Source: a virus
Lineage: Duplodnaviria; Caudoviricetes
IMG/VR virus record: IMGVR_UViG_3300031420_000495
Coordinates: 32,001 to 96,000 of that record
Reading direction: 5' to 3' (one strand)
DNA length: 64,000 bases
The position numbers were made by a program, and so were the translations under genes. Below are positions 1-64,000 of this stretch, piece by piece; position 1 is the first letter of the stretch; each line of letters starts with the position of its first letter. The notes below the pieces were generated by a model. It was not told the DNA's origin. It made no database searches and worked only from the letters and a program-made list of their open reading frames with translations.

Positions 1-1420
1 CGCGTTCTTCTTTGAGCATGACTTCGTTCATCTGGATTTCGTCGTCGGTCAGGCCGAGGTAACGTTTCTGGATGAAGCGACGGGACAGAGTTTTCTCTGC
101 AGCAATGTTGTTGTACGAGCTGATCAGGTCGGCGTCAAGCGCTGCCTGACGATACAGTGCGAAGTTAGCTGGGTCAGGAAGTTTGATCTTGAAGATTTCG
201 TCATCGATCTTCAGGCCAACAACCTTCAAATAAATCTTGAACTCTTCGTCGAAGATTTCGTCCAGGCGATCCTGGAGACGACGAATGAACTGCGCGAAGC
301 GAAGTTCTTCGATGTACGCGATACCAACCTTGCCGTCGTTGTACTGTGCACCGGCTCCGTCTGTACCTGTCATGTACGAGGTCGGGATACGAAGACCGCG
401 GAAGATTTTGTCCTGGAACAGTTTGATAAGGCCAGTACCGAAGTCCTCAGTACCGCCCGGCAGAGTTTCTACACGGGAACCGCGACCAGCAGCCGTTACC
501 GGGAAGAACAGGTCTTCCTGGATTGAGGTTGCATCGTATTGGCCGTCGACAATTTCCTTGCCGTTGTTCTGTCCTGGCGTACGCTTCTGGCGCATCTCAT
601 TCTTGATCTGCTCCAGGTATTGCTTGACACGCTGTGGTGGCATGTTACCAACGTCGACGTAGAAGACGCGACGTTCAGGTGCACGGACGATACGGTAAAT
701 GATGACAGCGTCTTCCAGCATAGCCAGCTGGCGGTAGACGCGGTGGATTGGACGCAGGACAGAGTTACCGAACGGAGCCGAGTCGCCCATGTCGTCCGAC
801 AGCGTGAAGTGAATCATCGCTGCGGCCGGGACGATTTCCAACGTTTCAGTCTTCATGCCGTATCCGCTCGAAGCATTGCCTGGGCGTTTCAAGTGATACG
901 CAATCTTGTTGCCGAGCTGGTCGATTTCGATACCGTGAACGAGCGACGGGTCGACAGCAGTCCATTGCTTCGTGTCCGACAGCTTGCGGAAGAAACAGTC
1001 GCCGTACTTAATCATCTGGCGCGCGATCGAGAAGATGCGCTTGTTGAATTGCTGGGTGTTCGACCACTGACGAACAGCCTGACGAAGCGTCACGGCAGTT
1101 GTGTCACTGATTTCCTGGTTGTCTTCTTTCTGGTATACAATCTCGAATGGCAGTCCTGTCTTCTCGTCCTTGCCTGACATTTCTTCTGCGATGATGTCAA
1201 GCGAACGGAAAATATCGATGTCCGCGTCCATTGCGTCGTATTGTTTGTACGAAGCCTGACGCGAACCGAGACCACGAAGAACTTGTGAGTACCACTGGAC
1301 TGATGTCATCGATGACAAGTCGGTGGTGCGGGGATCGTATGCATCAATCGACAGCGTCGTGTAAAGTTGCTTACGCGACGCCGGAGTGATGATCCTCCAC
1401 CAATTTGTTAGTTGTGCGAT
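1..1420 (-). CDS. gp20: Portal vertex protein (T4 gp20 family), 3' end beyond window; proposed ATC start at 1420
   Basis: Manual translation gives an open frame from 1420 to the window edge: AQLTNWWRIITP...YDAMDADIDIFRSLDIIAEE...MLEDAVIIYRIVRAPERRVFYVDVGNMP...QEDLFFP...GRGSRVETLPGG, the gp20 signature. Absent from the ORF track. First in-frame ATG is at 1309. Confidence 0.95.
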   Translation of the reverse strand, partial: MAQLTNWWRIITPASRKQLYTTLSIDAYDPRTTDLSSMTSVQWYSQVLRGLGSRQASYKQYDAMDADIDIFRSLDIIAEEMSGKDEKTGLPFEIVYQKEDNQEISDTTAVTLRQAVRQWSNTQQFNKRIFSIARQMIKYGDCFFRKLSDTKQWTAVDPSLVHGIEIDQLGNKIAYHLKRPGNASSGYGMKTETLEIVPAAAMIHFTLSDDMGDSAPFGNSVLRPIHRVYRQLAMLEDAVIIYRIVRAPERRVFYVDVGNMPPQRVKQYLEQIKNEMRQKRTPGQNNGKEIVDGQYDATSIQEDLFFPVTAAGRGSRVETLPGGTEDFGTGLIKLFQDKIFRGLRIPTSYMTGTDGAGAQYNDGKVGIAYIEELRFAQFIRRLQDRLDEIFDEEFKIYLKVVGLKIDDEIFKIKLPDPANFALYRQAALDADLISSYNNIAAEKTLSRRFIQKRYLGLTDDEIQMNEVMLKEER

Positions 1421-1438
1421 GATCGCTCTCCTTTAGCT

Positions 1439-4400
1439 TTATCCTGTATATCGACCGCCTTGGAGCAAATCGAATTTCACTTCATTATTCAATGGAAACA
1501 CTGGACGTCCAGATGCAGCAGCGATGGCAGCAATGCCAACAGCTTGAGCTTGTTCCGATGTCAGCATGCTTGTAAGCACTTGATTCATCGCAACGAGTTG
1601 CGCGATAATCGCGTCATTGCCTGTGGTTGTAGCCGCAGTGGTTGCCGCAGTATTTGCAGCAGCTGCTTGGGTTGCAGCTTGCGTTTCTGGACTATTTACA
1701 GTTGGTTGAGTGACGTTTTTTACAGGAGATGGTGCAGGAGCTGCAATTGTTTGCGCAGTTGAAAGAATATTCGTCGCAATGCCTTGTGTGCTGCTGAGGA
1801 TGCCTGCGTTTGCCGTGTTGATTGTTTGTTGAGCAGCAACAGTCTTATCAGCCTGCGCTTTGGATGCGTTGGCAACTTCTGTCTTCTTGTCGATTTCCTC
1901 TTTGCTCTTCGCACCGATCGAAGCGACGGTCGCTTTGTTGTCGGACAAGAGTTTATCCAGCACACCGTTGCTATCACCTGCAGCCTTTTCGAAATACTCT
2001 GTCGTCTTCTTGCTGAAGCCAGGAATCCAGTCGGTTGCCCAGGCAAACATTTTCAGCAGGCCAGTCTTCAGCATAACGCCAACAACGTTCAGCGCGTTCT
2101 CAACGTGGAGTCCATCGTTAGAGAAGAAGCTGAACAGCCAGTCGACTGCTTTACCAACACCGCCGATGAATCCGTTGAAGATCGCGAACGCAGCGTTACC
2201 AATCATTTCGCCCCAGGTCGCATTGCCACTCGGGTTGAATGCAGCTGTGATTGTGCCTGTGAACAGTTCGCTGACAGCATCCCATATCGCCATCAGAACC
2301 GGAATACGACGGAGCAATCCGCCGATGATGCCACTACCCATTGCGTTGAAGAAACCACCGAATGTGTTGCCAAGAGAACTCAGCCATCCACCGACAGTCG
2401 AGCCGACCGATCCGAAGATGCGGCTAACACCACCCAGTGCTCCAGAGATACTTGGGACAGCTCCGCGAATTGTTGGGATGAGGTTCGAGAACCATCCACC
2501 GACTGTGCTGATTGCGTTCATGACAGTTGGCGCAATGCCTCGCATTGTGGTTGCGAAGTTGCTAAGACCAATGCTGATCCTGTCGAAGATTGACAATGGA
2601 CCAGAGAAGAATCCGCGAACAGTTGCAGCCGCGTTTGAGATGAATGCAGGAACGCCTCGCATCGTAGTTGCGAAGTTGCTGAATGCAATGCTGATTCGGT
2701 CAAAGAGCGAAAGCGTTCCGCTCAACGGTCCGCCGCCGCGGATGAATGCGGACAGACGACTAATTCCGCTTGTCAACATTCCAACTGTACCGGAAATGAT
2801 TCGGCTGAATGTTGGGAAGAGACGCGACAACACACCACCGGCTGCTCCGCCAGCACCGGCACCAGGAACAGCCGCAGGGATGACACGACGAATAACCGCC
2901 GCAGTCAATTCACCGATCAGCCCACCAATTGCGCCAACACCAAGAGCCTTGATGATTGTATTCTTTTCCAGACCTTCAAGCCATGCATTTAGGCGACCCG
3001 TTGCTTTCAGCAGGTCACTTGTGCCTTTTGCAAAGTCTCGATTAACGCCGGCTGGACCAGAGTCAGCGGTCAGTGCAACATTACCTGCCTTCTTTAGAAC
3101 ATCACCGATGCCAGACGAATCAAGTGCAGCCTGCATTTGCTCTGCGATGTTTTCCTGGGCGATGTTGCCAGATTGCATGGCACGCTGCATCGCGGCTTGA
3201 AGTGGGCCTGCAAGTGCTACGACTTCTCGATCCTCGTCAGCAGTGCGAATCTTCCGGCGAGACAGATCAGCAAGACGCGATGTAGCTGCTGGGTCCATGC
3301 CAAACAATGCACCAGCCTGATTGATACGGCCTGCGGCTTCGAAACGTTTCGGTGCGGTAAGGTTACGGGTTGCGATCAGCGCATCGCCAAGAGCATCGGA
3401 CGCAGCTTTCGTCGAACCCATCGAGAGACCGATGGACTTTGTTTGAACCAGTTCATTCAGGCGAGCAGCACGCTGTGCTGGCGCCATACCCAACAGCTGG
3501 GATTGAACGGTCTGATTGGTTGCCAGACTTTCTGTCAGTGCCTGGAATTGTCCAGCAGTCAGCAGCGACGTTTTACGCAGACGTTCGAATGTATCGATCT
3601 GCGCGTTCGTTGCGTCGGTCAGGCGTTCTTGCGGAATGCCGAGTGCAGTTGTTGAACTTGCAAGCGACGCCGAAAGCTTCGTGGCTTCAGCACCGAAGAT
3701 GCCGAGGTTTTCCAGACGATCACGAGAAACCTGAAGCGTCTTATTGAATTCAGCCATCGACCCGGAACGGGTTACGGCAACGCTCGATGCTTGAAGAACG
3801 GCAGTATATTCCCTCAGCGACATGCCGGAGCGAGCAGCATCGATGTACAGCCCACCCAAAGCAGACGATGCTTGAATACCAGCAGATTGCAGGTAAAGAA
3901 TATCTTGTACAACTGGAACGATCGCAGTTGAAAGCGCAACGGTGAAACCGATCAGCGCTTTCGATGCACCACCAAGACGATTTGTCAGGTCGGAGACCGC
4001 ATTGGCCAAACGACCACGCTGTGGCCTTGGACCGAAGTCTGCTGGCCCGTTGATACGCGCATCGGGTCCTCCAACACCGCCACCAATTGGACGAGCAGCT
4101 TCACGTGCATCGCGAATTGCCTGGCCAATCGTTCCAGTGAGTCCTGGTCCCAGGTCACGAAGGAACTTCGGCAGTGCAGCCCATGGATCAGTGTTGTAAC
4201 GTGGACGCGGAGGAGTCGGTGTACGAGGCGGTGTCGGTGGAGCTGGCGGAGCAGCCGGACGCGCTGGCGGTACTGGTGCAGGCGGTGGAGTTGGCGTAGG
4301 TGCAGGCAGTGTCCGTGGCATCGAACGCATGGTTCGATTCATCGAGACGAAGTGACCACGCGTCGAGAAAATCGTTTTGTTCAGGTCATTGAAACCACGG

Positions 4401-4645
4401 TTCAACGTCTGTGTTGAGTTCGTGATTTCCTTCAGCGCAGCAGTTGCCGCACGGAATACTTTCTTTTGGTCGCTCGCATCACGGTCAATTGGTCCACGCG
4501 AACCTCCACGCCGACCGCTTCCGCTGCCAGCGTTTGCTCCACCCGCAACGGTCGGTGCACGGCCAAGACCAGAGGTCACGCTTCCGTTTGCCAGTGCCTT
4601 CTCGATCCGTTTGAGGGTAGCGAGGATGTCGTCTTCAACTGCCAT
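1439..4645 (-). CDS. Tape measure protein candidate
   Basis: About 1070 aa, Ala/Gly-rich and helical, with amphipathic repeats (FDRISIAFSNFATTMRG twice). Lies next to a tail-chaperone-like pair. Start at 4645 (MAVEDD) or 4660. Confidence 0.65.
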   Translation of the reverse strand: MAVEDDILATLKRIEKALANGSVTSGLGRAPTVAGGANAGSGSGRRGGSRGPIDRDASDQKKVFRAATAALKEITNSTQTLNRGFNDLNKTIFSTRGHFVSMNRTMRSMPRTLPAPTPTPPPAPVPPARPAAPPAPPTPPRTPTPPRPRYNTDPWAALPKFLRDLGPGLTGTIGQAIRDAREAARPIGGGVGGPDARINGPADFGPRPQRGRLANAVSDLTNRLGGASKALIGFTVALSTAIVPVVQDILYLQSAGIQASSALGGLYIDAARSGMSLREYTAVLQASSVAVTRSGSMAEFNKTLQVSRDRLENLGIFGAEATKLSASLASSTTALGIPQERLTDATNAQIDTFERLRKTSLLTAGQFQALTESLATNQTVQSQLLGMAPAQRAARLNELVQTKSIGLSMGSTKAASDALGDALIATRNLTAPKRFEAAGRINQAGALFGMDPAATSRLADLSRRKIRTADEDREVVALAGPLQAAMQRAMQSGNIAQENIAEQMQAALDSSGIGDVLKKAGNVALTADSGPAGVNRDFAKGTSDLLKATGRLNAWLEGLEKNTIIKALGVGAIGGLIGELTAAVIRRVIPAAVPGAGAGGAAGGVLSRLFPTFSRIISGTVGMLTSGISRLSAFIRGGGPLSGTLSLFDRISIAFSNFATTMRGVPAFISNAAATVRGFFSGPLSIFDRISIGLSNFATTMRGIAPTVMNAISTVGGWFSNLIPTIRGAVPSISGALGGVSRIFGSVGSTVGGWLSSLGNTFGGFFNAMGSGIIGGLLRRIPVLMAIWDAVSELFTGTITAAFNPSGNATWGEMIGNAAFAIFNGFIGGVGKAVDWLFSFFSNDGLHVENALNVVGVMLKTGLLKMFAWATDWIPGFSKKTTEYFEKAAGDSNGVLDKLLSDNKATVASIGAKSKEEIDKKTEVANASKAQADKTVAAQQTINTANAGILSSTQGIATNILSTAQTIAAPAPSPVKNVTQPTVNSPETQAATQAAAANTAATTAATTTGNDAIIAQLVAMNQVLTSMLTSEQAQAVGIAAIAAASGRPVFPLNNEVKFDLLQGGRYTG

Positions 4646-4665
4646 TTTTCGGCTTTCCATAATAT

Positions 4666-4689
4666 GATAAATACTGATGTATATTTATC
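4666..4689. promoter_or_regulatory. Pair of overlapping, oppositely oriented late promoters (GATAAATA + at 4666-4673; GATAAATA - at 4689-4682)
   Basis: GATAAATA-ctgatgta-TATTTATC lies between two divergent tail genes and matches the T4 gp55-type TATAAATA element. Confidence 0.75.
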
Positions 4690-4702
4690 GCATGGAGAAA
4701 AT

Positions 4703-5539
4703 ATGGAAAACCAAACAAATCCGTTGCTTGCCAAGATCAAACTTCCTGGCCGCACGTTCCAACTGCCATCACGTGGCGCACTGTATCAAAATGGTGAAGT
4801 GGCAAGCGCTGAAGGTGAAGTGCACGTTCACCCGATGTCAGCACTGGCAGAAATTTCTCTGAAGAATCCAGACTTGCTGTTCAACGGCAAAGCACTGAAT
4901 TCAGTATTCGCTGAATGCATTCCAGAAATCAAGAAGCCAACAGAACTGTACGGCCGTGACATCGACGCGATCATGTTCTATCTGCGCTTGGTTACATACG
5001 GCCCAGAGTTCGAGATTCGTGTTCGCCACGATTGCGAAGAATCAAAACTGCTCGATGATGCTGGTCAACCACGTGTTGACAAAGAAGGTGAACCAATTCA
5101 CCGTGAGCATTCGTACATCGTGAACATTGAAGAAATGGTGCAACGCATTCGTTTCCTCGACCCAACACAAACTGAAGAGTTTCAATGCACCATGCCGAAC
5201 GGCCAGGTTGTGAAGGTTCACCCGGTGAAGTTCGAGCACATGATTAAGCTGTTCCAGATGAACATGGGCAAACAGGAATTCACGGCTGATGACATCAAGC
5301 GCAACGTGGTGTTCAACCTCGTCAACCTGATTGAATCGGTTGATGGCATCACTGACAAGAAGTTGATTAGTGAGTGGGTGTCTAGCATCACGACCCCGTA
5401 TCAGAATCGAATCACCGAAGTGATTGAGAAAACAAATGACTGGGGCCCAGAACAGACCACGAACCTCATTTGCAAGGATTGCAAGCACGAAATGCCTGTT
5501 GAACTGCCGCTCAACCCAATCTCTTTTTTCACAGAGTGA
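4703..5539 (+). CDS. T4 gp26-like baseplate hub subunit / tail assembly chaperone
   Basis: MENQTNPLLAKIKLPGRTFQLPSRGALY, C-terminal CxxC (CKDC) and ...NPISFF. SD GGAG precedes ATG 4703. The track's 4466 start is an artefact. Confidence 0.75.
   Translation: MENQTNPLLAKIKLPGRTFQLPSRGALYQNGEVASAEGEVHVHPMSALAEISLKNPDLLFNGKALNSVFAECIPEIKKPTELYGRDIDAIMFYLRLVTYGPEFEIRVRHDCEESKLLDDAGQPRVDKEGEPIHREHSYIVNIEEMVQRIRFLDPTQTEEFQCTMPNGQVVKVHPVKFEHMIKLFQMNMGKQEFTADDIKRNVVFNLVNLIESVDGITDKKLISEWVSSITTPYQNRITEVIEKTNDWGPEQTTNLICKDCKHEMPVELPLNPISFFTE
5524..5530 (+). promoter_or_regulatory. Candidate -1 ribosomal frameshift heptamer T TTT TTC
   Basis: In-frame X XXY YYZ slippery site three codons before the gp26-like stop. 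The -1 frame is open into ORF 5536-5760. Confidence 0.65.
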
Positions 5540-5760
5540 TCTTGTCCGGCGACGTGCGTAGGCGCGACGAAATGATCAACTCCCTTGCATTGGACACAAG
5601 AAATCTGCTCAAAGCTGCATTGGAGATTTCGTACTTCTCCCGAGGAGGATGGCAGTACGAAACCGTATTGAACATGTCCCCGATTGAACGGGACCTCGCC
5701 GTTGAGTTCATCAACAAACGCCTTGAGGCTGCGTCAAAATCTATGTACCCGGTGTACTGA
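5536..5760 (+). CDS. gp51-like small tail/baseplate assembly ORF; probable frameshift extension of the upstream gene
   Basis: ...GWQYETVLNMSPIERDLAVEFINKRLE resembles the T/E'-type tail chaperone extensions. It overlaps the upstream stop in the -1 frame. Confidence 0.65.
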   Translation: MILSGDVRRRDEMINSLALDTRNLLKAALEISYFSRGGWQYETVLNMSPIERDLAVEFINKRLEAASKSMYPVY

Positions 5761-5761
5761 T

Positions 5762-5769
5762 GATAAATA
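5762..5769 (+). promoter_or_regulatory. Late promoter GATAAATA
   Basis: Motif lies 40 nt upstream of ATG 5809. Confidence 0.7.
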
Positions 5770-5808
5770 TGCTGGTACAATTAGAAACCCTCACAGCGAG
5801 AACAACAA

Positions 5809-6360
5809 ATGAAAGTAACTGAACTACTCGAAGCAACCAGTCGCATTGTCGACCTGCGCGACCCAGACGATGCGCCTGGAGCTGTTGATCGTGAAGCCGC
5901 AGCGCGTGCAAAAGGCAAGAGCGATCAAGAAGCCGCAGTCGAGAATCTGAACAAACTCGTGTCGAAATACAAACTCGGTGGCGGCTGGAAAGTCGGAACG
6001 AGTTCGTCGATCGTCGGCACGTTCATCATGCCGGATCACAAGGGTGGAGCAGCGAAGGCCAAGTTCAAGACGAATGCTGGTGCAGCTGAAGCAACGTTGT
6101 GGGTGGCCGGTCGTTACGACGATCTTGTCCTCTCGCTGTATGATGTCGACATGTCGCGCGACCAGAAGAATGCAGCACTGGCGAAAATGAAAGAACTGTT
6201 GCCGGGCGTCTACTTCATGAAAGTACAATCCGACGATCGTCGCGATTTCAAATCCGTGTCATTCCACTTCGGTTATCCGTCGACATTCTCTGACAGCAAG
6301 AAATTTGCTGGCTTGAAGAAGTTCTTCGATTACCTGAAGAAAGAAGCGCAGTTCTCATGA
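5809..6360 (+). CDS. Hypothetical protein with MKVTELLEA leader (putative internal head protein)
   Basis: 183-aa ORF with phage-typical codons. Its leader is identical to that of 61829-62179. Confidence 0.75.
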   Translation: MKVTELLEATSRIVDLRDPDDAPGAVDREAAARAKGKSDQEAAVENLNKLVSKYKLGGGWKVGTSSSIVGTFIMPDHKGGAAKAKFKTNAGAAEATLWVAGRYDDLVLSLYDVDMSRDQKNAALAKMKELLPGVYFMKVQSDDRRDFKSVSFHFGYPSTFSDSKKFAGLKKFFDYLKKEAQFS

Positions 6361-6701
6361 AGGCCTTGCTTCTATCGTTGATGCTCATGTCTTCAGCCGC
6401 AATGGCTCAGGACATGATTACCTGCAAATATGATGGGAGTCAGATCGAGATGAATGCGTGCGCTGTGTGGGATTACAACGCAGCAGATTCGGTGCTCAAC
6501 CAGGAATATCAGAAAACGTTGGAACGTCTTGATGATCCTGGTCGAGATAAGCTTCGCGCAGAACAGCGCGAGTGGATAAAGCGTCGTGATGCTCGTTGCA
6601 AACCGAAGCGCATTGGCAACGGATCGAACTCCACGATCGAGTACTACACCTGCATGCAGAACTTCACGGAAATCCGTTCGCTGCAGCTTAAGACTTGGTA
6701 A
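6357..6701 (+). CDS. Secreted lysozyme-inhibitor LprI (DUF1311)-family protein
   Basis: Signal peptide MKALLLSLMLMSSAAMA and the LprI pattern C...Q.EMN.CA...AD..LN..Y...L...Q..W...RD..C...C. ATGA overlap with the upstream gene. Confidence 0.8.
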   Translation: MKALLLSLMLMSSAAMAQDMITCKYDGSQIEMNACAVWDYNAADSVLNQEYQKTLERLDDPGRDKLRAEQREWIKRRDARCKPKRIGNGSNSTIEYYTCMQNFTEIRSLQLKTW

Positions 6702-7932
6702 GTCTCAGATTCAAACTCTTAATCAGCCCTGGAATATCCTGCAGGTACTCTGCAGGGATTCCGTCAATACCGTCGTGAACCATTACACCATGGCGATCGA
6801 CAGCCTCCCAGATTTTATACCTCGCCTCACGTTCCCATTCGAAATACGACGAGAACACTTGCTTCTGGTTCGCCCGTGACGGGTTGAATCCAAGTTCGCT
6901 CATGCACACGATCTTGCGAGCACGTGCATACTGCTTTGCGATCGCTGACAACCGTTCACCAATGCGAATCAGATTCGATGGTGTAATGTCCTCAGCTGCT
7001 TTGATGATGATGTCTCGTGTGATTGAGTAGCTGCTCGGCCCAACCAGAATGCCCGGAGAAATCTTCGATCCATTGGCAAGGCTCATGCAGATTTTCTTCA
7101 CAACCCCGATATTTTCGTCGTTGTATTCCAGACCGAGGATGTCCATGCAGATTTCTTTCCGCCATTGTTTCTTGTCGCTCAACGAGCGAAGCAAGTCCGG
7201 GAATAGAAGCTGCACCATGTCTACTTGACGGCCGTATGCTTCGTGCACATGCTCCATCAAGTATTGGGTATACGCTGATTCAATATCGATGCCTTCACCG
7301 AACAAAGCTTCACGCAGCCATGATGGCCACGTTTCAACTGCGGCAACAGGCCACACTGACGTGTCGCGGAGTTGAAGCTTTCCTGCCGGAACGAAATAGA
7401 AGTTGACCTCCGGGCTTGGACGATTCAACAACCATTCTACTGGAGCAAGCAGATCGAGCCGACCAGACTTTGTCAGCCTTGCGAGGATTGCGGCTTTGTT
7501 CTGCTGCTGGACGTAAACCTTCGACACGGTTCCTTCCGCCGGCAAAGGCGGAGGAACGTATACGAGTTTTCGAGCAACGATTGGTGCAATGACTTCGGTT
7601 GGAAGTTTGCGTGGGATGACGGTACTGATTTCGTGACGATCGCCTACATGAAAGCCGGTCTGGACGATTTCGAAGAAATAGTCGAAGACGGTTTTGTAAT
7701 CATAGACCCATTCCCGCAGAGACATCAGACGCAAAGGAATTCGGCAGAATCCCAGTGGGTGACCAGACCTGATTGCCGCACGATGAATGTTTGCGAGATA
7801 CAAGATCAGGTCTTGCCTGTCTCGCATCATTCGTGGATGACGGCGGTCAATGTCGGGATAAAAGTTGTTGACGTTCAACGGGTCAAGTGCGTGCAGCTGC
7901 TCAGGGCTGCTCACACGATAGATGATCGTCAT
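6688..7932 (-). CDS. Hypothetical protein with family-A polymerase palm-like motifs
   Basis: Motif A-like GIDIESAY, motif B-like VKKICMSLANG and motif C-like MVHDGI occur in the correct order. No exonuclease domain. Confidence 0.55.
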   Translation of the reverse strand: MTIIYRVSSPEQLHALDPLNVNNFYPDIDRRHPRMMRDRQDLILYLANIHRAAIRSGHPLGFCRIPLRLMSLREWVYDYKTVFDYFFEIVQTGFHVGDRHEISTVIPRKLPTEVIAPIVARKLVYVPPPLPAEGTVSKVYVQQQNKAAILARLTKSGRLDLLAPVEWLLNRPSPEVNFYFVPAGKLQLRDTSVWPVAAVETWPSWLREALFGEGIDIESAYTQYLMEHVHEAYGRQVDMVQLLFPDLLRSLSDKKQWRKEICMDILGLEYNDENIGVVKKICMSLANGSKISPGILVGPSSYSITRDIIIKAAEDITPSNLIRIGERLSAIAKQYARARKIVCMSELGFNPSRANQKQVFSSYFEWEREARYKIWEAVDRHGVMVHDGIDGIPAEYLQDIPGLIKSLNLRLTKS

Positions 7933-7938
7933 GTCGAA

Positions 7939-8142
7939 TTACTTCACCGAGGTTTGGCGTTCGTGTTTCTTCAGGTGACGGTAGATACCGCGCAGCGAAT
8001 CCGGACGATTGATGATCGTGCTGGACAGATGCGATTGCGGTGCGTAGACGCGGTCGAGGGAAACCGAGCGACCGGCATCGATCATGTATGCAGCCATCTT
8101 GACTGCTTCGCGGCGAAGTTGTTTTGCGTGTTTTGCGTTCAT
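7939..8142 (-). CDS. Small basic hypothetical protein (early)
   Basis: 67 aa with SD GGAG, preceded by an extended -10 (TGcTACAAT). Confidence 0.7.
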   Translation of the reverse strand: MNAKHAKQLRREAVKMAAYMIDAGRSVSLDRVYAPQSHLSSTIINRPDSLRGIYRHLKKHERQTSVK

Positions 8143-8145
8143 AAA

Positions 8146-8186
8146 AGCTCCGTGGTTATTGAAAGGACGACGGAGCTATTGTAGCA
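8146..8186 (-). promoter_or_regulatory. Extended -10 promoter plus RBS-sequestering hairpin
   Basis: TGcTACAAT at 8186-8178. The inverted repeat AGCTCCGT (8146-8153 / 8170-8177) covers the GGAG SD. Confidence 0.6.
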
Positions 8187-8189
8187 CGT

Positions 8190-9044
8190 TTAGATACCGA
8201 GAACGTCGAAAATTTCGTCCGCGTCGATTCCTTCTACTTTGGCTTTCTTGACGAGGGCTTTCAAGTCTGCCTTCGTAAGTTCACCACTGTATTCTTTGCC
8301 GGTGGTTTGGATCGCGTTCACGACAGCTTGAGGCAGTGTGCTGGCGTTCAGCTTCTTGACGATGTTGGCCACAGTCAGTGCATTCGCATTACGCTGGCGA
8401 GACTTCTCGTCATAGTGAGCGATGGTAGCTTCGTTGACCATGCCGGCCATCTTCTTGATCTTGTCAAGCTTGCTGTCGAAACGGGTTGCCCAGGACATGA
8501 TTGACTTGAAGAAAGCTTTCGCACGTTCAATGATACCTTCTTCGAGAACTTCCTCGTTGACTTCTTTCGAAACAGTCAGGCGTTTGATCGGCGGCTTCGG
8601 TGGTACGATCGTCGTATACTTTTCAGTAATCATGTCGACGCGGCTTTGCAGCTCGTCTGGAATGAGTGCTGACAAAGCAGCGATGACTTTCTCATAGTCA
8701 ATCTGTTTTGTCGGTTCACCCTTCTGGACTTCCTTGGCCATCGTCAGCGTGAACTGCGCTGTTTCAACGACACGTGTAAGTACAACGTCTTCGGCATTGA
8801 AGTAGTCTTGGATGTCGCCCTTCAGACGAGTGTTGAGCGCATCGTGCTCTTCCTTCATCTTCTTGATGCTGGCGTCCAGGCGAGCGTAACGCCGGGCGAG
8901 CTTTGTCATGCTGGCGGATTCGGTTCCGCTCAGCTTTGCGGTCACACGGTCAAGTGCGCCTTTGACTTGCTTCTCAGTGTACTTCGCGCTGTCTTTGCGA
9001 GCCTCGAGTAAGACGAGATGTTCTTTGAATGTCGGATAGTTCAT
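8190..9044 (-). CDS. Hypothetical protein with leader MNYPTFKEHLVLLEA (putative internal head protein)
   Basis: 284 aa with internal VNEE/LEEG/VNEA sites. Directly downstream of a late promoter. Confidence 0.75.
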   Translation of the reverse strand: MNYPTFKEHLVLLEARKDSAKYTEKQVKGALDRVTAKLSGTESASMTKLARRYARLDASIKKMKEEHDALNTRLKGDIQDYFNAEDVVLTRVVETAQFTLTMAKEVQKGEPTKQIDYEKVIAALSALIPDELQSRVDMITEKYTTIVPPKPPIKRLTVSKEVNEEVLEEGIIERAKAFFKSIMSWATRFDSKLDKIKKMAGMVNEATIAHYDEKSRQRNANALTVANIVKKLNASTLPQAVVNAIQTTGKEYSGELTKADLKALVKKAKVEGIDADEIFDVLGI

Positions 9045-9067
9045 GGAATTCCAGGGTGATAGAGCAA

Positions 9068-9104
9068 TTTCTTATTTAGCAGCTAATGCTATAATTTTCT
9101 GCGT
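9068..9104 (+). repeat. Dispersed 36-37 bp intergenic element, copy 1; contains minus-strand late promoter GCTAAATA (9080-9073)
   Basis: tttcttatttagCAGCTAATGCTATaattttctgcgt; matches 28893-28928 and reverse-complemented 53159-53194. Confidence 0.8.
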
Positions 9105-9310
9105 TATCCGTTTAGTTGCTGCTTACCCGCTGTCCTCGATTGATTTTCCCACATGCGTTGTGCGGAAATCAGTTCTGACATCTTGAATGTTTTGCCATTG
9201 AAAACCCAATGGCTTCCACGTCCTTCGAGTGTGAGTCCGCGCACGGATGCCTTCAGCGCTTCGAGTTCGCCTGGTGTCAGGGACGAGATTGGTGTGTATT
9301 CTACGAGCAT
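9104..9310 (-). CDS. Small hypothetical protein (MLVEYTPISS...)
   Basis: 68 aa. SD AAGGA precedes ATG 9310, one base after the upstream stop. Confidence 0.65.
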   Translation of the reverse strand: MLVEYTPISSLTPGELEALKASVRGLTLEGRGSHWVFNGKTFKMSELISAQRMWENQSRTAGKQQLNG

Positions 9311-9311
9311 G

Positions 9312-9791
9312 TTATTTCCTTTCAGTTGACGCTGATATGTCTGAAAATTGATATGATCCTGGCGGCAGCGCAGGTTGTGACGACTTGATTGCAAGATGCT
9401 TATATCCCACAACGACCTTGTGGGATGCAGCGCGACTCGGTGATGCGTAGTCAAGTGAGAACAGATGCGACTTGGTTTCCAGACAGGTAAATTGCATCTG
9501 AGAAATGACGCCTTCGCCACCATCCATTGCCTGAATGATAATCGCTGTAGGGCGTTGAACCAGGGACTGCAACAGTTCCAGGACTTCACCTGTGGCTGGT
9601 TGTTCAATCGTGAATGCCAGTTGCTTGTTCTTGAAATCAGTATCGATGCTGACGATTTGTGCCGTCAACTCAAGATTGTCTTCGATCCCGAAATCAGACG
9701 AACTGAATAGAACACGAAACTTGTTTTCAAGCAATGGCATCAAGATGCCTGCTGCTGTGCCTGGAATACCAAAATTTGATATAGATGCCAT
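9312..9791 (-). CDS. Tail tube (gp19-like) paralog
   Basis: MASISNFGIPG...LMPLLENKFRVLF...AMDGG...LDYAS follows the pattern of jumbo-phage tube proteins. Confidence 0.55.
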   Translation of the reverse strand: MASISNFGIPGTAAGILMPLLENKFRVLFSSSDFGIEDNLELTAQIVSIDTDFKNKQLAFTIEQPATGEVLELLQSLVQRPTAIIIQAMDGGEGVISQMQFTCLETKSHLFSLDYASPSRAASHKVVVGYKHLAIKSSQPALPPGSYQFSDISASTERK

Positions 9792-9800
9792 AGTGTTTCC

Positions 9801-10397
9801 TTATTGAATTATGCCTGAGTATCGTGGATTCAACTGCGAGTCGGCCCACTCAGGAATAAAGCCGAGATTGGATCGGAAGAACAGAACTTCCCAGTTCGAT
9901 GCTGATGCGGTTCCGAGCTTGCTCAGCTTCGGGCGGACGATGATGAACTTGACCGTTTCAGGATCATTCAAACCCTTCACGATGATCGGCATGTCGAGCC
10001 CGATGATCCGAACTTCGGTCTCCGGTCCAAACTGCTTCAGTTCAAAGGCCGGAGCAGGTAACTGGATCGAATGGATCGTGGACGGGTGCGGAGCTGGCAA
10101 CGACCGTTGGCCCTTGTGCGTCTCGCAGAATCTCATGACCGCATGCAACATCGCGTTGTACGAGAAATCATTCATTCCGCCTTGCTTGACGAGCTGTTTG
10201 ATAGTTTCACGGTCTGGCACATGATAGCCATTGCCCGCGTTTCGTTGCCTGGCGTTGTACGGACCCAGGAAATTGTCGAGTGCTTGATGAACCCTGAAGT
10301 GTGCTGCGACCATGCTTTCCAGGTCGCTGTAATCTTTGGAATTGGCTGGACGGCGCGCGTCGAGGCGCACACTCCAGCGTGGTAGTGTGTCAGTCAT
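9801..10397 (-). CDS. Hypothetical protein (MTDTLPRW...)
   Basis: 198 aa with typical codon usage, between the resolvase and the tube-like gene. Confidence 0.7.
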   Translation of the reverse strand: MTDTLPRWSVRLDARRPANSKDYSDLESMVAAHFRVHQALDNFLGPYNARQRNAGNGYHVPDRETIKQLVKQGGMNDFSYNAMLHAVMRFCETHKGQRSLPAPHPSTIHSIQLPAPAFELKQFGPETEVRIIGLDMPIIVKGLNDPETVKFIIVRPKLSKLGTASASNWEVLFFRSNLGFIPEWADSQLNPRYSGIIQ

Positions 10398-10401
10398 GAT
10401 T

Positions 10402-10953
10402 TTATTTCGGTGATACCCAGAACTCTGGATGCTTGATAAGTTCTTCGAACTCGTAGATGTCAATGTGCCTGCCAGGTTTGCAGAGCGTCAATGACGGCTG
10501 TGCGATGCCTTCCATGGTGCGAGCCAGGACTGCAACGAAGATTGGTGTGTGGTTCCACTTGAAGATGAGGACAGGTTCGCGACCGATCTTTGCCGAGTCG
10601 ACGACTGATTCTTCGAACCATTTGAATACGTTTGCCGCACCCGATACGAGGGACGTGAAGTTGTCCGTGGTCGCATACGATTTGCACTCGATCGAGTAAT
10701 GGAAACGATAGCCGACCACGTTCTCATTGACTGGAACGACGTCGGCATTGAATAGCTTGAGCGCTTCTTCGCCCATCATGGCACCGATGGTCGCCATGTT
10801 CTTCCCGCCGACACGAGCGCCGGAACCTGGGGAACGAATGAAGTTGATTGGGAGTGCTGCTGAGAGTTTCTTCGCGATCAGGGATTCGAATGCGTTACCC
10901 TTGCTCTTACCCATTCCTGGTTTGAGCGTGCGTTTTGGTTTTGCGTCTGGCAT
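10402..10953 (-). CDS. Holliday junction resolvase (PD-(D/E)xK)
   Basis: KSKGNAFE...RSPGSGA...AD...IECKSY motif set. SD GGAGG. Confidence 0.8.
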   Translation of the reverse strand: MPDAKPKRTLKPGMGKSKGNAFESLIAKKLSAALPINFIRSPGSGARVGGKNMATIGAMMGEEALKLFNADVVPVNENVVGYRFHYSIECKSYATTDNFTSLVSGAANVFKWFEESVVDSAKIGREPVLIFKWNHTPIFVAVLARTMEGIAQPSLTLCKPGRHIDIYEFEELIKHPEFWVSPK

Positions 10954-10980
10954 ATAAAGGACCTCCGTATGGTGATCCTC

Positions 10981-10988
10981 TATTTACT
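10981..10988 (-). promoter_or_regulatory. Late promoter AGTAAATA(gaggatca)
   Basis: Upstream of the resolvase; 16-nt identity with 12851-12866. Confidence 0.65.
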
Positions 10989-11030
10989 GTTGTCAGATTG
11001 TCAGTCGTCTAGGCCCTACACGTTCATTGC

Positions 11031-11846
11031 TTAGATTGCTCCGGTAATTTCAACAATTCCAGGCGATCCAGAAGCAGCACTTGTCACAGACACTGCGTTG
11101 AATGCATCAGACGCTGAATAATTGTATCCAGGTCCACCACCAGGCGAAACTGCATCATCCGCCGCAAGACCACCAGGCCAACCGCCATACACGTTTTTAC
11201 CAACCCTTGTAAAACTTGTGGTTGCGATGCCGGTGTTATTTTGAAATCCTGTTGTCAGCCATCCTTCAATACCAGATGGCGATGTGCTTCGTGGCGCATA
11301 GGTTGTAGAATATGTGGTACCTGTTGTCTTTTTACCTTGATAAATCGAGTCATTACCACCGCCACTACCGTTTGCAAGAGCCAGCACTGTCCATTTACGG
11401 CTGTTCCATGTGACCTTGCCCGCCGCGTCTGCATACATCACAAGCGAAAATCCTCCGCCACCGCCAGCTGTTCCGTCGCCGGCAACTGTTGTATAATCGA
11501 TGTATCCGCCATTTCCGGCATAGAATACAACGTCAGTTCCTGCTGGCAAGGCTGGTGAGACAACATTGCTTAACTCTGTTGGCACACCTGGCAAAGAGCC
11601 ACCGTTACCTGTTGTGCCACAACCACCGCGAACTCGTACTGTAATTGGACCCGCAGCTTTTGTAGTAACCAGCATTAGATTTGGGGTTCCAGTGAGAACA
11701 CCCGAACTTTGAATCGGCGTAGTGTTCACGCGTTGATTTTGTACTGGTGAAGCAACGCGGCTGCTTCCCGAAGCGCCCTGCCAAGAAGCAGTTACAACAT
11801 TCCCAGTTGATTTTATAGCATTGGATTGAACACAAATAAGAGGCAT
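11031..11846 (-). CDS. Glycine/threonine-rich protein, fibre/adhesin-like
   Basis: GGCG, AGNGG, GGGGG and GSGGG motifs. Codons end in A/T more often than in neighbours. Starts one base after the upstream stop. Confidence 0.6.
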   Translation of the reverse strand: MPLICVQSNAIKSTGNVVTASWQGASGSSRVASPVQNQRVNTTPIQSSGVLTGTPNLMLVTTKAAGPITVRVRGGCGTTGNGGSLPGVPTELSNVVSPALPAGTDVVFYAGNGGYIDYTTVAGDGTAGGGGGFSLVMYADAAGKVTWNSRKWTVLALANGSGGGNDSIYQGKKTTGTTYSTTYAPRSTSPSGIEGWLTTGFQNNTGIATTSFTRVGKNVYGGWPGGLAADDAVSPGGGPGYNYSASDAFNAVSVTSAASGSPGIVEITGAI

Positions 11847-11847
11847 A

Positions 11848-12339
11848 TCATGATCCAGTCTTTTTCACATACTGATTCGCGAAGTAGTTTGCCTTCTCGA
11901 CTGTGTACGTAAATTCGTCGCCATTGTCCTGACGGAGCATGAAGTCGCCTTTGGACAACTTGACAGTTTGTCCACCGGCTGCATCAGGGTCAGCTGTTGC
12001 GCTCAGCGTAACTTTGACAGGATCGCCATTGTACCGGAACGCATCGTAGACGTCGCCAGAACGGTATGTCACAAAACCTTCGGCATCAGGCTGCTGATTC
12101 GGACGCATCGGAGCGAAAGACGCATCAAGGTCTTCTTGACTCATTGTACCATAAGTCTTGCGTTTCCCTCGATCATCATACAACACCTCGTACGTTCCAC
12201 GCTTGCCTTCGATCGGGCGAACGTAGTAGACGGTTGTCGTGATGAACTGTGCAGAATCGCCTTCGTTCTCAGACCACAGTTCTTCTGCGGTCCGAGTCGG
12301 AATGGGTTCTTCAAACAGCTTGATTTCGGATAATTTCAT
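11848..12339 (-). CDS. Hypothetical protein with leader MKLSEIKLFEE
   Basis: 163 aa; ATGA-coupled to the upstream gene. Confidence 0.75.
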   Translation of the reverse strand: MKLSEIKLFEEPIPTRTAEELWSENEGDSAQFITTTVYYVRPIEGKRGTYEVLYDDRGKRKTYGTMSQEDLDASFAPMRPNQQPDAEGFVTYRSGDVYDAFRYNGDPVKVTLSATADPDAAGGQTVKLSKGDFMLRQDNGDEFTYTVEKANYFANQYVKKTGS

Positions 12340-12833
12340 TCGTGGTATTTCCTGCCTTCACGACGAGCAGCATTCTTTTCACGCCAAGCTTCGCCTGCGT
12401 CCTTGTTGTCGAAAATGTCTCGCGCTTCTTTGTATGCATCCATGTACGGCTTGACGCTGTCCTTGCCGAACGACTTTTCGATCTGTGCTTTGGACAATGC
12501 TGGATGTCCCTTTGAACCTGCCGACTTCGCCAGCTTGATCGCAGCACGATCAGCACCACCGGCTTCGTTCAGGTCTTGATCTTCTTTCATCGCGGCCGTT
12601 TTCTGGGCAATGCGGGAACGACGATCATCGCCTTCTGCATCTTTGCCATCGAACTCGCGCTTGCCTTCTTTGTAGCCTTCGGAATATGGACCCCATGCTT
12701 GAGGGCCCAGATTCTTTTCGATGGTCTCACGTTTCGCGATTGGCTTACCAGCACGGCCGGTAGAACGGCCAAGGTCCATTGCTTTGCGTTCTTGGCCGCT
12801 CAGTGCTTCGAGAAGTTCTTGTAACAGTTTCAT
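12336..12833 (-). CDS. Hypothetical protein with leader MKLLQELLEA and two internal repeats
   Basis: Two ~55-aa repeats (..IEK..G.....PY...YKE....FD.KDA) separated by DLNEA. Confidence 0.8.
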   Translation of the reverse strand: MKLLQELLEALSGQERKAMDLGRSTGRAGKPIAKRETIEKNLGPQAWGPYSEGYKEGKREFDGKDAEGDDRRSRIAQKTAAMKEDQDLNEAGGADRAAIKLAKSAGSKGHPALSKAQIEKSFGKDSVKPYMDAYKEARDIFDNKDAGEAWREKNAARREGRKYHE

Positions 12834-12858
12834 ATTGTTCCTCCAGTAAATGATCCTC

Positions 12859-12866
12859 TATTTACT
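12859..12866 (-). promoter_or_regulatory. Late promoter AGTAAATA, overlapping the gp46 stop
   Basis: Motif lies 26 nt upstream of ATG 12833; SD GGAGG between. Confidence 0.7.
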
Positions 12867-14598
12867 CGGAAACTACAGAACTAAATCCATTCTCTTTGAC
12901 GATCTTCAAATCGTGGTCCAAACGGCCCTGAATCGATGGGCTGTGTGAGATAACGAACACCGACATGTTTTCTGTTCTGGACTTGTCCTTCAGGATTTTC
13001 ACGATCGATTCGATGCCCTGAACGTCAAGTGCGCCGTCCAGCTCGTCGATCATGAGCAGGTTCGTTTTGGCGTGCAAGTGGTGGAGGACGTCTCGGAAAG
13101 CCAGAGCCATCGCCGTATTGACACGTTTCTTCTCACCAGCCGACAGGTTTCCGAAGTCGAGTTCTCGACCGAATTCAGCAACCGTACATGACATATCAGC
13201 ATCGAATTTTACCACGTGGGGAAGACCCAAAGCATTCGTGTAATAATTGAGCCGTTCGTTCAGGAACGGAATCGACATGTTGATGATGCGTCGACGCACA
13301 AACGAGTGCTTGTCTGTGAGCAACTTCAGCAGGAATTGCTGGTGATCCAGACGGCGACGCAGCTTATCGACTTTCGTCGTATCAACGTTGTCACAACCTT
13401 CTGCGATCAGTTTCTCATGGGCTTCGGTGTGCGGATTGCTGGCGAGCGATAGCTCTTCGGCTTTCTTGCGGAGCACGGTCGAATTGGTGCGCGCATCGAT
13501 CAGTTCGTTCAGGTCAGTGTGCTTGATGAGCTTATTGACCTCGCCCAGACGATTCTTCCGAATATCTTCTTCAGCTTCCAGTGTCGAGATGTTCTCTTCA
13601 ACTTCAGCAAGTCGCGAGGACTTTTCTTCAAGAGCGGATACAATCCCGATCAGTTTGGCCGGAGCATCGACGAAAGGCTGCGTGCAGTACGGACACTGGG
13701 CATCTTCCAGATGAATCTTTTCCTTTGTCAGACGAGCAACATCGGAAGTCAGGATTGAACGATCCTTGCGAGCCGGCAACAGTTTCGCCGCGAGGTAAGC
13801 ACCACGCTGACTCAGCTGATTCTTCTCGTCATGCAGAGCTTGTTCGCCTTCGAAATCCACCTCGGCAATCTTCGCCAGGGTTTCATTGATGTCTGCGATT
13901 TCCTGAAGTCGATTCTCTTCCCAGCGTTTGACGCGTGCCGCAGCTTCGCGAACATGCTTCTTGTGCAGGTCGAGTGCAACCTCTTGTTGCTTGACGACAG
14001 CTTCGGCGATCTTGATGTCGGCTTCGGTTGTCTTGATCTTTTCTTTCAGGTTCTTCGCTTTGTCCGACAGCATGGTGATCTTGAACAACTCTTCGATCTG
14101 TGAACGTTGTGCTGCAATTGGGAGCTGAAGAAAAGCCGGGGAGTTACCTGAGAAAATAATGGTTTTGGTAAACAGTTCGTACGAAATCCCGATGATGTCC
14201 AGGATCATGTCGTCTGTTTCGTAGACTCCTTTGCCAGGTGTGATGTCTTCGCCATCGCGCCGAACTTCGATGCGGTATTCTTCACCGCGTGCGCGATAGA
14301 TGTCATACTCGACCCCGTCCTTTTCGAATATCAGACGGACTTCCATCTGCGTATTCTTTGTGGCATTGGTCGAGTTAATCAGTCTTTGCAGGGAGATATT
14401 GTCGAACGGCTTGTTGTATAATGCATAGCAAAGCGCGTTGATGATCGTGGTCTTGCCAGCTCCGTTGGAGCCACCTTTGTCCAGATTCTGGCCGGTGACT
14501 TCAACGGTTCCCTGGCCGTCCAGTTCGATAACGCTTTCGACGTTACCGAAGGACAGCATGTTCCTGATTGAAATACTTTTGAAGATGAGTGGTGTCAT
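12862..14598 (-). CDS. gp46: Recombination endonuclease ATPase subunit (SbcC/Rad50-like)
   Basis: Walker A GGSNGAGKT, zinc hook CPYC, signature LSAGE, Walker B LMIDE, H-loop ISH. Confidence 0.95.
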   Translation of the reverse strand: MTPLIFKSISIRNMLSFGNVESVIELDGQGTVEVTGQNLDKGGSNGAGKTTIINALCYALYNKPFDNISLQRLINSTNATKNTQMEVRLIFEKDGVEYDIYRARGEEYRIEVRRDGEDITPGKGVYETDDMILDIIGISYELFTKTIIFSGNSPAFLQLPIAAQRSQIEELFKITMLSDKAKNLKEKIKTTEADIKIAEAVVKQQEVALDLHKKHVREAAARVKRWEENRLQEIADINETLAKIAEVDFEGEQALHDEKNQLSQRGAYLAAKLLPARKDRSILTSDVARLTKEKIHLEDAQCPYCTQPFVDAPAKLIGIVSALEEKSSRLAEVEENISTLEAEEDIRKNRLGEVNKLIKHTDLNELIDARTNSTVLRKKAEELSLASNPHTEAHEKLIAEGCDNVDTTKVDKLRRRLDHQQFLLKLLTDKHSFVRRRIINMSIPFLNERLNYYTNALGLPHVVKFDADMSCTVAEFGRELDFGNLSAGEKKRVNTAMALAFRDVLHHLHAKTNLLMIDELDGALDVQGIESIVKILKDKSRTENMSVFVISHSPSIQGRLDHDLKIVKENGFSSVVSE

Positions 14599-15083
14599 TT
14601 ATGAACGTAGGGAGCAACGACCAAGTCTTTTGTCATTTCATCCGCCAAGCGATTGACGATTTCTTTTGACAGCAACTGGTCGTAAAATTGACTATGAGCA
14701 ATTATACCACGTTGCACTAGCTCAACAGTTTGTCTTATTTCAACGTCAGAAAGAGGCGCTGCTGGTGGAAAGTTCTCTGCACTGATTGGATACACGTCTT
14801 TGAAATAGTCGATGTCCATCTTGACATGATTGACGCATACTGGTTCATCGTACACGCCTTCATCGCAGCATGCATCTTCGCCCCAGTCGCCATCATCTTC
14901 TGGCCACTCGTCACCTGATGCAACGATTTCCGGGCCGTCATCCGATTCAGAATCGCAGCTGTCTTCACCATAGCCATAATAGCTGTACAGGGTATTGACG
15001 GCTTCGTCGAATGGTACGCCATTGAAGTCGAAGACTCCTTCGTCTCCGACTTTGCGTTCTGTTTTACGTGATGTGATTTTCAT
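14595..15083 (-). CDS. Acidic hypothetical protein between gp47 and gp46
   Basis: ATGA overlaps at both ends; D/E/C-rich middle. Confidence 0.65.
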   Translation of the reverse strand: MKITSRKTERKVGDEGVFDFNGVPFDEAVNTLYSYYGYGEDSCDSESDDGPEIVASGDEWPEDDGDWGEDACCDEGVYDEPVCVNHVKMDIDYFKDVYPISAENFPPAAPLSDVEIRQTVELVQRGIIAHSQFYDQLLSKEIVNRLADEMTKDLVVAPYVHK

Positions 15084-16147
15084 AGTTCCTCGTATAGTTC
15101 AATCAATGTTGCTGGGTCAATTGTTGGTGAAGGGCTTACGCCTTCGGTGATGAGCTGTCGTACTGTGTTGTCCAGGGACGAAAGATCAAGGTCGCCATCA
15201 ACGATGTCAAGGCCTTCCGTAATCATTTCCTTCCGGGCAACTTGATCCTCTTCAACCGAGAACTCCCGGAGATTCAGACCCTTTATCATCTCGTCGCGCA
15301 GAGCCTGCACGTCCGAGTAACCAATGTCCATGTCCAGAACGCAGCGGACACGAGCTTTTGCTGGGAACTCCGATTCACCACCGACAACACGTGTCAGACG
15401 AGTTTTGAAGAACAGCGGTGCGCCTTCCCAGTCGTGGAAGTAGACTTCATCGTTTGCAACGTCGAAGACTGCCATGCCACGAGCATCGTCACCAGCATCG
15501 CCGAAGTTTGTCGGGAATGTGTTGCCGATGTAGATAATGTTTCCATTCACCTGACGTTTGTGGTAGTGACCAGAGAAGATGTACTTCGGAGCCGCGAAGT
15601 CAGAAGCATCCGGACCGTGTTCCATCACACGCGTGTCGCCAGTGACGACGAAGTTACGGAACTCGAAGTGACCCATCACATACTTGTGGTCGTTGATGTC
15701 TTTCACCAGACCTGGATATTCTGCCCTGAACATGTACGGGGCCACGAACCAATCCTTGTTCAATTCAATCGGTTCGGAAACCAGAAGGAAGTTCTCAAGA
15801 TCGCGGAAGATGTCAGTCGAGAAAATGGTACGATCTTGGCGGTGATACAGATCGTGATTTCCGACGATCCAGATAATCGGGATGCCAAGGGCATTCAGCT
15901 TACGGCAACCTTCTGCTGCGCGGTCCATTGTTCGCACGTTGATCGCATTGCGGTTCTCGAAGAAGTCGCCCAGGAACGCGATGTGTGATGGCTTCTCTTC
16001 TTTCACCTTTTCGATAAACCAATCGATATATTCGAGGCAATCGAGATTGTGTTGGTCAGAGTTATTACGTGCACCGAAGTGGATGTCCGTGAACATGGCC
16101 AGCTTGGTGATCTTGTTAAATTTAGATAATGTAGAAGTCACTTTCAT
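15080..16147 (-). CDS. gp47: Recombination endonuclease nuclease subunit (SbcD/Mre11-like)
   Basis: Metallophosphoesterase motifs DIHFG, GDFF, GNHD, GHFE, SGHYH. Confidence 0.95.
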   Translation of the reverse strand: MKVTSTLSKFNKITKLAMFTDIHFGARNNSDQHNLDCLEYIDWFIEKVKEEKPSHIAFLGDFFENRNAINVRTMDRAAEGCRKLNALGIPIIWIVGNHDLYHRQDRTIFSTDIFRDLENFLLVSEPIELNKDWFVAPYMFRAEYPGLVKDINDHKYVMGHFEFRNFVVTGDTRVMEHGPDASDFAAPKYIFSGHYHKRQVNGNIIYIGNTFPTNFGDAGDDARGMAVFDVANDEVYFHDWEGAPLFFKTRLTRVVGGESEFPAKARVRCVLDMDIGYSDVQALRDEMIKGLNLREFSVEEDQVARKEMITEGLDIVDGDLDLSSLDNTVRQLITEGVSPSPTIDPATLIELYEEL

Positions 16148-16639
16148 TTACTCGTCCCTGGACGTGGTACGGAATGCGGTGTCATCAGAATTCAACGAGG
16201 ACCTGTTACGTTCCTGGAAAGAGAATGATGGGTTTGCGCCGGCATCAACCAACATTTGATCGCGAATATCGCGCTGCTTTTTCTCGTCTGCAAGATATTG
16301 CAAGAATGACCTGTAAGCCGCAGTCGTGTAGAAGGCAAATGGATTATCGGATTTCTCGGGATCGAACTTGTGCCAATTGGCGCAGAGGTTAACCACCGCG
16401 AAGGATACCATATCTTCTCGGAAAGTGTATTGACCGAATGATGGAATGAACGAATAACGTTCGGCAATCATGTAAAGCATTCGGGCTAACTCAGGGCTCA
16501 ACTTGTTACCATTTGCCTTGTCTTTCGCGATGGCTTCCATCAGCTGGGCATTTGTAACGTAGTGTGTTTTTGTACTACCGGTCGATTTTGCTCGCTTAGC
16601 GGGCGTGGTTTTTTGATGGACAGTTGGTTTCGTCGTCAT
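16148..16639 (-). CDS. gp55: Late-transcription sigma factor
   Basis: HYVTN...IAERYS...F..Y.FREDM....V.N.....FDPEKS.NPFA.YT.....SF. Confidence 0.9.
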   Translation of the reverse strand: MTTKPTVHQKTTPAKRAKSTGSTKTHYVTNAQLMEAIAKDKANGNKLSPELARMLYMIAERYSFIPSFGQYTFREDMVSFAVVNLCANWHKFDPEKSDNPFAFYTTAAYRSFLQYLADEKKQRDIRDQMLVDAGANPSFSFQERNRSSLNSDDTAFRTTSRDE

Positions 16640-16685
16640 GGTATTTCCTTTCCTGCAATGCAGGTGTTATCAACGACGTAATGCT

Positions 16686-16714
16686 ACTATACCAGAATTA
16701 TTGACACTTTGCAA
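16686..16714 (-). promoter_or_regulatory. sigma70-type promoter for gp55 (TTGCAA-17-TATAGT)
   Basis: -35 at 16714-16709, -10 at 16691-16686, spacer exactly 17 nt. Confidence 0.65.
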
Positions 16715-16748
16715 ACTTTTTTGTGAATCAGCGGGTTCAGCCCGTATC

Positions 16749-16756
16749 CATAAATA
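16749..16756 (+). promoter_or_regulatory. Late promoter CATAAATA
   Basis: Upstream of ATG 16780. Confidence 0.7.
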
Positions 16757-16779
16757 TCCAACTAACGTAGAGGCAAGAC

Positions 16780-17481
16780 ATGGAACAAATTTCGGAAGCA
16801 ACAACCGTTGGGGAGCAGAAGACCCGCGCAGCTGTGATGGTCGGTCGTATGAACCCGCCAACTGCTGGACACTACAAGGTGATCGACACCATGAAGGGCT
16901 TCATCCGGAAGAACCCGGACCTTCAACTCTCTGCGACTCCGATCGTCGTCATCGTTGACGGCGAGAAAACCTCGCAAGACAAGAAACACAATCCGCTCAC
17001 GGCTGAAGAACGCATCAAGTTCATGAGCAGTTCCGGTCGTGCCAACGGTGTGATCTTCATCACTGCGCCTTCGGCTTTCGCCGCTTTCGAAGAAGTTCGG
17101 AAAGCAGGATACGAACCGATCGCAGTCGCTGCAGGATCGGACCGCATTACGAAATACGTCGGGCTCCTGGACAAATACTACACCAAGGCCGATGGATCGA
17201 AAATCAAACACGTTGCGATCGGTCTTGAGCGTGCGGAAGAGAATTCCGGGACCAAGAAGGGTGGCGCGATGGAAAAGGCACTGGATTCGCTGAAGAGCGG
17301 TTCGGAGCTAGACGTGTCCGAAGTATCTGGATCGATGGCGAGGCGTGCTGTCGAGCTGGGATACGAAGAAGAATTCGCCCAGATCGTAGGTCTGGGAAAT
17401 AAACCGAAGCTGGCCAAGATGATGTTCGATAAGGTCAAAGCTTCAATGGGAGAACCTGATGTCACTGATAAAGGCACTTGA
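16780..17481 (+). CDS. Phage cytidylyltransferase-like (HIGH-superfamily) nucleotidyltransferase
   Basis: GRMNPPTAGH, K.NPL...ER, AGSDR and SGS.AR motifs. Confidence 0.8.
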   Translation: MEQISEATTVGEQKTRAAVMVGRMNPPTAGHYKVIDTMKGFIRKNPDLQLSATPIVVIVDGEKTSQDKKHNPLTAEERIKFMSSSGRANGVIFITAPSAFAAFEEVRKAGYEPIAVAAGSDRITKYVGLLDKYYTKADGSKIKHVAIGLERAEENSGTKKGGAMEKALDSLKSGSELDVSEVSGSMARRAVELGYEEEFAQIVGLGNKPKLAKMMFDKVKASMGEPDVTDKGT

Positions 17482-18424
17482 CAGCGGAATTTCGTCGGCT
17501 ACAAGTTATCTGGCGACCAACGTTTCGACGAAAGTTTCCGAGGCGGCATCGTCCTTGTTCGGCACCTTTGGTGGTGCTGGCAAGATGGACAAGATTGCCG
17601 CTCAAGCAAAAACATTCAAGCAAATGCAAGCTGATGAGGTTCTGAAAGGAACCTCAACGAACTCAGCTGTTTCTGCCGTAGCCAATGCAAATACGTCGAG
17701 TGGCGAACCCGCTGCGACCGCTTCTCAAGTCAAATCCGCAACTGGCATGACGAGCGAGCGAAGCCTGCACAAGGTGATGCTGTCAGAGAACGGGACGAAG
17801 AATACCGTTGTGTTCGAAGTCATGCCGGAAATTGTAGAGCAGCATACTGTTGAATACGAAGGCGTTGCGCCTCCACAATTCCCTGGTGCTTTCCAGAAGT
17901 ACAAGGGCAATTCCTCGACCTCCTGGCAGTTGAACGCAACGTTCATCTCCCGCAATGCACAGGAGGCAACGACCAATTACAACTTCCTGATGATGCTTCG
18001 CGGCTGGACGAAACCGTACTTCGGCGAACGCACTGCTGGACAGTTTGATAAAAAGCTAGGTGCACCTCCACCTGTCCTGACGATGAGGGGCTTGCGTGAC
18101 CTAGTTGGTCCTGTCCCTGTCGTCATCACGTCCCTGAACTGGACTTGGCCGAAAGATGTTGACTATATTCCAACGACTGTCAAAGGTTCGGATGGAAACT
18201 ACGTCCCATTCCCGACGATCCTGTCGGTTCCAATCCAGCTCGTTGAATCCTATTCGATCGACCAGTTCAACAACTTCAGTCTCAACGACTACCGCGCAGG
18301 CCGCATGACGGCTGCATTCAACCAGGATGCAAGTGTTGAATTGCCTGAAGAGATTATGCAACCTGCGCGCGCGGCAGAAGCCAAGGCGATTGCTGACGGT
18401 ATGCCTGGAGGTCCGCAATCATGA
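17459..18424 (+). CDS. Baseplate tail-tube initiator (gp48/gp54-like)
   Basis: Y.GNSS..W.L.ATF...GAPPPVL......GPVPVVITSL.W.WP.DVDY pattern; first gene of the baseplate block. Confidence 0.65.
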   Translation: MSLIKALDSGISSATSYLATNVSTKVSEAASSLFGTFGGAGKMDKIAAQAKTFKQMQADEVLKGTSTNSAVSAVANANTSSGEPAATASQVKSATGMTSERSLHKVMLSENGTKNTVVFEVMPEIVEQHTVEYEGVAPPQFPGAFQKYKGNSSTSWQLNATFISRNAQEATTNYNFLMMLRGWTKPYFGERTAGQFDKKLGAPPPVLTMRGLRDLVGPVPVVITSLNWTWPKDVDYIPTTVKGSDGNYVPFPTILSVPIQLVESYSIDQFNNFSLNDYRAGRMTAAFNQDASVELPEEIMQPARAAEAKAIADGMPGGPQS

Positions 18425-18795
18425 GCGAAAACAAGAACAGCGTCTTCCGACGCAAGACCCGTTACGTCAGCGGCGGCGTAACCGAAGTCAGCACGAATCG
18501 CCTGGAATGGTGGGAACGAAACGTTTTCACCTCAGGCGACAATGACACATTGTACACAATCGACCAGCGCACTCAGGGTCGTATCGACCTGATTGCTGCG
18601 ATGTTCCTGGGCGAACCGCGCCTATGGTGGGTCATTGCCCAGTATAACAAAATCCTCGATCCGTTTGCAGAAATCGTTGCAGGCGCTCAAATCTATATTC
18701 CATCCCCAGAAAGAGTAGATGCTTTGCTTAACGGTCGTCTAGGTGGTACGCCATCGACCCGCGAAACGAAGGTATCGATTCTTCCACTAGTCTAA
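18421..18795 (+). CDS. Baseplate wedge protein with LysM-like fold (gp53-like)
   Basis: GRIDLIA..FLG...LWWVIA.YN.I.DP.....G..I.IP. Confidence 0.8.
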   Translation: MSENKNSVFRRKTRYVSGGVTEVSTNRLEWWERNVFTSGDNDTLYTIDQRTQGRIDLIAAMFLGEPRLWWVIAQYNKILDPFAEIVAGAQIYIPSPERVDALLNGRLGGTPSTRETKVSILPLV

Positions 18796-18796
18796 T

Positions 18797-21022
18797 ATGC
18801 CAGCATACAAACTTTATAATCCCCTCGACAAGTTCGCGTCGTATTCTATTCATCACATTTTATTGGCATGCCGTACGACTGAATCGGCAAAAGTGTTTGT
18901 CGACGACAACATAACTGTCCAGCGAGAAACCCTCGATGCAATCGAGCGAGTCAAACAACTCGGCGATCCTGTACCTATTGGTGAAGGCAATGTGGCCTAT
19001 CTGGTGATTGACACCAGGCGTTTCTCCCAGTTCTCGGTCGATAAGCTGGAGTACGAAGTCTTCATCAACGGTGTCGAAAAGGCAGGATCGCATGGCAACC
19101 TCGCCACGAACCTGGACATGGTTGTCACCGATTCTGTTGGCATTTCATTCATCAACTTCATCCAGTGGCTGATGAACGAGAAGATGCAGACGAACTTCGA
19201 TGGCATGGTATTCATGCACCGCATGGTATTCGTCGGCCACAATCCTGATGGCTCGACTGAAACCGTCCAGTCCGTTACGATCCCGATGCACCTGTTCAAC
19301 ATGGAACTAAACCTTGAAGCACTCAAGGGAACCTACACGATGAAGTTCATGCCAAACATGAATTTCGACGTGAAGGCGCACCATCGTTGGCTGAACATCC
19401 ACAAGGCATCGAATTACTTCACGGGTGACAAGTCGACCAATACCCTCGGTGAAATCATCGATTCGTTTGAAACCCAGCTGAACAGAGTTTCCGAAGAGTA
19501 TTACAACACCGTCCACAAAGCGATGGTCGATGCCGGCCGCGTTACAGGTGATGGCCAATATGGCCGAAAGGTAACGTACCAGATCACGATTCCTGCTGAC
19601 TGGCGTCCGATGAAGGTCAAGGGTTCGAGTACTGGTAACGCGACGGAAATCAACTTCAAGAAGATGTTCGAGGACCAGGATGCGAAGAAGCAGGCTGACG
19701 CACAGAAACAAGCTGATGAAGCAGAGAAGCAACGACTCGAAGCCGCGCAGAAGGCTGCGAAAGAAAATGGCGGGGTTGTCAAGGTGGCTGGTACGCCACT
19801 GAATACCCACGTTTCCGTGGAGACCGATCGTCAGATTACGGAAGTACTGGACTTCATCTTCAGGCAAGTCCCGGAGATTGCTGATCTTGGTGCTGGCAAG
19901 AAAGACGCCAGCTCAGTTACTTTCTACAAACACTTCGTCGGTATCACCAGCAACAACCAGGAAATCTGCGTCCACGTTGACGTTGTGCCGTTCCGTGTTC
20001 CGAACCTCCTGGTCAACGGCACAGGCGGAAACAAGACCGACAACAATACCTCGGCTCCGGTCGCGAAAGACGATGACCAGTTCTACCAGGAGGTTGGTAA
20101 GGACCGTGCTCGCCGTCCACGCAACTACATGGAGTTCGATTACATTTTCACCGGGAAGAACAAGGACGTATTGGCGTTTGACCTGAAGTTCCAGGACTTG
20201 CAGTGGATGCTGGCGAGCCAGCTGAACATGGGCCTGGGTGTAGGCGGGGTGGTAGAAAACCAGCCGACCGGTACCAAGCCTGTCGAAGACGGAACGACGA
20301 AAGTCCAGGAACGAGCTGAACTCGTCCTGACTCGCCCGTACGATGCGATCCTGATGCCGAAGCAAACCGACAAAGAACTGAAGAACTTCAGCGATTACAC
20401 CAGTCTCCTCAGCAAGGATGACCAGCTGCGCGCGATCAAAACGTCCAACGACTACATGAAGAATCTGTCGATGTATTACGCGATGGCACCAATCACGGCC
20501 ATGATGACGATCCGCGGGAACCCGGACATCATGACGAAGTTCAACCAGAACAGTTTGCTGGACCATCCTGGCTCGGAGCCTGAACCACGTGCCGCGACTT
20601 CCACTACCACATCGAACACGACCAGCCGTCCTGTTGCAGACTACGGCCCGCATAGCAACTACCGGATCGAGTTTGAGCGTCGCATCCTGGATCAGAACTA
20701 CATCGATGGAACAAACGAACAGCAGTTCAATAACAATGGTGGCACGTTCGAGCTGGTAAAAACCCTGGGCTCCGCGAACTATGCGACGTCCCCGGTATTT
20801 GTCACGGTCAATGTGAATGGCCCGAACGTCAAGGATTATCCTGGTCAATCCATTGTTGAAGGCGATTTCGCCCGGAAGCTGCTGACGGACAACTACTACG
20901 TTGTGTTCCGGGTCAAGAACAAGATCGAAGGCAACATCTTCACGCAGGAACTTGAATTGTATTCGCACAACATCTTCAGCGCTGGAGCTACAAAAGCTGT
21001 CATTCCAACTACGGGGTCATGA
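18797..21022 (+). CDS. Baseplate hub protein (gp27-like)
   Basis: 741 aa between the gp53-like and gp5-like genes; I.GNP and Y.V..V......F.Q.L hub-like C-terminus. Confidence 0.6.
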   Translation: MPAYKLYNPLDKFASYSIHHILLACRTTESAKVFVDDNITVQRETLDAIERVKQLGDPVPIGEGNVAYLVIDTRRFSQFSVDKLEYEVFINGVEKAGSHGNLATNLDMVVTDSVGISFINFIQWLMNEKMQTNFDGMVFMHRMVFVGHNPDGSTETVQSVTIPMHLFNMELNLEALKGTYTMKFMPNMNFDVKAHHRWLNIHKASNYFTGDKSTNTLGEIIDSFETQLNRVSEEYYNTVHKAMVDAGRVTGDGQYGRKVTYQITIPADWRPMKVKGSSTGNATEINFKKMFEDQDAKKQADAQKQADEAEKQRLEAAQKAAKENGGVVKVAGTPLNTHVSVETDRQITEVLDFIFRQVPEIADLGAGKKDASSVTFYKHFVGITSNNQEICVHVDVVPFRVPNLLVNGTGGNKTDNNTSAPVAKDDDQFYQEVGKDRARRPRNYMEFDYIFTGKNKDVLAFDLKFQDLQWMLASQLNMGLGVGGVVENQPTGTKPVEDGTTKVQERAELVLTRPYDAILMPKQTDKELKNFSDYTSLLSKDDQLRAIKTSNDYMKNLSMYYAMAPITAMMTIRGNPDIMTKFNQNSLLDHPGSEPEPRAATSTTTSNTTSRPVADYGPHSNYRIEFERRILDQNYIDGTNEQQFNNNGGTFELVKTLGSANYATSPVFVTVNVNGPNVKDYPGQSIVEGDFARKLLTDNYYVVFRVKNKIEGNIFTQELELYSHNIFSAGATKAVIPTTGS

Positions 21023-22113
21023 TGCAATACAATATCGTTGAAGGAACAGTCCTCTCTACCAACGACCCACAGCAAATGGGTCGTGTCAAAGTCTGGTGCC
21101 CAGCAATCGACGGAGAAGATTACAACATTGATCTTCTCCCATGGGCGACGTACCTCTCGCCATTTGCCGGGCAAACGAACACCTATCCAGCCGGTGCATC
21201 AGGTATGCCGGCGGAAGGACTTCACTCGTACGGGTTCTGGGCGATTCCAAAGATCGGAGCCAGGGTCATCGTTGCCATGCTGTATGGTGACGTGAACCAA
21301 CGCGTTTACATGGGATCAATCTTTTCCGACCACGGCAACCGTTCTCTCCCTGTTGGCCGCATGCGTCCTGACATTGGCCCGATGCCTTTGACCGATACGC
21401 TCGATCCGGTGCAACCACAAGCCTCGCACCTTCGTACCCAGTTCGATGGGAAAGTCGATGCGCCTGAAGCGCAAACTCGAGGCGTGTATGAACGGTCCGT
21501 TGCACAGGGTGAAGACAATCGAAATGGTTCGCAGGGTTACCAGCAAGCAACTATCGGCCCAGACCTCGACCCACAGACGTATTGCCTGACAACACCAGGA
21601 CGCCATGCGATTATCTTCCAGGATAATCCTGCGACTGGCAGGCTCCGTCTCAAAACGGCTGATGGTCACCAGATCATTTTCGACGATGCCAATGAACGCA
21701 TCTATATGTCGACTTCGCACGGAAATTCCTGGATCGAAATGGATAAGGACGGGCACATCCACGTCTATGGTGGCGCATCCGTTTCCGTTTCTGCAGGCGA
21801 AGACATCAACCTCTCCGCAGGCGGCAATGTGAATATTGCAGGCAAGGATGTCAACATCTCTGCTTCAGGTCACGCAAGGATGTCCGCATGTGACGATGTT
21901 TCCATTTCCGGCAAGGTTGTAAATATCGAAAGCACTGGGAAGATGAACTTCCTGGCCGCTGCACCGATGGCACTGACTGCGCCAACCATCTCGATCAATG
22001 GCGCGAAAGCCTCGAATGCAGAATGCGCAGACAAACCGAGCATCACACCGAATCATGAACCATGGGAACGCCCGGCAACCAAGGGAACCCGCGGTAAAAA
22101 TTGGAAGAAATAA
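21019..22113 (+). CDS. gp5: Central spike protein (gp5/VgrG-like OB fold + beta-helix), no lysozyme domain
   Basis: DPQQMGRVKVWCP...PWA...GFWAIPKIGARV.V....GD, beta-repeats, C-terminal HEPW. Confidence 0.85.
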   Translation: MMQYNIVEGTVLSTNDPQQMGRVKVWCPAIDGEDYNIDLLPWATYLSPFAGQTNTYPAGASGMPAEGLHSYGFWAIPKIGARVIVAMLYGDVNQRVYMGSIFSDHGNRSLPVGRMRPDIGPMPLTDTLDPVQPQASHLRTQFDGKVDAPEAQTRGVYERSVAQGEDNRNGSQGYQQATIGPDLDPQTYCLTTPGRHAIIFQDNPATGRLRLKTADGHQIIFDDANERIYMSTSHGNSWIEMDKDGHIHVYGGASVSVSAGEDINLSAGGNVNIAGKDVNISASGHARMSACDDVSISGKVVNIESTGKMNFLAAAPMALTAPTISINGAKASNAECADKPSITPNHEPWERPATKGTRGKNWKK

Positions 22114-22487
22114 TGGCAACAACACCCTACGTCGGATTCTCTACATTCGGAAAGGACAGCAAAAGCTTTCAGCTCCACGGCAAAGAGCTGATTGTCCGCG
22201 ACCTGTTGAATCACATCTACACGCTGAAGGGCGAACGGGTCATGCTGCCTGACTTCGGCACCAGGATTCCGCTGATGGCATTCGAACCGCTGGACCAATT
22301 GACCTTGGCAGCGGTCGAAGAAGACTTGCGCGCGGTCATTGAATATGATCCCCGCGTTGAACTGATGGACATCGCTGTGCTGGCTTTGCCGGACAATAAC
22401 GCAATCGTCGCGCTACTTGACCTCAGCTATGTGGAACTCGGTGGCCCAGTTGAGACCCTACGTCTCGAATTTCCCGTTGGCTCATAA
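22113..22487 (+). CDS. gp25: Baseplate wedge subunit gp25 family
   Basis: DLLNHIYT.KGERVM.PDFGT.I....FEP....DPRV; TAATG coupling. Confidence 0.9.
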   Translation: MATTPYVGFSTFGKDSKSFQLHGKELIVRDLLNHIYTLKGERVMLPDFGTRIPLMAFEPLDQLTLAAVEEDLRAVIEYDPRVELMDIAVLALPDNNAIVALLDLSYVELGGPVETLRLEFPVGS

Positions 22488-22489
22488 CG

Positions 22490-22497
22490 TGTAAATA
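22490..22497 (+). promoter_or_regulatory. Late promoter TGTAAATA
   Basis: Between gp25 and gp6. Confidence 0.6.
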
Positions 22498-22522
22498 GAC
22501 CACTAACGCAACAGGACATTTA

Positions 22523-25500
22523 ATGGCACTTCGCACAACATATTCTGCAGAGACCTGGGAAAAGATTTACCAGGCCTTTTCTGAAGTCAGCTTCGTTTCG
22601 TATGACTTCGACAGCATCAAGCAGTCGCTGATAGATTATACCAGGACCTACTACCCGGAAGTTTTCAATGACTACATCGAGTCGTCTGAATACATCGCCA
22701 TGCTTGAAATGTTTGCGTACATCGCAGAACAGCTGGCGTACCGTGTCGATATGGTCGCACACGAAAACTTCATCACAACTGCCCAGCGTAAGCAATCGAT
22801 CCTGCGCCTGGCAAAGCTGATTTCCTACAAGGCAACGCGTAACATTCCTGTACGCGGTCTCGTCAAGATCAATTCCGTCACCACGTCCGAACGCGTCCTG
22901 GATTCCCGTGGTACCGACCTTGCCGGTTTGACAATTGTCTGGAACGATCCGAACAATGTCAATTGGAAAGAGCAGTTCATCCTGGTGATGAACCGGGTAC
23001 TGAACAACCGCTTCGGCCAACCATCGAAGACATTCCAGATTGGTGACGTCGTCATGGACCTGTACTCCCTGAAGAATTCCCCAGCATCCGCAAGGAATGG
23101 TGTCTTCCCGTTCACAGCTGCTGCAGGCCAAGATACTTACCCGATGGAAATCGTACCGGCCGACCTGGATGCAAACGGCCCGTTCGAACGTGAACCAGAC
23201 CTGACGTCACCGATGTCCCTGATCTATGCCAACGACGGTATTGGCGACGGCTCGGACTACACCGGATTCCTGGGTTATGTCAAGCAGGGTTCGCTCACCC
23301 GCATCGACTACAACATTGAAGACCGTCTGCCGGATCGCCGCATCGACTTCGACCCGCTGAACATCAACCACACCGACGTCTGGGTGCAGAAGATCGAGAA
23401 CGATCGCATTGCGGAACGTTGGACACAGGTTGACACAATCTCCGAACAGAATCTCGTCTTCAATGAACTCCGCGATACCCGCAAGAAGTTCGAGGTCGAC
23501 ACACGTGAATCGGACGCCATCACGGTTATCTTCGGCGATGGCGACTTCTCGGATATGCCGCAGGGTCTCTTTCGCTTCTGGATGCGTCAGTCGGCAAACC
23601 GTTCGATCGTTATCCAGAAGAACAAAGTGCAGGGTCAAACCTTTGGTTTCACCTACACCTCGACTGCTGGTAACACCGAATCCTGCTCGATGACCTTCAG
23701 CCTGACCACGACCCTGCAAAATGGTTCTGGTACAGAAACAATCGAGCACATCCGTCGTTCTGCGCCAGCAACATACTACGCCCAGAATCGTATGGTCAAT
23801 GGTCAGGATTACAACACGTACCTGCTGAAAGACCCATCGATTATCCGCGAGAAGGCAATCAACCGCACATTCGCTGGACAACCGAAACACATTGACTGGA
23901 ATGACGCATCCGGTACGTACGAGAATATCAAACTGTTTGGTGATGACGCCTCGATGCGTTACAGCCTCGGTCTTGAATCCCAGACAACCAGTGTGTCTGG
24001 ACAGGCACTGATCGACTCCGTCATCGAACCCCTGCTCAGCTCGTCCGGCGTCATCAACATGATGCTTCACATCTCTGCATCCGATCCGCTGATGCAGGGC
24101 GTTGTATCGTCTCCTCGTCGTAAGTTCATCGAGGATAACCGCGGTGGCAAGTACAATGCTTACGGCGGTTCTTTCGTATCAACAATTCTCGGCTCAACAG
24201 CCGATGGCTCCCTGAAGGAAAAGACCACGATTCAAGGTTTGATCGACCGTCACTGGTATGGCGAACCTCTTGAGTACGTGCTCGATGCGAATGGCCAGGT
24301 GATGGCTCGCATTCCAGACCCAGACCTGAATCCGAAAGATGACTCGCGCATCTATGCGGCAACAGTTCCCCGCACTATCGATGGTGTGAATAAGTTCCCA
24401 CCAGGCGACATCGGTTCGGGACTCCAACCAATCGCAGAACAAGATGACTTCGCACTTCGTTACCATCGCTACACGGCAATGATCGGTGACGGCAATATTG
24501 TCATCAATACCAATCCAGCATTCGCCACAATCCTGCCGAATGAAGTCTGGACAATCGAGGTAGCAGCGGATGGTAGGACCCTGTACGTACGATCGAATCT
24601 CCGTGGCACATTGCCAACGGGTTCAATCGGTGATGCGTACCAGCTGAAGTCCAGCACATCCTCGGACTCGACGCTCTTCTTCACTGTGACTTCTACGTCA
24701 CTCGAAGCAGGCGACTCTTTCATTCTGGAAACGAATGGCACGGCAACCTATCCGAAGCTTCGCTGCAAGGTGAACCTGAATGGTTGGTGGGAAGTTCTCG
24801 GCACTGGTAAGCTGAAGTATTACGAGGGCGGACAGCTGAAAGAAGGCGATGAACTCCTGTTCACGACCGACGATTCATCTGATGACCTGCGCCAACATGG
24901 CTGGATCATCTTCGTCCACAAGCTCCGTCAAGCGCCATCGAACAATATCATCGGGTACGAAGTGCATAACCGTACACTGAAACTGTCAGTCACTTCGCCA
25001 AACACGAAGTTCTGGTATAATTCCGTGAACCAGATTCTGGACAACGACACGAAGAACCGGGTGTATGACAACATTCGTATCCTCGGATCGAACTTCAATG
25101 CATCGGGCGAGCTGCTGAAGCAGGCTCAGAAGTACGACGTCATTGGTGCTGTCAAGGACAAAGACGGTATTGTTGACCTGCATTCGCTTGAAGTTGTGCC
25201 AACAGATCTTCTGCAGGAAGACGAGAGTGGTGACTTGGTTCCAGACCGTCTGCTACAATATGAAACATTCTCCGGCGGTGCTACACCATCGTACGAATAT
25301 TTCCGTCTGGATAATCCTACCTACATCTTCAAGGCAACCGATACCGCATTGATCGGTCAAGCAAAGGCGGCAAGTTGGACACCGGGTTCCTTCGTGGATC
25401 GTTCGCTCACGTACGGACGACGCCAGCGTATGCCGGCGGTTGGATCAGCGGATACCGGACTTGATTTCATGTGGCAACACTTCTCGCCATACACGAACAT

Positions 25501-26071
25501 CATCGACCCGTCCGTCACCAATATCCACGATGTGTATGTAATGACACGTGGTTACTATGACAACGTAATCAACTTTGTCCGTGGTCTCTCCCCGTATGCC
25601 CCGACTGCACCTACTCCGCTGGAACTCCGCAATGCGTACGGATACTTGCTGAACAACAAGATGCTGTCCGACACGGTCGTCCTGCATCCTGGCAAGATTC
25701 GTCTGCTCTTCGGTGGATTGGCTGAACCGCAACTCCGTGCAAGGTTCAAGGTTGTGCGTAGCCAGACCGGTACGCTCACCAATGAACGGATCAAGGAAGA
25801 AGTGTTGAACGTTATCAACACGTTCTTCGACATCGATGGTTGGGACTTCGGAGATACCTTCTATGCTACGAAACTGATTTCGTTGATTCACCAGCGTTTG
25901 CCAGCGGACATTGCATCCGTTGTGCTCGTGCCGGTATACTCGACGAACTCTTTCGGTTCATTGTTCACGGTGGAATCCGGCTTCGACGAGATTCTTCAGT
26001 CAGCTGCAGAACTGTCCGACATTGAAGTGGTCGAAGCATTGACCTCCAACGTTCTTCGCCAGTCGAAATAA
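22523..26071 (+). CDS. gp6: Baseplate wedge subunit gp6 family
   Basis: DFDSIKQSL..Y...F.D..ESS....L...AY......YR.D....ENF..TA.R..S...LA..I.Y; ETIE.IR..AP..Y..QNR.V...DY. Confidence 0.9.
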   Translation: MALRTTYSAETWEKIYQAFSEVSFVSYDFDSIKQSLIDYTRTYYPEVFNDYIESSEYIAMLEMFAYIAEQLAYRVDMVAHENFITTAQRKQSILRLAKLISYKATRNIPVRGLVKINSVTTSERVLDSRGTDLAGLTIVWNDPNNVNWKEQFILVMNRVLNNRFGQPSKTFQIGDVVMDLYSLKNSPASARNGVFPFTAAAGQDTYPMEIVPADLDANGPFEREPDLTSPMSLIYANDGIGDGSDYTGFLGYVKQGSLTRIDYNIEDRLPDRRIDFDPLNINHTDVWVQKIENDRIAERWTQVDTISEQNLVFNELRDTRKKFEVDTRESDAITVIFGDGDFSDMPQGLFRFWMRQSANRSIVIQKNKVQGQTFGFTYTSTAGNTESCSMTFSLTTTLQNGSGTETIEHIRRSAPATYYAQNRMVNGQDYNTYLLKDPSIIREKAINRTFAGQPKHIDWNDASGTYENIKLFGDDASMRYSLGLESQTTSVSGQALIDSVIEPLLSSSGVINMMLHISASDPLMQGVVSSPRRKFIEDNRGGKYNAYGGSFVSTILGSTADGSLKEKTTIQGLIDRHWYGEPLEYVLDANGQVMARIPDPDLNPKDDSRIYAATVPRTIDGVNKFPPGDIGSGLQPIAEQDDFALRYHRYTAMIGDGNIVINTNPAFATILPNEVWTIEVAADGRTLYVRSNLRGTLPTGSIGDAYQLKSSTSSDSTLFFTVTSTSLEAGDSFILETNGTATYPKLRCKVNLNGWWEVLGTGKLKYYEGGQLKEGDELLFTTDDSSDDLRQHGWIIFVHKLRQAPSNNIIGYEVHNRTLKLSVTSPNTKFWYNSVNQILDNDTKNRVYDNIRILGSNFNASGELLKQAQKYDVIGAVKDKDGIVDLHSLEVVPTDLLQEDESGDLVPDRLLQYETFSGGATPSYEYFRLDNPTYIFKATDTALIGQAKAASWTPGSFVDRSLTYGRRQRMPAVGSADTGLDFMWQHFSPYTNIIDPSVTNIHDVYVMTRGYYDNVINFVRGLSPYAPTAPTPLELRNAYGYLLNNKMLSDTVVLHPGKIRLLFGGLAEPQLRARFKVVRSQTGTLTNERIKEEVLNVINTFFDIDGWDFGDTFYATKLISLIHQRLPADIASVVLVPVYSTNSFGSLFTVESGFDEILQSAAELSDIEVVEALTSNVLRQSK

Positions 26072-26074
26072 TGG

Positions 26075-26129
26075 CATGCAATTCTCGGGTTGGTGCGTAG
26101 AATACACACATCTAACCCAACCCGAGAAT
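26075..26129 (+). promoter_or_regulatory. Early promoter (CATGCA-17-TAGAAT) inside a perfect 13-bp inverted repeat
   Basis: ATTCTCGGGTTGG 26081-26093 / CCAACCCGAGAAT 26117-26129; -10 lies in the loop. Confidence 0.65.
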
Positions 26130-26132
26130 AAA

Positions 26133-26471
26133 ATGAACGATCTGCACGTTGTCTTCAGCCGTAATTGCATGGTTGAGAAAAATCCCCAGCTGTTCTCCCT
26201 CGAAACCAAGACCTTCATCCCACTGCCGGAAGCGCTCGCCGAGTTCGACAACGGCACCGTTCTGAAGAAGAACGCAGACGGTACCTATGTCGAGAATCCG
26301 CTCACGGACGACGAGCGCGACGACTTCTCGGCTGACGAATCGATTCATGATGCTATGAACGATTACATCGTCAAGTCCTGCACCGGCGGCACGAACTACG
26401 ATGCCGCATGGTTCGCCTGCGACTTCAACCCGTTCATGGAAGCATTCACCACGTTCCACTTCGAGGTATAA
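26133..26471 (+). CDS. Hypothetical early protein (MNDLHVVF...)
   Basis: 112 aa with typical codon usage. Confidence 0.75.
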   Translation: MNDLHVVFSRNCMVEKNPQLFSLETKTFIPLPEALAEFDNGTVLKKNADGTYVENPLTDDERDDFSADESIHDAMNDYIVKSCTGGTNYDAAWFACDFNPFMEAFTTFHFEV

Positions 26472-26476
26472 AACCC

Positions 26477-26524
26477 TGTACAAACTCCGTAGTTGCCGGT
26501 ATAATGCATCCATCAACTACGGAG
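26477..26524 (+). promoter_or_regulatory. Early promoter (TGTACA-17-TATAAT) inside a perfect 11-bp inverted repeat covering the SD
   Basis: CTCCGTAGTTG 26485-26495 / CAACTACGGAG 26514-26524; -10 at 26500-26505. Confidence 0.75.
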
Positions 26525-26532
26525 CAGTCAAC

Positions 26533-26718
26533 ATGGAAGATACGCACAAGGATGTGATCGAGCTGCATGAAGCAGCAACGAAGCTGCTGAACCATCTCGA
26601 AGATGTGCTGGACGAAAAGAACTTCGACGCCATCTCCGCGAAGCTGTGGAACGATGTCAGCATGTTCCTCGTGATGCGCGGCATCAAGGTGGAAACTCCG
26701 AACATCAAGGAGGCGTGA
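26533..26718 (+). CDS. Small hypothetical protein (MEDTHKDV...)
   Basis: 61 aa; SD GGAG. Confidence 0.7.
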   Translation: MEDTHKDVIELHEAATKLLNHLEDVLDEKNFDAISAKLWNDVSMFLVMRGIKVETPNIKEA

Positions 26719-27140
26719 TGGGCCGTCGTAAAGGTTTGTACGTACACTACCAATACATCTCGCTGGAAGAGGGTCTTGCTGCAGTCAATGCAACCCTTCA
26801 CGAGAAGCCGAAAGCGAAACGTCACCGTGTTGGCGATTACGAGGTTCACACCACCGGTCTACGCCTTCGTGTCTTCGCCATCAAAGGCATCTGTTGCTAT
26901 CTCTGTGGGCTGGAAGCCACACAGTTCTCGATCGATGACATGCCGAACGGCCGTCAACCTCACATGAACCTGTGGGGCGAGAAGGATGGTAAACCAATGT
27001 TATTCACGCACGATCACGTCATCGACCGTGCCAAAGGTGGTGCAGATGCCATCGAGAATGCAGAACCTTGTTGCACGAATTGCAACTGGGAAAAGAATCT
27101 TCGCGAGAACTTCAGCCACGCATACAAGGGAAAAGCTTAA
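26718..27140 (+). CDS. HNH endonuclease
   Basis: CYLC...THDHVIDRAKGGAD.IEN...CC.NCN.EK; SD GGAGG; TGATG coupling. Confidence 0.85.
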   Translation: MGRRKGLYVHYQYISLEEGLAAVNATLHEKPKAKRHRVGDYEVHTTGLRLRVFAIKGICCYLCGLEATQFSIDDMPNGRQPHMNLWGEKDGKPMLFTHDHVIDRAKGGADAIENAEPCCTNCNWEKNLRENFSHAYKGKA

Positions 27141-27682
27141 CGCTGGCGGTGTCTCAAAACTTCGGTGGAGGCAATGACTTCCCCATGGTCGGCAAGACCG
27201 TGGGTAAGAACAACCTTGGTTCCCTTTGGCAGATTGAACACATGCTTTTCGCGGGCGCCATTGTTACTGTAGGACGATTCGTTTTCGTCACCTTTGGTGG
27301 TCATTGACATCCATTTGAATCGCGTGTCAGAACGCGGGTAAGGTTCGTTCGTGAAACGGTAAAGGGTAGTATCTTTTTCCAATGGTGTTTCGCAGCTGTG
27401 CAGCACGGAATCGATTGTGTCACAGTTGAGACGGTATTTTCCATCAGGGCCTTTCATGCCATCGGAAACCCATTCGTCAAGTTCTTCTTCCCGTTCCTCT
27501 TCACTGGCGTTCATGTACCGTTTCACGCCTTCAAGAAACACTGGATCATCTGACCAGTCCTTCATACCGATCTGGAGGTATTCATAATTTAAGTACAGAA
27601 GTCTGCCCCATGCTTGGATCACAAACCTCTGAACCATGTTATAATTACCACCAGCCTCGTTGAGGATTTCATACAGTTTCAT
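27137..27682 (-). CDS. ADP-ribosyltransferase-like protein (R-S-E) with leader MKLYEILNEA
   Basis: LYR, WMSMTT, VFNLPKGTKV and HGEVI in ART order; own late promoter and SD AAGGA. Confidence 0.65.
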   Translation of the reverse strand: MKLYEILNEAGGNYNMVQRFVIQAWGRLLYLNYEYLQIGMKDWSDDPVFLEGVKRYMNASEEEREEELDEWVSDGMKGPDGKYRLNCDTIDSVLHSCETPLEKDTTLYRFTNEPYPRSDTRFKWMSMTTKGDENESSYSNNGAREKHVFNLPKGTKVVLTHGLADHGEVIASTEVLRHRQR

Positions 27683-27705
27683 AACGTTCCTTTTTAAGAA
27701 TCCAG

Positions 27706-27713
27706 TATTTATG
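27706..27713 (-). promoter_or_regulatory. Late promoter CATAAATA
   Basis: 24 nt upstream of ATG 27682; overlaps the ATG of the divergent gene at 27711. Confidence 0.65.
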
Positions 27714-28088
27714 AAGAACATCTATCCAATCTATCTGCCGGACCGTACGGCTCGTGATCTTGTGCAACGGTTTGCACACGCGGAATACGAAGAAAATACC
27801 CGTTACCATTCTCACAGTTACCGGTACGAGTTCTCCGCCAATGTACTCGAATCCGGCGACGTCGAACTCCGTGTGTGGTATTCCTTCGACGAAGGTTACG
27901 TGATGGGCTCCGGCAATGCGTTCACCAAGACCGTCCGCCCGTACAACGATGCAGACCTGTTGGCCATCAAGCGCAACAAGATGATGCATCTCGCCGCTGC
28001 AGCTTACGAGGAATCGGAAGAGCAGAAGCGCATGAAGGCGATTCTCGCCACCGCAAAACAAATGTTTCCAAACGAGGAATTTCAATGA
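27711..28088 (+). CDS. Hypothetical protein (MKNIYPIY...)
   Basis: 125 aa; first of a coupled run of small genes. Confidence 0.7.
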   Translation: MKNIYPIYLPDRTARDLVQRFAHAEYEENTRYHSHSYRYEFSANVLESGDVELRVWYSFDEGYVMGSGNAFTKTVRPYNDADLLAIKRNKMMHLAAAAYEESEEQKRMKAILATAKQMFPNEEFQ

Positions 28089-28441
28089 GCATCAATGAAC
28101 CAACCCAAGAAGAACTTCGCCTCCGTGCCGCCAATGGTGTGGATTCCTACAAGACCGGCTACCGTCACGGGCTTGCCGAAAGCGAGCAAGAACTGGGTCT
28201 CGCCAGACTGACGATCGAACAGCTGAAGCAACGCATCAGCAATCAAGACGAGCACATCGCGCTGCTCGAAGCGACGGTCCTCCGTATCGGCGCCACCGTC
28301 GAAGAAGAAATTACCGACGAAAATGCACTGGGCTATCGTCCGCCGTGTTGCGACCATGGCAAGAGCGACAAGTGCTGCAACTACAACGAGGGCGAATGCG
28401 CGGCCGACGCTGAACTGCGTGCAATGGGACGCAGCAAATGA
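28085..28441 (+). CDS. Hypothetical coiled-coil protein with C-terminal Cys cluster
   Basis: MSINEPT...PPCCDHGKSDKCCNY; ATGA coupling. Confidence 0.7.
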   Translation: MSINEPTQEELRLRAANGVDSYKTGYRHGLAESEQELGLARLTIEQLKQRISNQDEHIALLEATVLRIGATVEEEITDENALGYRPPCCDHGKSDKCCNYNEGECAADAELRAMGRSK

Positions 28442-28644
28442 ACGTGCCACCAGTTCGCGGACTCCAAGTCTTCAAGCTCGTTGGCAAAGACGGCACACAA
28501 GACGTCTACGCCACCGTCATCGCAGAAAACCTCGAGCAGGCCGAAAAGCTTGTTACCCAGCAATGCTGGGGTTTCCGCCGCACACAAGGCGGACCAATCA
28601 CCAGCGCATGTTCGCCGCATGTGGTTTCAATTCACAAGCATTAA
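28438..28644 (+). CDS. Small hypothetical protein
   Basis: 68 aa; ATGA coupling. Confidence 0.6.
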   Translation: MNVPPVRGLQVFKLVGKDGTQDVYATVIAENLEQAEKLVTQQCWGFRRTQGGPITSACSPHVVSIHKH

Positions 28645-28648
28645 ACGC

Positions 28649-28699
28649 TGTGCATTCTCAGTGGTGTTGGGTATAATGAACCCATCAACCACGGAGAAT
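28649..28699 (+). promoter_or_regulatory. Early promoter (TGTGCA-17-TATAAT) inside an imperfect hairpin covering the SD
   Basis: -35 at 28649-28654, -10 at 28672-28677. ATTCTC.GTGGT pairs with ACCAC.GAGAAT. The downstream ccatcaacYacggag is shared with 26510-26524. Confidence 0.7.
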
Positions 28700-28703
28700 A
28701 CAA

Positions 28704-28892
28704 ATGTTCGCGATCCAAATCCACGGTGGCTTCATGATTAAAGATTTCATGCCTCAGTTCCGTAACTGCAGCGTCACCAACAACATCGCTGAAGCGAAGA
28801 AGTTCCCGACCGCCGGCGAAGCCAAGCAGTTCATCATCGACCACCACATGGAAGGCACGAACAAGAAAACGAACAAGGTCATTCCCGCGTAA
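28704..28892 (+). CDS. Small hypothetical protein (MFAIQIHGG...)
   Basis: 62 aa; SD GGAG. Confidence 0.7.
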   Translation: MFAIQIHGGFMIKDFMPQFRNCSVTNNIAEAKKFPTAGEAKQFIIDHHMEGTNKKTNKVIPA

Positions 28893-28928
28893 TTTCTTAT
28901 TTGTCAGCTAATGCTATAATAATTGCGT
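28893..28928 (+). repeat. Dispersed intergenic element, copy 2
   Basis: tttcttatttgtCAGCTAATGCTATaataattgcgt. Confidence 0.8.
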
Positions 28929-28968
28929 TTGCTGCTGAGTAACGCCAAAACGCGGAAACCTGCAATGT

Positions 28969-28976
28969 CATAAATA
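28969..28976 (+). promoter_or_regulatory. Late promoter CATAAATA
   Basis: Upstream of the giant gene at 29002. Confidence 0.75.
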
Positions 28977-29001
28977 GCTGATCCACCGATTAGCTAAGAT
29001 T

Positions 29002-32000
29002 ATGACAAAGAACACAGACTTCCGCTTGCCTTTCAATGACCTGACAAACTACGTTCCGCAGAATTTGCGGAACCCTGTCATTTCGTCTTTGATCGATAAC
29101 CTTTTCAATCGGTTCATGACTCATGACGAGAGTGTGCCGCTGTACGGTTATGTTGGCCGCAAGCCTGCCTCACCTGACGATCGTTCACCACGCGTTCCGC
29201 AACCAAGCGTTGAGCGCGACATCAATTCCATCGTGCCTGTGCTCAACTTCAAGTTGGGTCCAGATCGTTACGCATTCACAATCGAAGACCTGATCGCGAA
29301 GGCAGAAGCCATCGGCATCTCGCCTGGCTCATTGTCTTGGATGTATTCCCAGGGTAACAACTATCTGCCGCCGATCGACCTGGACAAGTTCACGAACTTC
29401 TTCAACTATTACTGGGTTGCCAAAGCATTGCCGGCTGTTCCATCATTGTCCTGGAATCCTACACTCGCGCCGGAATACTACACGATCGCTGCACCACTTC
29501 CAGCAGACCTGAACAAGCTGAACGTTGTTGCAGCATCAACAAAGAACACTGTGCTGACTGGTACTGGTTTCGGTAAGCTGTCGTTCCGTATCACATTCAC
29601 GTCGCCAACTGCGTTCACCATTACACCGATCGGTACGCTGGGCGCATATACGCCTATCGCGTCGTCATTCAACCTGACAACGAACAACGATCACTTCGCA
29701 TACCGTGTACAACAAGGCACAGATGTGAAAACTCTTCTGGAGTTCGACATCACCCGTGATGAAGTGTTTGACCAGTTCGGCAACAGCATTGGACTTTCCG
29801 GATTCGAAACCGGAGATGAATTCTACATCGATGTGCAGTTCCTCACCCGCAACTACACGCTGACCTTCAATGGTGCGCCTGGTGTCAAGGGCAAGTTGAC
29901 CCACATCAAGACGCTGAACGAATACCAGATCATCGACAATGTTCGCGTATCTGCTGGCGACCGTGTACTCATCAAGAGCAATTCGGTCACTGAAGACGGT
30001 ATCTACATTGTTTCCGCTGGTGAATGGAAACGTGCACCAGACTTCGATGGCGAAACCCGCGTTGCTGGCGCTCGTGTGTTCGACAAGAACCGTAACACGA
30101 TGTACGTCTCGATCGTCGGTGGCGGTGGGCTTGGTTTCAAAGTCGAAGGTACCGCTGGTGAAGCTGTGTCAAATACGAATCAATGGCAAGAAGGCAACTA
30201 CTGGGTTTCCGGTGAGAAGCTGGCTGACATGGGCCTTGCACGCTCGGACGTGGTCCAGGCGGTGCGCCCAATCATCGAATACGCTGGTGACCTTCAGCTG
30301 AACAGCTACGTGAAGAACGGTGTACCATCGGATTCCGGTTCGTCTTACAAACAAATCAAGACTGAATTCAACCAGCTTCCGATGTTCGACCTGTTCCGTT
30401 ACGATGGTTCGCACTCGGGTCTCGTCTCTTCTGTATTCTACTACGAAGAAGACCTGACTGCGGAACTCGATTTGAAACTGCAGAAGCGTGTCAAGAAGTC
30501 CACAAACGATTCCGCAGACTTCATCTTCAACCACGGTATGGCCGATGCTGATGGACAGTTGCTGTTCGTCAAACGTTCTGGCAAACTGAAAACTATCTGG
30601 CATGCTGGTTACTATGAGCCAACAATCGTTGATGTAACGTATGGTGGCGCTGGTAACGGAACTCTCGATGGCTTGAAAGCAATCGGGTTTGCTCAGCAAC
30701 AAGTCTGGACAATGGTTGCTGAAACACCAACTACATTCACAATCTCCGGCTCGAAGATGCCTGTGCTGCCATCGCCTTACAACAAGGTAACTGTTGGCAC
30801 ACTCTACAAGAACGGCGAACTCGAATTCACCATTCAGCCTGGTAACATTGCATTCACGCCTGGTGACAGCTTTGTGATCCGTGTTGCCAATATGGAATCT
30901 CCTCGCTACGTATACCGTGACGAGAACGATGGCATCTACGACCGTCTCGGTGGACCTGCAATGGACCCGAACGGCGAAGGCGCATGGCAGATTCCACGCA
31001 CATTCTACAACAACCCGTACAACGATTCCCGTTCGCCTGCACCAGAAGGTTCACTGTACTCCCACTTCCGTGGTATCCTGACGAACCAGGTTGAAGGTCA
31101 ACCTATCGATTATGCATTCGGCGGCAGCATCAAGCTCTGGAGCGAACAGCAAACTCTGTTGGCTTCGTTGTTGATGCAACGCGACATGACGCCTGTCTCT
31201 GTGATCGATTTGGCACAGCGCCAGTACGAAACCGCTCTGAACACCGTCAAAGACATTTACAACCAGCAGAAAGCCAAGTTCGGACCTGTCAAAACGTACG
31301 ATGATCTGGTGAAACTCTTTGACCTGATCCAGAGCATCCGTGCAAAGGACAATGATGTCCGCTCGGTCCTGTACGATTCGACCTCGCCTTTGGTTGGTTT
31401 CCCAGCAACGCTGCCGCAGCTGGGACTGGCTGAACTCGTTCAACCGACATTGGACTTCGATACTGTCCTTGGCCGCATGGTCCTGGTGCATCACGATGGC
31501 CACAAATCCCTGGTTGAAACCGATGACACCCTGAATTCCCTGATGCTCCTGGTCGAAACCCGACTCTATGAAGGCATCAACCCGAATGCTCGCAAGTACG
31601 ACTTCACTCAGCTGAAGAACGATCCGGAATACCAGGATCAGCTGAAGAAAGAACTGTTTGCGTTTGCAGCAATGAACGGCCTTGATCCACTGGGTTCGGA
31701 CTATGTTGCGACCGATCCATTCACCTGGAACTATTCGAAAGCGACTGGACTCCCGGCTGCAATGCCTGAAAAGATTCCAGGTCGTTGGCACGAACTCCTG
31801 AAGTCACATCAGGCAATGATTCAAGGCGTGATTCCGACAGAACGTCCGAACCTGGAACCGTGGAAGCTGATGGGTTATCCAACGTACGATGCATGGTGGG
31901 CAACTGTTCCTGCTGAGAAACGTGCGGCATACGTTGGCACGAAGTTCGATAATTCCTGGGTATCTGCTGGCGCTGTCAAGGCTGTGGATACCACGCCAGG

Positions 32001-35000
32001 CATCACGCCTCTCTTCGGTCTTCAAACAATTGATGGCGTGCAACTCGTTGCAGGCGATCGCGTGCTTCTGACAAATGAAACCGCGCCAGAGAACAATGGC
32101 ATCTGGGTTGCGGCTGCAAGCGGCTGGCAACGTGCTATGGGACTCCCGGCAAAATACCTGGTGACTGTGACGGCTGGCACACAACGTGGCGGAGTCTGGG
32201 GTAATACCGGTACGAACACCTTTGCGCAATCCCGTTCCTGGTCGAATCTTCTGTGGTCGGACATCCAGGCAGCGCGTCCTGGTCTTCGCCTGAGCGTCAA
32301 CACGGTGACGGATGAACTCCTGCCACCGTACGTCAACGCGAATGCTCAGTCTGCACAGAATGCACTGACGAACATTGTACCACAAGGAACCTCGCTTGGA
32401 TACAGTTTTGGCGATATGTCGCCAATCGAAACCGTCTGGTCGCGTTCGCTGGAATACGGTTACGCACGTGCTCGAGCACTGTTCCGTTACGATCCACTAG
32501 CATTCCTCGGATTCTGCTGGGGATTCAACTGGGTTGAGGTCGATGGTATCCTGTACGATGGCTTCGACATGTCGATGCCAGGACACAAACGGTTCCGACT
32601 GCATGGCGACCTGATCGCTCCGGTTGCCCGTACACCTATGACCGTGACCGGCAGCGGCACGGCTGTGGTGACGTACAATGCCTACGATAAGAATCGCAAG
32701 CAGAACTTCACCGTCACTCGTGATGGAAAAGTTCTTGGTTATGCGACCGTGGGAACACAGGCGGTCATCGGCGGTCTGACATTCACCATCAAGGATGAAG
32801 GTCATCCGTTCCGTATTGGCGACCGTTTCGAAATTACCGATACTTCAGCCATCTTCGTTCCAACGACGACCTACAAATACCTGGGCTTCGGTCAAGTATT
32901 CACCCACGCGCTTCGCGAAACCTCGATCGATACCGAATCCTCGTTCGCGGTATCTGCATTCCGTGACTGGGAAGTCAACATGGGTTATCGTGCTGGTGGC
33001 CTGGTTGCGACTGATGACCTGCAGGTTTACACCAACGAAGAAACTCTTTCGACGTCCGCGTACGATCTGTTGTTCAAGAAGAACCACATTGCCCGCAATG
33101 AATGGGTTCAAGCTCTTCGTATCAGCACCATTGACATGGGTCAAAAGGTCCAGATGGAAACCGGATTCGCACCGTTTGCACGTGGCGAAGACTGGGTGTT
33201 CCGTATCGAGGGTTACAACCCGCGTTATACCTCGATCACCTACTACGACATGGACCTAGCCGGGAACCCGATCGACTTCCATGCGCTTGGAAAAGCACAC
33301 AGCCAACGCGAATGGTATCACCCAACGCATATCAAGGGTACGGTCACAACTGATCTGCCATTGACAATCACCGGTGTCCAGAACGTTGTCAACTTCCTCT
33401 TCGGTTACTCGAAGTACCTGGAATCGCGTGGCTGGGAATTCAACCAGGATTGGGAATACAAGACTGATGCAGAGACCGGTCGCACTCGTAACTTCCAGCT
33501 GGAAATCGAGAAGTTCATCGACCGTTGCTACGCTGGTATTGAACTTGGCCAGGGTCACGTGGTCAACCCGTTCATCGACCGTGCTTGGTTTAACCAGGAT
33601 ACTGGTCTCCTGTCCGAGTTCATTGATACTTCGCTGTTCGATGTCACCGGTCACCCTGGTGTATTCGACGTTGTTGGTATGAAGTTCCACAAAGATGACC
33701 TGGACGTTGTGCGTACCAATGCACAAAGTTCTTTCGGTGCTGCGGCTCCGATGTTCTCGGCTCACATTCAGATCGATGACTTCGAGCACGTTTTCATCTT
33801 CAACAACTATTCCCAGCCTTCGACTGGTTCCGGACTCCTGTACGATCCATTCAGTGGCGCACGCGTTGTAACCTACAAGTTCAATGGTCGTAAACAAGCT
33901 ACCAACACGATGCGTCCTGAGTTTGGCGGACACTTCCTGGTCGGCAACGAGGTTCACCAGAACCTCCAGGCTTCGACGGATAACATCGCGAACCTGTACG
34001 ATGCGAACCATGCATTCGAGAATGAACTGACCACTCGTCATGCGCTGGCGCTGCTCGGCTTCAACCGCAAGGAATACTTCGATGACCTGGATATTTCTGA
34101 ACGCACCCAGTTCAACTTCTGGCGCGGTCTCATCCAGGCAAAGGGCACAAACCTTTCCATCGATGCGTACCTGAACAACAATCGTTTCGACGATGCGAAG
34201 ATCGACGAATACTGGGCTTACAAGCTGGCAGAGTACGGTGACGCGCGTCCTCGTGTTTACCCGGAACTGAAACTGTCTGTCAATGATGCGCTGACGCAAT
34301 TCACGCGCCTCCAGTTCGATGCGAAAGTTCCTGAGCCAGACTTTACCCAGGTCGATGTCTTCGACGAGGAACGTTGGTTCAGTATCGATGACATGAACCA
34401 GGCTGTGCACTTTGAGGCAGCAGATGCTGGTACATTCACCATCGATGCGGAAGTCGGCAAGGTCTACAAACTTCCGTTCGTGGCAGATGAACTGGTACCG
34501 GGACAGTTTACCAAGATCAATGCAACCACCATCAAGTCGACGACCGACGGGGTCCTGACTGTTCTTGGCAAGGGTCCTGCACGTCCTCGCTTCAACCCGG
34601 TGAAACTGTTCAACTATGTTGACAATGAACTGGTGGCAGAAATCCCTGTGTGGCATCCTGCCGCAGGCATCCACACGCCTGGTGCAATGGAAGGCATCAA
34701 CATCATTTCCGACCTGAACCCTGCGAAGTACAACTACTCGAAGCAGGTTGTGAACAACAACACCTACGATCCACTCCGTGCCTGGGGTAAGAACGAGGTT
34801 GGTCGCGTCTGGTTCGATACCCGTAACCTCGCTTACGTTCCTTACTACGATGCAACTATCTTCCCGAACCTGGACGAACGCCTGTCCCGTTGGGGTACGC
34901 TGGCTGACTATGCAACCGTCGATGTGTATGAGTGGACACAATCCAGTGTTCCGCCAAGCGAGTTCGATGCGCTGGCTCAGAAGCAAGCAGGTGATGCTGC

Positions 35001-37278
35001 GCTCGATCCTCAGACGAAAGCGGCAGGACAAGTTGCGCAGAAGCAAACGTATTCGCGTGAACGTCGTTGGGGAGTTCGCCCGATTGCTTGGTCATATTCC
35101 TCAGTTCCAACCGATGTCGACTGGGAAGCTACGCCACCAATGGCGGGCGGTTCGACCAATGCGAACCTGACACTTGCCAGCGGTCTTGCTATCCTGGATC
35201 GCGGTACATTTGCAGGTTACGGCATCACGGCTGGTATGCACCTCGGTGCGTGGAACAATGATCCGGCAAATCCGAAACCGCTGAGCGAATACCTGATCGA
35301 GGATCGTTTCTTGAAACTCATCATGGGCGAAAACGGCGGACAGTTCTCTCAGGCTAATGTCAACGACTACACCATAACGATCGATCTGCTGGCGCATACA
35401 GAATATGCCGGACAGTTTGATTTCTCGGCTGTGACCGTCCTGACCGAAGGAGAACTTCCAACGATCACGATGACGCACATCGATACCGACACTGCGGACA
35501 CCGAGCTGGTGACTGCGGACGACATCAACTTCGATGCTGGTCAATACACGATCATGTTCCCGGCATTCGGCATCCGTGTCAATGTTGCATCGAAGGGTAT
35601 TCGTCCATCGACAGACATGCTGGCAGCGATTGTCCAGGGTCTGGCAGATCACATCACGCTGCTCGATGCAGCGACTGTGACTCCTATTGTACCATCAGCT
35701 GACGTCGATTTGTCGAATGATGTTGTGCTGCAAACGAAGATTGCTGGTAAGACTGGTGCAACGTTCACTGCTACCTCGACGATTGTCCCGGGAACTATCA
35801 CGGTGTTTGTTGATGACAAAGTCACAACTGCGTATACCATCAACGGGAATACGTTGACCGTGCCGGCTCCAGTCAATGCCAAGGTCGATTTCGTGGTTCA
35901 CCAAGACCTGGAAGAGACACAGAATTCTCGTTACGGCTGGAGGGTTTGGAATGTTCCGACCCAGGCTGAACTGAACCGCGATGCGGAACCTCCGTTCTCG
36001 TCCTGGAAACCGTACGTTGGTGACTTCACCGAGCCGACAACCGTGGGCCTTGCAATGATCCAGGAAGCAGTTGAGTATGCGAAAGCACCGTTGACTCTTC
36101 GTAATGGCGAAGTCATCGAGCGATTCCAGACGACCTGGACCGAGTGGTCTGTCCTGCAAAACGTTGTTCTTTCTGCAACAGCAGAGGTAACGGGTCCTGT
36201 CACATTCACACACGATGTGGCAATGGAACCATCGCGCGTCTCGGTGTACGTCAACGGTATTGCCCAGCTGAAAGCTGCGTTCACCATCAATGGCAAAGTC
36301 CTGACCGTGAACAGCGTTCCAGCTGGTTCAGAAGCGACCGTAATCATTCGTAAATATGAGCCGACGATCAAAGAGCTCGCATTCGATCCTGACGTTGCAG
36401 AAGACCTCACGTTCCAGAAACAATACCAGCAAGACTACGAATACGTGGCAGTCCCTGTCCGCGACCGTGAAGGCGCGCTGACAACGACCCTGTATTACTT
36501 CTGGGTCAAGAACAAGACGACGCCTGCAGTTGGCAAGAAGCAATCTGTGCAAGCAATTGCACAAGAACTCCGTGAGGGTCCAGAGAACTTCCTGACATTC
36601 CAGAACATTTCTGATTCGGCTCCGTACTTCTACGATGCCATCACTATCTCTGGCCTGTCGTACATCGTGACGAAGGACAACACGTTCAAGCTGCGTTTCA
36701 CCAGGAACTTCACGCTCCGTGATGATCCGGAAGAGCTGAACCTGAAGAATGTTCACACTGAATGGGCGCTGATGCGCTTCGGCCAGAAGAGCAGGATTCC
36801 GGAAACGCTGTGGAACAAGCTGGTGGATTCTGTTGTTGGTATCGATCAGGCAGGCAACACTGTGCCTGCGATCCGCCGTGTTCTCTACGATGAACGCAAT
36901 GGAACCCGCACACAGTTCGGCTTCGGACCAGAACAAACGTTGGCGCCATCGGAATTGCTCAAATCGTCAATTGCCCATACTATCTTAAATACCAGGCTGA
37001 TCAACGAAAGCTCACCAACAGGCGCACCAGATTACATCACGTTCCTCGACCTCGATGAAAGTGACAAGTGGTTCGAGGATGCTGTGGCATCGCGTAAGAC
37101 CATGACGGACATCTGGAACCAGGCATCAGTGGCACAGGTGAATGAGATTTTCTTCGCCGCGCTTGATGACATATTGGCAAGCAACTACGAATTGTCTGAT
37201 ATTTTTAAGACATCTCGTATTTCCGCATATAGTATTAAGGTAGTAACCGGTTCACCGATTGCACCTACATTTGAATGA
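29002..37278 (+). CDS. Giant (2758 aa) baseplate wedge/tail structural protein
   Basis: Uninterrupted ORF in the baseplate block. N-terminal PIDLDKF.NF.NYYW, two GDRVL...ENGI...W.RA fibre-type modules, beta-rich repeats. Confidence 0.85.
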   Translation: MTKNTDFRLPFNDLTNYVPQNLRNPVISSLIDNLFNRFMTHDESVPLYGYVGRKPASPDDRSPRVPQPSVERDINSIVPVLNFKLGPDRYAFTIEDLIAKAEAIGISPGSLSWMYSQGNNYLPPIDLDKFTNFFNYYWVAKALPAVPSLSWNPTLAPEYYTIAAPLPADLNKLNVVAASTKNTVLTGTGFGKLSFRITFTSPTAFTITPIGTLGAYTPIASSFNLTTNNDHFAYRVQQGTDVKTLLEFDITRDEVFDQFGNSIGLSGFETGDEFYIDVQFLTRNYTLTFNGAPGVKGKLTHIKTLNEYQIIDNVRVSAGDRVLIKSNSVTEDGIYIVSAGEWKRAPDFDGETRVAGARVFDKNRNTMYVSIVGGGGLGFKVEGTAGEAVSNTNQWQEGNYWVSGEKLADMGLARSDVVQAVRPIIEYAGDLQLNSYVKNGVPSDSGSSYKQIKTEFNQLPMFDLFRYDGSHSGLVSSVFYYEEDLTAELDLKLQKRVKKSTNDSADFIFNHGMADADGQLLFVKRSGKLKTIWHAGYYEPTIVDVTYGGAGNGTLDGLKAIGFAQQQVWTMVAETPTTFTISGSKMPVLPSPYNKVTVGTLYKNGELEFTIQPGNIAFTPGDSFVIRVANMESPRYVYRDENDGIYDRLGGPAMDPNGEGAWQIPRTFYNNPYNDSRSPAPEGSLYSHFRGILTNQVEGQPIDYAFGGSIKLWSEQQTLLASLLMQRDMTPVSVIDLAQRQYETALNTVKDIYNQQKAKFGPVKTYDDLVKLFDLIQSIRAKDNDVRSVLYDSTSPLVGFPATLPQLGLAELVQPTLDFDTVLGRMVLVHHDGHKSLVETDDTLNSLMLLVETRLYEGINPNARKYDFTQLKNDPEYQDQLKKELFAFAAMNGLDPLGSDYVATDPFTWNYSKATGLPAAMPEKIPGRWHELLKSHQAMIQGVIPTERPNLEPWKLMGYPTYDAWWATVPAEKRAAYVGTKFDNSWVSAGAVKAVDTTPGITPLFGLQTIDGVQLVAGDRVLLTNETAPENNGIWVAAASGWQRAMGLPAKYLVTVTAGTQRGGVWGNTGTNTFAQSRSWSNLLWSDIQAARPGLRLSVNTVTDELLPPYVNANAQSAQNALTNIVPQGTSLGYSFGDMSPIETVWSRSLEYGYARARALFRYDPLAFLGFCWGFNWVEVDGILYDGFDMSMPGHKRFRLHGDLIAPVARTPMTVTGSGTAVVTYNAYDKNRKQNFTVTRDGKVLGYATVGTQAVIGGLTFTIKDEGHPFRIGDRFEITDTSAIFVPTTTYKYLGFGQVFTHALRETSIDTESSFAVSAFRDWEVNMGYRAGGLVATDDLQVYTNEETLSTSAYDLLFKKNHIARNEWVQALRISTIDMGQKVQMETGFAPFARGEDWVFRIEGYNPRYTSITYYDMDLAGNPIDFHALGKAHSQREWYHPTHIKGTVTTDLPLTITGVQNVVNFLFGYSKYLESRGWEFNQDWEYKTDAETGRTRNFQLEIEKFIDRCYAGIELGQGHVVNPFIDRAWFNQDTGLLSEFIDTSLFDVTGHPGVFDVVGMKFHKDDLDVVRTNAQSSFGAAAPMFSAHIQIDDFEHVFIFNNYSQPSTGSGLLYDPFSGARVVTYKFNGRKQATNTMRPEFGGHFLVGNEVHQNLQASTDNIANLYDANHAFENELTTRHALALLGFNRKEYFDDLDISERTQFNFWRGLIQAKGTNLSIDAYLNNNRFDDAKIDEYWAYKLAEYGDARPRVYPELKLSVNDALTQFTRLQFDAKVPEPDFTQVDVFDEERWFSIDDMNQAVHFEAADAGTFTIDAEVGKVYKLPFVADELVPGQFTKINATTIKSTTDGVLTVLGKGPARPRFNPVKLFNYVDNELVAEIPVWHPAAGIHTPGAMEGINIISDLNPAKYNYSKQVVNNNTYDPLRAWGKNEVGRVWFDTRNLAYVPYYDATIFPNLDERLSRWGTLADYATVDVYEWTQSSVPPSEFDALAQKQAGDAALDPQTKAAGQVAQKQTYSRERRWGVRPIAWSYSSVPTDVDWEATPPMAGGSTNANLTLASGLAILDRGTFAGYGITAGMHLGAWNNDPANPKPLSEYLIEDRFLKLIMGENGGQFSQANVNDYTITIDLLAHTEYAGQFDFSAVTVLTEGELPTITMTHIDTDTADTELVTADDINFDAGQYTIMFPAFGIRVNVASKGIRPSTDMLAAIVQGLADHITLLDAATVTPIVPSADVDLSNDVVLQTKIAGKTGATFTATSTIVPGTITVFVDDKVTTAYTINGNTLTVPAPVNAKVDFVVHQDLEETQNSRYGWRVWNVPTQAELNRDAEPPFSSWKPYVGDFTEPTTVGLAMIQEAVEYAKAPLTLRNGEVIERFQTTWTEWSVLQNVVLSATAEVTGPVTFTHDVAMEPSRVSVYVNGIAQLKAAFTINGKVLTVNSVPAGSEATVIIRKYEPTIKELAFDPDVAEDLTFQKQYQQDYEYVAVPVRDREGALTTTLYYFWVKNKTTPAVGKKQSVQAIAQELREGPENFLTFQNISDSAPYFYDAITISGLSYIVTKDNTFKLRFTRNFTLRDDPEELNLKNVHTEWALMRFGQKSRIPETLWNKLVDSVVGIDQAGNTVPAIRRVLYDERNGTRTQFGFGPEQTLAPSELLKSSIAHTILNTRLINESSPTGAPDYITFLDLDESDKWFEDAVASRKTMTDIWNQASVAQVNEIFFAALDDILASNYELSDIFKTSRISAYSIKVVTGSPIAPTFE

Positions 37279-37284
37279 TAAAAG

Positions 37285-40200
37285 ATGGCAAATAAGAACG
37301 CGCTGAACAAGAATAGCCTGTACGTTCAGAGTCTCGTGGATTTCATTCTCGATACGAAGCCGTATCACGTGAAGCTGACGGAGATTGTCGAAGAGTACCG
37401 ATTCTTCGACGATGTCAAGGTCAAGATTGACGAACGCTTCTCGTCGAAGATGAAGATCGATTCGACCTGGATGTACAACTATTTCTCTTCAGCAAATCCA
37501 ATGTTCAGGACGATGCCGGCTCACGCGCTGACATCTCCGACATTCCGTGCTGAAACCCGTATCGTTGGCAAGGACGAGAACACTGACCTGGCATTGGTGC
37601 CATACGTCTATTCGAAGAAAGCATTCGACGGTGTTGGTGTCAATGCTGTGTACGTGCGTCACAAGGATTTCACCGAAGCCCTGACAGAATCGGCGGACTA
37701 TTTCCAGAGTCACGGGTCATTCCAATTTCAGATCAAGCAAACGAAGAACGCGAATGGCGACCTCGATCCGCTCTGGTCCTCGACGCCCGATGATGACCTG
37801 ATTACGGAAGCCCGTCGCACGACCCGTGCCAACGCGCTGGACCGTAACAACCCGAACAGCGCGATCAACCGCATCTCAGGTTTCTTGCTGGAAATCAATG
37901 CAGCTGTCAAGTCGATTGGCGGACACGCTGACGTTCAACGAGAACTGAATGATCTTTTCGCCATCGTGAACAACAACGATCTGCCGCAGAGCTATGAAGC
38001 ACTGCTGGCTTGGTTGGCGATTCCGAATGACCGTGGTATCCTGGTTCCGCTCGATGCACCAAAGGATCGTGAATACTACGAGCAACGTTTTTCACACTAC
38101 AGTTCGCCATTGTTCTTCGGCATGTTCACCGACCTCGGTGTCCGTGAAAGCGGCCGGATCGAGTATGCGAACGGGCAAAGTGCTGGCATCCGTGTCACGA
38201 ACCTGAAAGTTACCACCGGTAAAGAAATCGAAGAGTGGACATTCGTTGGCACAGACATTCCTGGTTTGTACCGGGTCAATGGATCATCGAGCGGATTCAT
38301 CGGGTTCGTTTCGCCTGGCGATTCGTTTGATAACGGACGCGTCTCATTCAACACTTCGCCGGTTGGTGACTTTGTCCCAGGCGACACGTTGTCGATCACA
38401 CCGACTCGCAAGATCGTTATTGGCGCTGATGCACCACTGGAAACCTGGAACATCATCAAGGTCAATCCGATCGCACACGATCGTCCACAGTTTACCTCGG
38501 CTCGCTTTGGCCACATCGAAGATTTGTCCGGAAACATCGGAGGCGTATCGCTTCTCGACCCGACACTTCCAACTGGCGACATCGTTCTGACGTCGCGTGG
38601 CGATGGTATCTTCTTCGACCTGGTAAGCCTGGTCGATCCAACATACACATCAGTTGTCACCGTTGGCGAGAAGTTCAATGACGGACGTCTTGGATTCACC
38701 ATTGTCAAAGGACCAACAGATTTTCCGAAGGGCGATCGCTTCTACATTTCCATCGAGAACAATCCAGCTCGTGCAGAGAATCTGGAACTCGGCTTTGGAT
38801 ATGACTTGGACCCGTACGACGATGACACGATCACGAAGTATCCGGACGGAACGAATGTCGGATTCTACTACGACGGTCGCTTCACGGATTACGATCTTAC
38901 CTCGCTGAACCTGAAAATTGCAGAGAACGCTGTGAACGGGCGCAAGTGGCGTCTCCGCGCTCTGCCGGATTACACCCGCCCTATTTCAACGGTCCCTGGT
39001 CTACCAACCCCGGCGGAGGACCTGCGCATTTACTACGCGGCATCTTTCGCTTTGGAATGGTCCGATGACCTGACAAGTTGGAAACCAGCCGAAAAAGATT
39101 TGACCATATCTATTGGGTCATCGTATTCGTCAAGTGTTCATGGCATCAGCTTCACAATTGCAGAAGCATCGCGTCCATTCGTAGCAGTCAATGCACCGGA
39201 CGGTTCTGGTGGACCCCGCATCGAAGGTGGTGACATCTTCAGTTTCGAAGTCGTCAACCCAGCTCCTCGCCTGGTTGAAAGCCCTGTTGGTCTTTCCTCG
39301 ATTCATACGCCTCGCCTGATTATGCACAGCGATTCGTTCTTCGATGTCAAAGAAGCAACATGGACTGTTGCATTCACCGATGCCAATACGTACACTGTGA
39401 CCGGTGTCAATGGCGACACGACCTATGGACCGATCACCGGGAAGATTGCGACAGCTGGACAAGATACGCGAGAAGGTCTCAGCTTCAAGGACCTTGGTTT
39501 GCACTTCACCATCGTACCGACTGGCGGACTTGGTGCTGGCGACAAGTTTGTCTTCCACACATTCGACGAGAAGCCTTCGTATCTGGTGCACGGTTCCGTA
39601 ACAGGATTCACTGAGCCAGCTACTGTTGGAAAGTATTACTGGAATGGCAAGATCGGTTTCAAGATTCGTGCTCCGTACATCACGACCTACGTTGGTGGCC
39701 AGGAAGTTCGCGTTGCATACGGTCAATACAAAGTTCGTGAGGATTGTCCATCGCTCATTTACCGGTTCGTGAAGAACGCAACCGGATACCAGATCACGCG
39801 TTCTGATACTGGAGAAAGCGGATTCGGTTCTGCGACGGTTCCGTACCAGGACAAATACCTGACGATCGATCTGGCCGGCGTCACCGTGCCTGAGTTCCTG
39901 CTGACAGTCGATGCACACGACTATCCACTGTGGAACACGGCCGACGTTGTCATCATCAACCCGAAACTCCGTTCGCGACTCCCTGCGAATGGTGAAGCTG
40001 TCGTCATCGAGAAGACGGAAGAGGGTCGATTCAGCCTGAACCTGGTTCCAGGCACCGCAAATGTTTCGGCTCTGAATCCTGTTACGATTGACCAACGTTT
40101 CATTGATACAAATACGCGCGGTGAGAAACGTGTTCCGCTGGCGCAAACCAGCCCAGAGACCGCTGTGCTCCAGGGTTGGGTGCCACTCACCACGACCAGG

Positions 40201-41355
40201 ATGGACAGCACAACTTCAGTTGCTGAGTTCTCGGATTCGGCGACGAGTTTTGTATTCAAGGCATCATCCAACAATCAAACTGTCGGCACACTGAAGAACA
40301 ATGTCTTCGAGTGGGACCCTACGTTCTACGGCCAATATCTCCCGCTGAACGCGGAAGCGAACCTGATGATTCAGGGAACTGGCTGGAACGATCGCGTCTC
40401 GGCCCGCATCACAGAGTCGATCAAGTTCCTGCTCGGTGGGGGACCGCTGACAGAAGACTGGATGTTCCATGACGACATTCACGTGACGATCGACGAATAC
40501 AACAAGATCGACACGAAGCTGCTGTTCACGAAAGAATACTACGACAAAGCGAAGATCATCACCCGCGATTCGAAAGGTCGACCACTGACACTCGGTGGCA
40601 TGTCGCCAACTACAAGCGATGGTGACTCGATCAACGTCAATATCGAGGACGGTCCGTTCGGTGGATTTCTGACGGGTTACGACAACGTGCCTTACGATAC
40701 CGAGGGCTATGATACCAGTCAGCCGCCTGATCTTCAGTCGATGTTGTCAAAATACAGCATGACAGATGTTGAACGTGCAGACATCATTGGACAGTGGAAC
40801 AACTATCTTGAATCGCCTACGATTCCAACGACCGAGGCACAGTGGGCTTTCCTCCGTGCAGCTATTGCCGGTGACCCGAATCCTGGATTTGTAACAAACG
40901 ATTTCGGTTTCCCGAACGTTGGTATGGGTATGGACATCGTGACCAACCCAGAAAATGCTGCGTCGGCAAGTATCGTTGAAGCCATGACCGTGCGGGCTGT
41001 TGGCAAAGGCAATGCGTTGGAAGTGAACAACTTCGACATCGGACTTCTGGATCAACTCGACGAAAACACCGTCATCATGTATTCTGGCTCGATGCCGCCA
41101 TTGCCGACAACGATTCCTGCTGGAACTACGTATGACAATCTGGAAACACCTTTGGTTGTCGACGAACCTGCACTAGTATTTGAAATCTCGTTCAATGCAC
41201 CGGCTTCTGTCCTGGCAACATTCTCGCCGAAGTTCTCGATCTGGTTCCCAGGCGCGACGAGTGCTGTCCAGGTCGCGGTTGTTGAGCTTGTGAAACCTGG
41301 CGTTTATCGATTCAGTCTCGCTCGTCCGTCGAAACTGAAGATTACTGTAGGTTGA
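37285..41355 (+). CDS. Large (1356 aa) virion structural protein
   Basis: KPYHVKL N-terminus and repeated W...F.V.GS..G....VG...NG...F......F..GD.F modules. Confidence 0.8.
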   Translation: MANKNALNKNSLYVQSLVDFILDTKPYHVKLTEIVEEYRFFDDVKVKIDERFSSKMKIDSTWMYNYFSSANPMFRTMPAHALTSPTFRAETRIVGKDENTDLALVPYVYSKKAFDGVGVNAVYVRHKDFTEALTESADYFQSHGSFQFQIKQTKNANGDLDPLWSSTPDDDLITEARRTTRANALDRNNPNSAINRISGFLLEINAAVKSIGGHADVQRELNDLFAIVNNNDLPQSYEALLAWLAIPNDRGILVPLDAPKDREYYEQRFSHYSSPLFFGMFTDLGVRESGRIEYANGQSAGIRVTNLKVTTGKEIEEWTFVGTDIPGLYRVNGSSSGFIGFVSPGDSFDNGRVSFNTSPVGDFVPGDTLSITPTRKIVIGADAPLETWNIIKVNPIAHDRPQFTSARFGHIEDLSGNIGGVSLLDPTLPTGDIVLTSRGDGIFFDLVSLVDPTYTSVVTVGEKFNDGRLGFTIVKGPTDFPKGDRFYISIENNPARAENLELGFGYDLDPYDDDTITKYPDGTNVGFYYDGRFTDYDLTSLNLKIAENAVNGRKWRLRALPDYTRPISTVPGLPTPAEDLRIYYAASFALEWSDDLTSWKPAEKDLTISIGSSYSSSVHGISFTIAEASRPFVAVNAPDGSGGPRIEGGDIFSFEVVNPAPRLVESPVGLSSIHTPRLIMHSDSFFDVKEATWTVAFTDANTYTVTGVNGDTTYGPITGKIATAGQDTREGLSFKDLGLHFTIVPTGGLGAGDKFVFHTFDEKPSYLVHGSVTGFTEPATVGKYYWNGKIGFKIRAPYITTYVGGQEVRVAYGQYKVREDCPSLIYRFVKNATGYQITRSDTGESGFGSATVPYQDKYLTIDLAGVTVPEFLLTVDAHDYPLWNTADVVIINPKLRSRLPANGEAVVIEKTEEGRFSLNLVPGTANVSALNPVTIDQRFIDTNTRGEKRVPLAQTSPETAVLQGWVPLTTTRMDSTTSVAEFSDSATSFVFKASSNNQTVGTLKNNVFEWDPTFYGQYLPLNAEANLMIQGTGWNDRVSARITESIKFLLGGGPLTEDWMFHDDIHVTIDEYNKIDTKLLFTKEYYDKAKIITRDSKGRPLTLGGMSPTTSDGDSINVNIEDGPFGGFLTGYDNVPYDTEGYDTSQPPDLQSMLSKYSMTDVERADIIGQWNNYLESPTIPTTEAQWAFLRAAIAGDPNPGFVTNDFGFPNVGMGMDIVTNPENAASASIVEAMTVRAVGKGNALEVNNFDIGLLDQLDENTVIMYSGSMPPLPTTIPAGTTYDNLETPLVVDEPALVFEISFNAPASVLATFSPKFSIWFPGATSAVQVAVVELVKPGVYRFSLARPSKLKITVG

Positions 41356-41362
41356 GGATTAC

Positions 41363-41370
41363 GATAAATA
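41363..41370 (+). promoter_or_regulatory. Late promoter GATAAATA
   Basis: Upstream of ATG 41403. Confidence 0.7.
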
Positions 41371-41402
41371 GTCCGAAACAACTCCATACAACAAGGAATA
41401 AA

Positions 41403-42035
41403 ATGCAAGAAGCACTTAAGACTACAGTTACTGGACACGTCCTTATCAAAGATGACCTCGGTAATGTGCTTGTTGATAAGCAAAACGCGATCCACCCGAA
41501 GAACATGGCGACCGCCATTGCTCGCGGGTTGTCGAATACTGTCAACTACCAAATCTACAAACTGAAGCTCGGCAACCAGGGTACGTACATTGACAGCTCC
41601 CAGCAGATCGTGTTTCGTCCGCCAAACGTTTCTGGCGACACTGCTGACCTGTACAACCCAACGTATGTTGAAGTTGTTGACGATAGCGACGCATCTGTTG
41701 GCGGCGGTAACTCCGTCACGTTCACGAACATTCCTGCCTCGACACAAACCCGCGTGATTATCACCGCGGTTGTCTCGGCAAATGAAGCTGTGAATCGTCC
41801 AACCGACGAAGCAGATTCAGCTACGCCTACAGCTGATCCAACAACTGACGCAAGTTTGAATCCTGACAGCCAATTCTTCTTCGATGAACTCGGCCTGTTC
41901 ACGAAAGAAACTTCTGGCGTGATGCTTGATGGCGCTGGTGAACTGATGTTGTCTCACCTTATTTTCTCCCCGATTGAGCACACTGGTTCCCGCGAGCTGA
42001 CGATTGTTTACTCACTGACAATCTCTGTAAGCTGA
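41403..42035 (+). CDS. Conserved virion structural protein (baseplate/fibre junction)
   Basis: GHVLIKD...K.NAIH..NM...FDELGL....LIF.PIE......I.Y.LTI; SD AAGGA. Confidence 0.7.
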   Translation: MQEALKTTVTGHVLIKDDLGNVLVDKQNAIHPKNMATAIARGLSNTVNYQIYKLKLGNQGTYIDSSQQIVFRPPNVSGDTADLYNPTYVEVVDDSDASVGGGNSVTFTNIPASTQTRVIITAVVSANEAVNRPTDEADSATPTADPTTDASLNPDSQFFFDELGLFTKETSGVMLDGAGELMLSHLIFSPIEHTGSRELTIVYSLTISVS

Positions 42036-42061
42036 TTGTTGTCATTTGTTGAAGGGCAACA

Positions 42062-43693
42062 ATGCGTTTAACTTTTCGCCAGGGTATAGCTAGATACCAG
42101 ACTGACGTCTATGCGACACCCTCGTTTCTGCAAAAGAACGGGGAGTTCATCGATCTGATCGTCAGCCCCGATCCGACAGTTATCGTCTTCGCACACAAGG
42201 CGGCAACATATGTCATCGAAGAGAACAAGACAGTTCTGAAAGCGTGGGGTCCATTTACTGGAAACGCTACGCGTTATCTCTATTGGGACATCAATCTTTT
42301 GGACGGCTCGCTCACGCGTGGTTACACCGTGTTCGCCCCGATCTATTCAACAAATGAACCGACGAATCCAGGTAACGACCAGCACTGGTACGATAAAACA
42401 AATCACCAGATGAAAGTCTGGAGCAATGGACGTTGGAATGATAAACTCCGCGTCTTCGCTGCAGTCTATTCATCGCAGGCAGTTCTTCAGCCACAACCAC
42501 TCGGAAGCCAGGCAGGAGAGAACGGCACGTTCGAGGGCGGCAATCTTGTCCGCGACTCCTACAACAAACCGCTGCGCCAATCTGACGGAACATTCGTCAC
42601 TTCGGCCACAAATCTTTCTGTCGTCAATGCAGCCGCAAATACGGTTACGCTAGAAGCAGAAGTCGTTACGGCAATGGCGAAAGAAAACATTCCGAAATTC
42701 AGCTTCGTCCAGGTCGATCAGAACAAACTCGTTCGCCTCGCCAGGAGCGATGACTGGCGCACACGCATTGTTGGTATCACACCCGAAGACATGTACATCT
42801 CGGAAGTTGGCAAACTTGTAACGACTGGTTTAGTCCGCAATGAACAGTGGAACTGGGCTGTTGAGGATGCAGGACGCCCTGTATTTTCCGGGGTGACCGG
42901 TGAAGTTACATTGTTGCCACCATCGCATGGTGTTCTGCAAATTGCTGGATACGTTTACGATCGTTCAAGCATCTTTGTCAATATTCATCCTGTAACGATC
43001 CTCGACGATATTCGCACCCGCGTTCAGAATCTTCCTGTAGGTCCTACTGGTACATCACCAGTTGCAGACTTCACGATGACGCCTGAGTCTGGTGTTGCGC
43101 CTCTGTTTGTGCAATTCAAGAATGCTTCGCTCCATGCACCAATTCAATGGTCATGGGACTTTGGCAACGGTCGCATTGAATCGACCGAGTCTGAACCGGG
43201 TTATACCTTCAAGGAACCTGGTACATACGCTGTGACGCTGAAGGCATCAAACCAGTTCGGCTCCACAACCAAAACAAAAACTATCACAGTCGAAGCTGCA
43301 GATCGCGGCATTGATACAAACATCAATATTCAGTTGAGTGGTCCGCTTCAGGTCAATGTGTCCGAAGTCTTCCCAGTCCAGATTATTGTTTCGAACGCTG
43401 CTTTGAAAGCCGCTACAAATGTGCGTCGTGTCATCACGATTGATGACGTAGACAACAATCATGTTGAAATTACAGCTATGCCAGCAAACACTGTTGTCAC
43501 ATATCTGGGCAACACGACAATCTTGACATTGCCGACGATGTCTCTGGCATCTCGACAAAACGTTACGGTTGCATTCTCGATTAAGGCGCCAAAGAAATCA
43601 AGCGTTATCAATATCCGTGCAGCAGTTATCAGCGCAGAGCGTGACAGCTCGCTGAGCGATAACGCCACAGCTTTGTCGATTAGGGTGAAATGA
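42062..43693 (+). CDS. Structural protein with PKD (Ig-like) and DUF11/CARDB-like domains
   Basis: PVADF..P.SG.APL.V.F.N.S......W.WDFG.G..S....P..T...PG.Y.V.L...N..G (PKD); C-terminal D....DN.....V. Confidence 0.8.
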   Translation: MRLTFRQGIARYQTDVYATPSFLQKNGEFIDLIVSPDPTVIVFAHKAATYVIEENKTVLKAWGPFTGNATRYLYWDINLLDGSLTRGYTVFAPIYSTNEPTNPGNDQHWYDKTNHQMKVWSNGRWNDKLRVFAAVYSSQAVLQPQPLGSQAGENGTFEGGNLVRDSYNKPLRQSDGTFVTSATNLSVVNAAANTVTLEAEVVTAMAKENIPKFSFVQVDQNKLVRLARSDDWRTRIVGITPEDMYISEVGKLVTTGLVRNEQWNWAVEDAGRPVFSGVTGEVTLLPPSHGVLQIAGYVYDRSSIFVNIHPVTILDDIRTRVQNLPVGPTGTSPVADFTMTPESGVAPLFVQFKNASLHAPIQWSWDFGNGRIESTESEPGYTFKEPGTYAVTLKASNQFGSTTKTKTITVEAADRGIDTNINIQLSGPLQVNVSEVFPVQIIVSNAALKAATNVRRVITIDDVDNNHVEITAMPANTVVTYLGNTTILTLPTMSLASRQNVTVAFSIKAPKKSSVINIRAAVISAERDSSLSDNATALSIRVK

Positions 43694-44685
43694 TGGCAAC
43701 AACTATCCCAAATGAATCGCTGAAGCTAATCTATCTCGTACAGGAACTCGGCGAATATGCCGTAGTTCCGAATGGCGCGATTGTAAACATTGGTGGCGTA
43801 ACGGGTCCTGCGTTTACGGTTGGTGGTGTACCTGTCATGCTGGCCGATGGAACAACATCGGACGGCGGAAGCAGTTCCGCACTGAAGCAAGACTTCCAGA
43901 ACGTTTATCTGACATCTGTCGGCGAAGCCTTCATTGACTTCACGTCAGGCAAAGACTTTGTTCTTCAAGCTGTCAACAAGAAACAGTTCCGCTTTGATGC
44001 TGATACTGGTGACGTAACGATCAGCGGTAATCTGATCGTCCAAGGCAATACGTCAACAGTTGTCCACGCATCGGTTGAAACCGACCGTGTTGCGATCATT
44101 CAAAGCGCAGGCAACTACGTTCCATTCACAATGGAACCGTTGGGCGGCGTCACACCGACTGTTAACGTCGTCGACATCAAAGTTGCGCGCGGCGGCGCAT
44201 CAGTATTCTCGATCGGACCAACCGGCGAGACGTACATCAGCTCGCTGAACACAGGTCTTATCAATGGCATCGACATCGTCGCACTCGCTGATGAACTCAA
44301 TCAGCACGTCAATGGAACTGGCATCAAGCACGATGCAAGCGAAATTTCTTTCGATGACAGTGAACTCGATCCAATTGTCGGTGACACAGTTCAACAGGCA
44401 CTGGCAAGCGTTGCACAAGTTGTCAATACGCTTACCGCACGAGACGTTGGTGACGTTCGCGGTTTCGAACACAACCAACTCCAACCTTCTGCAACCTGGG
44501 TAATTTCCCACAACCAAACAACCAAACGCGTCCACATGACAATTTGGGATGAATCCGATGAACAACTTCTTCCTGATTCCGTTACTATTTTCGATGCAAA
44601 TACTGTTGTCGTTCGTTTTGGCACTCCAATCGTTGGGCGTGCTATCTTGATGATGTTCGGCGCAAATGAGATGCAACCAGCGTAA
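43690..44685 (+). CDS. Tail fibre-type structural protein
   Basis: G.VTISGNLIVQGNTSTV, H.ASEI.F and a C-terminal H.Q..PSATW.I.HN domain. Confidence 0.65.
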   Translation: MMATTIPNESLKLIYLVQELGEYAVVPNGAIVNIGGVTGPAFTVGGVPVMLADGTTSDGGSSSALKQDFQNVYLTSVGEAFIDFTSGKDFVLQAVNKKQFRFDADTGDVTISGNLIVQGNTSTVVHASVETDRVAIIQSAGNYVPFTMEPLGGVTPTVNVVDIKVARGGASVFSIGPTGETYISSLNTGLINGIDIVALADELNQHVNGTGIKHDASEISFDDSELDPIVGDTVQQALASVAQVVNTLTARDVGDVRGFEHNQLQPSATWVISHNQTTKRVHMTIWDESDEQLLPDSVTIFDANTVVVRFGTPIVGRAILMMFGANEMQPA

Positions 44686-44718
44686 GACCTCAAATTGTTA
44701 CAGGATTTTAGGGTACTC

Positions 44719-44726
44719 CATAAATA
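44719..44726 (+). promoter_or_regulatory. Late promoter CATAAATA
   Basis: Upstream of ATG 44756. Confidence 0.7.
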
Positions 44727-44755
44727 GACTCGAATACCAATCAGTGAGACACAAA

Positions 44756-44980
44756 ATGAAACACATTGAAACTAGCGACATCGTACTGGCTGCTTCCTTG
44801 AAAGTCAAGGGCTATAAGCTCGACCGTATCGAGAAGCAAGGCAATCGTGGCATTTTCTGCTTCGCTGATGTCGATGAATCGGTTCTGAACGAATTTGACC
44901 TCGGGAAGAGTCTGGTCGAACCAGTATCATTCAACAATGCCATCAAGGCGTTGACGACGGCCACCCGTCGAATCATCTAA
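44756..44980 (+). CDS. DUF5659-like small protein
   Basis: ETSDIVLAASL...GY.L..IE..GNR..F.F...VEP..F...IK.L. Confidence 0.6.
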   Translation: MKHIETSDIVLAASLKVKGYKLDRIEKQGNRGIFCFADVDESVLNEFDLGKSLVEPVSFNNAIKALTTATRRII

Positions 44981-45008
44981 ACCATAAAACGTCCAGGAGA
45001 CATTACCC

Positions 45009-47063
45009 ATGAAAATCAATGGTAGCTTAGTATTTGACGGCTCATCAGCGTCCGAGATTCAGAATCTTCGACTGCAGAAAGTCACTGCCCTTCCAGGCAT
45101 TACCGCAGGCGACGTTGGTCGTCTGATTTACAACAGCAACACAAACATCATCCACGTCGGTACCAACGTAGGCAACGTCCTGTCGTGGGTTCCACTGGCA
45201 ACTGGTGGTGACGCATCCGCGCTGCTCGCTGAAGTTGATCGCATCGAAACCTCGCTCGGTCTTGGCCCTGACGGTTCGTTCGATTCCGGCGCTTTCCATG
45301 AGAACTTCGCTGACGCGACGTCTTATGTTGCGCTCATCAATATGCTTCGCGATATGGCAGAAGCCGCTACGACAGCTGCCACAGCTGAAGCTGCTCGTGC
45401 AACCGCAGCTGAAGGTGCACTGGGTACTCGCGTTGACGGTGTAGCTGCTGATCTGGCAACTGAAACCACTCGTGCAACTGGTGCTGAAACCGCACTGGGT
45501 GGACGTATCGATACCGCGACAGCGGCAATCACATCAGAAACAACTCGTGCAACTGGCGCAGAAGGTGCACTCGGAACCCGCATCGACGGTGTAACTGCCG
45601 CTGCTGCGACTGAACGCACACGTGTTGATACAGCAATTGCTGATGAAACAGCTCGCGCAACCGCAGCTGAAGGCGCAAATGGTACTGCGATTGCAGGTGA
45701 AATCACTCGTGCAACTAATGCTGAAACGGCACTCGGCGATCGTATCGACACAGAAACCGATGCTCGCGAAGCAGACGTCGCAGCACTTGACGGACGTATC
45801 TCGACCGAAGTTGCTGATCGTACCGCGGCTGACGCAGATGCCGCTGCCGCGCTCGCATCTGAAGTTGGGCGTGCAACTGGTGCTGAAACGGCACTCGGTG
45901 CTCGTATCGACACAGAAGCAACTGATCGCGCAACCGCAATCAGCAACCTCCGCACCGAAATCGGTTCGACCATTGCTGGTCTGACCTGGGAAGCACCAGT
46001 TGACTTGATCGCTGCTGATGTTGGTACTGTCGACTTGACTGGTTTGGCAAATGGATACCGCATCGTCGATCTGGCAACCATGGCAATCCGTACGGTAACT
46101 GGAGGCGCACTTGGTGCTCCAGAACCACTGGTTGATGGCGCAGCATTCTTCAATCGCACCAATGACACTGGTTACGTCTTTAACGGTACCGCAGTAGTTC
46201 CATTCTCGGGCGCATCATCGTTCGTAGCCGGTAACGGTCTGGTAATGACCGGTAACCGCGTCGACGTAGTTTCGGCATCGGGTACTATCACTGTTACCGA
46301 AGACAGCGTAGACGTTGCTCAGTCTGTCCTGACTTCGATCAGCGACAACGCTGCAGCAGTTGCAGCAGAGACAAGTCGCGCAACCACCGCTGAAACTGGT
46401 CTTGGCCAGCGTATCACCGACGAAACCGCGGCTCGCGTAGCTGCGCTGGAAGCTGAAGCAACCGCGCGTACAAACGCAATCACTACTGAAACGACCCGTG
46501 CAACTGGCGTAGAAGGCGCACTGCGTACTGACGTCGATGCAGCAACCGCAGCAGTCGCGACCGAAGTAACCAACCGTACTGCAGCCGTTAACGGCGAACG
46601 CGACCGTGCAACCGCAGCTGAAGGCGCACTCGGAACCCGCATCACCAATGAAGTTGGTACTGCAGCAACCAATGCAGCAAACGAGCTTGCTCGCGTTGAA
46701 GGCCTGGTCACCACAGAAGTTGGACGTGCAACCGGTATCGAAGGTACGCTCCGCACTGACCTCGATGCGCTGAGCAGCACTGTTGATGCAAACGCAAGCG
46801 CAGTCTTTGACCGCGTCAGCAAGATGTACTATCTGTACGACTCGCGTGGCGGTACTCAAGGCGATGCTGGTTCGAAAACAACTCACGTTGTTACCCACAA
46901 CATCGGCTGCATGTTCTGTAACGTCACTGTCATCGACGACACCAACAACGTCGTTATTCCAGAATCGATCGTCTTCGATTCGAATGACCAGCTGACGATT
47001 ACCTTCAACACACGAATCTACTGCAAGGCCGTTATCATGGGTCTTGAACCACCAGCAGGTTGA
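45009..47063 (+). CDS. Coiled-coil tail fibre/whisker with E.TRAT.AE.ALG.RID repeats
   Basis: Two repeat blocks flank a central W..PV...AG.GL...GN.. module; SD GGAG. Confidence 0.8.
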   Translation: MKINGSLVFDGSSASEIQNLRLQKVTALPGITAGDVGRLIYNSNTNIIHVGTNVGNVLSWVPLATGGDASALLAEVDRIETSLGLGPDGSFDSGAFHENFADATSYVALINMLRDMAEAATTAATAEAARATAAEGALGTRVDGVAADLATETTRATGAETALGGRIDTATAAITSETTRATGAEGALGTRIDGVTAAAATERTRVDTAIADETARATAAEGANGTAIAGEITRATNAETALGDRIDTETDAREADVAALDGRISTEVADRTAADADAAAALASEVGRATGAETALGARIDTEATDRATAISNLRTEIGSTIAGLTWEAPVDLIAADVGTVDLTGLANGYRIVDLATMAIRTVTGGALGAPEPLVDGAAFFNRTNDTGYVFNGTAVVPFSGASSFVAGNGLVMTGNRVDVVSASGTITVTEDSVDVAQSVLTSISDNAAAVAAETSRATTAETGLGQRITDETAARVAALEAEATARTNAITTETTRATGVEGALRTDVDAATAAVATEVTNRTAAVNGERDRATAAEGALGTRITNEVGTAATNAANELARVEGLVTTEVGRATGIEGTLRTDLDALSSTVDANASAVFDRVSKMYYLYDSRGGTQGDAGSKTTHVVTHNIGCMFCNVTVIDDTNNVVIPESIVFDSNDQLTITFNTRIYCKAVIMGLEPPAG
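45365..46780 (+). repeat. Coding tandem repeats (18-aa unit with 7- and 11-aa linkers), two blocks
   Basis: Repeated gaaacYactcgtgcaactggYgcWgaa...gcactSgg...cgYatcga; boundaries approximate. Confidence 0.8.
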
Positions 47064-47088
47064 TTGACTGAAGTAAGCTAAAAGCTAG

Positions 47089-47124
47089 AGGGTCGGCAAA
47101 TGAATTTGTCGGCCCTTTTTTATT
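47089..47124 (+). terminator. Rho-independent terminator
   Basis: AGGGTCGGCAAA-tgaa-TTTGTCGGCCCT followed by TTTTTTATT. Confidence 0.85.
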
Positions 47125-47128
47125 AGTT

Positions 47129-47136
47129 GATAAATA
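47129..47136 (+). promoter_or_regulatory. Late promoter GATAAATA directly after the terminator
   Basis: Upstream of ATG 47170. Confidence 0.7.
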
Positions 47137-47169
47137 CCTAACGCAATCACGCACACAAAGGAACATAAC

Positions 47170-47772
47170 ATGAAGTTCTACGGCAATGCAAATCTCCAGC
47201 AGAACGAATTGCAGCAGGCAGTCATCCAAATCGAAGAAGCGTTCCCACGCAATCCGAATGTTGGCCGACTTGCATTTGTAAATCGAATTCTCTATATCTG
47301 CGTAAGCGTCACCAATGGTCTCCCTGTCTGGGTTCCGTTGACACGTGAGCTTACACTTTACACCCACACCCAAGACGTCGCTGCAGATGTTTGGACTATC
47401 GATCACGGACTGAATACCACTGGTGTTCAAGTGCAAGTGTTTGACAACCAAGGTCGTGTAATCATCCCTGACGAAATCACCGTGGTCGACAACAACACCG
47501 TCACCATTGAAGTTTCTTCGCCAATGGTTGGTCGTGCGACGGTTCTTAGCGGTCACAACGACGGATCAGTGAAGCCGACGTACGCTTACACACACTATCA
47601 AAGCACCCCGGCAGCTACGTGGATCGTCAACCACAATCTGGGTTACAACCCAATCGTTCGCGTCTTCATCGGCAACAACGAAGTTCAGCCGCTGGGAATC
47701 GAACATACGTCGAACACGTCACTCACAATCACGTTCTCTCAGCCGTACGTTGGTCTTGCGAAGTTGGTGTAA
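47170..47772 (+). CDS. Fibre-associated protein with two H.Q...W.I.H.L domains
   Basis: YTHTQDVAADVWTIDHGLN and YTHYQSTPAATWIVNHNLG; SD AAGGA. Confidence 0.75.
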   Translation: MKFYGNANLQQNELQQAVIQIEEAFPRNPNVGRLAFVNRILYICVSVTNGLPVWVPLTRELTLYTHTQDVAADVWTIDHGLNTTGVQVQVFDNQGRVIIPDEITVVDNNTVTIEVSSPMVGRATVLSGHNDGSVKPTYAYTHYQSTPAATWIVNHNLGYNPIVRVFIGNNEVQPLGIEHTSNTSLTITFSQPYVGLAKLV

Positions 47773-47774
47773 TC

Positions 47775-48005
47775 ATGCCTCTATCTTCGCTTCCAGCAGT
47801 TACAGTCCGCCACGTCCAGACTGCTCCACAAGCAGTCTGGAGAATCGAGCATGGCCAAAACGGCTATCCGGTGGTGGACGTGTACACGACAGAAAATGGT
47901 TCTGTCCAAAAGATTATACCACTTCGTGTTGAGTATGTGGATGCGAATATCGTAAACATTTACTTTACAGCAGCACGAACTGGCTTTGCAACGGTGGTGG
48001 TCTAA
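47775..48005 (+). CDS. Small single-domain paralog of the H.Q...W.I.H family
   Basis: RHVQTAPQAVWRIEHGQNGYPVVDV. Confidence 0.75.
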   Translation: MPLSSLPAVTVRHVQTAPQAVWRIEHGQNGYPVVDVYTTENGSVQKIIPLRVEYVDANIVNIYFTAARTGFATVVV

Positions 48006-48919
48006 TGAGTTCATACATTCACAAACAAACGCAGTCCAGCACTAACTGGTCAATCACACACAATCTCAACGGCTATCCGTTGACTGATGTCCTGGTCAAC
48101 ATAACTGGTCGTGTGATGAAGGTTTTGCCGAAGGCAGTTGAATACGTAGATGCAAACACCGTGCGTGTTACATTCTCCGAACCGCAGACTGGCACAGTTC
48201 GTCTGTTCGCGCAAGGCGCAAATGCCATCGATCTAGTGAACGTTGTCGCACCTGTCGCACCTGAAGGTACGCAGCCAGTTGCCGTTAAAGTCGAAGAACC
48301 ATATTGGAGCAATGTTAGTTCGTTGATCCACATGGAAGACGGCGCGGTGACTGATGACAAAAATAACACTGTCACTCTAAAGGGTGGGGCAACAATCTCG
48401 ACTGCAGATTCCCGATTCGGCACGTCAAGCCTGTATCTGCCTGGTGACAACAGGGCAAAGCTTTTGGTTTCTGATTCGCCTGGTTTGGCATTCGGCACAG
48501 GTGATTTCACAATCGAAATGTTTATCAAACCTGTAGGGCAACAAGCATCTATTGCAGGTTTGTTCTATCAGCGTACGTCAAACAATCTCGTGTTCTGTCT
48601 TTACAATGGTAAATTGGCACTGTGGAATGGTACATTCTATTCGTCAATTATCGATGTTCCTTTGGATGTTTGGTCGCACGTTGCTGTTTCGCGTGTTAAC
48701 GGTGTCTTGAAGTTCTTCATAAATGGCGAACTATCAGGTACAGCACAAGACAGCACCAACTATACGCAGAACAATGGACCAACTACGATTGGTAGTGATA
48801 CTGGCGATTTCAACCAACCGTTCAAGGGTTACATTGACGAAATTCGTGTGACAAATAATGTTGCTCGCTATACTGGAACATTTACACCACCTACAGAAGC
48901 ATTTAGTCAGTATCAATAA
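48005..48919 (+). CDS. LamG/concanavalin-like receptor-binding protein
   Basis: FGTGDFTIE.FI...W.HVAV.R.NG..KFFING...GYIDEIRVT..VARY; N-terminal H.Q...W.I.HNL adaptor domain. Confidence 0.85.
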   Translation: MSSYIHKQTQSSTNWSITHNLNGYPLTDVLVNITGRVMKVLPKAVEYVDANTVRVTFSEPQTGTVRLFAQGANAIDLVNVVAPVAPEGTQPVAVKVEEPYWSNVSSLIHMEDGAVTDDKNNTVTLKGGATISTADSRFGTSSLYLPGDNRAKLLVSDSPGLAFGTGDFTIEMFIKPVGQQASIAGLFYQRTSNNLVFCLYNGKLALWNGTFYSSIIDVPLDVWSHVAVSRVNGVLKFFINGELSGTAQDSTNYTQNNGPTTIGSDTGDFNQPFKGYIDEIRVTNNVARYTGTFTPPTEAFSQYQ

Positions 48920-48935
48920 ACAAAAGGAGAAATAT

Positions 48936-49352
48936 ATGGCAGCATTCCTCAGCCTAATTGGTGGTATCAGAGGCATTGCTGTAATTGCTCTGCTCCTCGC
49001 ACTGGGTGGATGGGCATTCACCCAGAAGCGACACGTTGAACAAGCTGAACTCGCTCGCGACCAAGCAATTGCGCAGCGGGATCAAGCTGCTGTTGAGCGG
49101 GACAAAGCAATTGCTGCAGCGCAAGTAAACGACGCGACAATCAAGCGATTGGAACAAGAGAAAAAGGACATCAACGATGCGCTAAATACTCTTGCGTCGG
49201 CTAAAGAAACAAATCGAGAAAATACCGTTACACGCGAAGTTATCATCCAGAACCAGGCAAATGTCCCAGCAAATTCGGCACAGGCAGCTCCTGTGCTTGG
49301 GTCAATCATCGCTGAAGTTCAGGCGGATCGTGTTCGTCGGCGCGCTCAATAA
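48936..49352 (+). CDS. Inner-membrane spanin (Rz-like)
   Basis: N-terminal transmembrane helix then a long coiled coil; SD AAGGAG; directly upstream of a lipoprotein. Confidence 0.7.
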   Translation: MAAFLSLIGGIRGIAVIALLLALGGWAFTQKRHVEQAELARDQAIAQRDQAAVERDKAIAAAQVNDATIKRLEQEKKDINDALNTLASAKETNRENTVTREVIIQNQANVPANSAQAAPVLGSIIAEVQADRVRRRAQ

Positions 49353-49370
49353 TAACGCACCGAGGGTCAT

Positions 49371-49820
49371 ATGAAATTTATACTTATACTAGCCGCAGCG
49401 CTTGCAATGACAGGCTGCGCAACAGGAAACGGATTCACCAACACAGAAGTTGTTACTGCCAACCAATACGTTGTGCGGACGGCACCTGATGCTTTGAAGA
49501 CTCTGCCTCCACTGCCGCCTGCAATCGCAAACCCAAAGACTGCGACGAATACACAGGTTGCAACCTTTATCAATAACACCGAGCAGTACGTTGCCGATCT
49601 GGAATCGATGATCCAGACGCTGGTCAACTTCTACGAGAAACCGGTTACCACTGCCGAAGCTGGCACAATGCAACCGGTCACTCCACGTTCTCCAGCGACG
49701 CCAACCGGGTCACGTGTGATTCAGCCGCAGACGACCACAGCGAATGCTACGACGCCTGCACAGCCATCACGTTTCTCTACGGCTCTATCGAGGGCGCGTG
49801 CTGCACTTGTAGGAAAATAA
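49371..49820 (+). CDS. Outer-membrane lipoprotein spanin (Rz1-like)
   Basis: Lipobox AMTG-C at residue 16; Pro-rich mature part. Confidence 0.7.
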   Translation: MKFILILAAALAMTGCATGNGFTNTEVVTANQYVVRTAPDALKTLPPLPPAIANPKTATNTQVATFINNTEQYVADLESMIQTLVNFYEKPVTTAEAGTMQPVTPRSPATPTGSRVIQPQTTTANATTPAQPSRFSTALSRARAALVGK

Positions 49821-49823
49821 TAA

Positions 49824-51377
49824 ATGTCATGCTGTCCAGATGCACCTGAGATTACTGCTAGCGGATCGGGAGACGATGATGCAATCTCCCCATCGATGGA
49901 GATGGGTGCTGGCGAAAGTGTAGAGTGCTTTGTCCGTCGTGCCGGAGATTCAACCGGTTGGCTGGACGACAAAACGGAAGACGTGCCTGACAAGATCGCG
50001 AACACTGACATCCCGCTCATCAAGGGCACGGATGTCAATGTTACATTCAAGCTGACCCCGAACTCTACAAAAGAAGCAACCTCGTGGACATTCACGTGCG
50101 ATCCTCCATTGCCTGATGGAGTCACGTTCACAAATGGTGTTCTCAAAGGTTCATTCCCGAAAGACGTGTACGGCAAGAAGTTCAAGCTGACTGTCACCGC
50201 AGAGCCTGGAATCGATTCACGTTCGTTCATTTTCTCTCCAGCAAAAGCAACAGGATCGAATTCGATTTCGTTCATTCACCCGTTGCCTGGTTCCCACGTC
50301 ACTTCGAAGTTTGGTCCTCGCATTCCACCAAAGGCTGGAGCCAGCTCGCGTCATGGCGGAGTAGACTTCTCAGTCAAACCGAATCCACCGGCAGATGTTC
50401 TTGCAGCAGCCGATGGCGTCGTCAGTTTCCGTGGCACTATGACAGGTGGCGGAAATGTCCTGATGGTTCAACACTTCAATGCGGCTGGTCAACCACTCTG
50501 CTCGACTGTGTACATGCACTTGGCCGCATTCTACGTTGCGAAAGATCAACGAGTCGTTGCAGGACAGAAGATTGCAAAAGAAGGCAACACAGGTGTCGGC
50601 ACCGGTCCACACTTGCACTTCGAATGCAGGCTTCCAGATGGCACGAAGATCGATCCGCTTCCACTCATCAAGGGAACGATCAGTGTTGCAAAACAAGTCG
50701 ACGAGAATAACGAGGCTGTTGGTTCTTTCGACACGCAAACAAACAATGGCGCACTGACTGCAGAGAATGCTGGTGCGAAACAATCTGGCTGCGAACCATT
50801 CGGGCCTTCGTATCCTGCACCGAAGGGTGTCGGCATTGAAGCACCATCCGGCGATGCATTCGAGAAGGCTTGGTTCTTCACGATGAAACATGAGGTTGGA
50901 CCACACTGGACGGCAGAATTGCCTACAACTCCAGACGTTGCTGCAGGAAAAATAGATACAGAGATTCAGCGAAAGAACTGCGGGCTTGTTACAAAGGCAG
51001 GTTTCCCTGGTGGCGTAACGAAGTTTGGTATCGCGCAGAATCCCAATCCCGATCTGAAAGTCATGCTGATTGATTACGCGACTGCGAAGCAACGCGGATT
51101 CAACGGATACTGGAAAGGCGGACCGGCCGCAATCGAGAAAACAAAACCGAAAACGGCAATCATGTTGTTTGACATTTGCTTTTTGCATGGACCTGGTAAT
51201 GGTCGTAAAATGGCAGAGCGTGCAGGTATTGCTTCAATAGCAAGTGATGAAGAAGCGTACACTGCATTGTCAAGGGAACAACGGAAATTTATCTCAAGTC
51301 TCAACAACGCGGATCGCTATACAGGTTGGTTCACACGAAATGCCGATCTGCTTGCGTATGTTAAAGGAATATCATGA
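49824..51377 (+). CDS. Modular peptidoglycan hydrolase: Ig-like + M23 peptidase + GH108-like lysozyme
   Basis: M23 motifs HGGVD, YMHL and GPHLHFE; GH108-like HE...GG.TKFGI...YW...FD....GP. Confidence 0.85.
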   Translation: MSCCPDAPEITASGSGDDDAISPSMEMGAGESVECFVRRAGDSTGWLDDKTEDVPDKIANTDIPLIKGTDVNVTFKLTPNSTKEATSWTFTCDPPLPDGVTFTNGVLKGSFPKDVYGKKFKLTVTAEPGIDSRSFIFSPAKATGSNSISFIHPLPGSHVTSKFGPRIPPKAGASSRHGGVDFSVKPNPPADVLAAADGVVSFRGTMTGGGNVLMVQHFNAAGQPLCSTVYMHLAAFYVAKDQRVVAGQKIAKEGNTGVGTGPHLHFECRLPDGTKIDPLPLIKGTISVAKQVDENNEAVGSFDTQTNNGALTAENAGAKQSGCEPFGPSYPAPKGVGIEAPSGDAFEKAWFFTMKHEVGPHWTAELPTTPDVAAGKIDTEIQRKNCGLVTKAGFPGGVTKFGIAQNPNPDLKVMLIDYATAKQRGFNGYWKGGPAAIEKTKPKTAIMLFDICFLHGPGNGRKMAERAGIASIASDEEAYTALSREQRKFISSLNNADRYTGWFTRNADLLAYVKGIS

Positions 51378-51991
51378 CAACGAAATTTATGACCGCAAAG
51401 ACGGTCAAGCTGCCAATGCTATCTGTCGATTATGAGACAGGGCGAAGCATGATAAAGAGCGGTGACATTGTAAGCTTTTACACGTCACACGAAGAAACTG
51501 TTCTGCACAGGTTCACGACAGAACCTATTCTCTGGTTCACTGGCTCGAGGATTTATCACACTGGCGTTGCTATTTGGGTTCGCATCGCTGGTGAAGATCG
51601 CCTGATGCTTTGCGAAGCAGTAGGTGTTGGACGACGCATTGTGAATATGTCGAAGTTCAAAGATCACAAGATGGAAGTTCATCAACGCCCTGACGATGTG
51701 CAGCAGCTCAGGGTAGAAGCATTCATGATGGACGGTATCGGCCAAGGGTATGCGTTTGGCACACTGATTACGATCGGTCTGAAAGAATGGGCTGGATACG
51801 ATCCGAAGCCTACGCCAAACAACAAGCGCGTTTGTTCACAGGTCGCAGCTGAATCCTGGGAATACGCGGGCATGCAGTTCGATACGACAGTCATCAGCCC
51901 TGGCAAACTGCGCAACACACTGATTGCGAAAGGCGTACCGACATTTGTCATCAACGCCAACAACGGCGAAGTCGGACCGAACGATTTCTAA
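51374..51991 (+). CDS. Permuted papain-like amidase (YiiX/YaeF family)
   Basis: SGDIV.F...YHTG.A...CSQVAA..W..AG...SPG.L. Confidence 0.75.
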   Translation: MTTKFMTAKTVKLPMLSVDYETGRSMIKSGDIVSFYTSHEETVLHRFTTEPILWFTGSRIYHTGVAIWVRIAGEDRLMLCEAVGVGRRIVNMSKFKDHKMEVHQRPDDVQQLRVEAFMMDGIGQGYAFGTLITIGLKEWAGYDPKPTPNNKRVCSQVAAESWEYAGMQFDTTVISPGKLRNTLIAKGVPTFVINANNGEVGPNDF

Positions 51992-52192
51992 AGGGTTGTT
52001 TTGAAGTCTGTGATTAGATCGAGTGGGCCTGCAACACGGGCCCACAGTCGTCCGTCCTTCAGGAAGAACTGCGTATATAATCCGGCCTTCGAGGCATCCG
52101 ACACAAACGTCATCGGATTCTCAGGCAATCTGGCGTCAAGATCAATCTCGAACTGCGAGCTGATCCCATAAGTTGGGAAGGTCTGCATACAG

Positions 52193-52200
52193 TATTTATA
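52193..52200 (-). promoter_or_regulatory. Perfect T4 late consensus TATAAATA
   Basis: Points leftwards towards a doubtful small ORF (52188-51988). Confidence 0.4.
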
Positions 52201-52212
52201 GGAAGTTGCACC

Positions 52213-53157
52213 ATGCAAATCTGTCTTAATTCTCCGCTACCATCATTTGATTCGATCATGGCATCGTTCAAACCGTTGATGACTTGGCCACCAAAGTTTC
52301 CGGCGTTCCCGTCTCTGCCGAAGATGATGTTCCCGAGCTTGCCATCGCCTTTGTTCCCGTCGTTCCACGTGCCGAACTTCGAGTTGATGCTTCACGCACT
52401 TGAACTGCAGGCATTCCAATTGCAGACAACAATCTTCGGAATGATTAAACCGATGCTGGACAAACTCGGCATTGCGATTTCATCTTTCCTCCCGAAGATT
52501 CCTGGACTTCCGAATCTGAACTTGTTGGACCTGCTTTCTGGCAGCGTAGACAAGATTATTGCCGCAGTGAAAGCTGCGATCGCAAACGGATTCCATTTGC
52601 CTGGTTTGCCATCCCCGTTGTTCGCCACGCTAAAGATTCCAGAGTTCGAAGTCATTCAGACGATGCAGATTCTCATCTCGAACTACATGGGAATGGTAGC
52701 ACGGTTGATTCCGGATTTGATCGGGCAGATCACGAAGAAATTCAAGCTGCCAGGTCTTCCAGCAATGCCAACACTTCCTAGCATCGGCGACATCATTGCG
52801 AAGATTCCATCAGTGCCTGACATCAAGGCGAAGATCATGGATGCGCTGGGTAATTTTGACATCATGGGCTTCATGTCCAAGATCACATTCCCTGGACTCC
52901 CAGCATTGCCGTCAATTCCGTTGCCAATGATGTTCTCATTCAAGATGCCGGACATCGAATTCAATCTGTCGCTAAACCTGCTATACAACCATCTTACCAC
53001 AGGTTTTCTGAAGCCGATCATGGATTTTCTTTTGAAGACTGTGAGCAAAGTGGTATCATTTACATTCCCGAAACTTTGCGCGAATATCCCTGTTCCTGAA
53101 ACGCCAGCTATTCCGGCGATAGAAATACCTCAGGTAAAGATACCACCGATCAAGTAA
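52213..53157 (+). CDS. Pro/hydrophobic-repeat protein (LPGLP.P repeats)
   Basis: 314 aa in about three segments, each with (F/L)P.LP.P(L/M)F....P.(F/I)E; SD AGGA. Confidence 0.75.
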   Translation: MQICLNSPLPSFDSIMASFKPLMTWPPKFPAFPSLPKMMFPSLPSPLFPSFHVPNFELMLHALELQAFQLQTTIFGMIKPMLDKLGIAISSFLPKIPGLPNLNLLDLLSGSVDKIIAAVKAAIANGFHLPGLPSPLFATLKIPEFEVIQTMQILISNYMGMVARLIPDLIGQITKKFKLPGLPAMPTLPSIGDIIAKIPSVPDIKAKIMDALGNFDIMGFMSKITFPGLPALPSIPLPMMFSFKMPDIEFNLSLNLLYNHLTTGFLKPIMDFLLKTVSKVVSFTFPKLCANIPVPETPAIPAIEIPQVKIPPIK

Positions 53158-53158
53158 A

Positions 53159-53194
53159 ACGCAGAAATAATAGCATTAGCTGACAAATAAGGAA
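53159..53194 (-). repeat. Dispersed intergenic element, copy 3
   Basis: Reverse complement reads ttccttatttgtCAGCTAATGCTATtatttctgcgt. Confidence 0.8.
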
Positions 53195-53214
53195 TGGTTA
53201 CACGAACCATTCCT
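53190..53214 (-). terminator. Hairpin at convergent gene ends (probable terminator)
   Basis: AGGAATGGTT-acacg-AACCATTCCT, followed by TATTT on the minus strand. Confidence 0.65.
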
Positions 53215-53842
53215 GATATGTGCCTGGGAAGTTTTCTGGTTGATACAGCCAGATACCGTCCTCGCCAAGTGTCAGCTTGATCCCGAACTTGATGACTTCT
53301 AGCGAGCCTACGAGCACAGGCGATACGGCGGTGATGAAGTGCGGACCGCCAGGGAACATGACCATAGTCCCCCGTTGCGGTACGAGTGAGAAGTTATACG
53401 CAGGAAATTCCAGCTTGCCGCCGTACACCTCAAAGCGAGGATCAAGCGGCACACCGCTTCCATAGTCCTTCAGCCAGACATAACCGACGAGGTCGATGTC
53501 TTTACGCTTCACCCATTTCTTGCGAACATACTCTGAGTTCTCGCAGCCGTGTGGTTCGCATGGCTTCTTCGGGTCCTCGAAGTACTGTTGGAAACGAGGC
53601 ACTTCCATGCCTTTGATCGTTCCGTTGTAACGGTCCTGAATGTCTTGACCTACTTCAAGAATCGCTTCTTGAATCAGCTGGGACCAACCAGAATCCTTAA
53701 TCAGGCGTTCGTTCTTAAACGGGTGTCCATTCTCGTCGACTGATGGTTCGCTGATACCGTACTCAGCGATGATCTTCTCGCATTTCGCAGGCGAAATGAA
53801 GTTTTCTACGACGTGGAAAGGGCTATGGATATTATCTGTCAT
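53198..53842 (-). CDS. 2OG-Fe(II) oxygenase-fold protein (prolyl-hydroxylase-like), atypical metal triad
   Basis: VVENFIS...C..I, YGG.LEFP, PQRG.MV.FP and V.PV..G pattern. Confidence 0.7.
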   Translation of the reverse strand: MTDNIHSPFHVVENFISPAKCEKIIAEYGISEPSVDENGHPFKNERLIKDSGWSQLIQEAILEVGQDIQDRYNGTIKGMEVPRFQQYFEDPKKPCEPHGCENSEYVRKKWVKRKDIDLVGYVWLKDYGSGVPLDPRFEVYGGKLEFPAYNFSLVPQRGTMVMFPGGPHFITAVSPVLVGSLEVIKFGIKLTLGEDGIWLYQPENFPGTYQEWFV

Positions 53843-53845
53843 ATA

Positions 53846-54451
53846 TTATTTCTTGAACATTGAACGAAGGTCTTTGCCGACCTTGAGAACAGCCTTGCCT
53901 TCCGATTCAACGATTGGAATTTCTAGTGAGGTACGGTGCTTGTCGACGAGAACCTCCACACGCTGCTCTGGCTTTTCAGCCGATGCTGGCCAGAACGAGA
54001 ACGAGCTTTCATTCAACGTGTACGTTGTCTTCGCGCCACGAGTCATTTTCTCTACGCAAAGAACCGACGTCTCGCTATTGTGAGTGACCGCTTCAATGAG
54101 TTCGCCGTCGACCTTGACTGGGCCGAGGGATTCAAAGTTGAAGTCGTCACCACCGAGGTCGGCAGTATCGTCGTCGAATCCAGACGCATCCGGATCGGTT
54201 TCATCGTCAGTTGTTGTATCGTCATCATCCGTGCTCGTATCTTCGTCCGGGGAATCTGGACCTGGTTGATACGCATATCCTGGGCCAAAGCCATAAGCGT
54301 TCGGGCCCATCAGACCGAGCACAATATGCAGCAGGGTTTTCGGAGTTGGTTCTTCGGTGTCCACATCGTGGCCAGCCGCTTTCAGCATCTTGACCGCGTC
54401 CTTGACGTCCGCGTCAGCATCTGCTGGTGCAATGATTACAATCTTTGCCAT
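53846..54451 (-). CDS. Hypothetical protein with acidic linker (MAKIVIIAP...)
   Basis: 201 aa; SD AAGGA. Confidence 0.75.
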   Translation of the reverse strand: MAKIVIIAPADADADVKDAVKMLKAAGHDVDTEEPTPKTLLHIVLGLMGPNAYGFGPGYAYQPGPDSPDEDTSTDDDDTTTDDETDPDASGFDDDTADLGGDDFNFESLGPVKVDGELIEAVTHNSETSVLCVEKMTRGAKTTYTLNESSFSFWPASAEKPEQRVEVLVDKHRTSLEIPIVESEGKAVLKVGKDLRSMFKK

Positions 54452-54461
54452 GTTGTTTTCC

Positions 54462-54878
54462 TTATTTGAGGCCGGCAAGGGCTTTGAAACGTTCTTTCGT
54501 TGCGTTGATCAACGGAGCCTGCGCTTCAACAATTGAAATTGGAGTTGTCATCTTCGCATCATTCGCCATCTTCATCTTGTCGACACCGATGCGTTTGACG
54601 ACCTGGTGCGTGCTTGTTGAGCCTGTTACTGGATCAGTGCAGCTGACAGAAAAGACAACATCGAACGAGACAATCGCATTGCCTGGTTCGGTGTTCACTG
54701 GGGTGATGTTGTTTGCGTAGACATAAACCATGTCTGGGGTCATCTCGTTGCTTGGCACAGGGTTCGAGATGGTAACGTCGTCCATGCCTGTAGCTTCTGG
54801 CGGAAGTTCTGGAACAGCTTGCATATCCGATGCTGGAGCGGCGAATGCCACATCCATTTCGTTTGTTGGTGAAGTCAT
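54462..54878 (-). CDS. Hypothetical protein ending RFKALAGLK
   Basis: 138 aa; SD GGAG; late promoter upstream. Confidence 0.75.
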   Translation of the reverse strand: MTSPTNEMDVAFAAPASDMQAVPELPPEATGMDDVTISNPVPSNEMTPDMVYVYANNITPVNTEPGNAIVSFDVVFSVSCTDPVTGSTSTHQVVKRIGVDKMKMANDAKMTTPISIVEAQAPLINATKERFKALAGLK

Positions 54879-54901
54879 GTTATCTCCGATAATTGATCAC
54901 C

Positions 54902-54909
54902 TATTTATG
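54902..54909 (-). promoter_or_regulatory. Late promoter CATAAATA overlapping the exonuclease stop
   Basis: Upstream of ATG 54878. Confidence 0.65.
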
Positions 54910-55579
54910 CTTTTGCTAATACTGTCGTCCAATACTTGTTTACGCGAGTTTTGAGTTCTTCGCGGAGTTCATCCGTGAAATCGAACTTAAATTCTTGTGG
55001 GAAGCCTAAGTCAGAGACCATCAGAATGATTCCCTGCTGAATGTCGGTACCGAACATTTCATTGTGCGCTGTTCCGTAAAACAGCAGCTGAAGTGCATAG
55101 TCGTGAATCTCGGCCTTGCCCTTGACACGCGAAGCAGTCTTGAAGTCGACGATGACCGGCACGCCTTTGTATTTGCCAACCAGGTCGCATCGCCCAGCGA
55201 CTTCGAGCGATGTCGAATACAGCGGAACTTCCTGTCCCCAGATTTCGTCGATCTTGTCGAGCTTCAACTTGAGTGCGTTGAACGAAGCCATGTCTGGACC
55301 CGGAACAGGTTGACCGTTAATGGGCGCATCGACCTTTTCTTTCTTCAGGTAACGTTCAGCCAATAGGTGGACGTTTGTTCCGCGGTCGGTTGCTTTCTTG
55401 GTAACAGCTGCAGCCTTTGCGTGACCGAGAGATGTCCTCCAGCTTTCGAGGGACTTGGTCTTTTCTGGAGGTTCAGTTCCGCCGAGCACTGTCGTGATGG
55501 ATGGAAATGATCCGATGGGTGTGTCGTACCAGCGGCCACCAAAAGCGGTCTGCGTGGTCATGTCTTCGTATGTAAACAT
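54905..55579 (-). CDS. PD-(D/E)xK exonuclease (lambda-exo/Cas4-like phage family)
   Basis: PSITTVL...RGT.VH..AE.Y...E..LYS....AGRCD.......I.DFKT. Confidence 0.85.
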   Translation of the reverse strand: MFTYEDMTTQTAFGGRWYDTPIGSFPSITTVLGGTEPPEKTKSLESWRTSLGHAKAAAVTKKATDRGTNVHLLAERYLKKEKVDAPINGQPVPGPDMASFNALKLKLDKIDEIWGQEVPLYSTSLEVAGRCDLVGKYKGVPVIVDFKTASRVKGKAEIHDYALQLLFYGTAHNEMFGTDIQQGIILMVSDLGFPQEFKFDFTDELREELKTRVNKYWTTVLAKA

Positions 55580-56148
55580 TATTTGTCTTTGGTAAGTAAA
55601 TCGAGCATGAACTGCCCTTCAGCCTCACTGGTGATTGGAACAGCGTAATACGCTTTGCATCCAATCATGATTTCGTTTCCGGACTTGATGGCATCATCCA
55701 TTTCGCTGTCTTGATAACCAGCAGTGTCAAGTTCGCTTGCAACTTCATCAGGATCGACGTTGTGCATCAGGTGGAAAAGATCGCCAACATCATTTGACCA
55801 TACGAATGGGAACGCACCAATCGGGAAAACAGCGAACGGTTTACCGTAGCTTCGTGCATCATCGAATTCGCCTGTTACAAATACACCTTGACTCCGTGCC
55901 TTGAATCCGAAATTCTCGTTGAACCAATTGTCAATCGCTGTGGAAACTTCTGGCGGCATATTGCGTGGCCGACGATCCTGACGAACCGATTGCTTGAACG
56001 ACCTGTTTGGTTTTCCAGTCATTCCGCGATACAACAAACCTGATGGCTTAGTATCCAGAAATATCTTGCAGTCACGTTTGATAAGATCAACGATTTCAGA
56101 GTTGCCGTACGTCTCTTGTTCGTCTTCTAGCAGTTCTATTATTTTCAT
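55579..56148 (-). CDS. ART-fold-like protein, paralog B, leader MKIIELLED
   Basis: LYRG...RS..VF.TG...A..YG..AVFP.G.F.FVWS...NEIM. Confidence 0.6.
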   Translation of the reverse strand: MKIIELLEDEQETYGNSEIVDLIKRDCKIFLDTKPSGLLYRGMTGKPNRSFKQSVRQDRRPRNMPPEVSTAIDNWFNENFGFKARSQGVFVTGEFDDARSYGKPFAVFPIGAFPFVWSNDVGDLFHLMHNVDPDEVASELDTAGYQDSEMDDAIKSGNEIMIGCKAYYAVPITSEAEGQFMLDLLTKDK

Positions 56149-56756
56149 TAGTCGTTTCCGAACAAATACTTGATCGTTGCTTTGACCTCACTCTTGCGGA
56201 CTTGCATCATGTAGTACTCTTTGCAGGCGACCATGATTTCATTCTTCGAATGGATCGCATGGGAAAGATCAGTGTCTTTGTACTTTGCCAATTCCAGATA
56301 ATGGCGAATGTCTTCTTCATCTTCGAGGTCTGTCATGTGGATGTATAGATCATCGATAGTTGGAGACCAAACAAATCTGAAATCGCCTATTGGGAATACA
56401 GCATAAACCATCCCGTATTCCATCGCAGTCCCGTAATTGCCTGTTGTAAAAACCGTGTTGCTTCGTGCTTTGATGCCGAACTTCTTGTCGAAGAAGTCGT
56501 CATAGATTTCGTGAACCCAGCGTGCGGTATTCACTGGCGATCGATTTGTACGAGCAGCTTTCCTTACGAAGAAACTGTTCGGGTCACTTGCCGTATTGTA
56601 CCGGCGCGTACCACGGTACATCAGTTGCTGTCCGCACTGTTCGAGAAATGGCCCGCAATCGCGCTTAACCTTGTCAAGCGCTTCTTGCATAACGGGATCA
56701 GCTTCACTAATCTCGTTGTCATCGTAATCTTCTGCGAGCAGTTCTGCAACTTTCAT
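56148..56756 (-). CDS. ART-fold-like protein, paralog A, leader MKVAELLAED
   Basis: Same motif string as the neighbour (KRDC..FL, YRG, FG.KARS, AVFPIG.F.FVWS, NEIM..CK.YY). Confidence 0.6.
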   Translation of the reverse strand: MKVAELLAEDYDDNEISEADPVMQEALDKVKRDCGPFLEQCGQQLMYRGTRRYNTASDPNSFFVRKAARTNRSPVNTARWVHEIYDDFFDKKFGIKARSNTVFTTGNYGTAMEYGMVYAVFPIGDFRFVWSPTIDDLYIHMTDLEDEEDIRHYLELAKYKDTDLSHAIHSKNEIMVACKEYYMMQVRKSEVKATIKYLFGND

Positions 56757-57415
56757 CGATTGTTCATCCTTGCCAAGCGCTTGCTCAGGGATTTCTTGCG
56801 GGTGCGTTTCGATTTCAGAATCCGCACGATTTTCTTTTTACGGCTTGCGATCTTGAGCTTCATGCGAGTTGATGCTTTGGCACGTGGCTTGAAAGCAGTC
56901 TTCATGTTGGCAACGACGCGACCCTTGCGGATACCCGACGTTACTCGGAAGCCACGCTTGATCTTCCCGCCTGAACGACGGAAAGCCATCTTCACTCCTT
57001 CTTCAACCGCCTCACCATCTTGCTCTATTGTATCATCATCTTGTTGCTCTACGTCATCTTGTTCAACGCCGATTTCTTTCAGCGTCGCAAGGTCAAGAAC
57101 AACACCGTTCGGATACACTTCATCACCGGTGCGTGTAAGTACGATCGAATCGTCAGTCGGCTCAACCAATATGATCTTGCTGTTTTGATCTTTGATTTCA
57201 CCTGGTGATCCGTCTTCTGCGATGTCGAAAAACTTATGCAGCTGGTCGATGTCGAGCTTCAATTGGAAGCCATCACAAGACAGAATCATGCCGTGTTGTG
57301 CGAGGTGGCCGATGGACCAACCATCAGGTGTGGCTGGTCCAATATCGTCAGGGGCTTCAACCGATTCCGGTTCAACCCCTTCAACCTCGTCATTGACTTC
57401 CTTGAGCAGGTTCAT
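56753..57415 (-). CDS. Acidic-N / very basic-C protein, possibly prohead core gp68-like
   Basis: Leader MNLLKEV; K/R-rich tail after VEEG (RVTSG.RKGRVV...RKKSLSKRLARMN). Confidence 0.6.
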   Translation of the reverse strand: MNLLKEVNDEVEGVEPESVEAPDDIGPATPDGWSIGHLAQHGMILSCDGFQLKLDIDQLHKFFDIAEDGSPGEIKDQNSKIILVEPTDDSIVLTRTGDEVYPNGVVLDLATLKEIGVEQDDVEQQDDDTIEQDGEAVEEGVKMAFRRSGGKIKRGFRVTSGIRKGRVVANMKTAFKPRAKASTRMKLKIASRKKKIVRILKSKRTRKKSLSKRLARMNNR

Positions 57416-59430
57416 TACCGATCGTCCCCTGCATCGTCATCATTGCCGGCAGCCTGTCCGCCACGCTGGATAGTATTCTTCGCCAGCAAGTCTTGCAGAC
57501 GAGTCATCAGCGTGAAGACTTGAGCGCGGTTGCTCAGCGTTGCTTTGCGTTCACGAAGTGCGGTGATGATCTGGGTACGACGGCGATTCAGGACATCGTC
57601 AGGAATGCCGAGTGCTGCGACCAACGAAGTAACAGCCTGTGCGTACTGGTCATTGCCGACGTCAACATCTTCATCGACCTTGCGCGAAGCCATCTTCGAC
57701 AGTTGGCTGAAGCGTGGATCAGTGTCTTCCATCACGCGATCTGTCGAGTAAGCATGAACAGTGATGTCGTCACCGTGCTTGTCCATCCATTTTTCCATGG
57801 CTTCTTGGTTCTTGAATTTCTTTGACCATGGCGTGGACTTCATGCCCTTGACACCGCGAACTTCGATCGGTACGTCTTTGTCTTTTGGTGGCTTTGGTTC
57901 TTTCTTCGCTTCATCAACTGGTTCCATCGCGTCCTGGCCTTTGATGCCCATGCGAGTTGCCAGCAAACGAAGTGCACGTTCCAGAGTCGAATCCTGTTCG
58001 ATCAGCTCAGCAGTTTTGTAAATGCCGGTGCCGACAGCAGCTGGACCGCTGGTGACAACCATTGCTTCTGGCAGGCCAAGTTGAAGCAGAACGGATTCCA
58101 GAAGTTTTTGGATGAACGAGCCGCGCTTGGCTTTTGCTTCGTTGATTTCTTTGGTCGTGTAGTTGATTTCTTTGGCTTCTTGAACTCCAGCATCGTCGTC
58201 CTTGATCGTCAGACCTTTTGCTGCAGCCAGACCTTCGTACAGCGTGCTGAACGCGCGACGCACTGCGACCTTCTTGCGAAGCATGTCAGCAGCGGAAGCG
58301 ATCGCTTCGGAAACTTCAGGCGTGTTCATGTAACGTCCTGGGACGCCGCACATGAAGTGGAAAGCCACCAGGCGTTTTGCCCAAGGCAGTTTCTGTTTTG
58401 CGGCCATCGCACGTGCTTGGCTGTCAAGCGGAATATTGAATCCGTCCTTGACGCCATCGCGGTCTTCACCTGGGGCTTCTTGCAGAACTCGTTCGAGGAA
58501 CCTGGTACCAATTGTCATTTGCTTCTCCTGTTTGTTGTTTTCGTTTAGAACCGGTCCATCCGGGATCATGCCTTCAGCAGCCGCTGCAGGTTCGGCTGGT
58601 TCAGCCTTTTTCTTTTTGCGTTTCTTCGGAGCATCAGGATCGTCATCATCGTCGTCCTCGTCCGAATCTTCATCCTCGTCGTCGCCTTCTTCATCTTCAT
58701 CTTCATCGTCGTCCTCGTCATCAGCACGAGGCTCGAGAGGTTCTTCTTCATCAGGTTCGTCCGCAGAGGTCTTTGCTTTGCCAGTACCAGGATCGACTTC
58801 AGGCGGAACATCGTCTCCACCGGCGATCACGTCGTATTGGTCATCAGCGAAATCTTCATCATCTTCTGGATCGTCGAGTTCCAGGTTCGATGTGTCATCA
58901 ATTTCCAGGTCTTGGTCCGGGTCATCAGGCACACCGTCGCCATCAGCATCGTCGCTCTTCGGCCACACAACGTCGACGATGTCGAACTCAGTGGTGAGGC
59001 GGTTGATTGCTTCTTCGATGTCGTCTTCGAGACCCAACATGTTCTTCATGGCTTCTTCGAACTTGTCAGCTTGCTCAGCATTGACGTACACCTTGACGAT
59101 CTTGCCGTCATCGGTTTCGAGACCGAACGGAACGGTATCAACTTCGTCGTTCAGCTCTTCAGCGCGCTCGATGTAGTCGGCAACGTCAGAGCCAGTAACG
59201 GAACCGCTGGCGTTGATGGTATTGCGCATGAGGTTGAAGCCGATGTCGCTAGCAGCGGCAGCACGGTCGACAACGTCTGTCTTACCAGCATCGGAGCCAT
59301 CGGAAGTCTTCAGTGCCTGTTGCACGTTGAATTCGCGGATCATGCTGAAACCGGCATCCTTGGCTGGAGCCGGTTGCGTTTCTTGCTTTGGCGCGTCTGG
59401 TTTTTCTGCGATGTCCTTGAGTAGGCTCAT
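57415..59430 (-). CDS. Large acidic multi-segment protein (putative prohead core/internal protein)
   Basis: Leader MSLLKDIAE, a long D/E tract and many (V/L/I)xE(A/D/S) sites. Confidence 0.75.
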   Translation of the reverse strand: MSLLKDIAEKPDAPKQETQPAPAKDAGFSMIREFNVQQALKTSDGSDAGKTDVVDRAAAASDIGFNLMRNTINASGSVTGSDVADYIERAEELNDEVDTVPFGLETDDGKIVKVYVNAEQADKFEEAMKNMLGLEDDIEEAINRLTTEFDIVDVVWPKSDDADGDGVPDDPDQDLEIDDTSNLELDDPEDDEDFADDQYDVIAGGDDVPPEVDPGTGKAKTSADEPDEEEPLEPRADDEDDDEDEDEEGDDEDEDSDEDDDDDDPDAPKKRKKKKAEPAEPAAAAEGMIPDGPVLNENNKQEKQMTIGTRFLERVLQEAPGEDRDGVKDGFNIPLDSQARAMAAKQKLPWAKRLVAFHFMCGVPGRYMNTPEVSEAIASAADMLRKKVAVRRAFSTLYEGLAAAKGLTIKDDDAGVQEAKEINYTTKEINEAKAKRGSFIQKLLESVLLQLGLPEAMVVTSGPAAVGTGIYKTAELIEQDSTLERALRLLATRMGIKGQDAMEPVDEAKKEPKPPKDKDVPIEVRGVKGMKSTPWSKKFKNQEAMEKWMDKHGDDITVHAYSTDRVMEDTDPRFSQLSKMASRKVDEDVDVGNDQYAQAVTSLVAALGIPDDVLNRRRTQIITALRERKATLSNRAQVFTLMTRLQDLLAKNTIQRGGQAAGNDDDAGDDR

Positions 59431-61742
59431 TCTGTATCCTTGTCGTCATCGTCTTTCGGACGAGGGAATTTCGCCTTCTTGACGTCTGGGTTGCGTTTAC
59501 GCTTCTCGGTCTTGCGGGAACGGTTGATGCCGGTGCTTGACTCTGGGTCTTTTGTATGTGACACGACATCGACTGCAGCGCCCTGTTTTGCATCAGCGGC
59601 AGCAGCGTCTTCTTCCTCGCTTTCAACTAGCGAATTGATGTCAGCAAGCAATTTCTTTTCCTGCACCATTTGGTCGTTCTCTCCATTTGCGTTTAGTAGC
59701 AGCTCGTCCTGAATTGCTTTCAAGCGGACGAACAGCGGTGATGATGGAACAAATTGTTGAACGTAGTAATACAGTTTCGAAATGATTTTGACCTGTTGGT
59801 CGTGAGTCAGGCTTTCGAAAGAAAATACACCACGCAGCAGGATATTTATGCGATCTACGTTGAGTCCTTCAAACTGTTGCAGAAGATGCATTGTTTTGTA
59901 GTGATCTGCCCATTCAATTGGAACATCTCTACCAAAACTCAAATCCATGTGGAGGTATCGCGGTTGCGATGGTGCAGCATGACGAACGACCTTGAAAATC
60001 TGGCTGGATGCTTTCGGCCCAATCAGCTTCTTGACTGCTGGTGAAGAAGCGTGCCAGATTGGATAACCCCAGAAGTTCAGCTGCGACATCTGCGCATCCC
60101 AGCGTGTCATCTTGTAGTGGGTCTTGTCTTTGAGCAAACGCAAGCCTTTGGTGTCATCCATCTTGTAAATGATGACCGCCATCAATACGGTTGCGAAGTA
60201 GATGTTCATCAACGTGTAGGCGTCCTTCTTGTACAGGGCCTTGTCCGTATCGATTTTCTTTTCGAGAAGTGCTTCACCAACCATCGGCACATCGGTTTCC
60301 TGGTCGTGAACTGCTTTTGCCAGGTGGCCGTAGATCGTCGCGATGACCTGGGCAATCGTCTTTGCCTTCTTCACCTTGTCAAACAGTTCAACAATGTTCC
60401 GACGGGACTCAGCGAACACCAGCAAAGTACGCTTGTAGATTTCCTCGGAGATGCCGATCGTCTTTCCGTTCTTCAGTTTGAGCTTGAAGTTGTCTTTGTT
60501 TTCTTTGAAGTCGTTCAGCAGTGCACGCATGTCTTTCGCAGCTTGCTGGATCAGTGCTAGCATTTTACGCTTCGTGCCCAGGAAATCCTCGATCGAGAGG
60601 TTGGCAGCGAAAGCTTTGACGGTGTCGACTGGCGTATCACCCTTGACAGCTGCGAAGGCTTTCTTCGCGGTCGATCCTCGGGCGAGCTCTTTGTTGCCGA
60701 GCAAGTCGGCGATCTGAATCTTCATGTTGCCAACAATGCCACCACGTGCTTCGAGCGGTGCATTGCCGTCCAGCGTCTTGACGACACCTGAAATCTGATT
60801 GCGGATTGCGTGGTTGAAAGCGTTGATCGTGGTGAACGCGTCCTTGTCCACGATCTTGATCAGGTCACTCGTTGTTGGGTCGCGTAGCACGACGCCTTCG
60901 ATGCCGACGTCCTCGTCGGCCGAGATGTCTTTGTCACCGAGTGCTGGTTTGATCTTGCTGATGTAGTTGTCGAGCAGTTCTTTCTTGATCGGGAGCTTGA
61001 AGCCGGTCATTACCTTTGCGGCGACTTCAGCTTTCTTGTCCTTGGCAACTGGACGATCAGCAGCAGGAATTGTGGCCAGAGAATTCTGGAGCAGTTCAAG
61101 ATTCGTCAGCTCAGGCGCGAACTCGAGCCCTGCTGGTTCCCGGAGATATTCTTCGAGCGAAGCCAGGATTTTCTCGAGGTCAATGTCTTTCAGGTTCGAT
61201 GGGTCGACGCGCTGTGCGCCAGTGAATTGCCACGTGATTTCCTTGGTGACAATCTCCAGGTCTTCGCCGTCAGTCGTCTCGATCGTGTCGACACGGACCT
61301 TGACGGATTGCCCGCCGAGAGTTGTGGTGAGTTGATCGGCGATAACGTCTGGCGTGCCTTCAACACCACGAAGGAATGCGATGTAGGATTTGTCGTCAGC
61401 ACCGTAGGTCACGGCATTTGGTTGACGACCGTAAAGGATTTCCATTTCGACCATCTGGCCGTTCTGCATAACGCGGCGGATGTCTTCGAGTTTTTCTTCA
61501 AGAGCAGCGTGAGCAGCACGAAAGCCGTTGTACGCTGCGAAGCGAGGATACTCAGCTTCGGAAAAGAACTTGCTTGCGCCCTTGCGCTTGCCTTCTCGTG
61601 ACGTAAACAGTTTGCCTTCGTCATCCAGTCCAAGCCAAAGATTAGCACCATCAAGCTTTTCTGACGCGTGCATCGTGCCGATGTTGCGCACTGCCTTAAT
61701 GAAGGCTGCTAACGGAAGATCTTCGATGTGTGTAATTGACAT
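59427..61742 (-). CDS. ATP-grasp/RNA-ligase-superfamily nucleotidyltransferase fused to an unknown C-terminal region
   Basis: Motif I EKLDG, III EMEILY, IV EGVVLR, V KIVDK; N-terminal ITHIEDL. Confidence 0.7.
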   Translation of the reverse strand: MSITHIEDLPLAAFIKAVRNIGTMHASEKLDGANLWLGLDDEGKLFTSREGKRKGASKFFSEAEYPRFAAYNGFRAAHAALEEKLEDIRRVMQNGQMVEMEILYGRQPNAVTYGADDKSYIAFLRGVEGTPDVIADQLTTTLGGQSVKVRVDTIETTDGEDLEIVTKEITWQFTGAQRVDPSNLKDIDLEKILASLEEYLREPAGLEFAPELTNLELLQNSLATIPAADRPVAKDKKAEVAAKVMTGFKLPIKKELLDNYISKIKPALGDKDISADEDVGIEGVVLRDPTTSDLIKIVDKDAFTTINAFNHAIRNQISGVVKTLDGNAPLEARGGIVGNMKIQIADLLGNKELARGSTAKKAFAAVKGDTPVDTVKAFAANLSIEDFLGTKRKMLALIQQAAKDMRALLNDFKENKDNFKLKLKNGKTIGISEEIYKRTLLVFAESRRNIVELFDKVKKAKTIAQVIATIYGHLAKAVHDQETDVPMVGEALLEKKIDTDKALYKKDAYTLMNIYFATVLMAVIIYKMDDTKGLRLLKDKTHYKMTRWDAQMSQLNFWGYPIWHASSPAVKKLIGPKASSQIFKVVRHAAPSQPRYLHMDLSFGRDVPIEWADHYKTMHLLQQFEGLNVDRINILLRGVFSFESLTHDQQVKIISKLYYYVQQFVPSSPLFVRLKAIQDELLLNANGENDQMVQEKKLLADINSLVESEEEDAAAADAKQGAAVDVVSHTKDPESSTGINRSRKTEKRKRNPDVKKAKFPRPKDDDDKDTE

Positions 61743-61767
61743 TGTAAAGCCTTGTGGTTTATCGCTC

Positions 61768-61775
61768 TATTTATG
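61768..61775 (-). promoter_or_regulatory. Late promoter CATAAATA directly after a terminator
   Basis: 26 nt upstream of ATG 61742. Confidence 0.7.
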
Positions 61776-61808
61776 AAAAAGGGGCAAAGACTTGCGTCAA
61801 TGCCCCTT
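61776..61808 (-). terminator. Rho-independent terminator
   Basis: Minus strand AAGGGGCA-TTGAC-GCAA-GTCTT-TGCCCC followed by TTTTT. Confidence 0.85.
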
Positions 61809-61828
61809 AGCACCTTGCCAAGTTCTTG

Positions 61829-62179
61829 TTACTTAGTAGTGAGTTTCTTCAGTGCGCTCTTCAGTTTCTTTGCATCAGCATCGGACAATGGTGTCTTCAA
61901 CTCGATGGTGTAATCTGCACCGGTTTCACCGTGCCGCCAGTTCTGGCTTTTAGAAACAGAAACTTTCTGGATTGCTTTGCTGACTTTCTTGATTTCGGAG
62001 CCCTTGATAAAACCTTCTGGAAAATCGAATTCAATCGAGAAGAAAATCTCTTCTGGATCAACTTCAACGCCGAAGATGCGGGTTCCGTTGTGGTTGATGC
62101 CATCAGCAATGGCTTTTGCGAGTTCATCAATCGAGAATTGTGCAGGCTCTTTTGCTTCGAGCAGTTCAGTGACTTTCAT
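61829..62179 (-). CDS. Hypothetical protein with leader MKVTELLEA
   Basis: 116 aa; TAATG coupling. Confidence 0.8.
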   Translation of the reverse strand: MKVTELLEAKEPAQFSIDELAKAIADGINHNGTRIFGVEVDPEEIFFSIEFDFPEGFIKGSEIKKVSKAIQKVSVSKSQNWRHGETGADYTIELKTPLSDADAKKLKSALKKLTTK

Positions 62180-62667
62180 TAGGTGAGCCCGTTGTAGATG
62201 TGGTCAAAGACATCGTCTTCGTGCGCGTCCATGAACTTTTCGATTTCTGCGTACTTGAAGCCCTGATTTTGGAGGAAGTCTTCGAACTTGTCCATCAGAT
62301 ATTCAGCACCGTCTTCCGGACCATCTTCACGAGCAGTTTCGTGGTAGTCTTGGCTGATTGCGTAATCTGTGAATGCATCCATCAGAGATTGGAATTCCTC
62401 TGTGTTAGCACCGCCGGACGGTAATTTCTTCGATGTATCTTCCTTGACTTTCGTAGGCTTGTAGTTTGACAAAAACTCGTCAACGGCGTTATCATCCAAA
62501 TTTGCGTCCATAGCATATTCGATGTATTTGTTGATTTCGTCGTCGCCACACATATCCGGCGTGAACCCACCTGACCATTCCTTAAAGTCAGCAAGGACTG
62601 CAGCTTTTTGCGCTGCAGTAAGCTTTTTCGCTTCGTGCAGCGCAGTAAGCTCTTGAATCAGTTTCAT
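62179..62667 (-). CDS. Acidic hypothetical protein with leader MKLIQELTALHEA
   Basis: 162 aa in two ~60-aa acidic halves split at VKED; SD AAGGA. Confidence 0.8.
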   Translation of the reverse strand: MKLIQELTALHEAKKLTAAQKAAVLADFKEWSGGFTPDMCGDDEINKYIEYAMDANLDDNAVDEFLSNYKPTKVKEDTSKKLPSGGANTEEFQSLMDAFTDYAISQDYHETAREDGPEDGAEYLMDKFEDFLQNQGFKYAEIEKFMDAHEDDVFDHIYNGLT

Positions 62668-62825
62668 TGTGTTTCCTTATCAGGGTTAGATAGATTATAT
62701 ACCGTTCCCCTGATCTTGCACAGTAATTCTCGACCTCTGGCTAAAGATTCTTGCGCGAGCGGATTCGGCTTGTCTTCTTTCATGTGCCGAAGAAGACGTT
62801 CGAAGTCAGAGGCCGAGAGTTCCAT
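62664..62825 (-). CDS. 53-aa ORF absent from the track (MELSASDFERLLRHMKEDKPNPLAQESLARG...), DUF1778/TacA C-terminus-like
   Basis: Manual translation; TGATG overlap upstream and ATGA overlap downstream. Confidence 0.6.
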   Translation of the reverse strand: MELSASDFERLLRHMKEDKPNPLAQESLARGRELLCKIRGTVYNLSNPDKETQ

Positions 62826-63112
62826 CAGTTGGCCATGTGCGGTTCGCCGGCAGCACCGTTGGAAACTTTCGCTTCGCTGGTTCCGGTTTCTGCGGCTTCG
62901 GCTTCTTTCTCAGCCAGTTCCTTCTGAACAGCTTCGGTGATCTGCTGGCCGACTTGCTGCAGTGCAGCCTGTGTCTTCATGACTTCGAGTTGCTGATCCT
63001 GGAGTTGAGCCGAGAACTTGTTGTAGATGAACACAGCCTGTTGAACGCCCGGCGAGAACTGGTCGATGTCGTAGCTTGTGCCGTCTAGGTTGATGGTGCG
63101 TGGTTGTTCCAT
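62825..63112 (-). CDS. Small coiled-coil hypothetical protein
   Basis: I.LDG..Y.IDQ.S...Q; SD AGGAG. Confidence 0.8.
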   Translation of the reverse strand: MEQPRTINLDGTSYDIDQFSPGVQQAVFIYNKFSAQLQDQQLEVMKTQAALQQVGQQITEAVQKELAEKEAEAAETGTSEAKVSNGAAGEPHMAN

Positions 63113-63156
63113 GTGTAACTCCTATTGATTTATAATGTGTTTGATGCTGCGGTTTC

Positions 63157-63164
63157 TATTTATC
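63157..63164 (-). promoter_or_regulatory. Late promoter GATAAATA overlapping the helicase stop
   Basis: Upstream of ATG 63112. Confidence 0.65.
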
Positions 63165-64000
63165 AATTTTTCTCTTGATATTTTGCGGTCAGATCATCCA
63201 GAGATTTCTTCGGTGCACCAGGCACAACGCCTTGCATTTGCATCGGGCTCTTGCGCTTGAGGTTAAGTTCAGTACCCAAATCGAAGATGCGAAGGGAGTT
63301 CTTATCCCAACCCATTGTGACTTGTTTCGTAGTTGCGTCCGAGTTACGAGCCTTTGGGAATTCGAAGCGGTATTCACCAGCTTCGTGCATAGCGTCGGTC
63401 TTGACGGTTGCGATCATCAAGTCAGATGTGTTGGTCTTGGACGAACCACCTTGTACATTACCTTGGTGCATCTTGTCGCCGTTGTTGATCTTCTCGGTTG
63501 CACCCTTCTCAAGCTGCGAAGCTGAAATCTGGATCGAGTCATAGTCGAAGCCGATGGCTCGAAACTCTTCGGACACAGCTTTGTCTTTCAAGAACATATT
63601 GCCGTCCAGTCCCTTCTGATCCGAGCCCATGATGTCGAGGTAGTCGCCGACGTTGAAGTCGGGGCGGAAACCGAAACGGGATTCCAGTTCACGGAGGTAC
63701 GCTAGCATGTCATTGGCCGTTGAACCTTCACGCAGTCGTTTGATGAAGAAGCGTGCGCCACTCTGCTCGTGAAACTTGGAAATCTCGTCGGCCACTTGAG
63801 CCTTGTTCAGATTCACCATGCCAGAGTGGATGCGAGCAATCATCTGGTCCATACGCAGTGCGACTTTCTTGTCTCGCATTTCCAGCGAGAAGTATACACC
63901 ATTCAGACCTTGCGCCAGAAGGTTTCGTGCGAGGTTCGCCATCGACACGGATTTACCACCGCCGGATGGGGCCAAGAACATAACAAGTTCTTGTCGGCCG
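63163..64000 (-). CDS. gp41: Replicative helicase (T4 gp41/DnaB family), 5' end beyond window
   Basis: Walker A APSGGGKS, SLEM, DYLD, SASQ, SSK.NTSD and KARN motifs. Confidence 0.92.
   Translation of the reverse strand, partial: GRQELVMFLAPSGGGKSVSMANLARNLLAQGLNGVYFSLEMRDKKVALRMDQMIARIHSGMVNLNKAQVADEISKFHEQSGARFFIKRLREGSTANDMLAYLRELESRFGFRPDFNVGDYLDIMGSDQKGLDGNMFLKDKAVSEEFRAIGFDYDSIQISASQLEKGATEKINNGDKMHQGNVQGGSSKTNTSDLMIATVKTDAMHEAGEYRFEFPKARNSDATTKQVTMGWDKNSLRIFDLGTELNLKRKSPMQMQGVVPGAPKKSLDDLTAKYQEKN

Follow-up and report, generated by a model that had tools for sequence, protein, structure and literature searches.

A minimal superfamily-A polymerase, previously unannotated, in the gp47-gp46 operon of uncultured giant T4-like phages

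The window analyzed here was a stretch of 64,000 nucleotides of a Caudoviricetes genome (positions 32,001 to 96,000 of IMG/VR record IMGVR_UViG_3300031420_000495). In the initial annotation, a stand-alone, degenerate family-A polymerase domain was reported in this window, in a virus expected, as a T4-like phage, to replicate with a family-B enzyme. This raises the question of what the protein is and what a second polymerase does in such a phage. The expectation was correct, and PolB was encoded elsewhere in the same genome. The genome also contained a DnaB-like helicase, and the ORF adjoining it was a weak Toprim, primase-like one. Because of these genes, the polymerase studied here is not the replicase, and a role as the sole replicative primase is less likely because the DnaB-like helicase has the weak Toprim ORF alongside.

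The ORF was real and complete, with 414 aa plus a stop codon on the minus strand (6688..7932; P0001). Its family comprised more than 260 metagenomic proteins, and the contigs carrying them reached 375 kb. The protein had no match in Pfam (E up to 10), PHROG, NCBIfam, and PADLOC, or among cultured phages (50,697 records, searched by tblastn and megablast). Further, the 59-member family profile matched none of the PDB chain sequences, and a profile search of a large protein collection returned, among the matches listed, only the family itself. DNA_pol_A (PF00476) found no match in the entire phage genome; RNA polymerase (PF00940) also found none, in a search in which the control genomes were likewise silent. 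The family is a small, previously unannotated enzyme in uncultured giant T4-like phages. It is a core gene, unannotated in function, of a large clade of uncultured phages of 290-375 kb.

Catalytic residues and predicted fold

Motifs A, B, and C were found in the order first proposed, as GIDIESAYTQ (D216), VKKICMSLANGS (K279, N287-G288), and MVHDGIDG (H386-D387). Motif A (G214-Q223; 7264..7293, minus strand) carries the catalytic D216, Y221 at D+5, and the invariant Q223 at D+7. Motif B, KKICMSLANGS (K279-S289; 7066..7098, minus strand), has the invariant K279, together with M283 and with N287 in place of Tyr. Motif C, HDGIDG (H386-G391; 6760..6777, minus strand), contains the catalytic D387. 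By pattern, D216 and H386-D387 aligned with D475 and H653-D654 of T7 DNAP. The motif set was far above chance expectation.

The residues R189, D216, Q223, R258, K279, E367, R371, H386, and D387 were invariant in all 158 members aligned, as was G288 of motif B. The conservation of the two aspartates, which had been proposed as a check on the polymerase reading, was thus confirmed in the homologues. In the RxxxK of motif B, the Arg position was Ile, Leu, or Val, and only the Lys was kept. The replacement of the YG tyrosine by Asn also held true: 156 of the 158 members had Asn at K+8, the position of Y639 in T7 RNA polymerase and of Y530 in T7 DNA polymerase. At D+5 of motif A, the family had a bulky Tyr or Phe. 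The absence of the RxxxK Arg and the motif B Tyr suggests that nucleotide binding may be unusual.

The AlphaFold2 model of the polymerase had a pLDDT of 93.7. Residues from about 130 to 414 (6691..7545, minus strand) form the polymerase core, with a short two-helix thumb, a β-hairpin, a palm, and fingers, and they matched solely family-A DNA polymerases and single-subunit RNA polymerases (Z up to 10.6). Foldseek against the PDB gave family-A DNA polymerases throughout, among the matches listed (best E 6e-4). In an exhaustive VIA structure search, the best 19 chains were all PolA or ssRNAP, with alignments spanning the model from about residue 125/135 to 414. The top match was Pol theta (Z 10.6, 246 aligned, 4.3 A), followed by a KlenTaq variant (10.4) and Klenow (9.8), these three aligning over model residues 128/133-414; yeast mtRNAP, T7 RNAP, and the 404-aa N4 RNAPII subunit gave Z values of 8.7, 7.9, and 5.7, respectively.

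A Klenow-type palm with inserted fingers was present in the model, and the structural check proposed with the first reading likewise did not refute it. Motif A closed a strand that leads into a helix, a long helix of the fingers carried motif B, and motif C was at the turn of a β-hairpin. The thumb consisted of two short helices (146-156 and 159-169) ahead of the hairpin and was shorter than that of Pol I. The hairpin strands were 175-183 and 189-194, and the second begins with R189 (codon 7366..7368, minus strand), the equivalent of the template-contacting Arg of TV-Pol and PolA. The protein had no exonuclease domain.

The N-terminal domain (residues 1-125; 7558..7932, minus strand) was α/β and without a recognizable fold, possibly winged-helix-like. 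In isolation, it was predicted with a pLDDT of 85. The best VIA matches were archaeal virus coat proteins (Z 4.1), with scattered winged-helix proteins at Z of about 3; the Foldseek matches had an E of 0.08 or worse, and the Atlas named clusters gave nothing usable. In these structure searches, residues 1-125 matched no polymerase accessory domain, in agreement with the unrelated N-terminus noted at first. The family-A interpretation therefore stands as a stand-alone palm-and-fingers enzyme of the PolA/ssRNAP type in a T4-like phage with PolB. The term "degenerate" was misleading, since strong purifying selection has kept every catalytic residue, and replacements are confined to the Tyr and Arg of motif B. 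With the catalytic residues kept and the polymerase fold matched, the protein is better described as an intact minimal polymerase.

The recombination gene operon and its inheritance

The polymerase gene was the last of a conserved minus-strand block, always in the terminal position. The block is opened by a gp55-like late sigma gene (Sigma70_r2; 16148..16639), followed by the gp47/SbcD/Mre11-like subunit (15080..16147), the gp46/SbcC/Rad50-like subunit (12862..14598), a PDDEXK_15 nuclease (10402..10953), and p220 (9801..10397), all on the minus strand. The nuclease, a conserved upstream partner, carries the PHROG name RusA-like junction resolvase. The p220 protein, of 198 aa from the likely start, is a conserved operon member without an assigned function. 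Of 76 loci, 59 had gp46, 52 the PDDEXK nuclease, and 53 p220, and the loci missing them were often short or cut contigs. When found, these three genes lay upstream of the polymerase and on the same strand; the sole exception was locus L071, which was cut at the polymerase and had the block on the opposite strand. Homologues of 23-27% identity were still located just downstream of Metallophos (gp47), SMC_N (gp46), and PDDEXK_15, and in one lineage the nuclease stop overlapped the polymerase start.

The divergence of the polymerase tracked that of gp46 (Spearman 0.89) and gp47 (0.91). The gene was vertically inherited within the operon. A mobile-element reading was rejected because the gene position is fixed and the polymerase divergence follows gp46 and gp47.

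In the window, the gene for s67, a basic protein of 67 aa, lay 6 nt upstream of the polymerase (7939..8142, minus strand). It belongs to a conserved MNxKxAKxLR...GIYxxLKK family. Among 67 related loci with the polymerase start present, s67 was directly upstream in roughly 30, and its stop often overlapped the polymerase start. A complex prediction of s67 with the polymerase, run without controls, scored 0.00, which speaks neither for binding nor against it. Neither promoter nor terminator scans around the operon gave more than chance-level results, and the T4 late-promoter motif TATAAATA was absent near the polymerase gene.

The nearest cultured relative, Ralstonia phage RsoM2USA, retained gp47-gp46-PDDEXK-p220-s67 and had a 1.4-kb ORF-free gap at the expected place of the polymerase. 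The recombination module can accordingly work without the polymerase, since RsoM2USA keeps the one and not the other. A tblastn search of the gap for a decayed copy gave weak collinear scraps (best E 0.09). No pseudogene is claimed there, because neither the family HMM on six-frame translations nor Rfam found a match in the gap.

Comparison with known minimal polymerases

The minimal superfamily-A polymerases (TV-Pol, CcPol, divPolA1, and divPolA2) are a reference for how DNAPs, RNAPs, and primases arose from one palm-and-fingers core. To our knowledge, CcPol is the only one of them that has been assayed. The present family adds a well-conserved, easily expressed member of 414 aa whose gene is constantly linked to those for DNA-break processing. 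Its active site is an unusual mix, with an RNAP-like motif B, Asn where the gating Tyr would be, and an aromatic side chain in the steric-gate position.

With respect to the classical families, the motif A Asp and the motif C (H)D of PolA were present, and the RxxxK...YG of motif B lacked its Arg and Tyr. Of the features of T7-like ssRNAPs, the Y639 equivalent and the small residue at D+5 were absent, with N287 and Y221 in their places. With respect to the promoter-binding N-terminal domain, the specificity loop, and the intercalating hairpin of these enzymes, residues 1-125 had no clear structural match, and a T7-type promoter-binding domain would probably not fit in a single chain of 414 aa. 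A forced HMM alignment to T7 RNAP was not significant, though motif B aligned.

TV-Pol was defined by Iyer, Abhiman and Aravind (2008) by a two-helix thumb, a hairpin Arg, an Asp pair in the RRM palm, and RxxxK fingers, with the N-terminal domain of Sputnik V13 and the TVpol-helicase proteins of virophages and PLVs as examples (PMC2579912). The thumb of two antiparallel helices, the invariant hairpin Arg (R189), and the two palm Asp (D216 and D387) were all present in our family, whereas the Arg of RxxxK was replaced by Ile, Leu, or Val. Like TV-Pol, the family is a minimal, exonuclease-free superfamily-A core with the fingers inserted after the first palm strand, and it coexists with a regular replicase. 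It was different from TV-Pol in its α/β N-terminal domain, that of TV-Pol being all-helical, and in its vertical inheritance in a T4-like gp46/gp47 operon. Moreover, no helicase or integrase was found in the called-gene tables of five loci; thus, unlike TV-Pol, the family had neither a helicase fusion or neighbor nor an integrase or resolvase-transposon context there.

The divPolA2 group of Yutin et al. (2024), for example AUR84708 of Vibrio phage 1.063.O, measures about 430 aa, has its palm and fingers intact, and lacks both an exonuclease and a canonical thumb (PMC11348598). As in our family, its N-terminal globular domain is of unknown fold, its phages also encode PolB, and both DNAPs and ssRNAPs are among its structural matches. 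However, in divPolA2 the Tyr of motif B is retained and motif C reads FDE, and the gene neighborhoods vary, whereas our family is fixed after gp47-gp46-PDDEXK. An hhalign comparison with a 21-member divPolA2 profile gave a probability of 0.2%, and a single-sequence run was also not significant. The family profile found no match in the whole genomes of Ma-LMM01 (carrier of TV-Pol), Flavobacterium phage immuto 3-5A (divPolA1), Vibrio phage 1.063.O (divPolA2), or RsoM2USA. TV-Pol and divPolA2 are the closest published kinds, and profile searches do not join the family to either.

The CcPol-MP/PolA-SSB primases of SCCmec and Firmicutes mobile elements (Bebel 2020, PMC7581432; Rice 2022 preprint) are similar in having a truncated PolA-type catalytic protein beside a small-protein gene, and they are a precedent for an A-family primase. 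CcPol-MP, however, is recognizably derived from Pol I and keeps part of the exonuclease domain. It also pairs with an OB-fold SSB and adjoins a helicase and a recombinase. None of these features was recognized for our family, for which the search for a helicase covered the called-gene tables of five loci.

Probable function and alternative explanations

The explanation we prefer, at about an even chance of being right, is an accessory, non-replicase polymerase that synthesizes short tracts, probably DNA, at intermediates of recombination or repair. Such synthesis appears most likely because the gene ends an operon for break processing and junction cutting. The roles suggested at first were those of a primase-like, repair, or nucleotide-polymer enzyme acting early, and this gene context, which is circumstantial, favors recombination or repair. 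The enzyme would be catalytically competent, proofreading-free, and short-thumbed, with a core of about 285 aa behind the family-specific domain of 125 aa. Its substrates would be what the Mre11/Rad50-like nuclease and the junction nuclease leave behind, and there it might fill gaps, lengthen 3' ends that have invaded or annealed, or prime synthesis. That RsoM2USA keeps the module and lacks the polymerase counts against this reading. The bulky Tyr/Phe at D+5, which is the position of the steric-gate Glu in PolA and is Gly in ssRNAPs, weakly suggests DNA rather than RNA as the product. Should the enzyme prove active, it would reveal what the T4-like replisome is missing and a second polymerase provides; it might also find practical use as a compact enzyme.

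RNA synthesis is conceivable because motif B (K..xM[ST]xAxGS) and the D+7 Gln resemble those of T7 RNAP and N4 RNAPII, not those of T7 DNAP. The protein could be a miniature ssRNAP or an RNA primase, in which the N-terminal domain recognizes a site and the core starts RNA de novo, as restart primers or special transcripts. We regard this as unlikely, though less so than the other alternatives. The family shares the motif B pattern K-x-x-x-M-[TS]-x-A/L-x-G-S with T7 RNAP and N4 RNAPII (gp15/gp16). Its VKKICMSLANGSK fits TKRSVMTLAYGSK of T7 RNAP and KQAIMTALYGS of N4 gp16 far better than KTFIYGFLYGA of T7 DNAP. The Gln at D+7 is common to both RNAPs, while T7 DNAP has Arg. In addition, the N4 catalytic subunit, at 404 aa, is similar in size, the structural matches listed above include all three RNAPs, and Yutin et al. 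consider the same possibility for divPolA2 (PMC11348598). However, the sugar-sensing Tyr (T7 Y639) is Asn in nearly all members, and the D+5 Gly that gives RNAPs space for the 2'-OH is replaced by the bulky aromatic residue. DNA polymerases slightly outscored RNAPs in Foldseek and VIA, and Pfam RNA_pol did not match the protein. The phage already has a gp55-like sigma for transcription by host RNAP, plus the weak primase-like ORF.

A DNA primase-polymerase of the TV-Pol/CcPol type, starting DNA chains de novo from dNTPs and possibly aided by a small partner encoded nearby, is more doubtful. The architecture agrees with three of the four points of the TV-Pol definition (PMC2579912), TV-Pol-helicase fusions of virophages and polinton-like viruses were among the BFVD and ESM Atlas structural matches, and CcPol-MP is a precedent for priming by a PolA domain with a small partner, a position that s67 could occupy in the many loci where it lies directly upstream. 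Against this, the RxxxK Arg is missing, a helicase fusion or an adjoining D5/SF3 helicase was absent from the five loci with called-gene tables, and the family profile was unmatched in the TV-Pol carrier Microcystis phage Ma-LMM01. Moreover, s67 was absent from roughly half of the loci, yet it was kept in the polymerase-free RsoM2USA.

A template-independent nucleotidyltransferase, which would add tails to ends or produce a signal made of an oligonucleotide or polymer, perhaps for defense evasion or end protection, is improbable. The thumb is reduced, motif B is without the Tyr that stacks on the template and the Arg that binds phosphate, and the top structural match, Pol theta, also carries out template-independent synthesis according to Czernecki et al. 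(PMC10201439); however, the invariant R189 corresponds to an Arg assigned to template contact in the TV-Pol work (PMC2579912), and neither a PADLOC match nor a defense-type context was found. An inactive pseudo-polymerase retained as a DNA-binding or scaffolding subunit, which the loss of the motif B Tyr and Arg and the vestigial PolA-derived proteins noted in the Rice 2022 preprint might suggest, is very improbable, because, down to 23% identity, members never vary at the two metal-binding Asp, the Lys of motif B, the His of motif C, or the Arg of the hairpin, a pattern that a scaffold would not be expected to show.

An evolutionary origin on the ssRNAP branch can also be considered, and the specific form that follows is a speculative one that we think is probably not correct. 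Judging from motif B and the motif A Gln, the lineage might have been cut to its core of about 285 aa and had its sugar-sensing sites retooled (D+5 Gly to Tyr and K+8 Tyr to Asn), and it might now serve as a DNA primase-polymerase at the recombination intermediates from the Mre11/Rad50-like and PDDEXK nucleases. If so, T4-like phages would have a priming enzyme of a third kind, and few self-contained polymerases of the superfamily would be smaller.

Predicted fold of the polymerase core

The P0001 gene is located at 6688..7932 on the minus strand and encodes a 414-aa protein. GIDIESAYTQ, VKKICMSLANGS and MVHDGIDG were found in it in that order, as the initial annotation had described for motifs A, B and C of a stand-alone, degenerate family-A polymerase domain. 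The AlphaFold2 model, obtained with a 59-row alignment, had a mean pLDDT of 93.7 and a pTM of 0.86. Among the matches listed by Foldseek against the PDB, only family-A DNA polymerases were present, namely KlenTaq, Bst, Klenow, Aquifex and M. smegmatis Pol1 (best E 6e-4, probability 1.00). Moreover, in VIA, a Foldseek-independent fold search over 48,161 representative chains, the top 19 chains were PolA or single-subunit RNAP. The best match was Pol theta (Z 10.6, 246 aligned residues, 4.3 A), and the other DNA polymerases included a KlenTaq variant (10.4), Klenow (9.8), Aquifex Pol1 (9.6), apicoplast Pol (9.1), Pol nu (8.8), T7 DNAP (8.4) and Pol gamma (7.8). The RNA polymerases, yeast mtRNAP, T7 RNAP and N4 RNAPII, had Z values of 8.7, 7.9 and 5.7, respectively. 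All the PolA/ssRNAP matches spanned model residues about 130-414, and the unrelated rows beneath them were small ferredoxin-like domains whose match is confined to the palm. Both searches indicated that a polymerase palm is present in the predicted structure, and the polymerase reading was not refuted on this count.

In the model, the three motifs occupy the expected polymerase elements. D216 closes strand 214-217 and is followed by helix 220-233, K279 to N287 lie within helix 272-286, and H386-D387 are at the turn joining strands 383-385 and 388-390. Ahead of the palm, the chain forms two short helices (146-156 and 159-169) and a hairpin (175-183, 189-194). The N-terminal domain modelled alone reached a pLDDT of 85, and it had no clear relatives in VIA (best Z 4.1) or Foldseek (E 0.08 or worse). 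Scattered winged-helix VIA rows with Z about 3 (GntR-type PhnF, RepE, Pi, CAP, TFIIE and ORC) give no more than a hint of a winged-helix-like core. Together, the model and the family alignments show that P0001 has the fold of a polymerase and that its two-metal site is intact and invariant; it lacks an exonuclease, its thumb is short, and its N-terminal domain is family-specific.

In BFVD, uncultured Caudovirales supplied the three best matches, all of them uncharacterised proteins (E 3e-11 to 3e-6), followed by 'helicase/primase/polymerase' proteins of virophages, polinton-like and giant viruses and by ordinary phage PolAs. The ESM Atlas matches were unnamed 400-aa phage clusters and clusters with D5_N or DUF5906, which are the helicase parts of TVpol fusions.

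Conservation and active site of the family

No match to P0001 was found in Pfam (E up to 10), PHROGs, NCBIfam and PADLOC, or by tblastn in 50,697 cultured phage records. A word-seeded search gave 260 relatives, all metagenomic, 'hypothetical' and without a Pfam domain, several of which sit on 320-375 kb contigs. When 1.84 billion cluster representatives were searched exhaustively with HMMER, the family was found in 42 clusters (50% identity level). Among 28 diverse members with identity down to 23%, the invariant residues were G184, R189, P195, P203, R207, F211, D216, Q223, R258, K279, G288, W366, E367, R371, G382, H386, D387 and G391. In a larger set of 158 members, each of at least 340 aa, R189, D216, Q223, R258, K279, H386 and D387 were unchanged in every member, and N287 was kept in 156. 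Since D216 and D387 never varied, the polymerase reading was not refuted by the homologues, and the fold searches together with the invariant catalytic residues bear out a family-A/ssRNAP-type enzyme.

The motifs were compared with those of T7 gene 1, T7 gene 5 and N4 gp16, taken from their GenBank records. Motif B is VKKICMSLANGSK in P0001, TKRSVMTLAYGSK in T7 RNAP, KQAIMTALYGS in N4 gp16 and KTFIYGFLYGA in T7 DNAP. Motif B of P0001 thus belongs to the RNAP type, with its Lys, a Met at K+4, a Ser/Thr and Gly-Ser. In a forced alignment, motif B of the family HMM landed exactly on T7 RNAP 628-642, with a score that was not significant. Furthermore, the residue seven positions after the motif A Asp is Gln in P0001 (invariant), T7 RNAP and N4 gp16, whereas it is Arg in T7 DNAP. 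At Asp +5, T7 RNAP and N4 gp16 have Gly and T7 DNAP has the steric-gate Glu, whereas the P0001 family has mainly Tyr/Phe; of the 158 members, 150 have Tyr at this position (221), 5 have Phe, 2 Met and 1 Leu. The replacement of the usual motif B Tyr by Asn, also pointed out in the initial annotation, was confirmed: N287 stands at Lys +8, where T7 RNAP (Y639), N4 gp16 and T7 DNAP (Y530) all have Tyr. The Glu in PolA is the steric gate, and Y639 of T7 RNAP functions in ribose sensing. The active site of P0001 is a mosaic: two of its motif features resemble those of RNAPs, and its two sugar-sensing positions match neither class. The aromatic residue at the steric-gate position might mildly favour the use of dNTPs.

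Minimal and divergent PolA-type enzymes have been described previously. Iyer et al. (PMC2579912) defined TV-Pol by four features: a thumb of two helices, an invariant Arg in a hairpin, a pair of Asp residues in the palm, and RxxxK in the fingers. P0001 has the thumb, the hairpin Arg and the palm Asp, but the arginine of RxxxK is absent; position 275, which is this Arg in PolA and T7 RNAP, was Ile/Leu/Val in 144 of the 158 members. The helicase or mobile-element context of TV-Pol was not seen in the gene tables of five P0001-family loci, which contained neither a helicase nor an integrase. The divPolA2 proteins are about 430 aa, have an N-terminal domain of unknown fold and no canonical thumb, occur in PolB-encoding phages, and were proposed as a possible repair DNAP or RNAP (Yutin et al., PMC11348598). 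The P0001 family has the same architecture, but its motifs differ, the divPolA2 neighbourhood is variable, and a 21-protein divPolA2 profile did not match it. Likewise, the P0001 family profile had no match in genomes carrying TV-Pol, divPolA1 or divPolA2. CcPol-MP is a precedent for a primase built from an A-family domain and a small partner (PMC7581432; Rice 2022 preprint). A P0001-like family is mentioned neither in Czernecki et al. 2023 nor in a 2026 survey of bacterial polymerases. The P0001 family is a new and, by sequence, isolated variant among the minimal superfamily-A polymerases, which are a known class. Its interest is moderate to good and comes chiefly from its conservation, small size, ease of testing and unusual sugar-sensing residues.

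Phage genome and operon

The window comes from a T4-like phage, whose IMG/VR virus record is 257 kb long and about 71% complete. Its T4-like genes include a gp26-like baseplate hub, a gp6-like wedge, gp5-like lysozyme-hub matches, a tape-measure-like protein, gp46/gp47 and a gp55-like sigma. A family-B polymerase, as anticipated for such a phage, and a DnaB-like helicase are encoded elsewhere in the genome; an ORF adjoining the helicase had a weak Toprim match (17.8 bits, below the cut-off of 22.1). The nearest cultured phages by gp46 were Ralstonia phage RsoM2USA (38%), the PA5oct group, Atu_ph07 and Phosso. The record was labelled 'provirus' by IMG/VR, and its genes (T4-like baseplate, gp46/47, gp55-like sigma, PolB and DnaB-like helicase) are the content of a lytic T4-like jumbo phage. 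Two adjacent giant ORFs, 29002-37278 (+, 2758 aa) and 37285-41355 (+, 1356 aa), had no Pfam hit with an E-value of 0.001 or less.

To analyze synteny, the window's proteins served as tblastn queries against 76 loci, of which 71 came from IMG/VR. The neighbours found were gp46 (59 loci), p220 (53), the PDDEXK nuclease (52), gp47 (48) and the gp55-like gene (43), and many loci without a given neighbour are short or cut contigs. The operon neighbours were always upstream on the same strand; the sole exception was L071, whose contig is cut at the polymerase and carries the block downstream on the opposite strand. The gp26-like hub gene was convergent and downstream in 64 of the 76 loci. Even the three most divergent homologues kept the order Metallophos (gp47), SMC_N (gp46), small genes, PDDEXK_15 and polymerase, and in one lineage the stop of the nuclease gene overlaps the start of the polymerase gene. 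The identity of the polymerase to P0001 correlated with that of gp46 (rho 0.89), gp47 (0.91) and p220 (0.84), which fits a vertically inherited core gene and disfavours a mobile cassette. RsoM2USA keeps the gp47-gp46-PDDEXK-p220-s67 order and the convergent hub gene, and its polymerase site is a 1.4-kb stretch with no ORF longer than 77 aa (L080:12287-13687; MG752970.1 251624-253024), in which no polymerase remnant, family-HMM match, Rfam match or annotated feature was detected.

The polymerase gene thus has a fixed place closing the gp47-gp46-PDDEXK operon, in a genome with a separate replicase and helicase. P0001 is probably an accessory polymerase of low processivity. It would probably act on the intermediates that end resection and junction cleavage leave, by gap filling, by extension of annealed or invading ends, or by priming.

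A weak GGTGA lies 11 nt ahead of the P0001 ATG. The 3' end of the gene overlaps a convergent LprI/DUF1311-like gene (6357-6701, +) by 14 nt at 6688-6701, with no terminator-like site between the two. Directly upstream is the 67-aa s67 gene (7939-8142, minus), whose stop sits 6 nt from the polymerase gene. The s67 family comprises basic proteins of 60-115 aa, in which a conserved N-terminal helix (MNxKxAKxLR) and a C-terminal GIYxxLKK flank a middle part that varies. Its gene is also directly 5' of the polymerase in L010, L011, L012, L018, L025 and other loci, often with its stop overlapping the polymerase start, and P0105 (506 aa, a single metagenomic ORF) reads as a fusion of the two. A homologue is kept in RsoM2USA, a phage without the polymerase.

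The conserved 198-aa operon member p220 (9801-10397, minus) had no match in Pfam, PHROG or NCBIfam. Its ESM Atlas language-model look-alikes included clusters with the names 'putative transposase (fragment)' (SSO2105_N), MJ0013 and Aq_aa04 (score 0.93-0.94); they share fewer features than members of the same family would and are a lead only. The gp55-like late sigma gene (16148-16639, minus; 163 aa, Sigma70_r2 E 1.7e-5) is directly upstream of gp47, and gp55-like, gp47 and gp46 follow one another as genes 55-47-46 do in T4. Just 5' of the gp55-like gene, at 16715-16686, there is a match to a sigma-70-like promoter (TTTGCA, 18 nt, TG-TATAGT).

Follow-up and report, generated by a model that had tools for sequence, protein, structure and literature searches.

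Several small genes in the 257-kb genome of an uncultured, giant, T4-related phage are preceded by a promoter that lies within an inverted repeat, and this raises the question of what a hairpin in that position does for the gene behind it. A preliminary description of four such cassettes had proposed that they silence early genes on read-through mRNA. The computational analysis reported here, centred on a 64,000-nt stretch of the genome (the window), supports that reading: the cassettes are probably promoter-in-hairpin units which make a gene's translation depend on the promoter that belongs to it. They are a variant of a known T4 mechanism, applied genome-wide and at early-type as well as late promoters.

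Promoters inside inverted repeats

Two promoter classes were identified in the genome. The sigma70-type class, TGTRCA-N17-TATAAT, has 17 exact matches genome-wide, 16 of which are intergenic, while the reversed control gave none; its -35 element differs from TTGACA, and a conserved CATC marks the predicted transcription start, placed by motif geometry 7 nt past the -10. These promoters are presumably early or pre-late; no RNA run was found to contain this DNA. The second class carries ATAAATA and was identified as the T4-type late promoter because a gp55-like late sigma factor gene is present.

All four inverted repeats are present (Table 1), and each site has sigma70-type -10/-35 elements of this recurrent class. 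For sites 2, 3 and 4 the right arm lies over the Shine-Dalgarno (SD) sequence ACGGAG, the common SD of this genome. The right arm of site 1 spans GAGAA, the sole purine-rich stretch ahead of its ATG. The start at site 4, previously placed inside the left arm, is predicted to fall there when counted from the -10. Sites 2 and 3 have a 27-nt block in common. Perfect repeats of at least 11 bp with loops of 8-32 nt occur 9 times in the genome and 2.0 times in Markov shuffles, and those of at least 13 bp 3 and 0.25 times, respectively. An 8-bp repeat by itself is no more than chance predicts (some 110 per genome), so that the case for site 4 comes entirely from its position and from an ortholog with an SD-hiding hairpin in the related phage G003.

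Table 1. Coordinates of the cassettes and associated genes in the window
Feature	Position	Strand	Basis or remark
Late-class example	4646..4702	+	ATAAATA 4667-4673; duplex energy -12.5 kcal/mol
Site 4 cassette	8140..8186	-	8 bp stem
Site 4 arms	left 8177-8170 (in discriminator), right 8153-8146 (contains ACGGAG)	-	inverted repeat
Site 4 promoter	extended -10 TGcTACAAT 8186-8178 (TACAAT 8183-8178); ATG 8142-8140	-	motif
gp55-like late sigma factor gene	16148..16639	-	phrog_234, E 1e-31; blastp to T4 185-aa protein, 2e-8
Late operon running into site 1, including baseplate wedge gene 22523-26071	16750..26071	+	ATAAATA 16750-16756
Site 1 cassette	26075..26135	+	13 bp perfect stem
Site 1 arms	left 26081-26093, right 26117-26129	+	inverted repeat
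Site 1 promoter	-35-like CATGCA 26075-26080; -10 TAGAAT 26098-26103 in loop	+	motif
Site 1 start	predicted ~26110 (A of CATC); ATG 26133	+	motif geometry
112-aa ORFan served by site 1	26133..26471	+	no PHROG match
Site 2 cassette	26477..26535	+	11 bp perfect stem
Site 2 arms	left 26485-26495, right 26514-26524 (contains ACGGAG)	+	inverted repeat
Site 2 promoter	-35 TGTACA 26477-26482; -10 TATAAT 26500-26505	+	motif
Site 2 start	predicted ~26512; ATG 26533	+	motif geometry
61-aa ORFan served by site 2	26533-26718	+	ORF
HNH endonuclease gene abutting 61-aa ORFan	26718-27140	+	PHROG HNH families, down to 5e-12
Site 3 cassette	28649..28706	+	imperfect stem, duplex energy -15.0 kcal/mol
Site 3 arms	left 28654-28669, right 28686-28699 (contains ACGGAG)	+	inverted repeat
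Site 3 promoter	-35 TGTGCA 28649-28654; -10 TATAAT 28672-28677	+	motif
Site 3 start	predicted ~28684; ATG 28704	+	motif geometry
2758-aa virion protein gene closing island	28970..37278	+	late promoter ATAAATA 28970-28976
Further, weaker early-type cassette	62679..62722	-	duplex energy -12.4 kcal/mol
Weaker cassette promoter	TGTGCA 62722-62717; TATAAT 62699-62694	-	motif
Weaker cassette arms	left 62714-62708; right 62685-62679, abutting SD AAGGAA	-	serves gene 62179-62667

Sites 1-3 lie within an inserted accessory island, 2.9 kb long and with a late gene on either side, which is in line with the earlier view that genes of presumably early class sit inside late operons. The late genes flanking the island are adjacent in phages RsoM2USA and XacN1, with the gene for the virion protein immediately behind that for the baseplate wedge. 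The operon that enters the island comprises seven co-directional genes with one late motif in common, and no terminators beyond chance were found between 22 and 29.2 kb. For the 61-aa ORFan of site 2, a search of 5.8 billion proteins found no homolog.

In the proposed mechanism the 5' arm is promoter DNA that would remain untranscribed from that same promoter, mostly the -35/-10 spacer and sometimes the stretch from the -10 to the start, and the 3' arm is the SD region. Read-through RNA from the abutting upstream gene would carry both arms, fold and hide the ribosome-binding site (RBS), while RNA from the local promoter would start between the arms and leave the site open. The predicted cost of opening the RBS agrees with this, as does the position of the left arm upstream of the predicted start. 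Across sites 1-4 opening is predicted to require 9-16 kcal/mol in read-through RNA and 0.4-5 kcal/mol in local RNA (15.7 vs 0.4 at site 1, 12.1 vs 5.1 at site 2, 14.9 vs 3.1 at site 3 and 9.1 vs 2.7 at site 4), a gap of about 10 kcal/mol. The corresponding predictions for the strong early set are 13.5 and 3.4 kcal/mol; promoter-less genes average 5.9 kcal/mol, with values of at least 12 in only 4.6%. Since the local promoter at sites 1-3 is sigma70-type and the incoming RNA would be late baseplate-operon mRNA, the accessory genes would be made early and kept silent late, and no terminator breaking the late operon would be needed. At part of the ATAAATA promoters the same device would work in the classical T4 direction.

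Promoter-SD complementarity across the genome and in relatives

Of 29 early-type promoters about half, and of 48 late ones about a quarter, have untranscribed DNA that is complementary to the SD region of their own gene; the remainder, about half of the former and three quarters of the latter, are without the hairpin design. Arms of the same cassette pair more stably than mismatched arms do, at both early (-12.1 vs -7.8 kcal/mol) and late promoters (-9.1 vs -7.3 kcal/mol; permutation p<5e-5 for each). When the left arm was reversed as a control for composition, with four genomes pooled, the difference persisted for the early (-10.15 vs -7.47, p=2e-7) and the late class (-8.91 vs -7.20, p=2.5e-7). 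The SD pairs specifically with the promoter window: the average is -10.8 there, -6.0 in a window placed further upstream and -7.8 at genes that have no promoter of their own.

Among the 32 strong cassettes the left arm occupies roughly positions -29 to -14, counted from the predicted start, or falls in the discriminator. The -10 and the start separate the two arms, with loops of 7-33 nt (median 16 nt), and the stems measure 8-17 bp. The SD is covered in 28 of the 29 strong cassettes with a recognisable SD. Against the reading counts that a hairpin of any kind, placed in a 60-nt intergenic space, has to overlap promoter or SD elements to some degree. As previously noted for the four stems, arm sequences vary between cassettes while own pairs stay complementary. 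That the arms covary yet differ in sequence argues against a protein operator, and no palindromic half-site common to all sites was found. Nor do the repeats combine the GC-rich stem, short loop and U-run of an intrinsic terminator.

All 17 strong early hairpins stand 39-157 nt behind a co-directional gene with no terminator in between, so that transcription could enter from upstream; promoters that are divergent, behind a long gap or behind a terminator have weak hairpins. Hairpin strength was not significantly predicted by the class, late or early, of the nearest promoter upstream. Upstream of the weaker cassette at 62679..62722, the co-directional gene carries a late promoter. In the late-class example, located in a divergent late-promoter region, the promoter and the DNA upstream of ATAAATA pair with the SD region of gene 4703-5539.

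The own-versus-mismatched test was significant for both promoter classes in three related metagenomic phages (G001-G003). Ralstonia phage RsoM2USA gave a significant result as well, and so did T4, with a weaker effect. In the ortholog of the site 1 cassette (L149) a compensatory G-C to A-U change was observed. Homologs of the site 1 gene, at 75-85% identity, occur in three different genomic contexts and have the hairpin only where they have their own promoter; promoter-less orthologs have none. The ortholog of site 4 in G003 retains an SD-hiding hairpin of 12 bp in which both the arms and the register differ, and the G003 ortholog of the gene at 202247-203245 (in the numbering of the window, extended beyond it) likewise has a hairpin with other arms. 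At the site 3 ortholog (L154) the promoter is present and the hairpin absent.

Other readings of the hairpins

The cassettes recall the promoter-early stem-loop (PeSL) cassettes of RB49/phi1, PST and nt-1 (PMC2839356, PMC4122927), and it could be argued that the stem-loop stops or attenuates incoming transcription, that the repeated promoter is a recombination site which shuffles ORFans, and that SD masking is incidental. We regard this as unlikely. The likeness is clear in the units themselves, which are short (about 60 nt), intergenic and combine a strong sigma70-type promoter and its A/T-rich stretch with a stem-loop and, at the 3' end, an SD and ATG (PMC2839356); the genes behind them are small, accessory and located in variable regions, and some of the copies are almost identical. 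The block common to sites 2 and 3, the three contexts of the site 1 gene and the rarer conservation of strong-hairpin genes in relatives (4 of 17, against 187 of 357 genes, p=0.025) would fit recombination as well. However, PeSL stems are compact terminators wholly in or beside the promoter, with the SD outside the stem; those of RB49 have both arms within the spacer, and spacer-SD complementarity was not detected there (p=0.15). The arms described here instead bracket the -10 and the start and end on the SD, only 1 of the 32 strong cassettes has a T-run after the stem, and the genuine terminators of this phage look different, with GC-rich stems, tetraloops and T-runs. The excess of ORFans among strong-hairpin genes disappears on gene-length matching (p=0.28), and recombination leaves arm-specific covariation unexplained.

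An element for RNA processing or stability, either a site cut by RNase III or by a nuclease of the phage, or a cap that protects the 3' end of the upstream mRNA, appears similarly improbable, even though the hairpins follow directly past the upstream stop codon (gaps of 55-70 nt) and T4 RegB inactivates early mRNAs by cleaving at GGAG in the SD (PMC3014915), a motif contained in ACGGAG. Stems of this length are short for RNase III, and a 3' cap requires neither coverage of the SD nor a promoter between the arms. A search for the RegB family gave no match and is uninformative, as a control search likewise gave none; moreover, if the SD were cleaved, read-through RNA would be silenced just the same.

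A function at the level of DNA, with the repeat around the -10 acting as a cruciform, a supercoil-sensitive promoter element or the site of a dimeric regulator, is very improbable. The bracketing of the -10, the almost wholly Watson-Crick stems and the weak strand asymmetry (a sense-strand preference of 26 vs 12 in early cassettes, p=0.036, and none in late ones) would suit it, but about 9% of pairs are G-U on the sense strand, the varying arms offer no common operator, and loops with a median of 16 nt disfavour cruciform extrusion. Such a function also gives no reason why one arm should always be the SD, or why hairpins are absent at divergent promoters and promoter-less orthologs. Chance or base composition, plausible for an 8-bp repeat such as that of site 4, can hardly account for the whole, being contradicted by the controls run in several genomes (permutation, reversal and shuffling), by the number of long repeats in excess of expectation and by the conservation in orthologs.

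Relation to T4 and wider implications

The reading we prefer, translation tied to the local promoter, has its closest precedent in the T4-type hairpins that sequester the RBS and contain a nested late or middle promoter, known from e, soc, 49, I-TevI/II/III and segB, and from Aeh1 mobE (PMC3014915, PMC2988022). As in e, soc and 49, the 3' arm at all four sites holds the SD, local transcripts would by motif geometry be largely without the 5' arm, and RNA that reads through is predicted to be silent. The late ATAAATA cassettes are direct counterparts, in a phage that has a gp55-like sigma factor. In contrast to the T4 type, sites 1-4 use sigma70-type promoters and the temporal direction would be reversed, with early genes shielded from later RNA; moreover, the design recurs at dozens of genes, whereas the T4-type cases are a handful, and one cassette, that of site 2, heads the HNH endonuclease gene. 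The description of the T4 logic as inverted thus holds at the sigma70-type sites, but not as the sole direction, since part of the late promoters would use the ordinary one.

Should the mechanism hold, temporal class would be set partly at translation, by where a transcript starts, beyond promoter firing, and this would explain how jumbo phages accommodate dozens of small accessory genes in long late operons without terminators or mistimed expression. It is conceivable, and we advance it tentatively, that translational insulation is a general grammar common to T4-superfamily phages from T4 to jumbo phages, in which the untranscribed DNA of a promoter serves as the anti-SD of its own leader and an inserted gene is translated only from own-promoter RNA. 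Early and late genes could then be packed on one strand without terminators, and ORFan cassettes would be portable between contexts. For annotation the arrangement offers a sequence rule for locating promoters and predicting productive transcripts, and for synthetic operons a compact, protein-free insulator design.

The contrast originally drawn with T4, which silences late genes in this way, stands in part only, because an early-promoter version exists in T4 too. At alc, alt.-3 and regB a GTTTAC-type promoter has a spacer complementary to the gene's own SD, with a gap of about 60 nt; we found no published description of these early cassettes in the literature. As the arrangement is present at these three genes and in the cultured phage RsoM2USA, it is directly testable in laboratory systems. 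Own pairs in the T4 early set average -7.5 kcal/mol and mismatched pairs -6.0 kcal/mol (p=0.002), with only a few strong cases, unlike the phage studied here.

Promoter classes and the four inverted repeats

The window spans positions 32001-96000 in an IMG/VR virus record of 257 kb, which probably covers a ~375-kb genome incompletely, since a contig of 375,534 bp records proteins identical to those of the window. Among cultured phages it is closest to Ralstonia phage RsoM2USA (45% amino-acid identity), XacN1 and PA5oct, and it encodes a T4 gp6-like baseplate wedge protein as well as a gp55-like late sigma factor (16148-16639; phrog_234, E 1e-31; blastp to the T4 185-aa protein). No RNA run was listed with the window DNA, only two phyllosphere DNA runs that are maybe its source.

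Two promoter motifs recur in the genome, with genes called by a simple in-house caller and transcription starts deduced from motif spacing. The heptamer ATAAATA occurs in 58 copies (27 expected from composition), 49 of which precede a called start in the same orientation by 5-90 nt; given the presence of gp55, it is taken as a T4-type late promoter. The second motif consists of an A/T-rich stretch, cTGTRCA, 17 nt, gTATAAT, 5 nt and CATCrAC. Exact matches to TGTRCA-N17-TATAAT number 17, of which 16 are intergenic (intergenic DNA makes up 8% of the genome; reversed control, 0), and allowing one mismatch per hexamer gives 29 copies ahead of called genes. Judged by their sequence, these would be sigma70-type, pre-late promoters starting at the A of CATC; they could be early or middle and are called early here. 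A third promoter-like motif, (c)atgKTACAAT, combines TGn with TACAAT as an extended -10, lacks the TGTRCA -35, precedes at least eight genes and may form a separate temporal class. True terminators of this genome combine a compact GC stem with a tetraloop and a T-run, and several lie directly ahead of promoters; in some composites such a GC-rich terminator lies just 5' of ATAAATA.

The preliminary description had placed promoter-bearing inverted repeats ahead of four small genes (sites 1-4), and all four were present as placed. Perfect repeats of at least 11 bp with loops of 8-32 nt were found nine times in the genome, compared with 2.0 in Markov shuffles (4.5x); a lone 8-bp repeat is at chance level.

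Coordinates of cassettes and associated features (window coordinates unless stated; predicted opening energies in kcal/mol)
Feature	Position	Strand	Description	Read-through RNA	Local RNA
Site 1	arms 26081-26093 + 26117-26129	+	perfect 13-bp stem, TAGAAT in loop, ATG 4 nt past stem	15.7	0.4
Site 2	arms 26485-26495 + 26514-26524	+	perfect 11-bp stem flanking TATAAT; TGTACA 17 nt 5' of -10	12.1	5.1
Site 3	arms 28654-28669 + 28686-28699	+	imperfect stem; TGTGCA-N17-TATAAT frame as at site 2	14.9	3.1
Site 4	arms 8177-8170 + 8153-8146	-	8-bp stem starting right behind extended -10 TGcTACAAT	9.1	2.7
HNH endonuclease gene	26718-27140	+	abuts 61-aa gene served by site 2
Island minus-strand gene	27137-27682	-	own ATAAATA promoter, within otherwise plus-strand island
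Divergent late-promoter region	4646-4702		57 nt, one ATAAATA per strand
Genes served by 4646-4702	1439-4645; 4703-5539	-; +	1068-aa gene (-); gene (+)
Terminator + ATAAATA composite	61774-61810	-	in window
Terminator + ATAAATA composites	~93122, 167611, 204532		beyond window
(c)atgKTACAAT copy	8178-8186	-	in window, site 4 promoter
(c)atgKTACAAT copies	~64581, 77432, 120253, 135517, 164379, 171449, 173807		beyond window
T4 early cassettes (NC_000866 coordinates)	alc start 136275; alt.-3 start 123032; regB start 62740		-35/-10 spacer complements SD

Complementarity between promoter DNA and the SD region

Folding of the 70 nt upstream of each called gene revealed many further cassettes of like build, in which untranscribed promoter DNA (left arm) complements the SD region of the gene (right arm). 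The earlier observation is thereby confirmed and much extended: the design is genome-wide. Pairing was scored between the untranscribed promoter DNA (-31 to -1 from the inferred start) and the 22 nt directly preceding the ATG; own promoter-leader pairs were then compared by permutation with all mismatched ones. This was preferred to a joint structural alignment or covariance model because, among the cassettes, pairing register and -10-to-ATG distance differ, so that an alignment would be fitted to the structure. Own pairs were more stable in the early class (-12.1 vs -7.8 kcal/mol; permutation p<5e-5), with 52% of own and 8.7% of mismatched pairs at -12 kcal/mol or lower, and also in the late class (-9.06 vs -7.26 kcal/mol, p<5e-5; 23% and 7.7%). 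Some data points are not independent, as a number of cassettes are near-identical, yet this renders the mismatched control conservative. The signal was lost when the left arm was reversed with its composition intact (four genomes pooled; early class, -10.15 vs -7.47, p=2e-7; late class, -8.91 vs -7.20, p=2.5e-7). The SD paired better with the promoter window than with a window farther upstream (-10.8 vs -6.0; Wilcoxon p=6e-5), and pairing in 263 promoter-less genes was weaker than with the promoter window (-7.8, p=0.003). With fixed windows, late-class and promoter-less genes did not differ, the late signal appearing only in the promoter-anchored test.

In 32 strong early cassettes from four genomes, the median stem was 13 pairs and the median loop 16 nt. 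Left arms run from roughly -29 to -14, counted from the start; 26 of them are in the spacer, three overlap the -10 and three fall in the discriminator. Right arms occupy roughly -19 to -5, counted from the ATG, with the SD inside the stem in 28 of the 29 cassettes having a recognisable one. For the strong early set, predicted energies for opening -15 to +3 averaged 13.5 kcal/mol on read-through RNA, transcribed from an upstream gene, and 3.4 kcal/mol on local RNA, while promoter-less genes averaged 5.9 kcal/mol, with only 4.6% at 12 or above.

Genomic setting and related phages

All 17 strong early cassettes lie behind a co-directional gene, at a gap of 39-157 nt (mostly 55-70) and with no intervening terminator, while weak hairpins occur at the three divergent promoters and at promoters behind long gaps or terminators. 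Among promoters whose -35 has no more than one mismatch, tight co-directional settings hold 14 strong and six weak cases, compared with one strong and eight weak elsewhere. Whether the nearest promoter upstream was late or early predicted hairpin strength only as a trend.

Sites 1-3 fall in a 2.9-kb island (26072-29001) that contains small ORFans, one late gene on the minus strand and a gene for an HNH endonuclease. It is inserted between the wedge gene and the gene for a 2758-aa virion protein, two late genes that are adjacent in RsoM2USA and XacN1. The late operon running into site 1 has ATAAATA only once, at 16750, and terminators not beyond chance, which fits the earlier proposal that the hairpins let early genes sit within late operons. 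In 16 metagenomic relatives the genes behind the wedge gene vary, are tightly coupled and lack promoters. No positional orthologs of sites 1-3 were found downstream of the wedge gene in 27 IMG/VR loci, because the relatives bear different promoter-less, translationally coupled genes there. ORFan enrichment among cassette genes was not significant after length matching, and a RegB family search matched neither this genome nor the control genomes.

Both promoter motifs are shared with the IMG/VR contigs G001 (112 kb), G002 (185 kb) and G003 (350 kb), in which own pairs again exceeded mismatched ones in the early (p=0.0014, <5e-5 and <5e-5, respectively) and late class (p=0.012, <5e-5 and 0.002), as they did in RsoM2USA (early, p=1.5e-4; late, p<5e-5). 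The arms are highly diverse among the 36 cassettes listed, and together with the excess of own over mismatched pairing this bears out the view that structure is kept in stems of unlike sequence.

Orthologs of cassette genes serve as natural experiments. The 112-aa ORFan of site 1 (26133-26471) has homologs of 75-85% identity at four loci (L149, L150, L151, L152) in three neighbourhoods. At L149, in a 373-kb relative, the cassette is kept, with 11 invariant pairs, a one-pair shift at the ends and one compensatory G-C to A-U change, which is anecdotal as two sequences are compared. In two other contexts, behind a helicase gene and terminator or overlapping its upstream gene, the gene has neither promoter nor hairpin. 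The G003 ortholog of the site 4 gene (blastp, 51% identity; no match in the related-locus search) has a hairpin of 12 bp whose arms differ and which begins at the -10 itself and reaches the SD and start codon, and the gene at 202247-203245 (window coordinates) carries strong SD-hiding hairpins with unrelated arms in both this genome and G003 (34% identity). Against the pattern, one site 3 ortholog carries a promoter and lacks a hairpin (in another, the contig breaks off at the -10), and the G003 ortholog of the gene at 91115-91402 (window coordinates) lacks an SD-hiding hairpin. Homologs of the 61-aa site 2 product were not found in a search of 5.8 billion proteins. One homolog of the 112-aa ORFan comes from an assembly labelled Acinetobacter sp. 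(GCA_045628685.1), where its contig measures 15.9 kb; this may hint at the host.

Candidate mechanism and comparison with T4 and RB49

The reading we favour, and regard as reasonably probable, is that translation is discriminated by transcript origin. As the preliminary description proposed, read-through RNA is predicted to fold and hide the SD while local RNA stays open, with opening energies at the four sites of 9.1-15.7 and 0.4-5.1 kcal/mol, respectively; its interpretation is supported in silico. A role of the hairpin in RNA processing or stability appears unlikely, and the read-through RNA would be silenced in that case too. An inverted repeat acting at the DNA level would be consistent with the stems' weak strand asymmetry, the sense strand being only slightly favoured over the antisense in stability; it is disfavoured by arms that vary among cassettes while their link to the SD is constant, and by the lack of a hairpin at divergent promoters and promoter-less orthologs. 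Terminators or recombination sites fail as an explanation on stem geometry and on the scarcity of T-runs, which follow one of the 32 strong early stems.

Discrimination by transcript origin is documented for T4 e, soc, 49, I-TevI/II/III and segB and for Aeh1 mobE, where the promoter inside the hairpin is late or middle (PMC3014915 section 29; PMC2988022 section 12), and the late cassettes of this genome are ordinary members of that kind. The proposed mechanism is the well-known one of T4; what seems new is its use with early-type promoters, genome-wide and in a distant jumbo-phage lineage. An early-promoter version was not found in PMC3014915, PMC2988022 or the literature searched.

The nearest described objects joining an early promoter to a stem-loop are the PeSL cassettes of RB49 (PMC2839356, PMC4122927), which resemble those described here in cassette format and in being associated with small accessory genes. 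In RB49, however, both arms lie within the spacer and no spacer-SD complementarity was detected (p=0.15), so that the present design is not PeSL. The same test applied to T4 itself gave -7.5 kcal/mol for own and -6.0 kcal/mol for mismatched pairs (p=0.002), the strongest cases being alc and alt.-3, which have a nearly identical cassette, followed by regB and the modB region.
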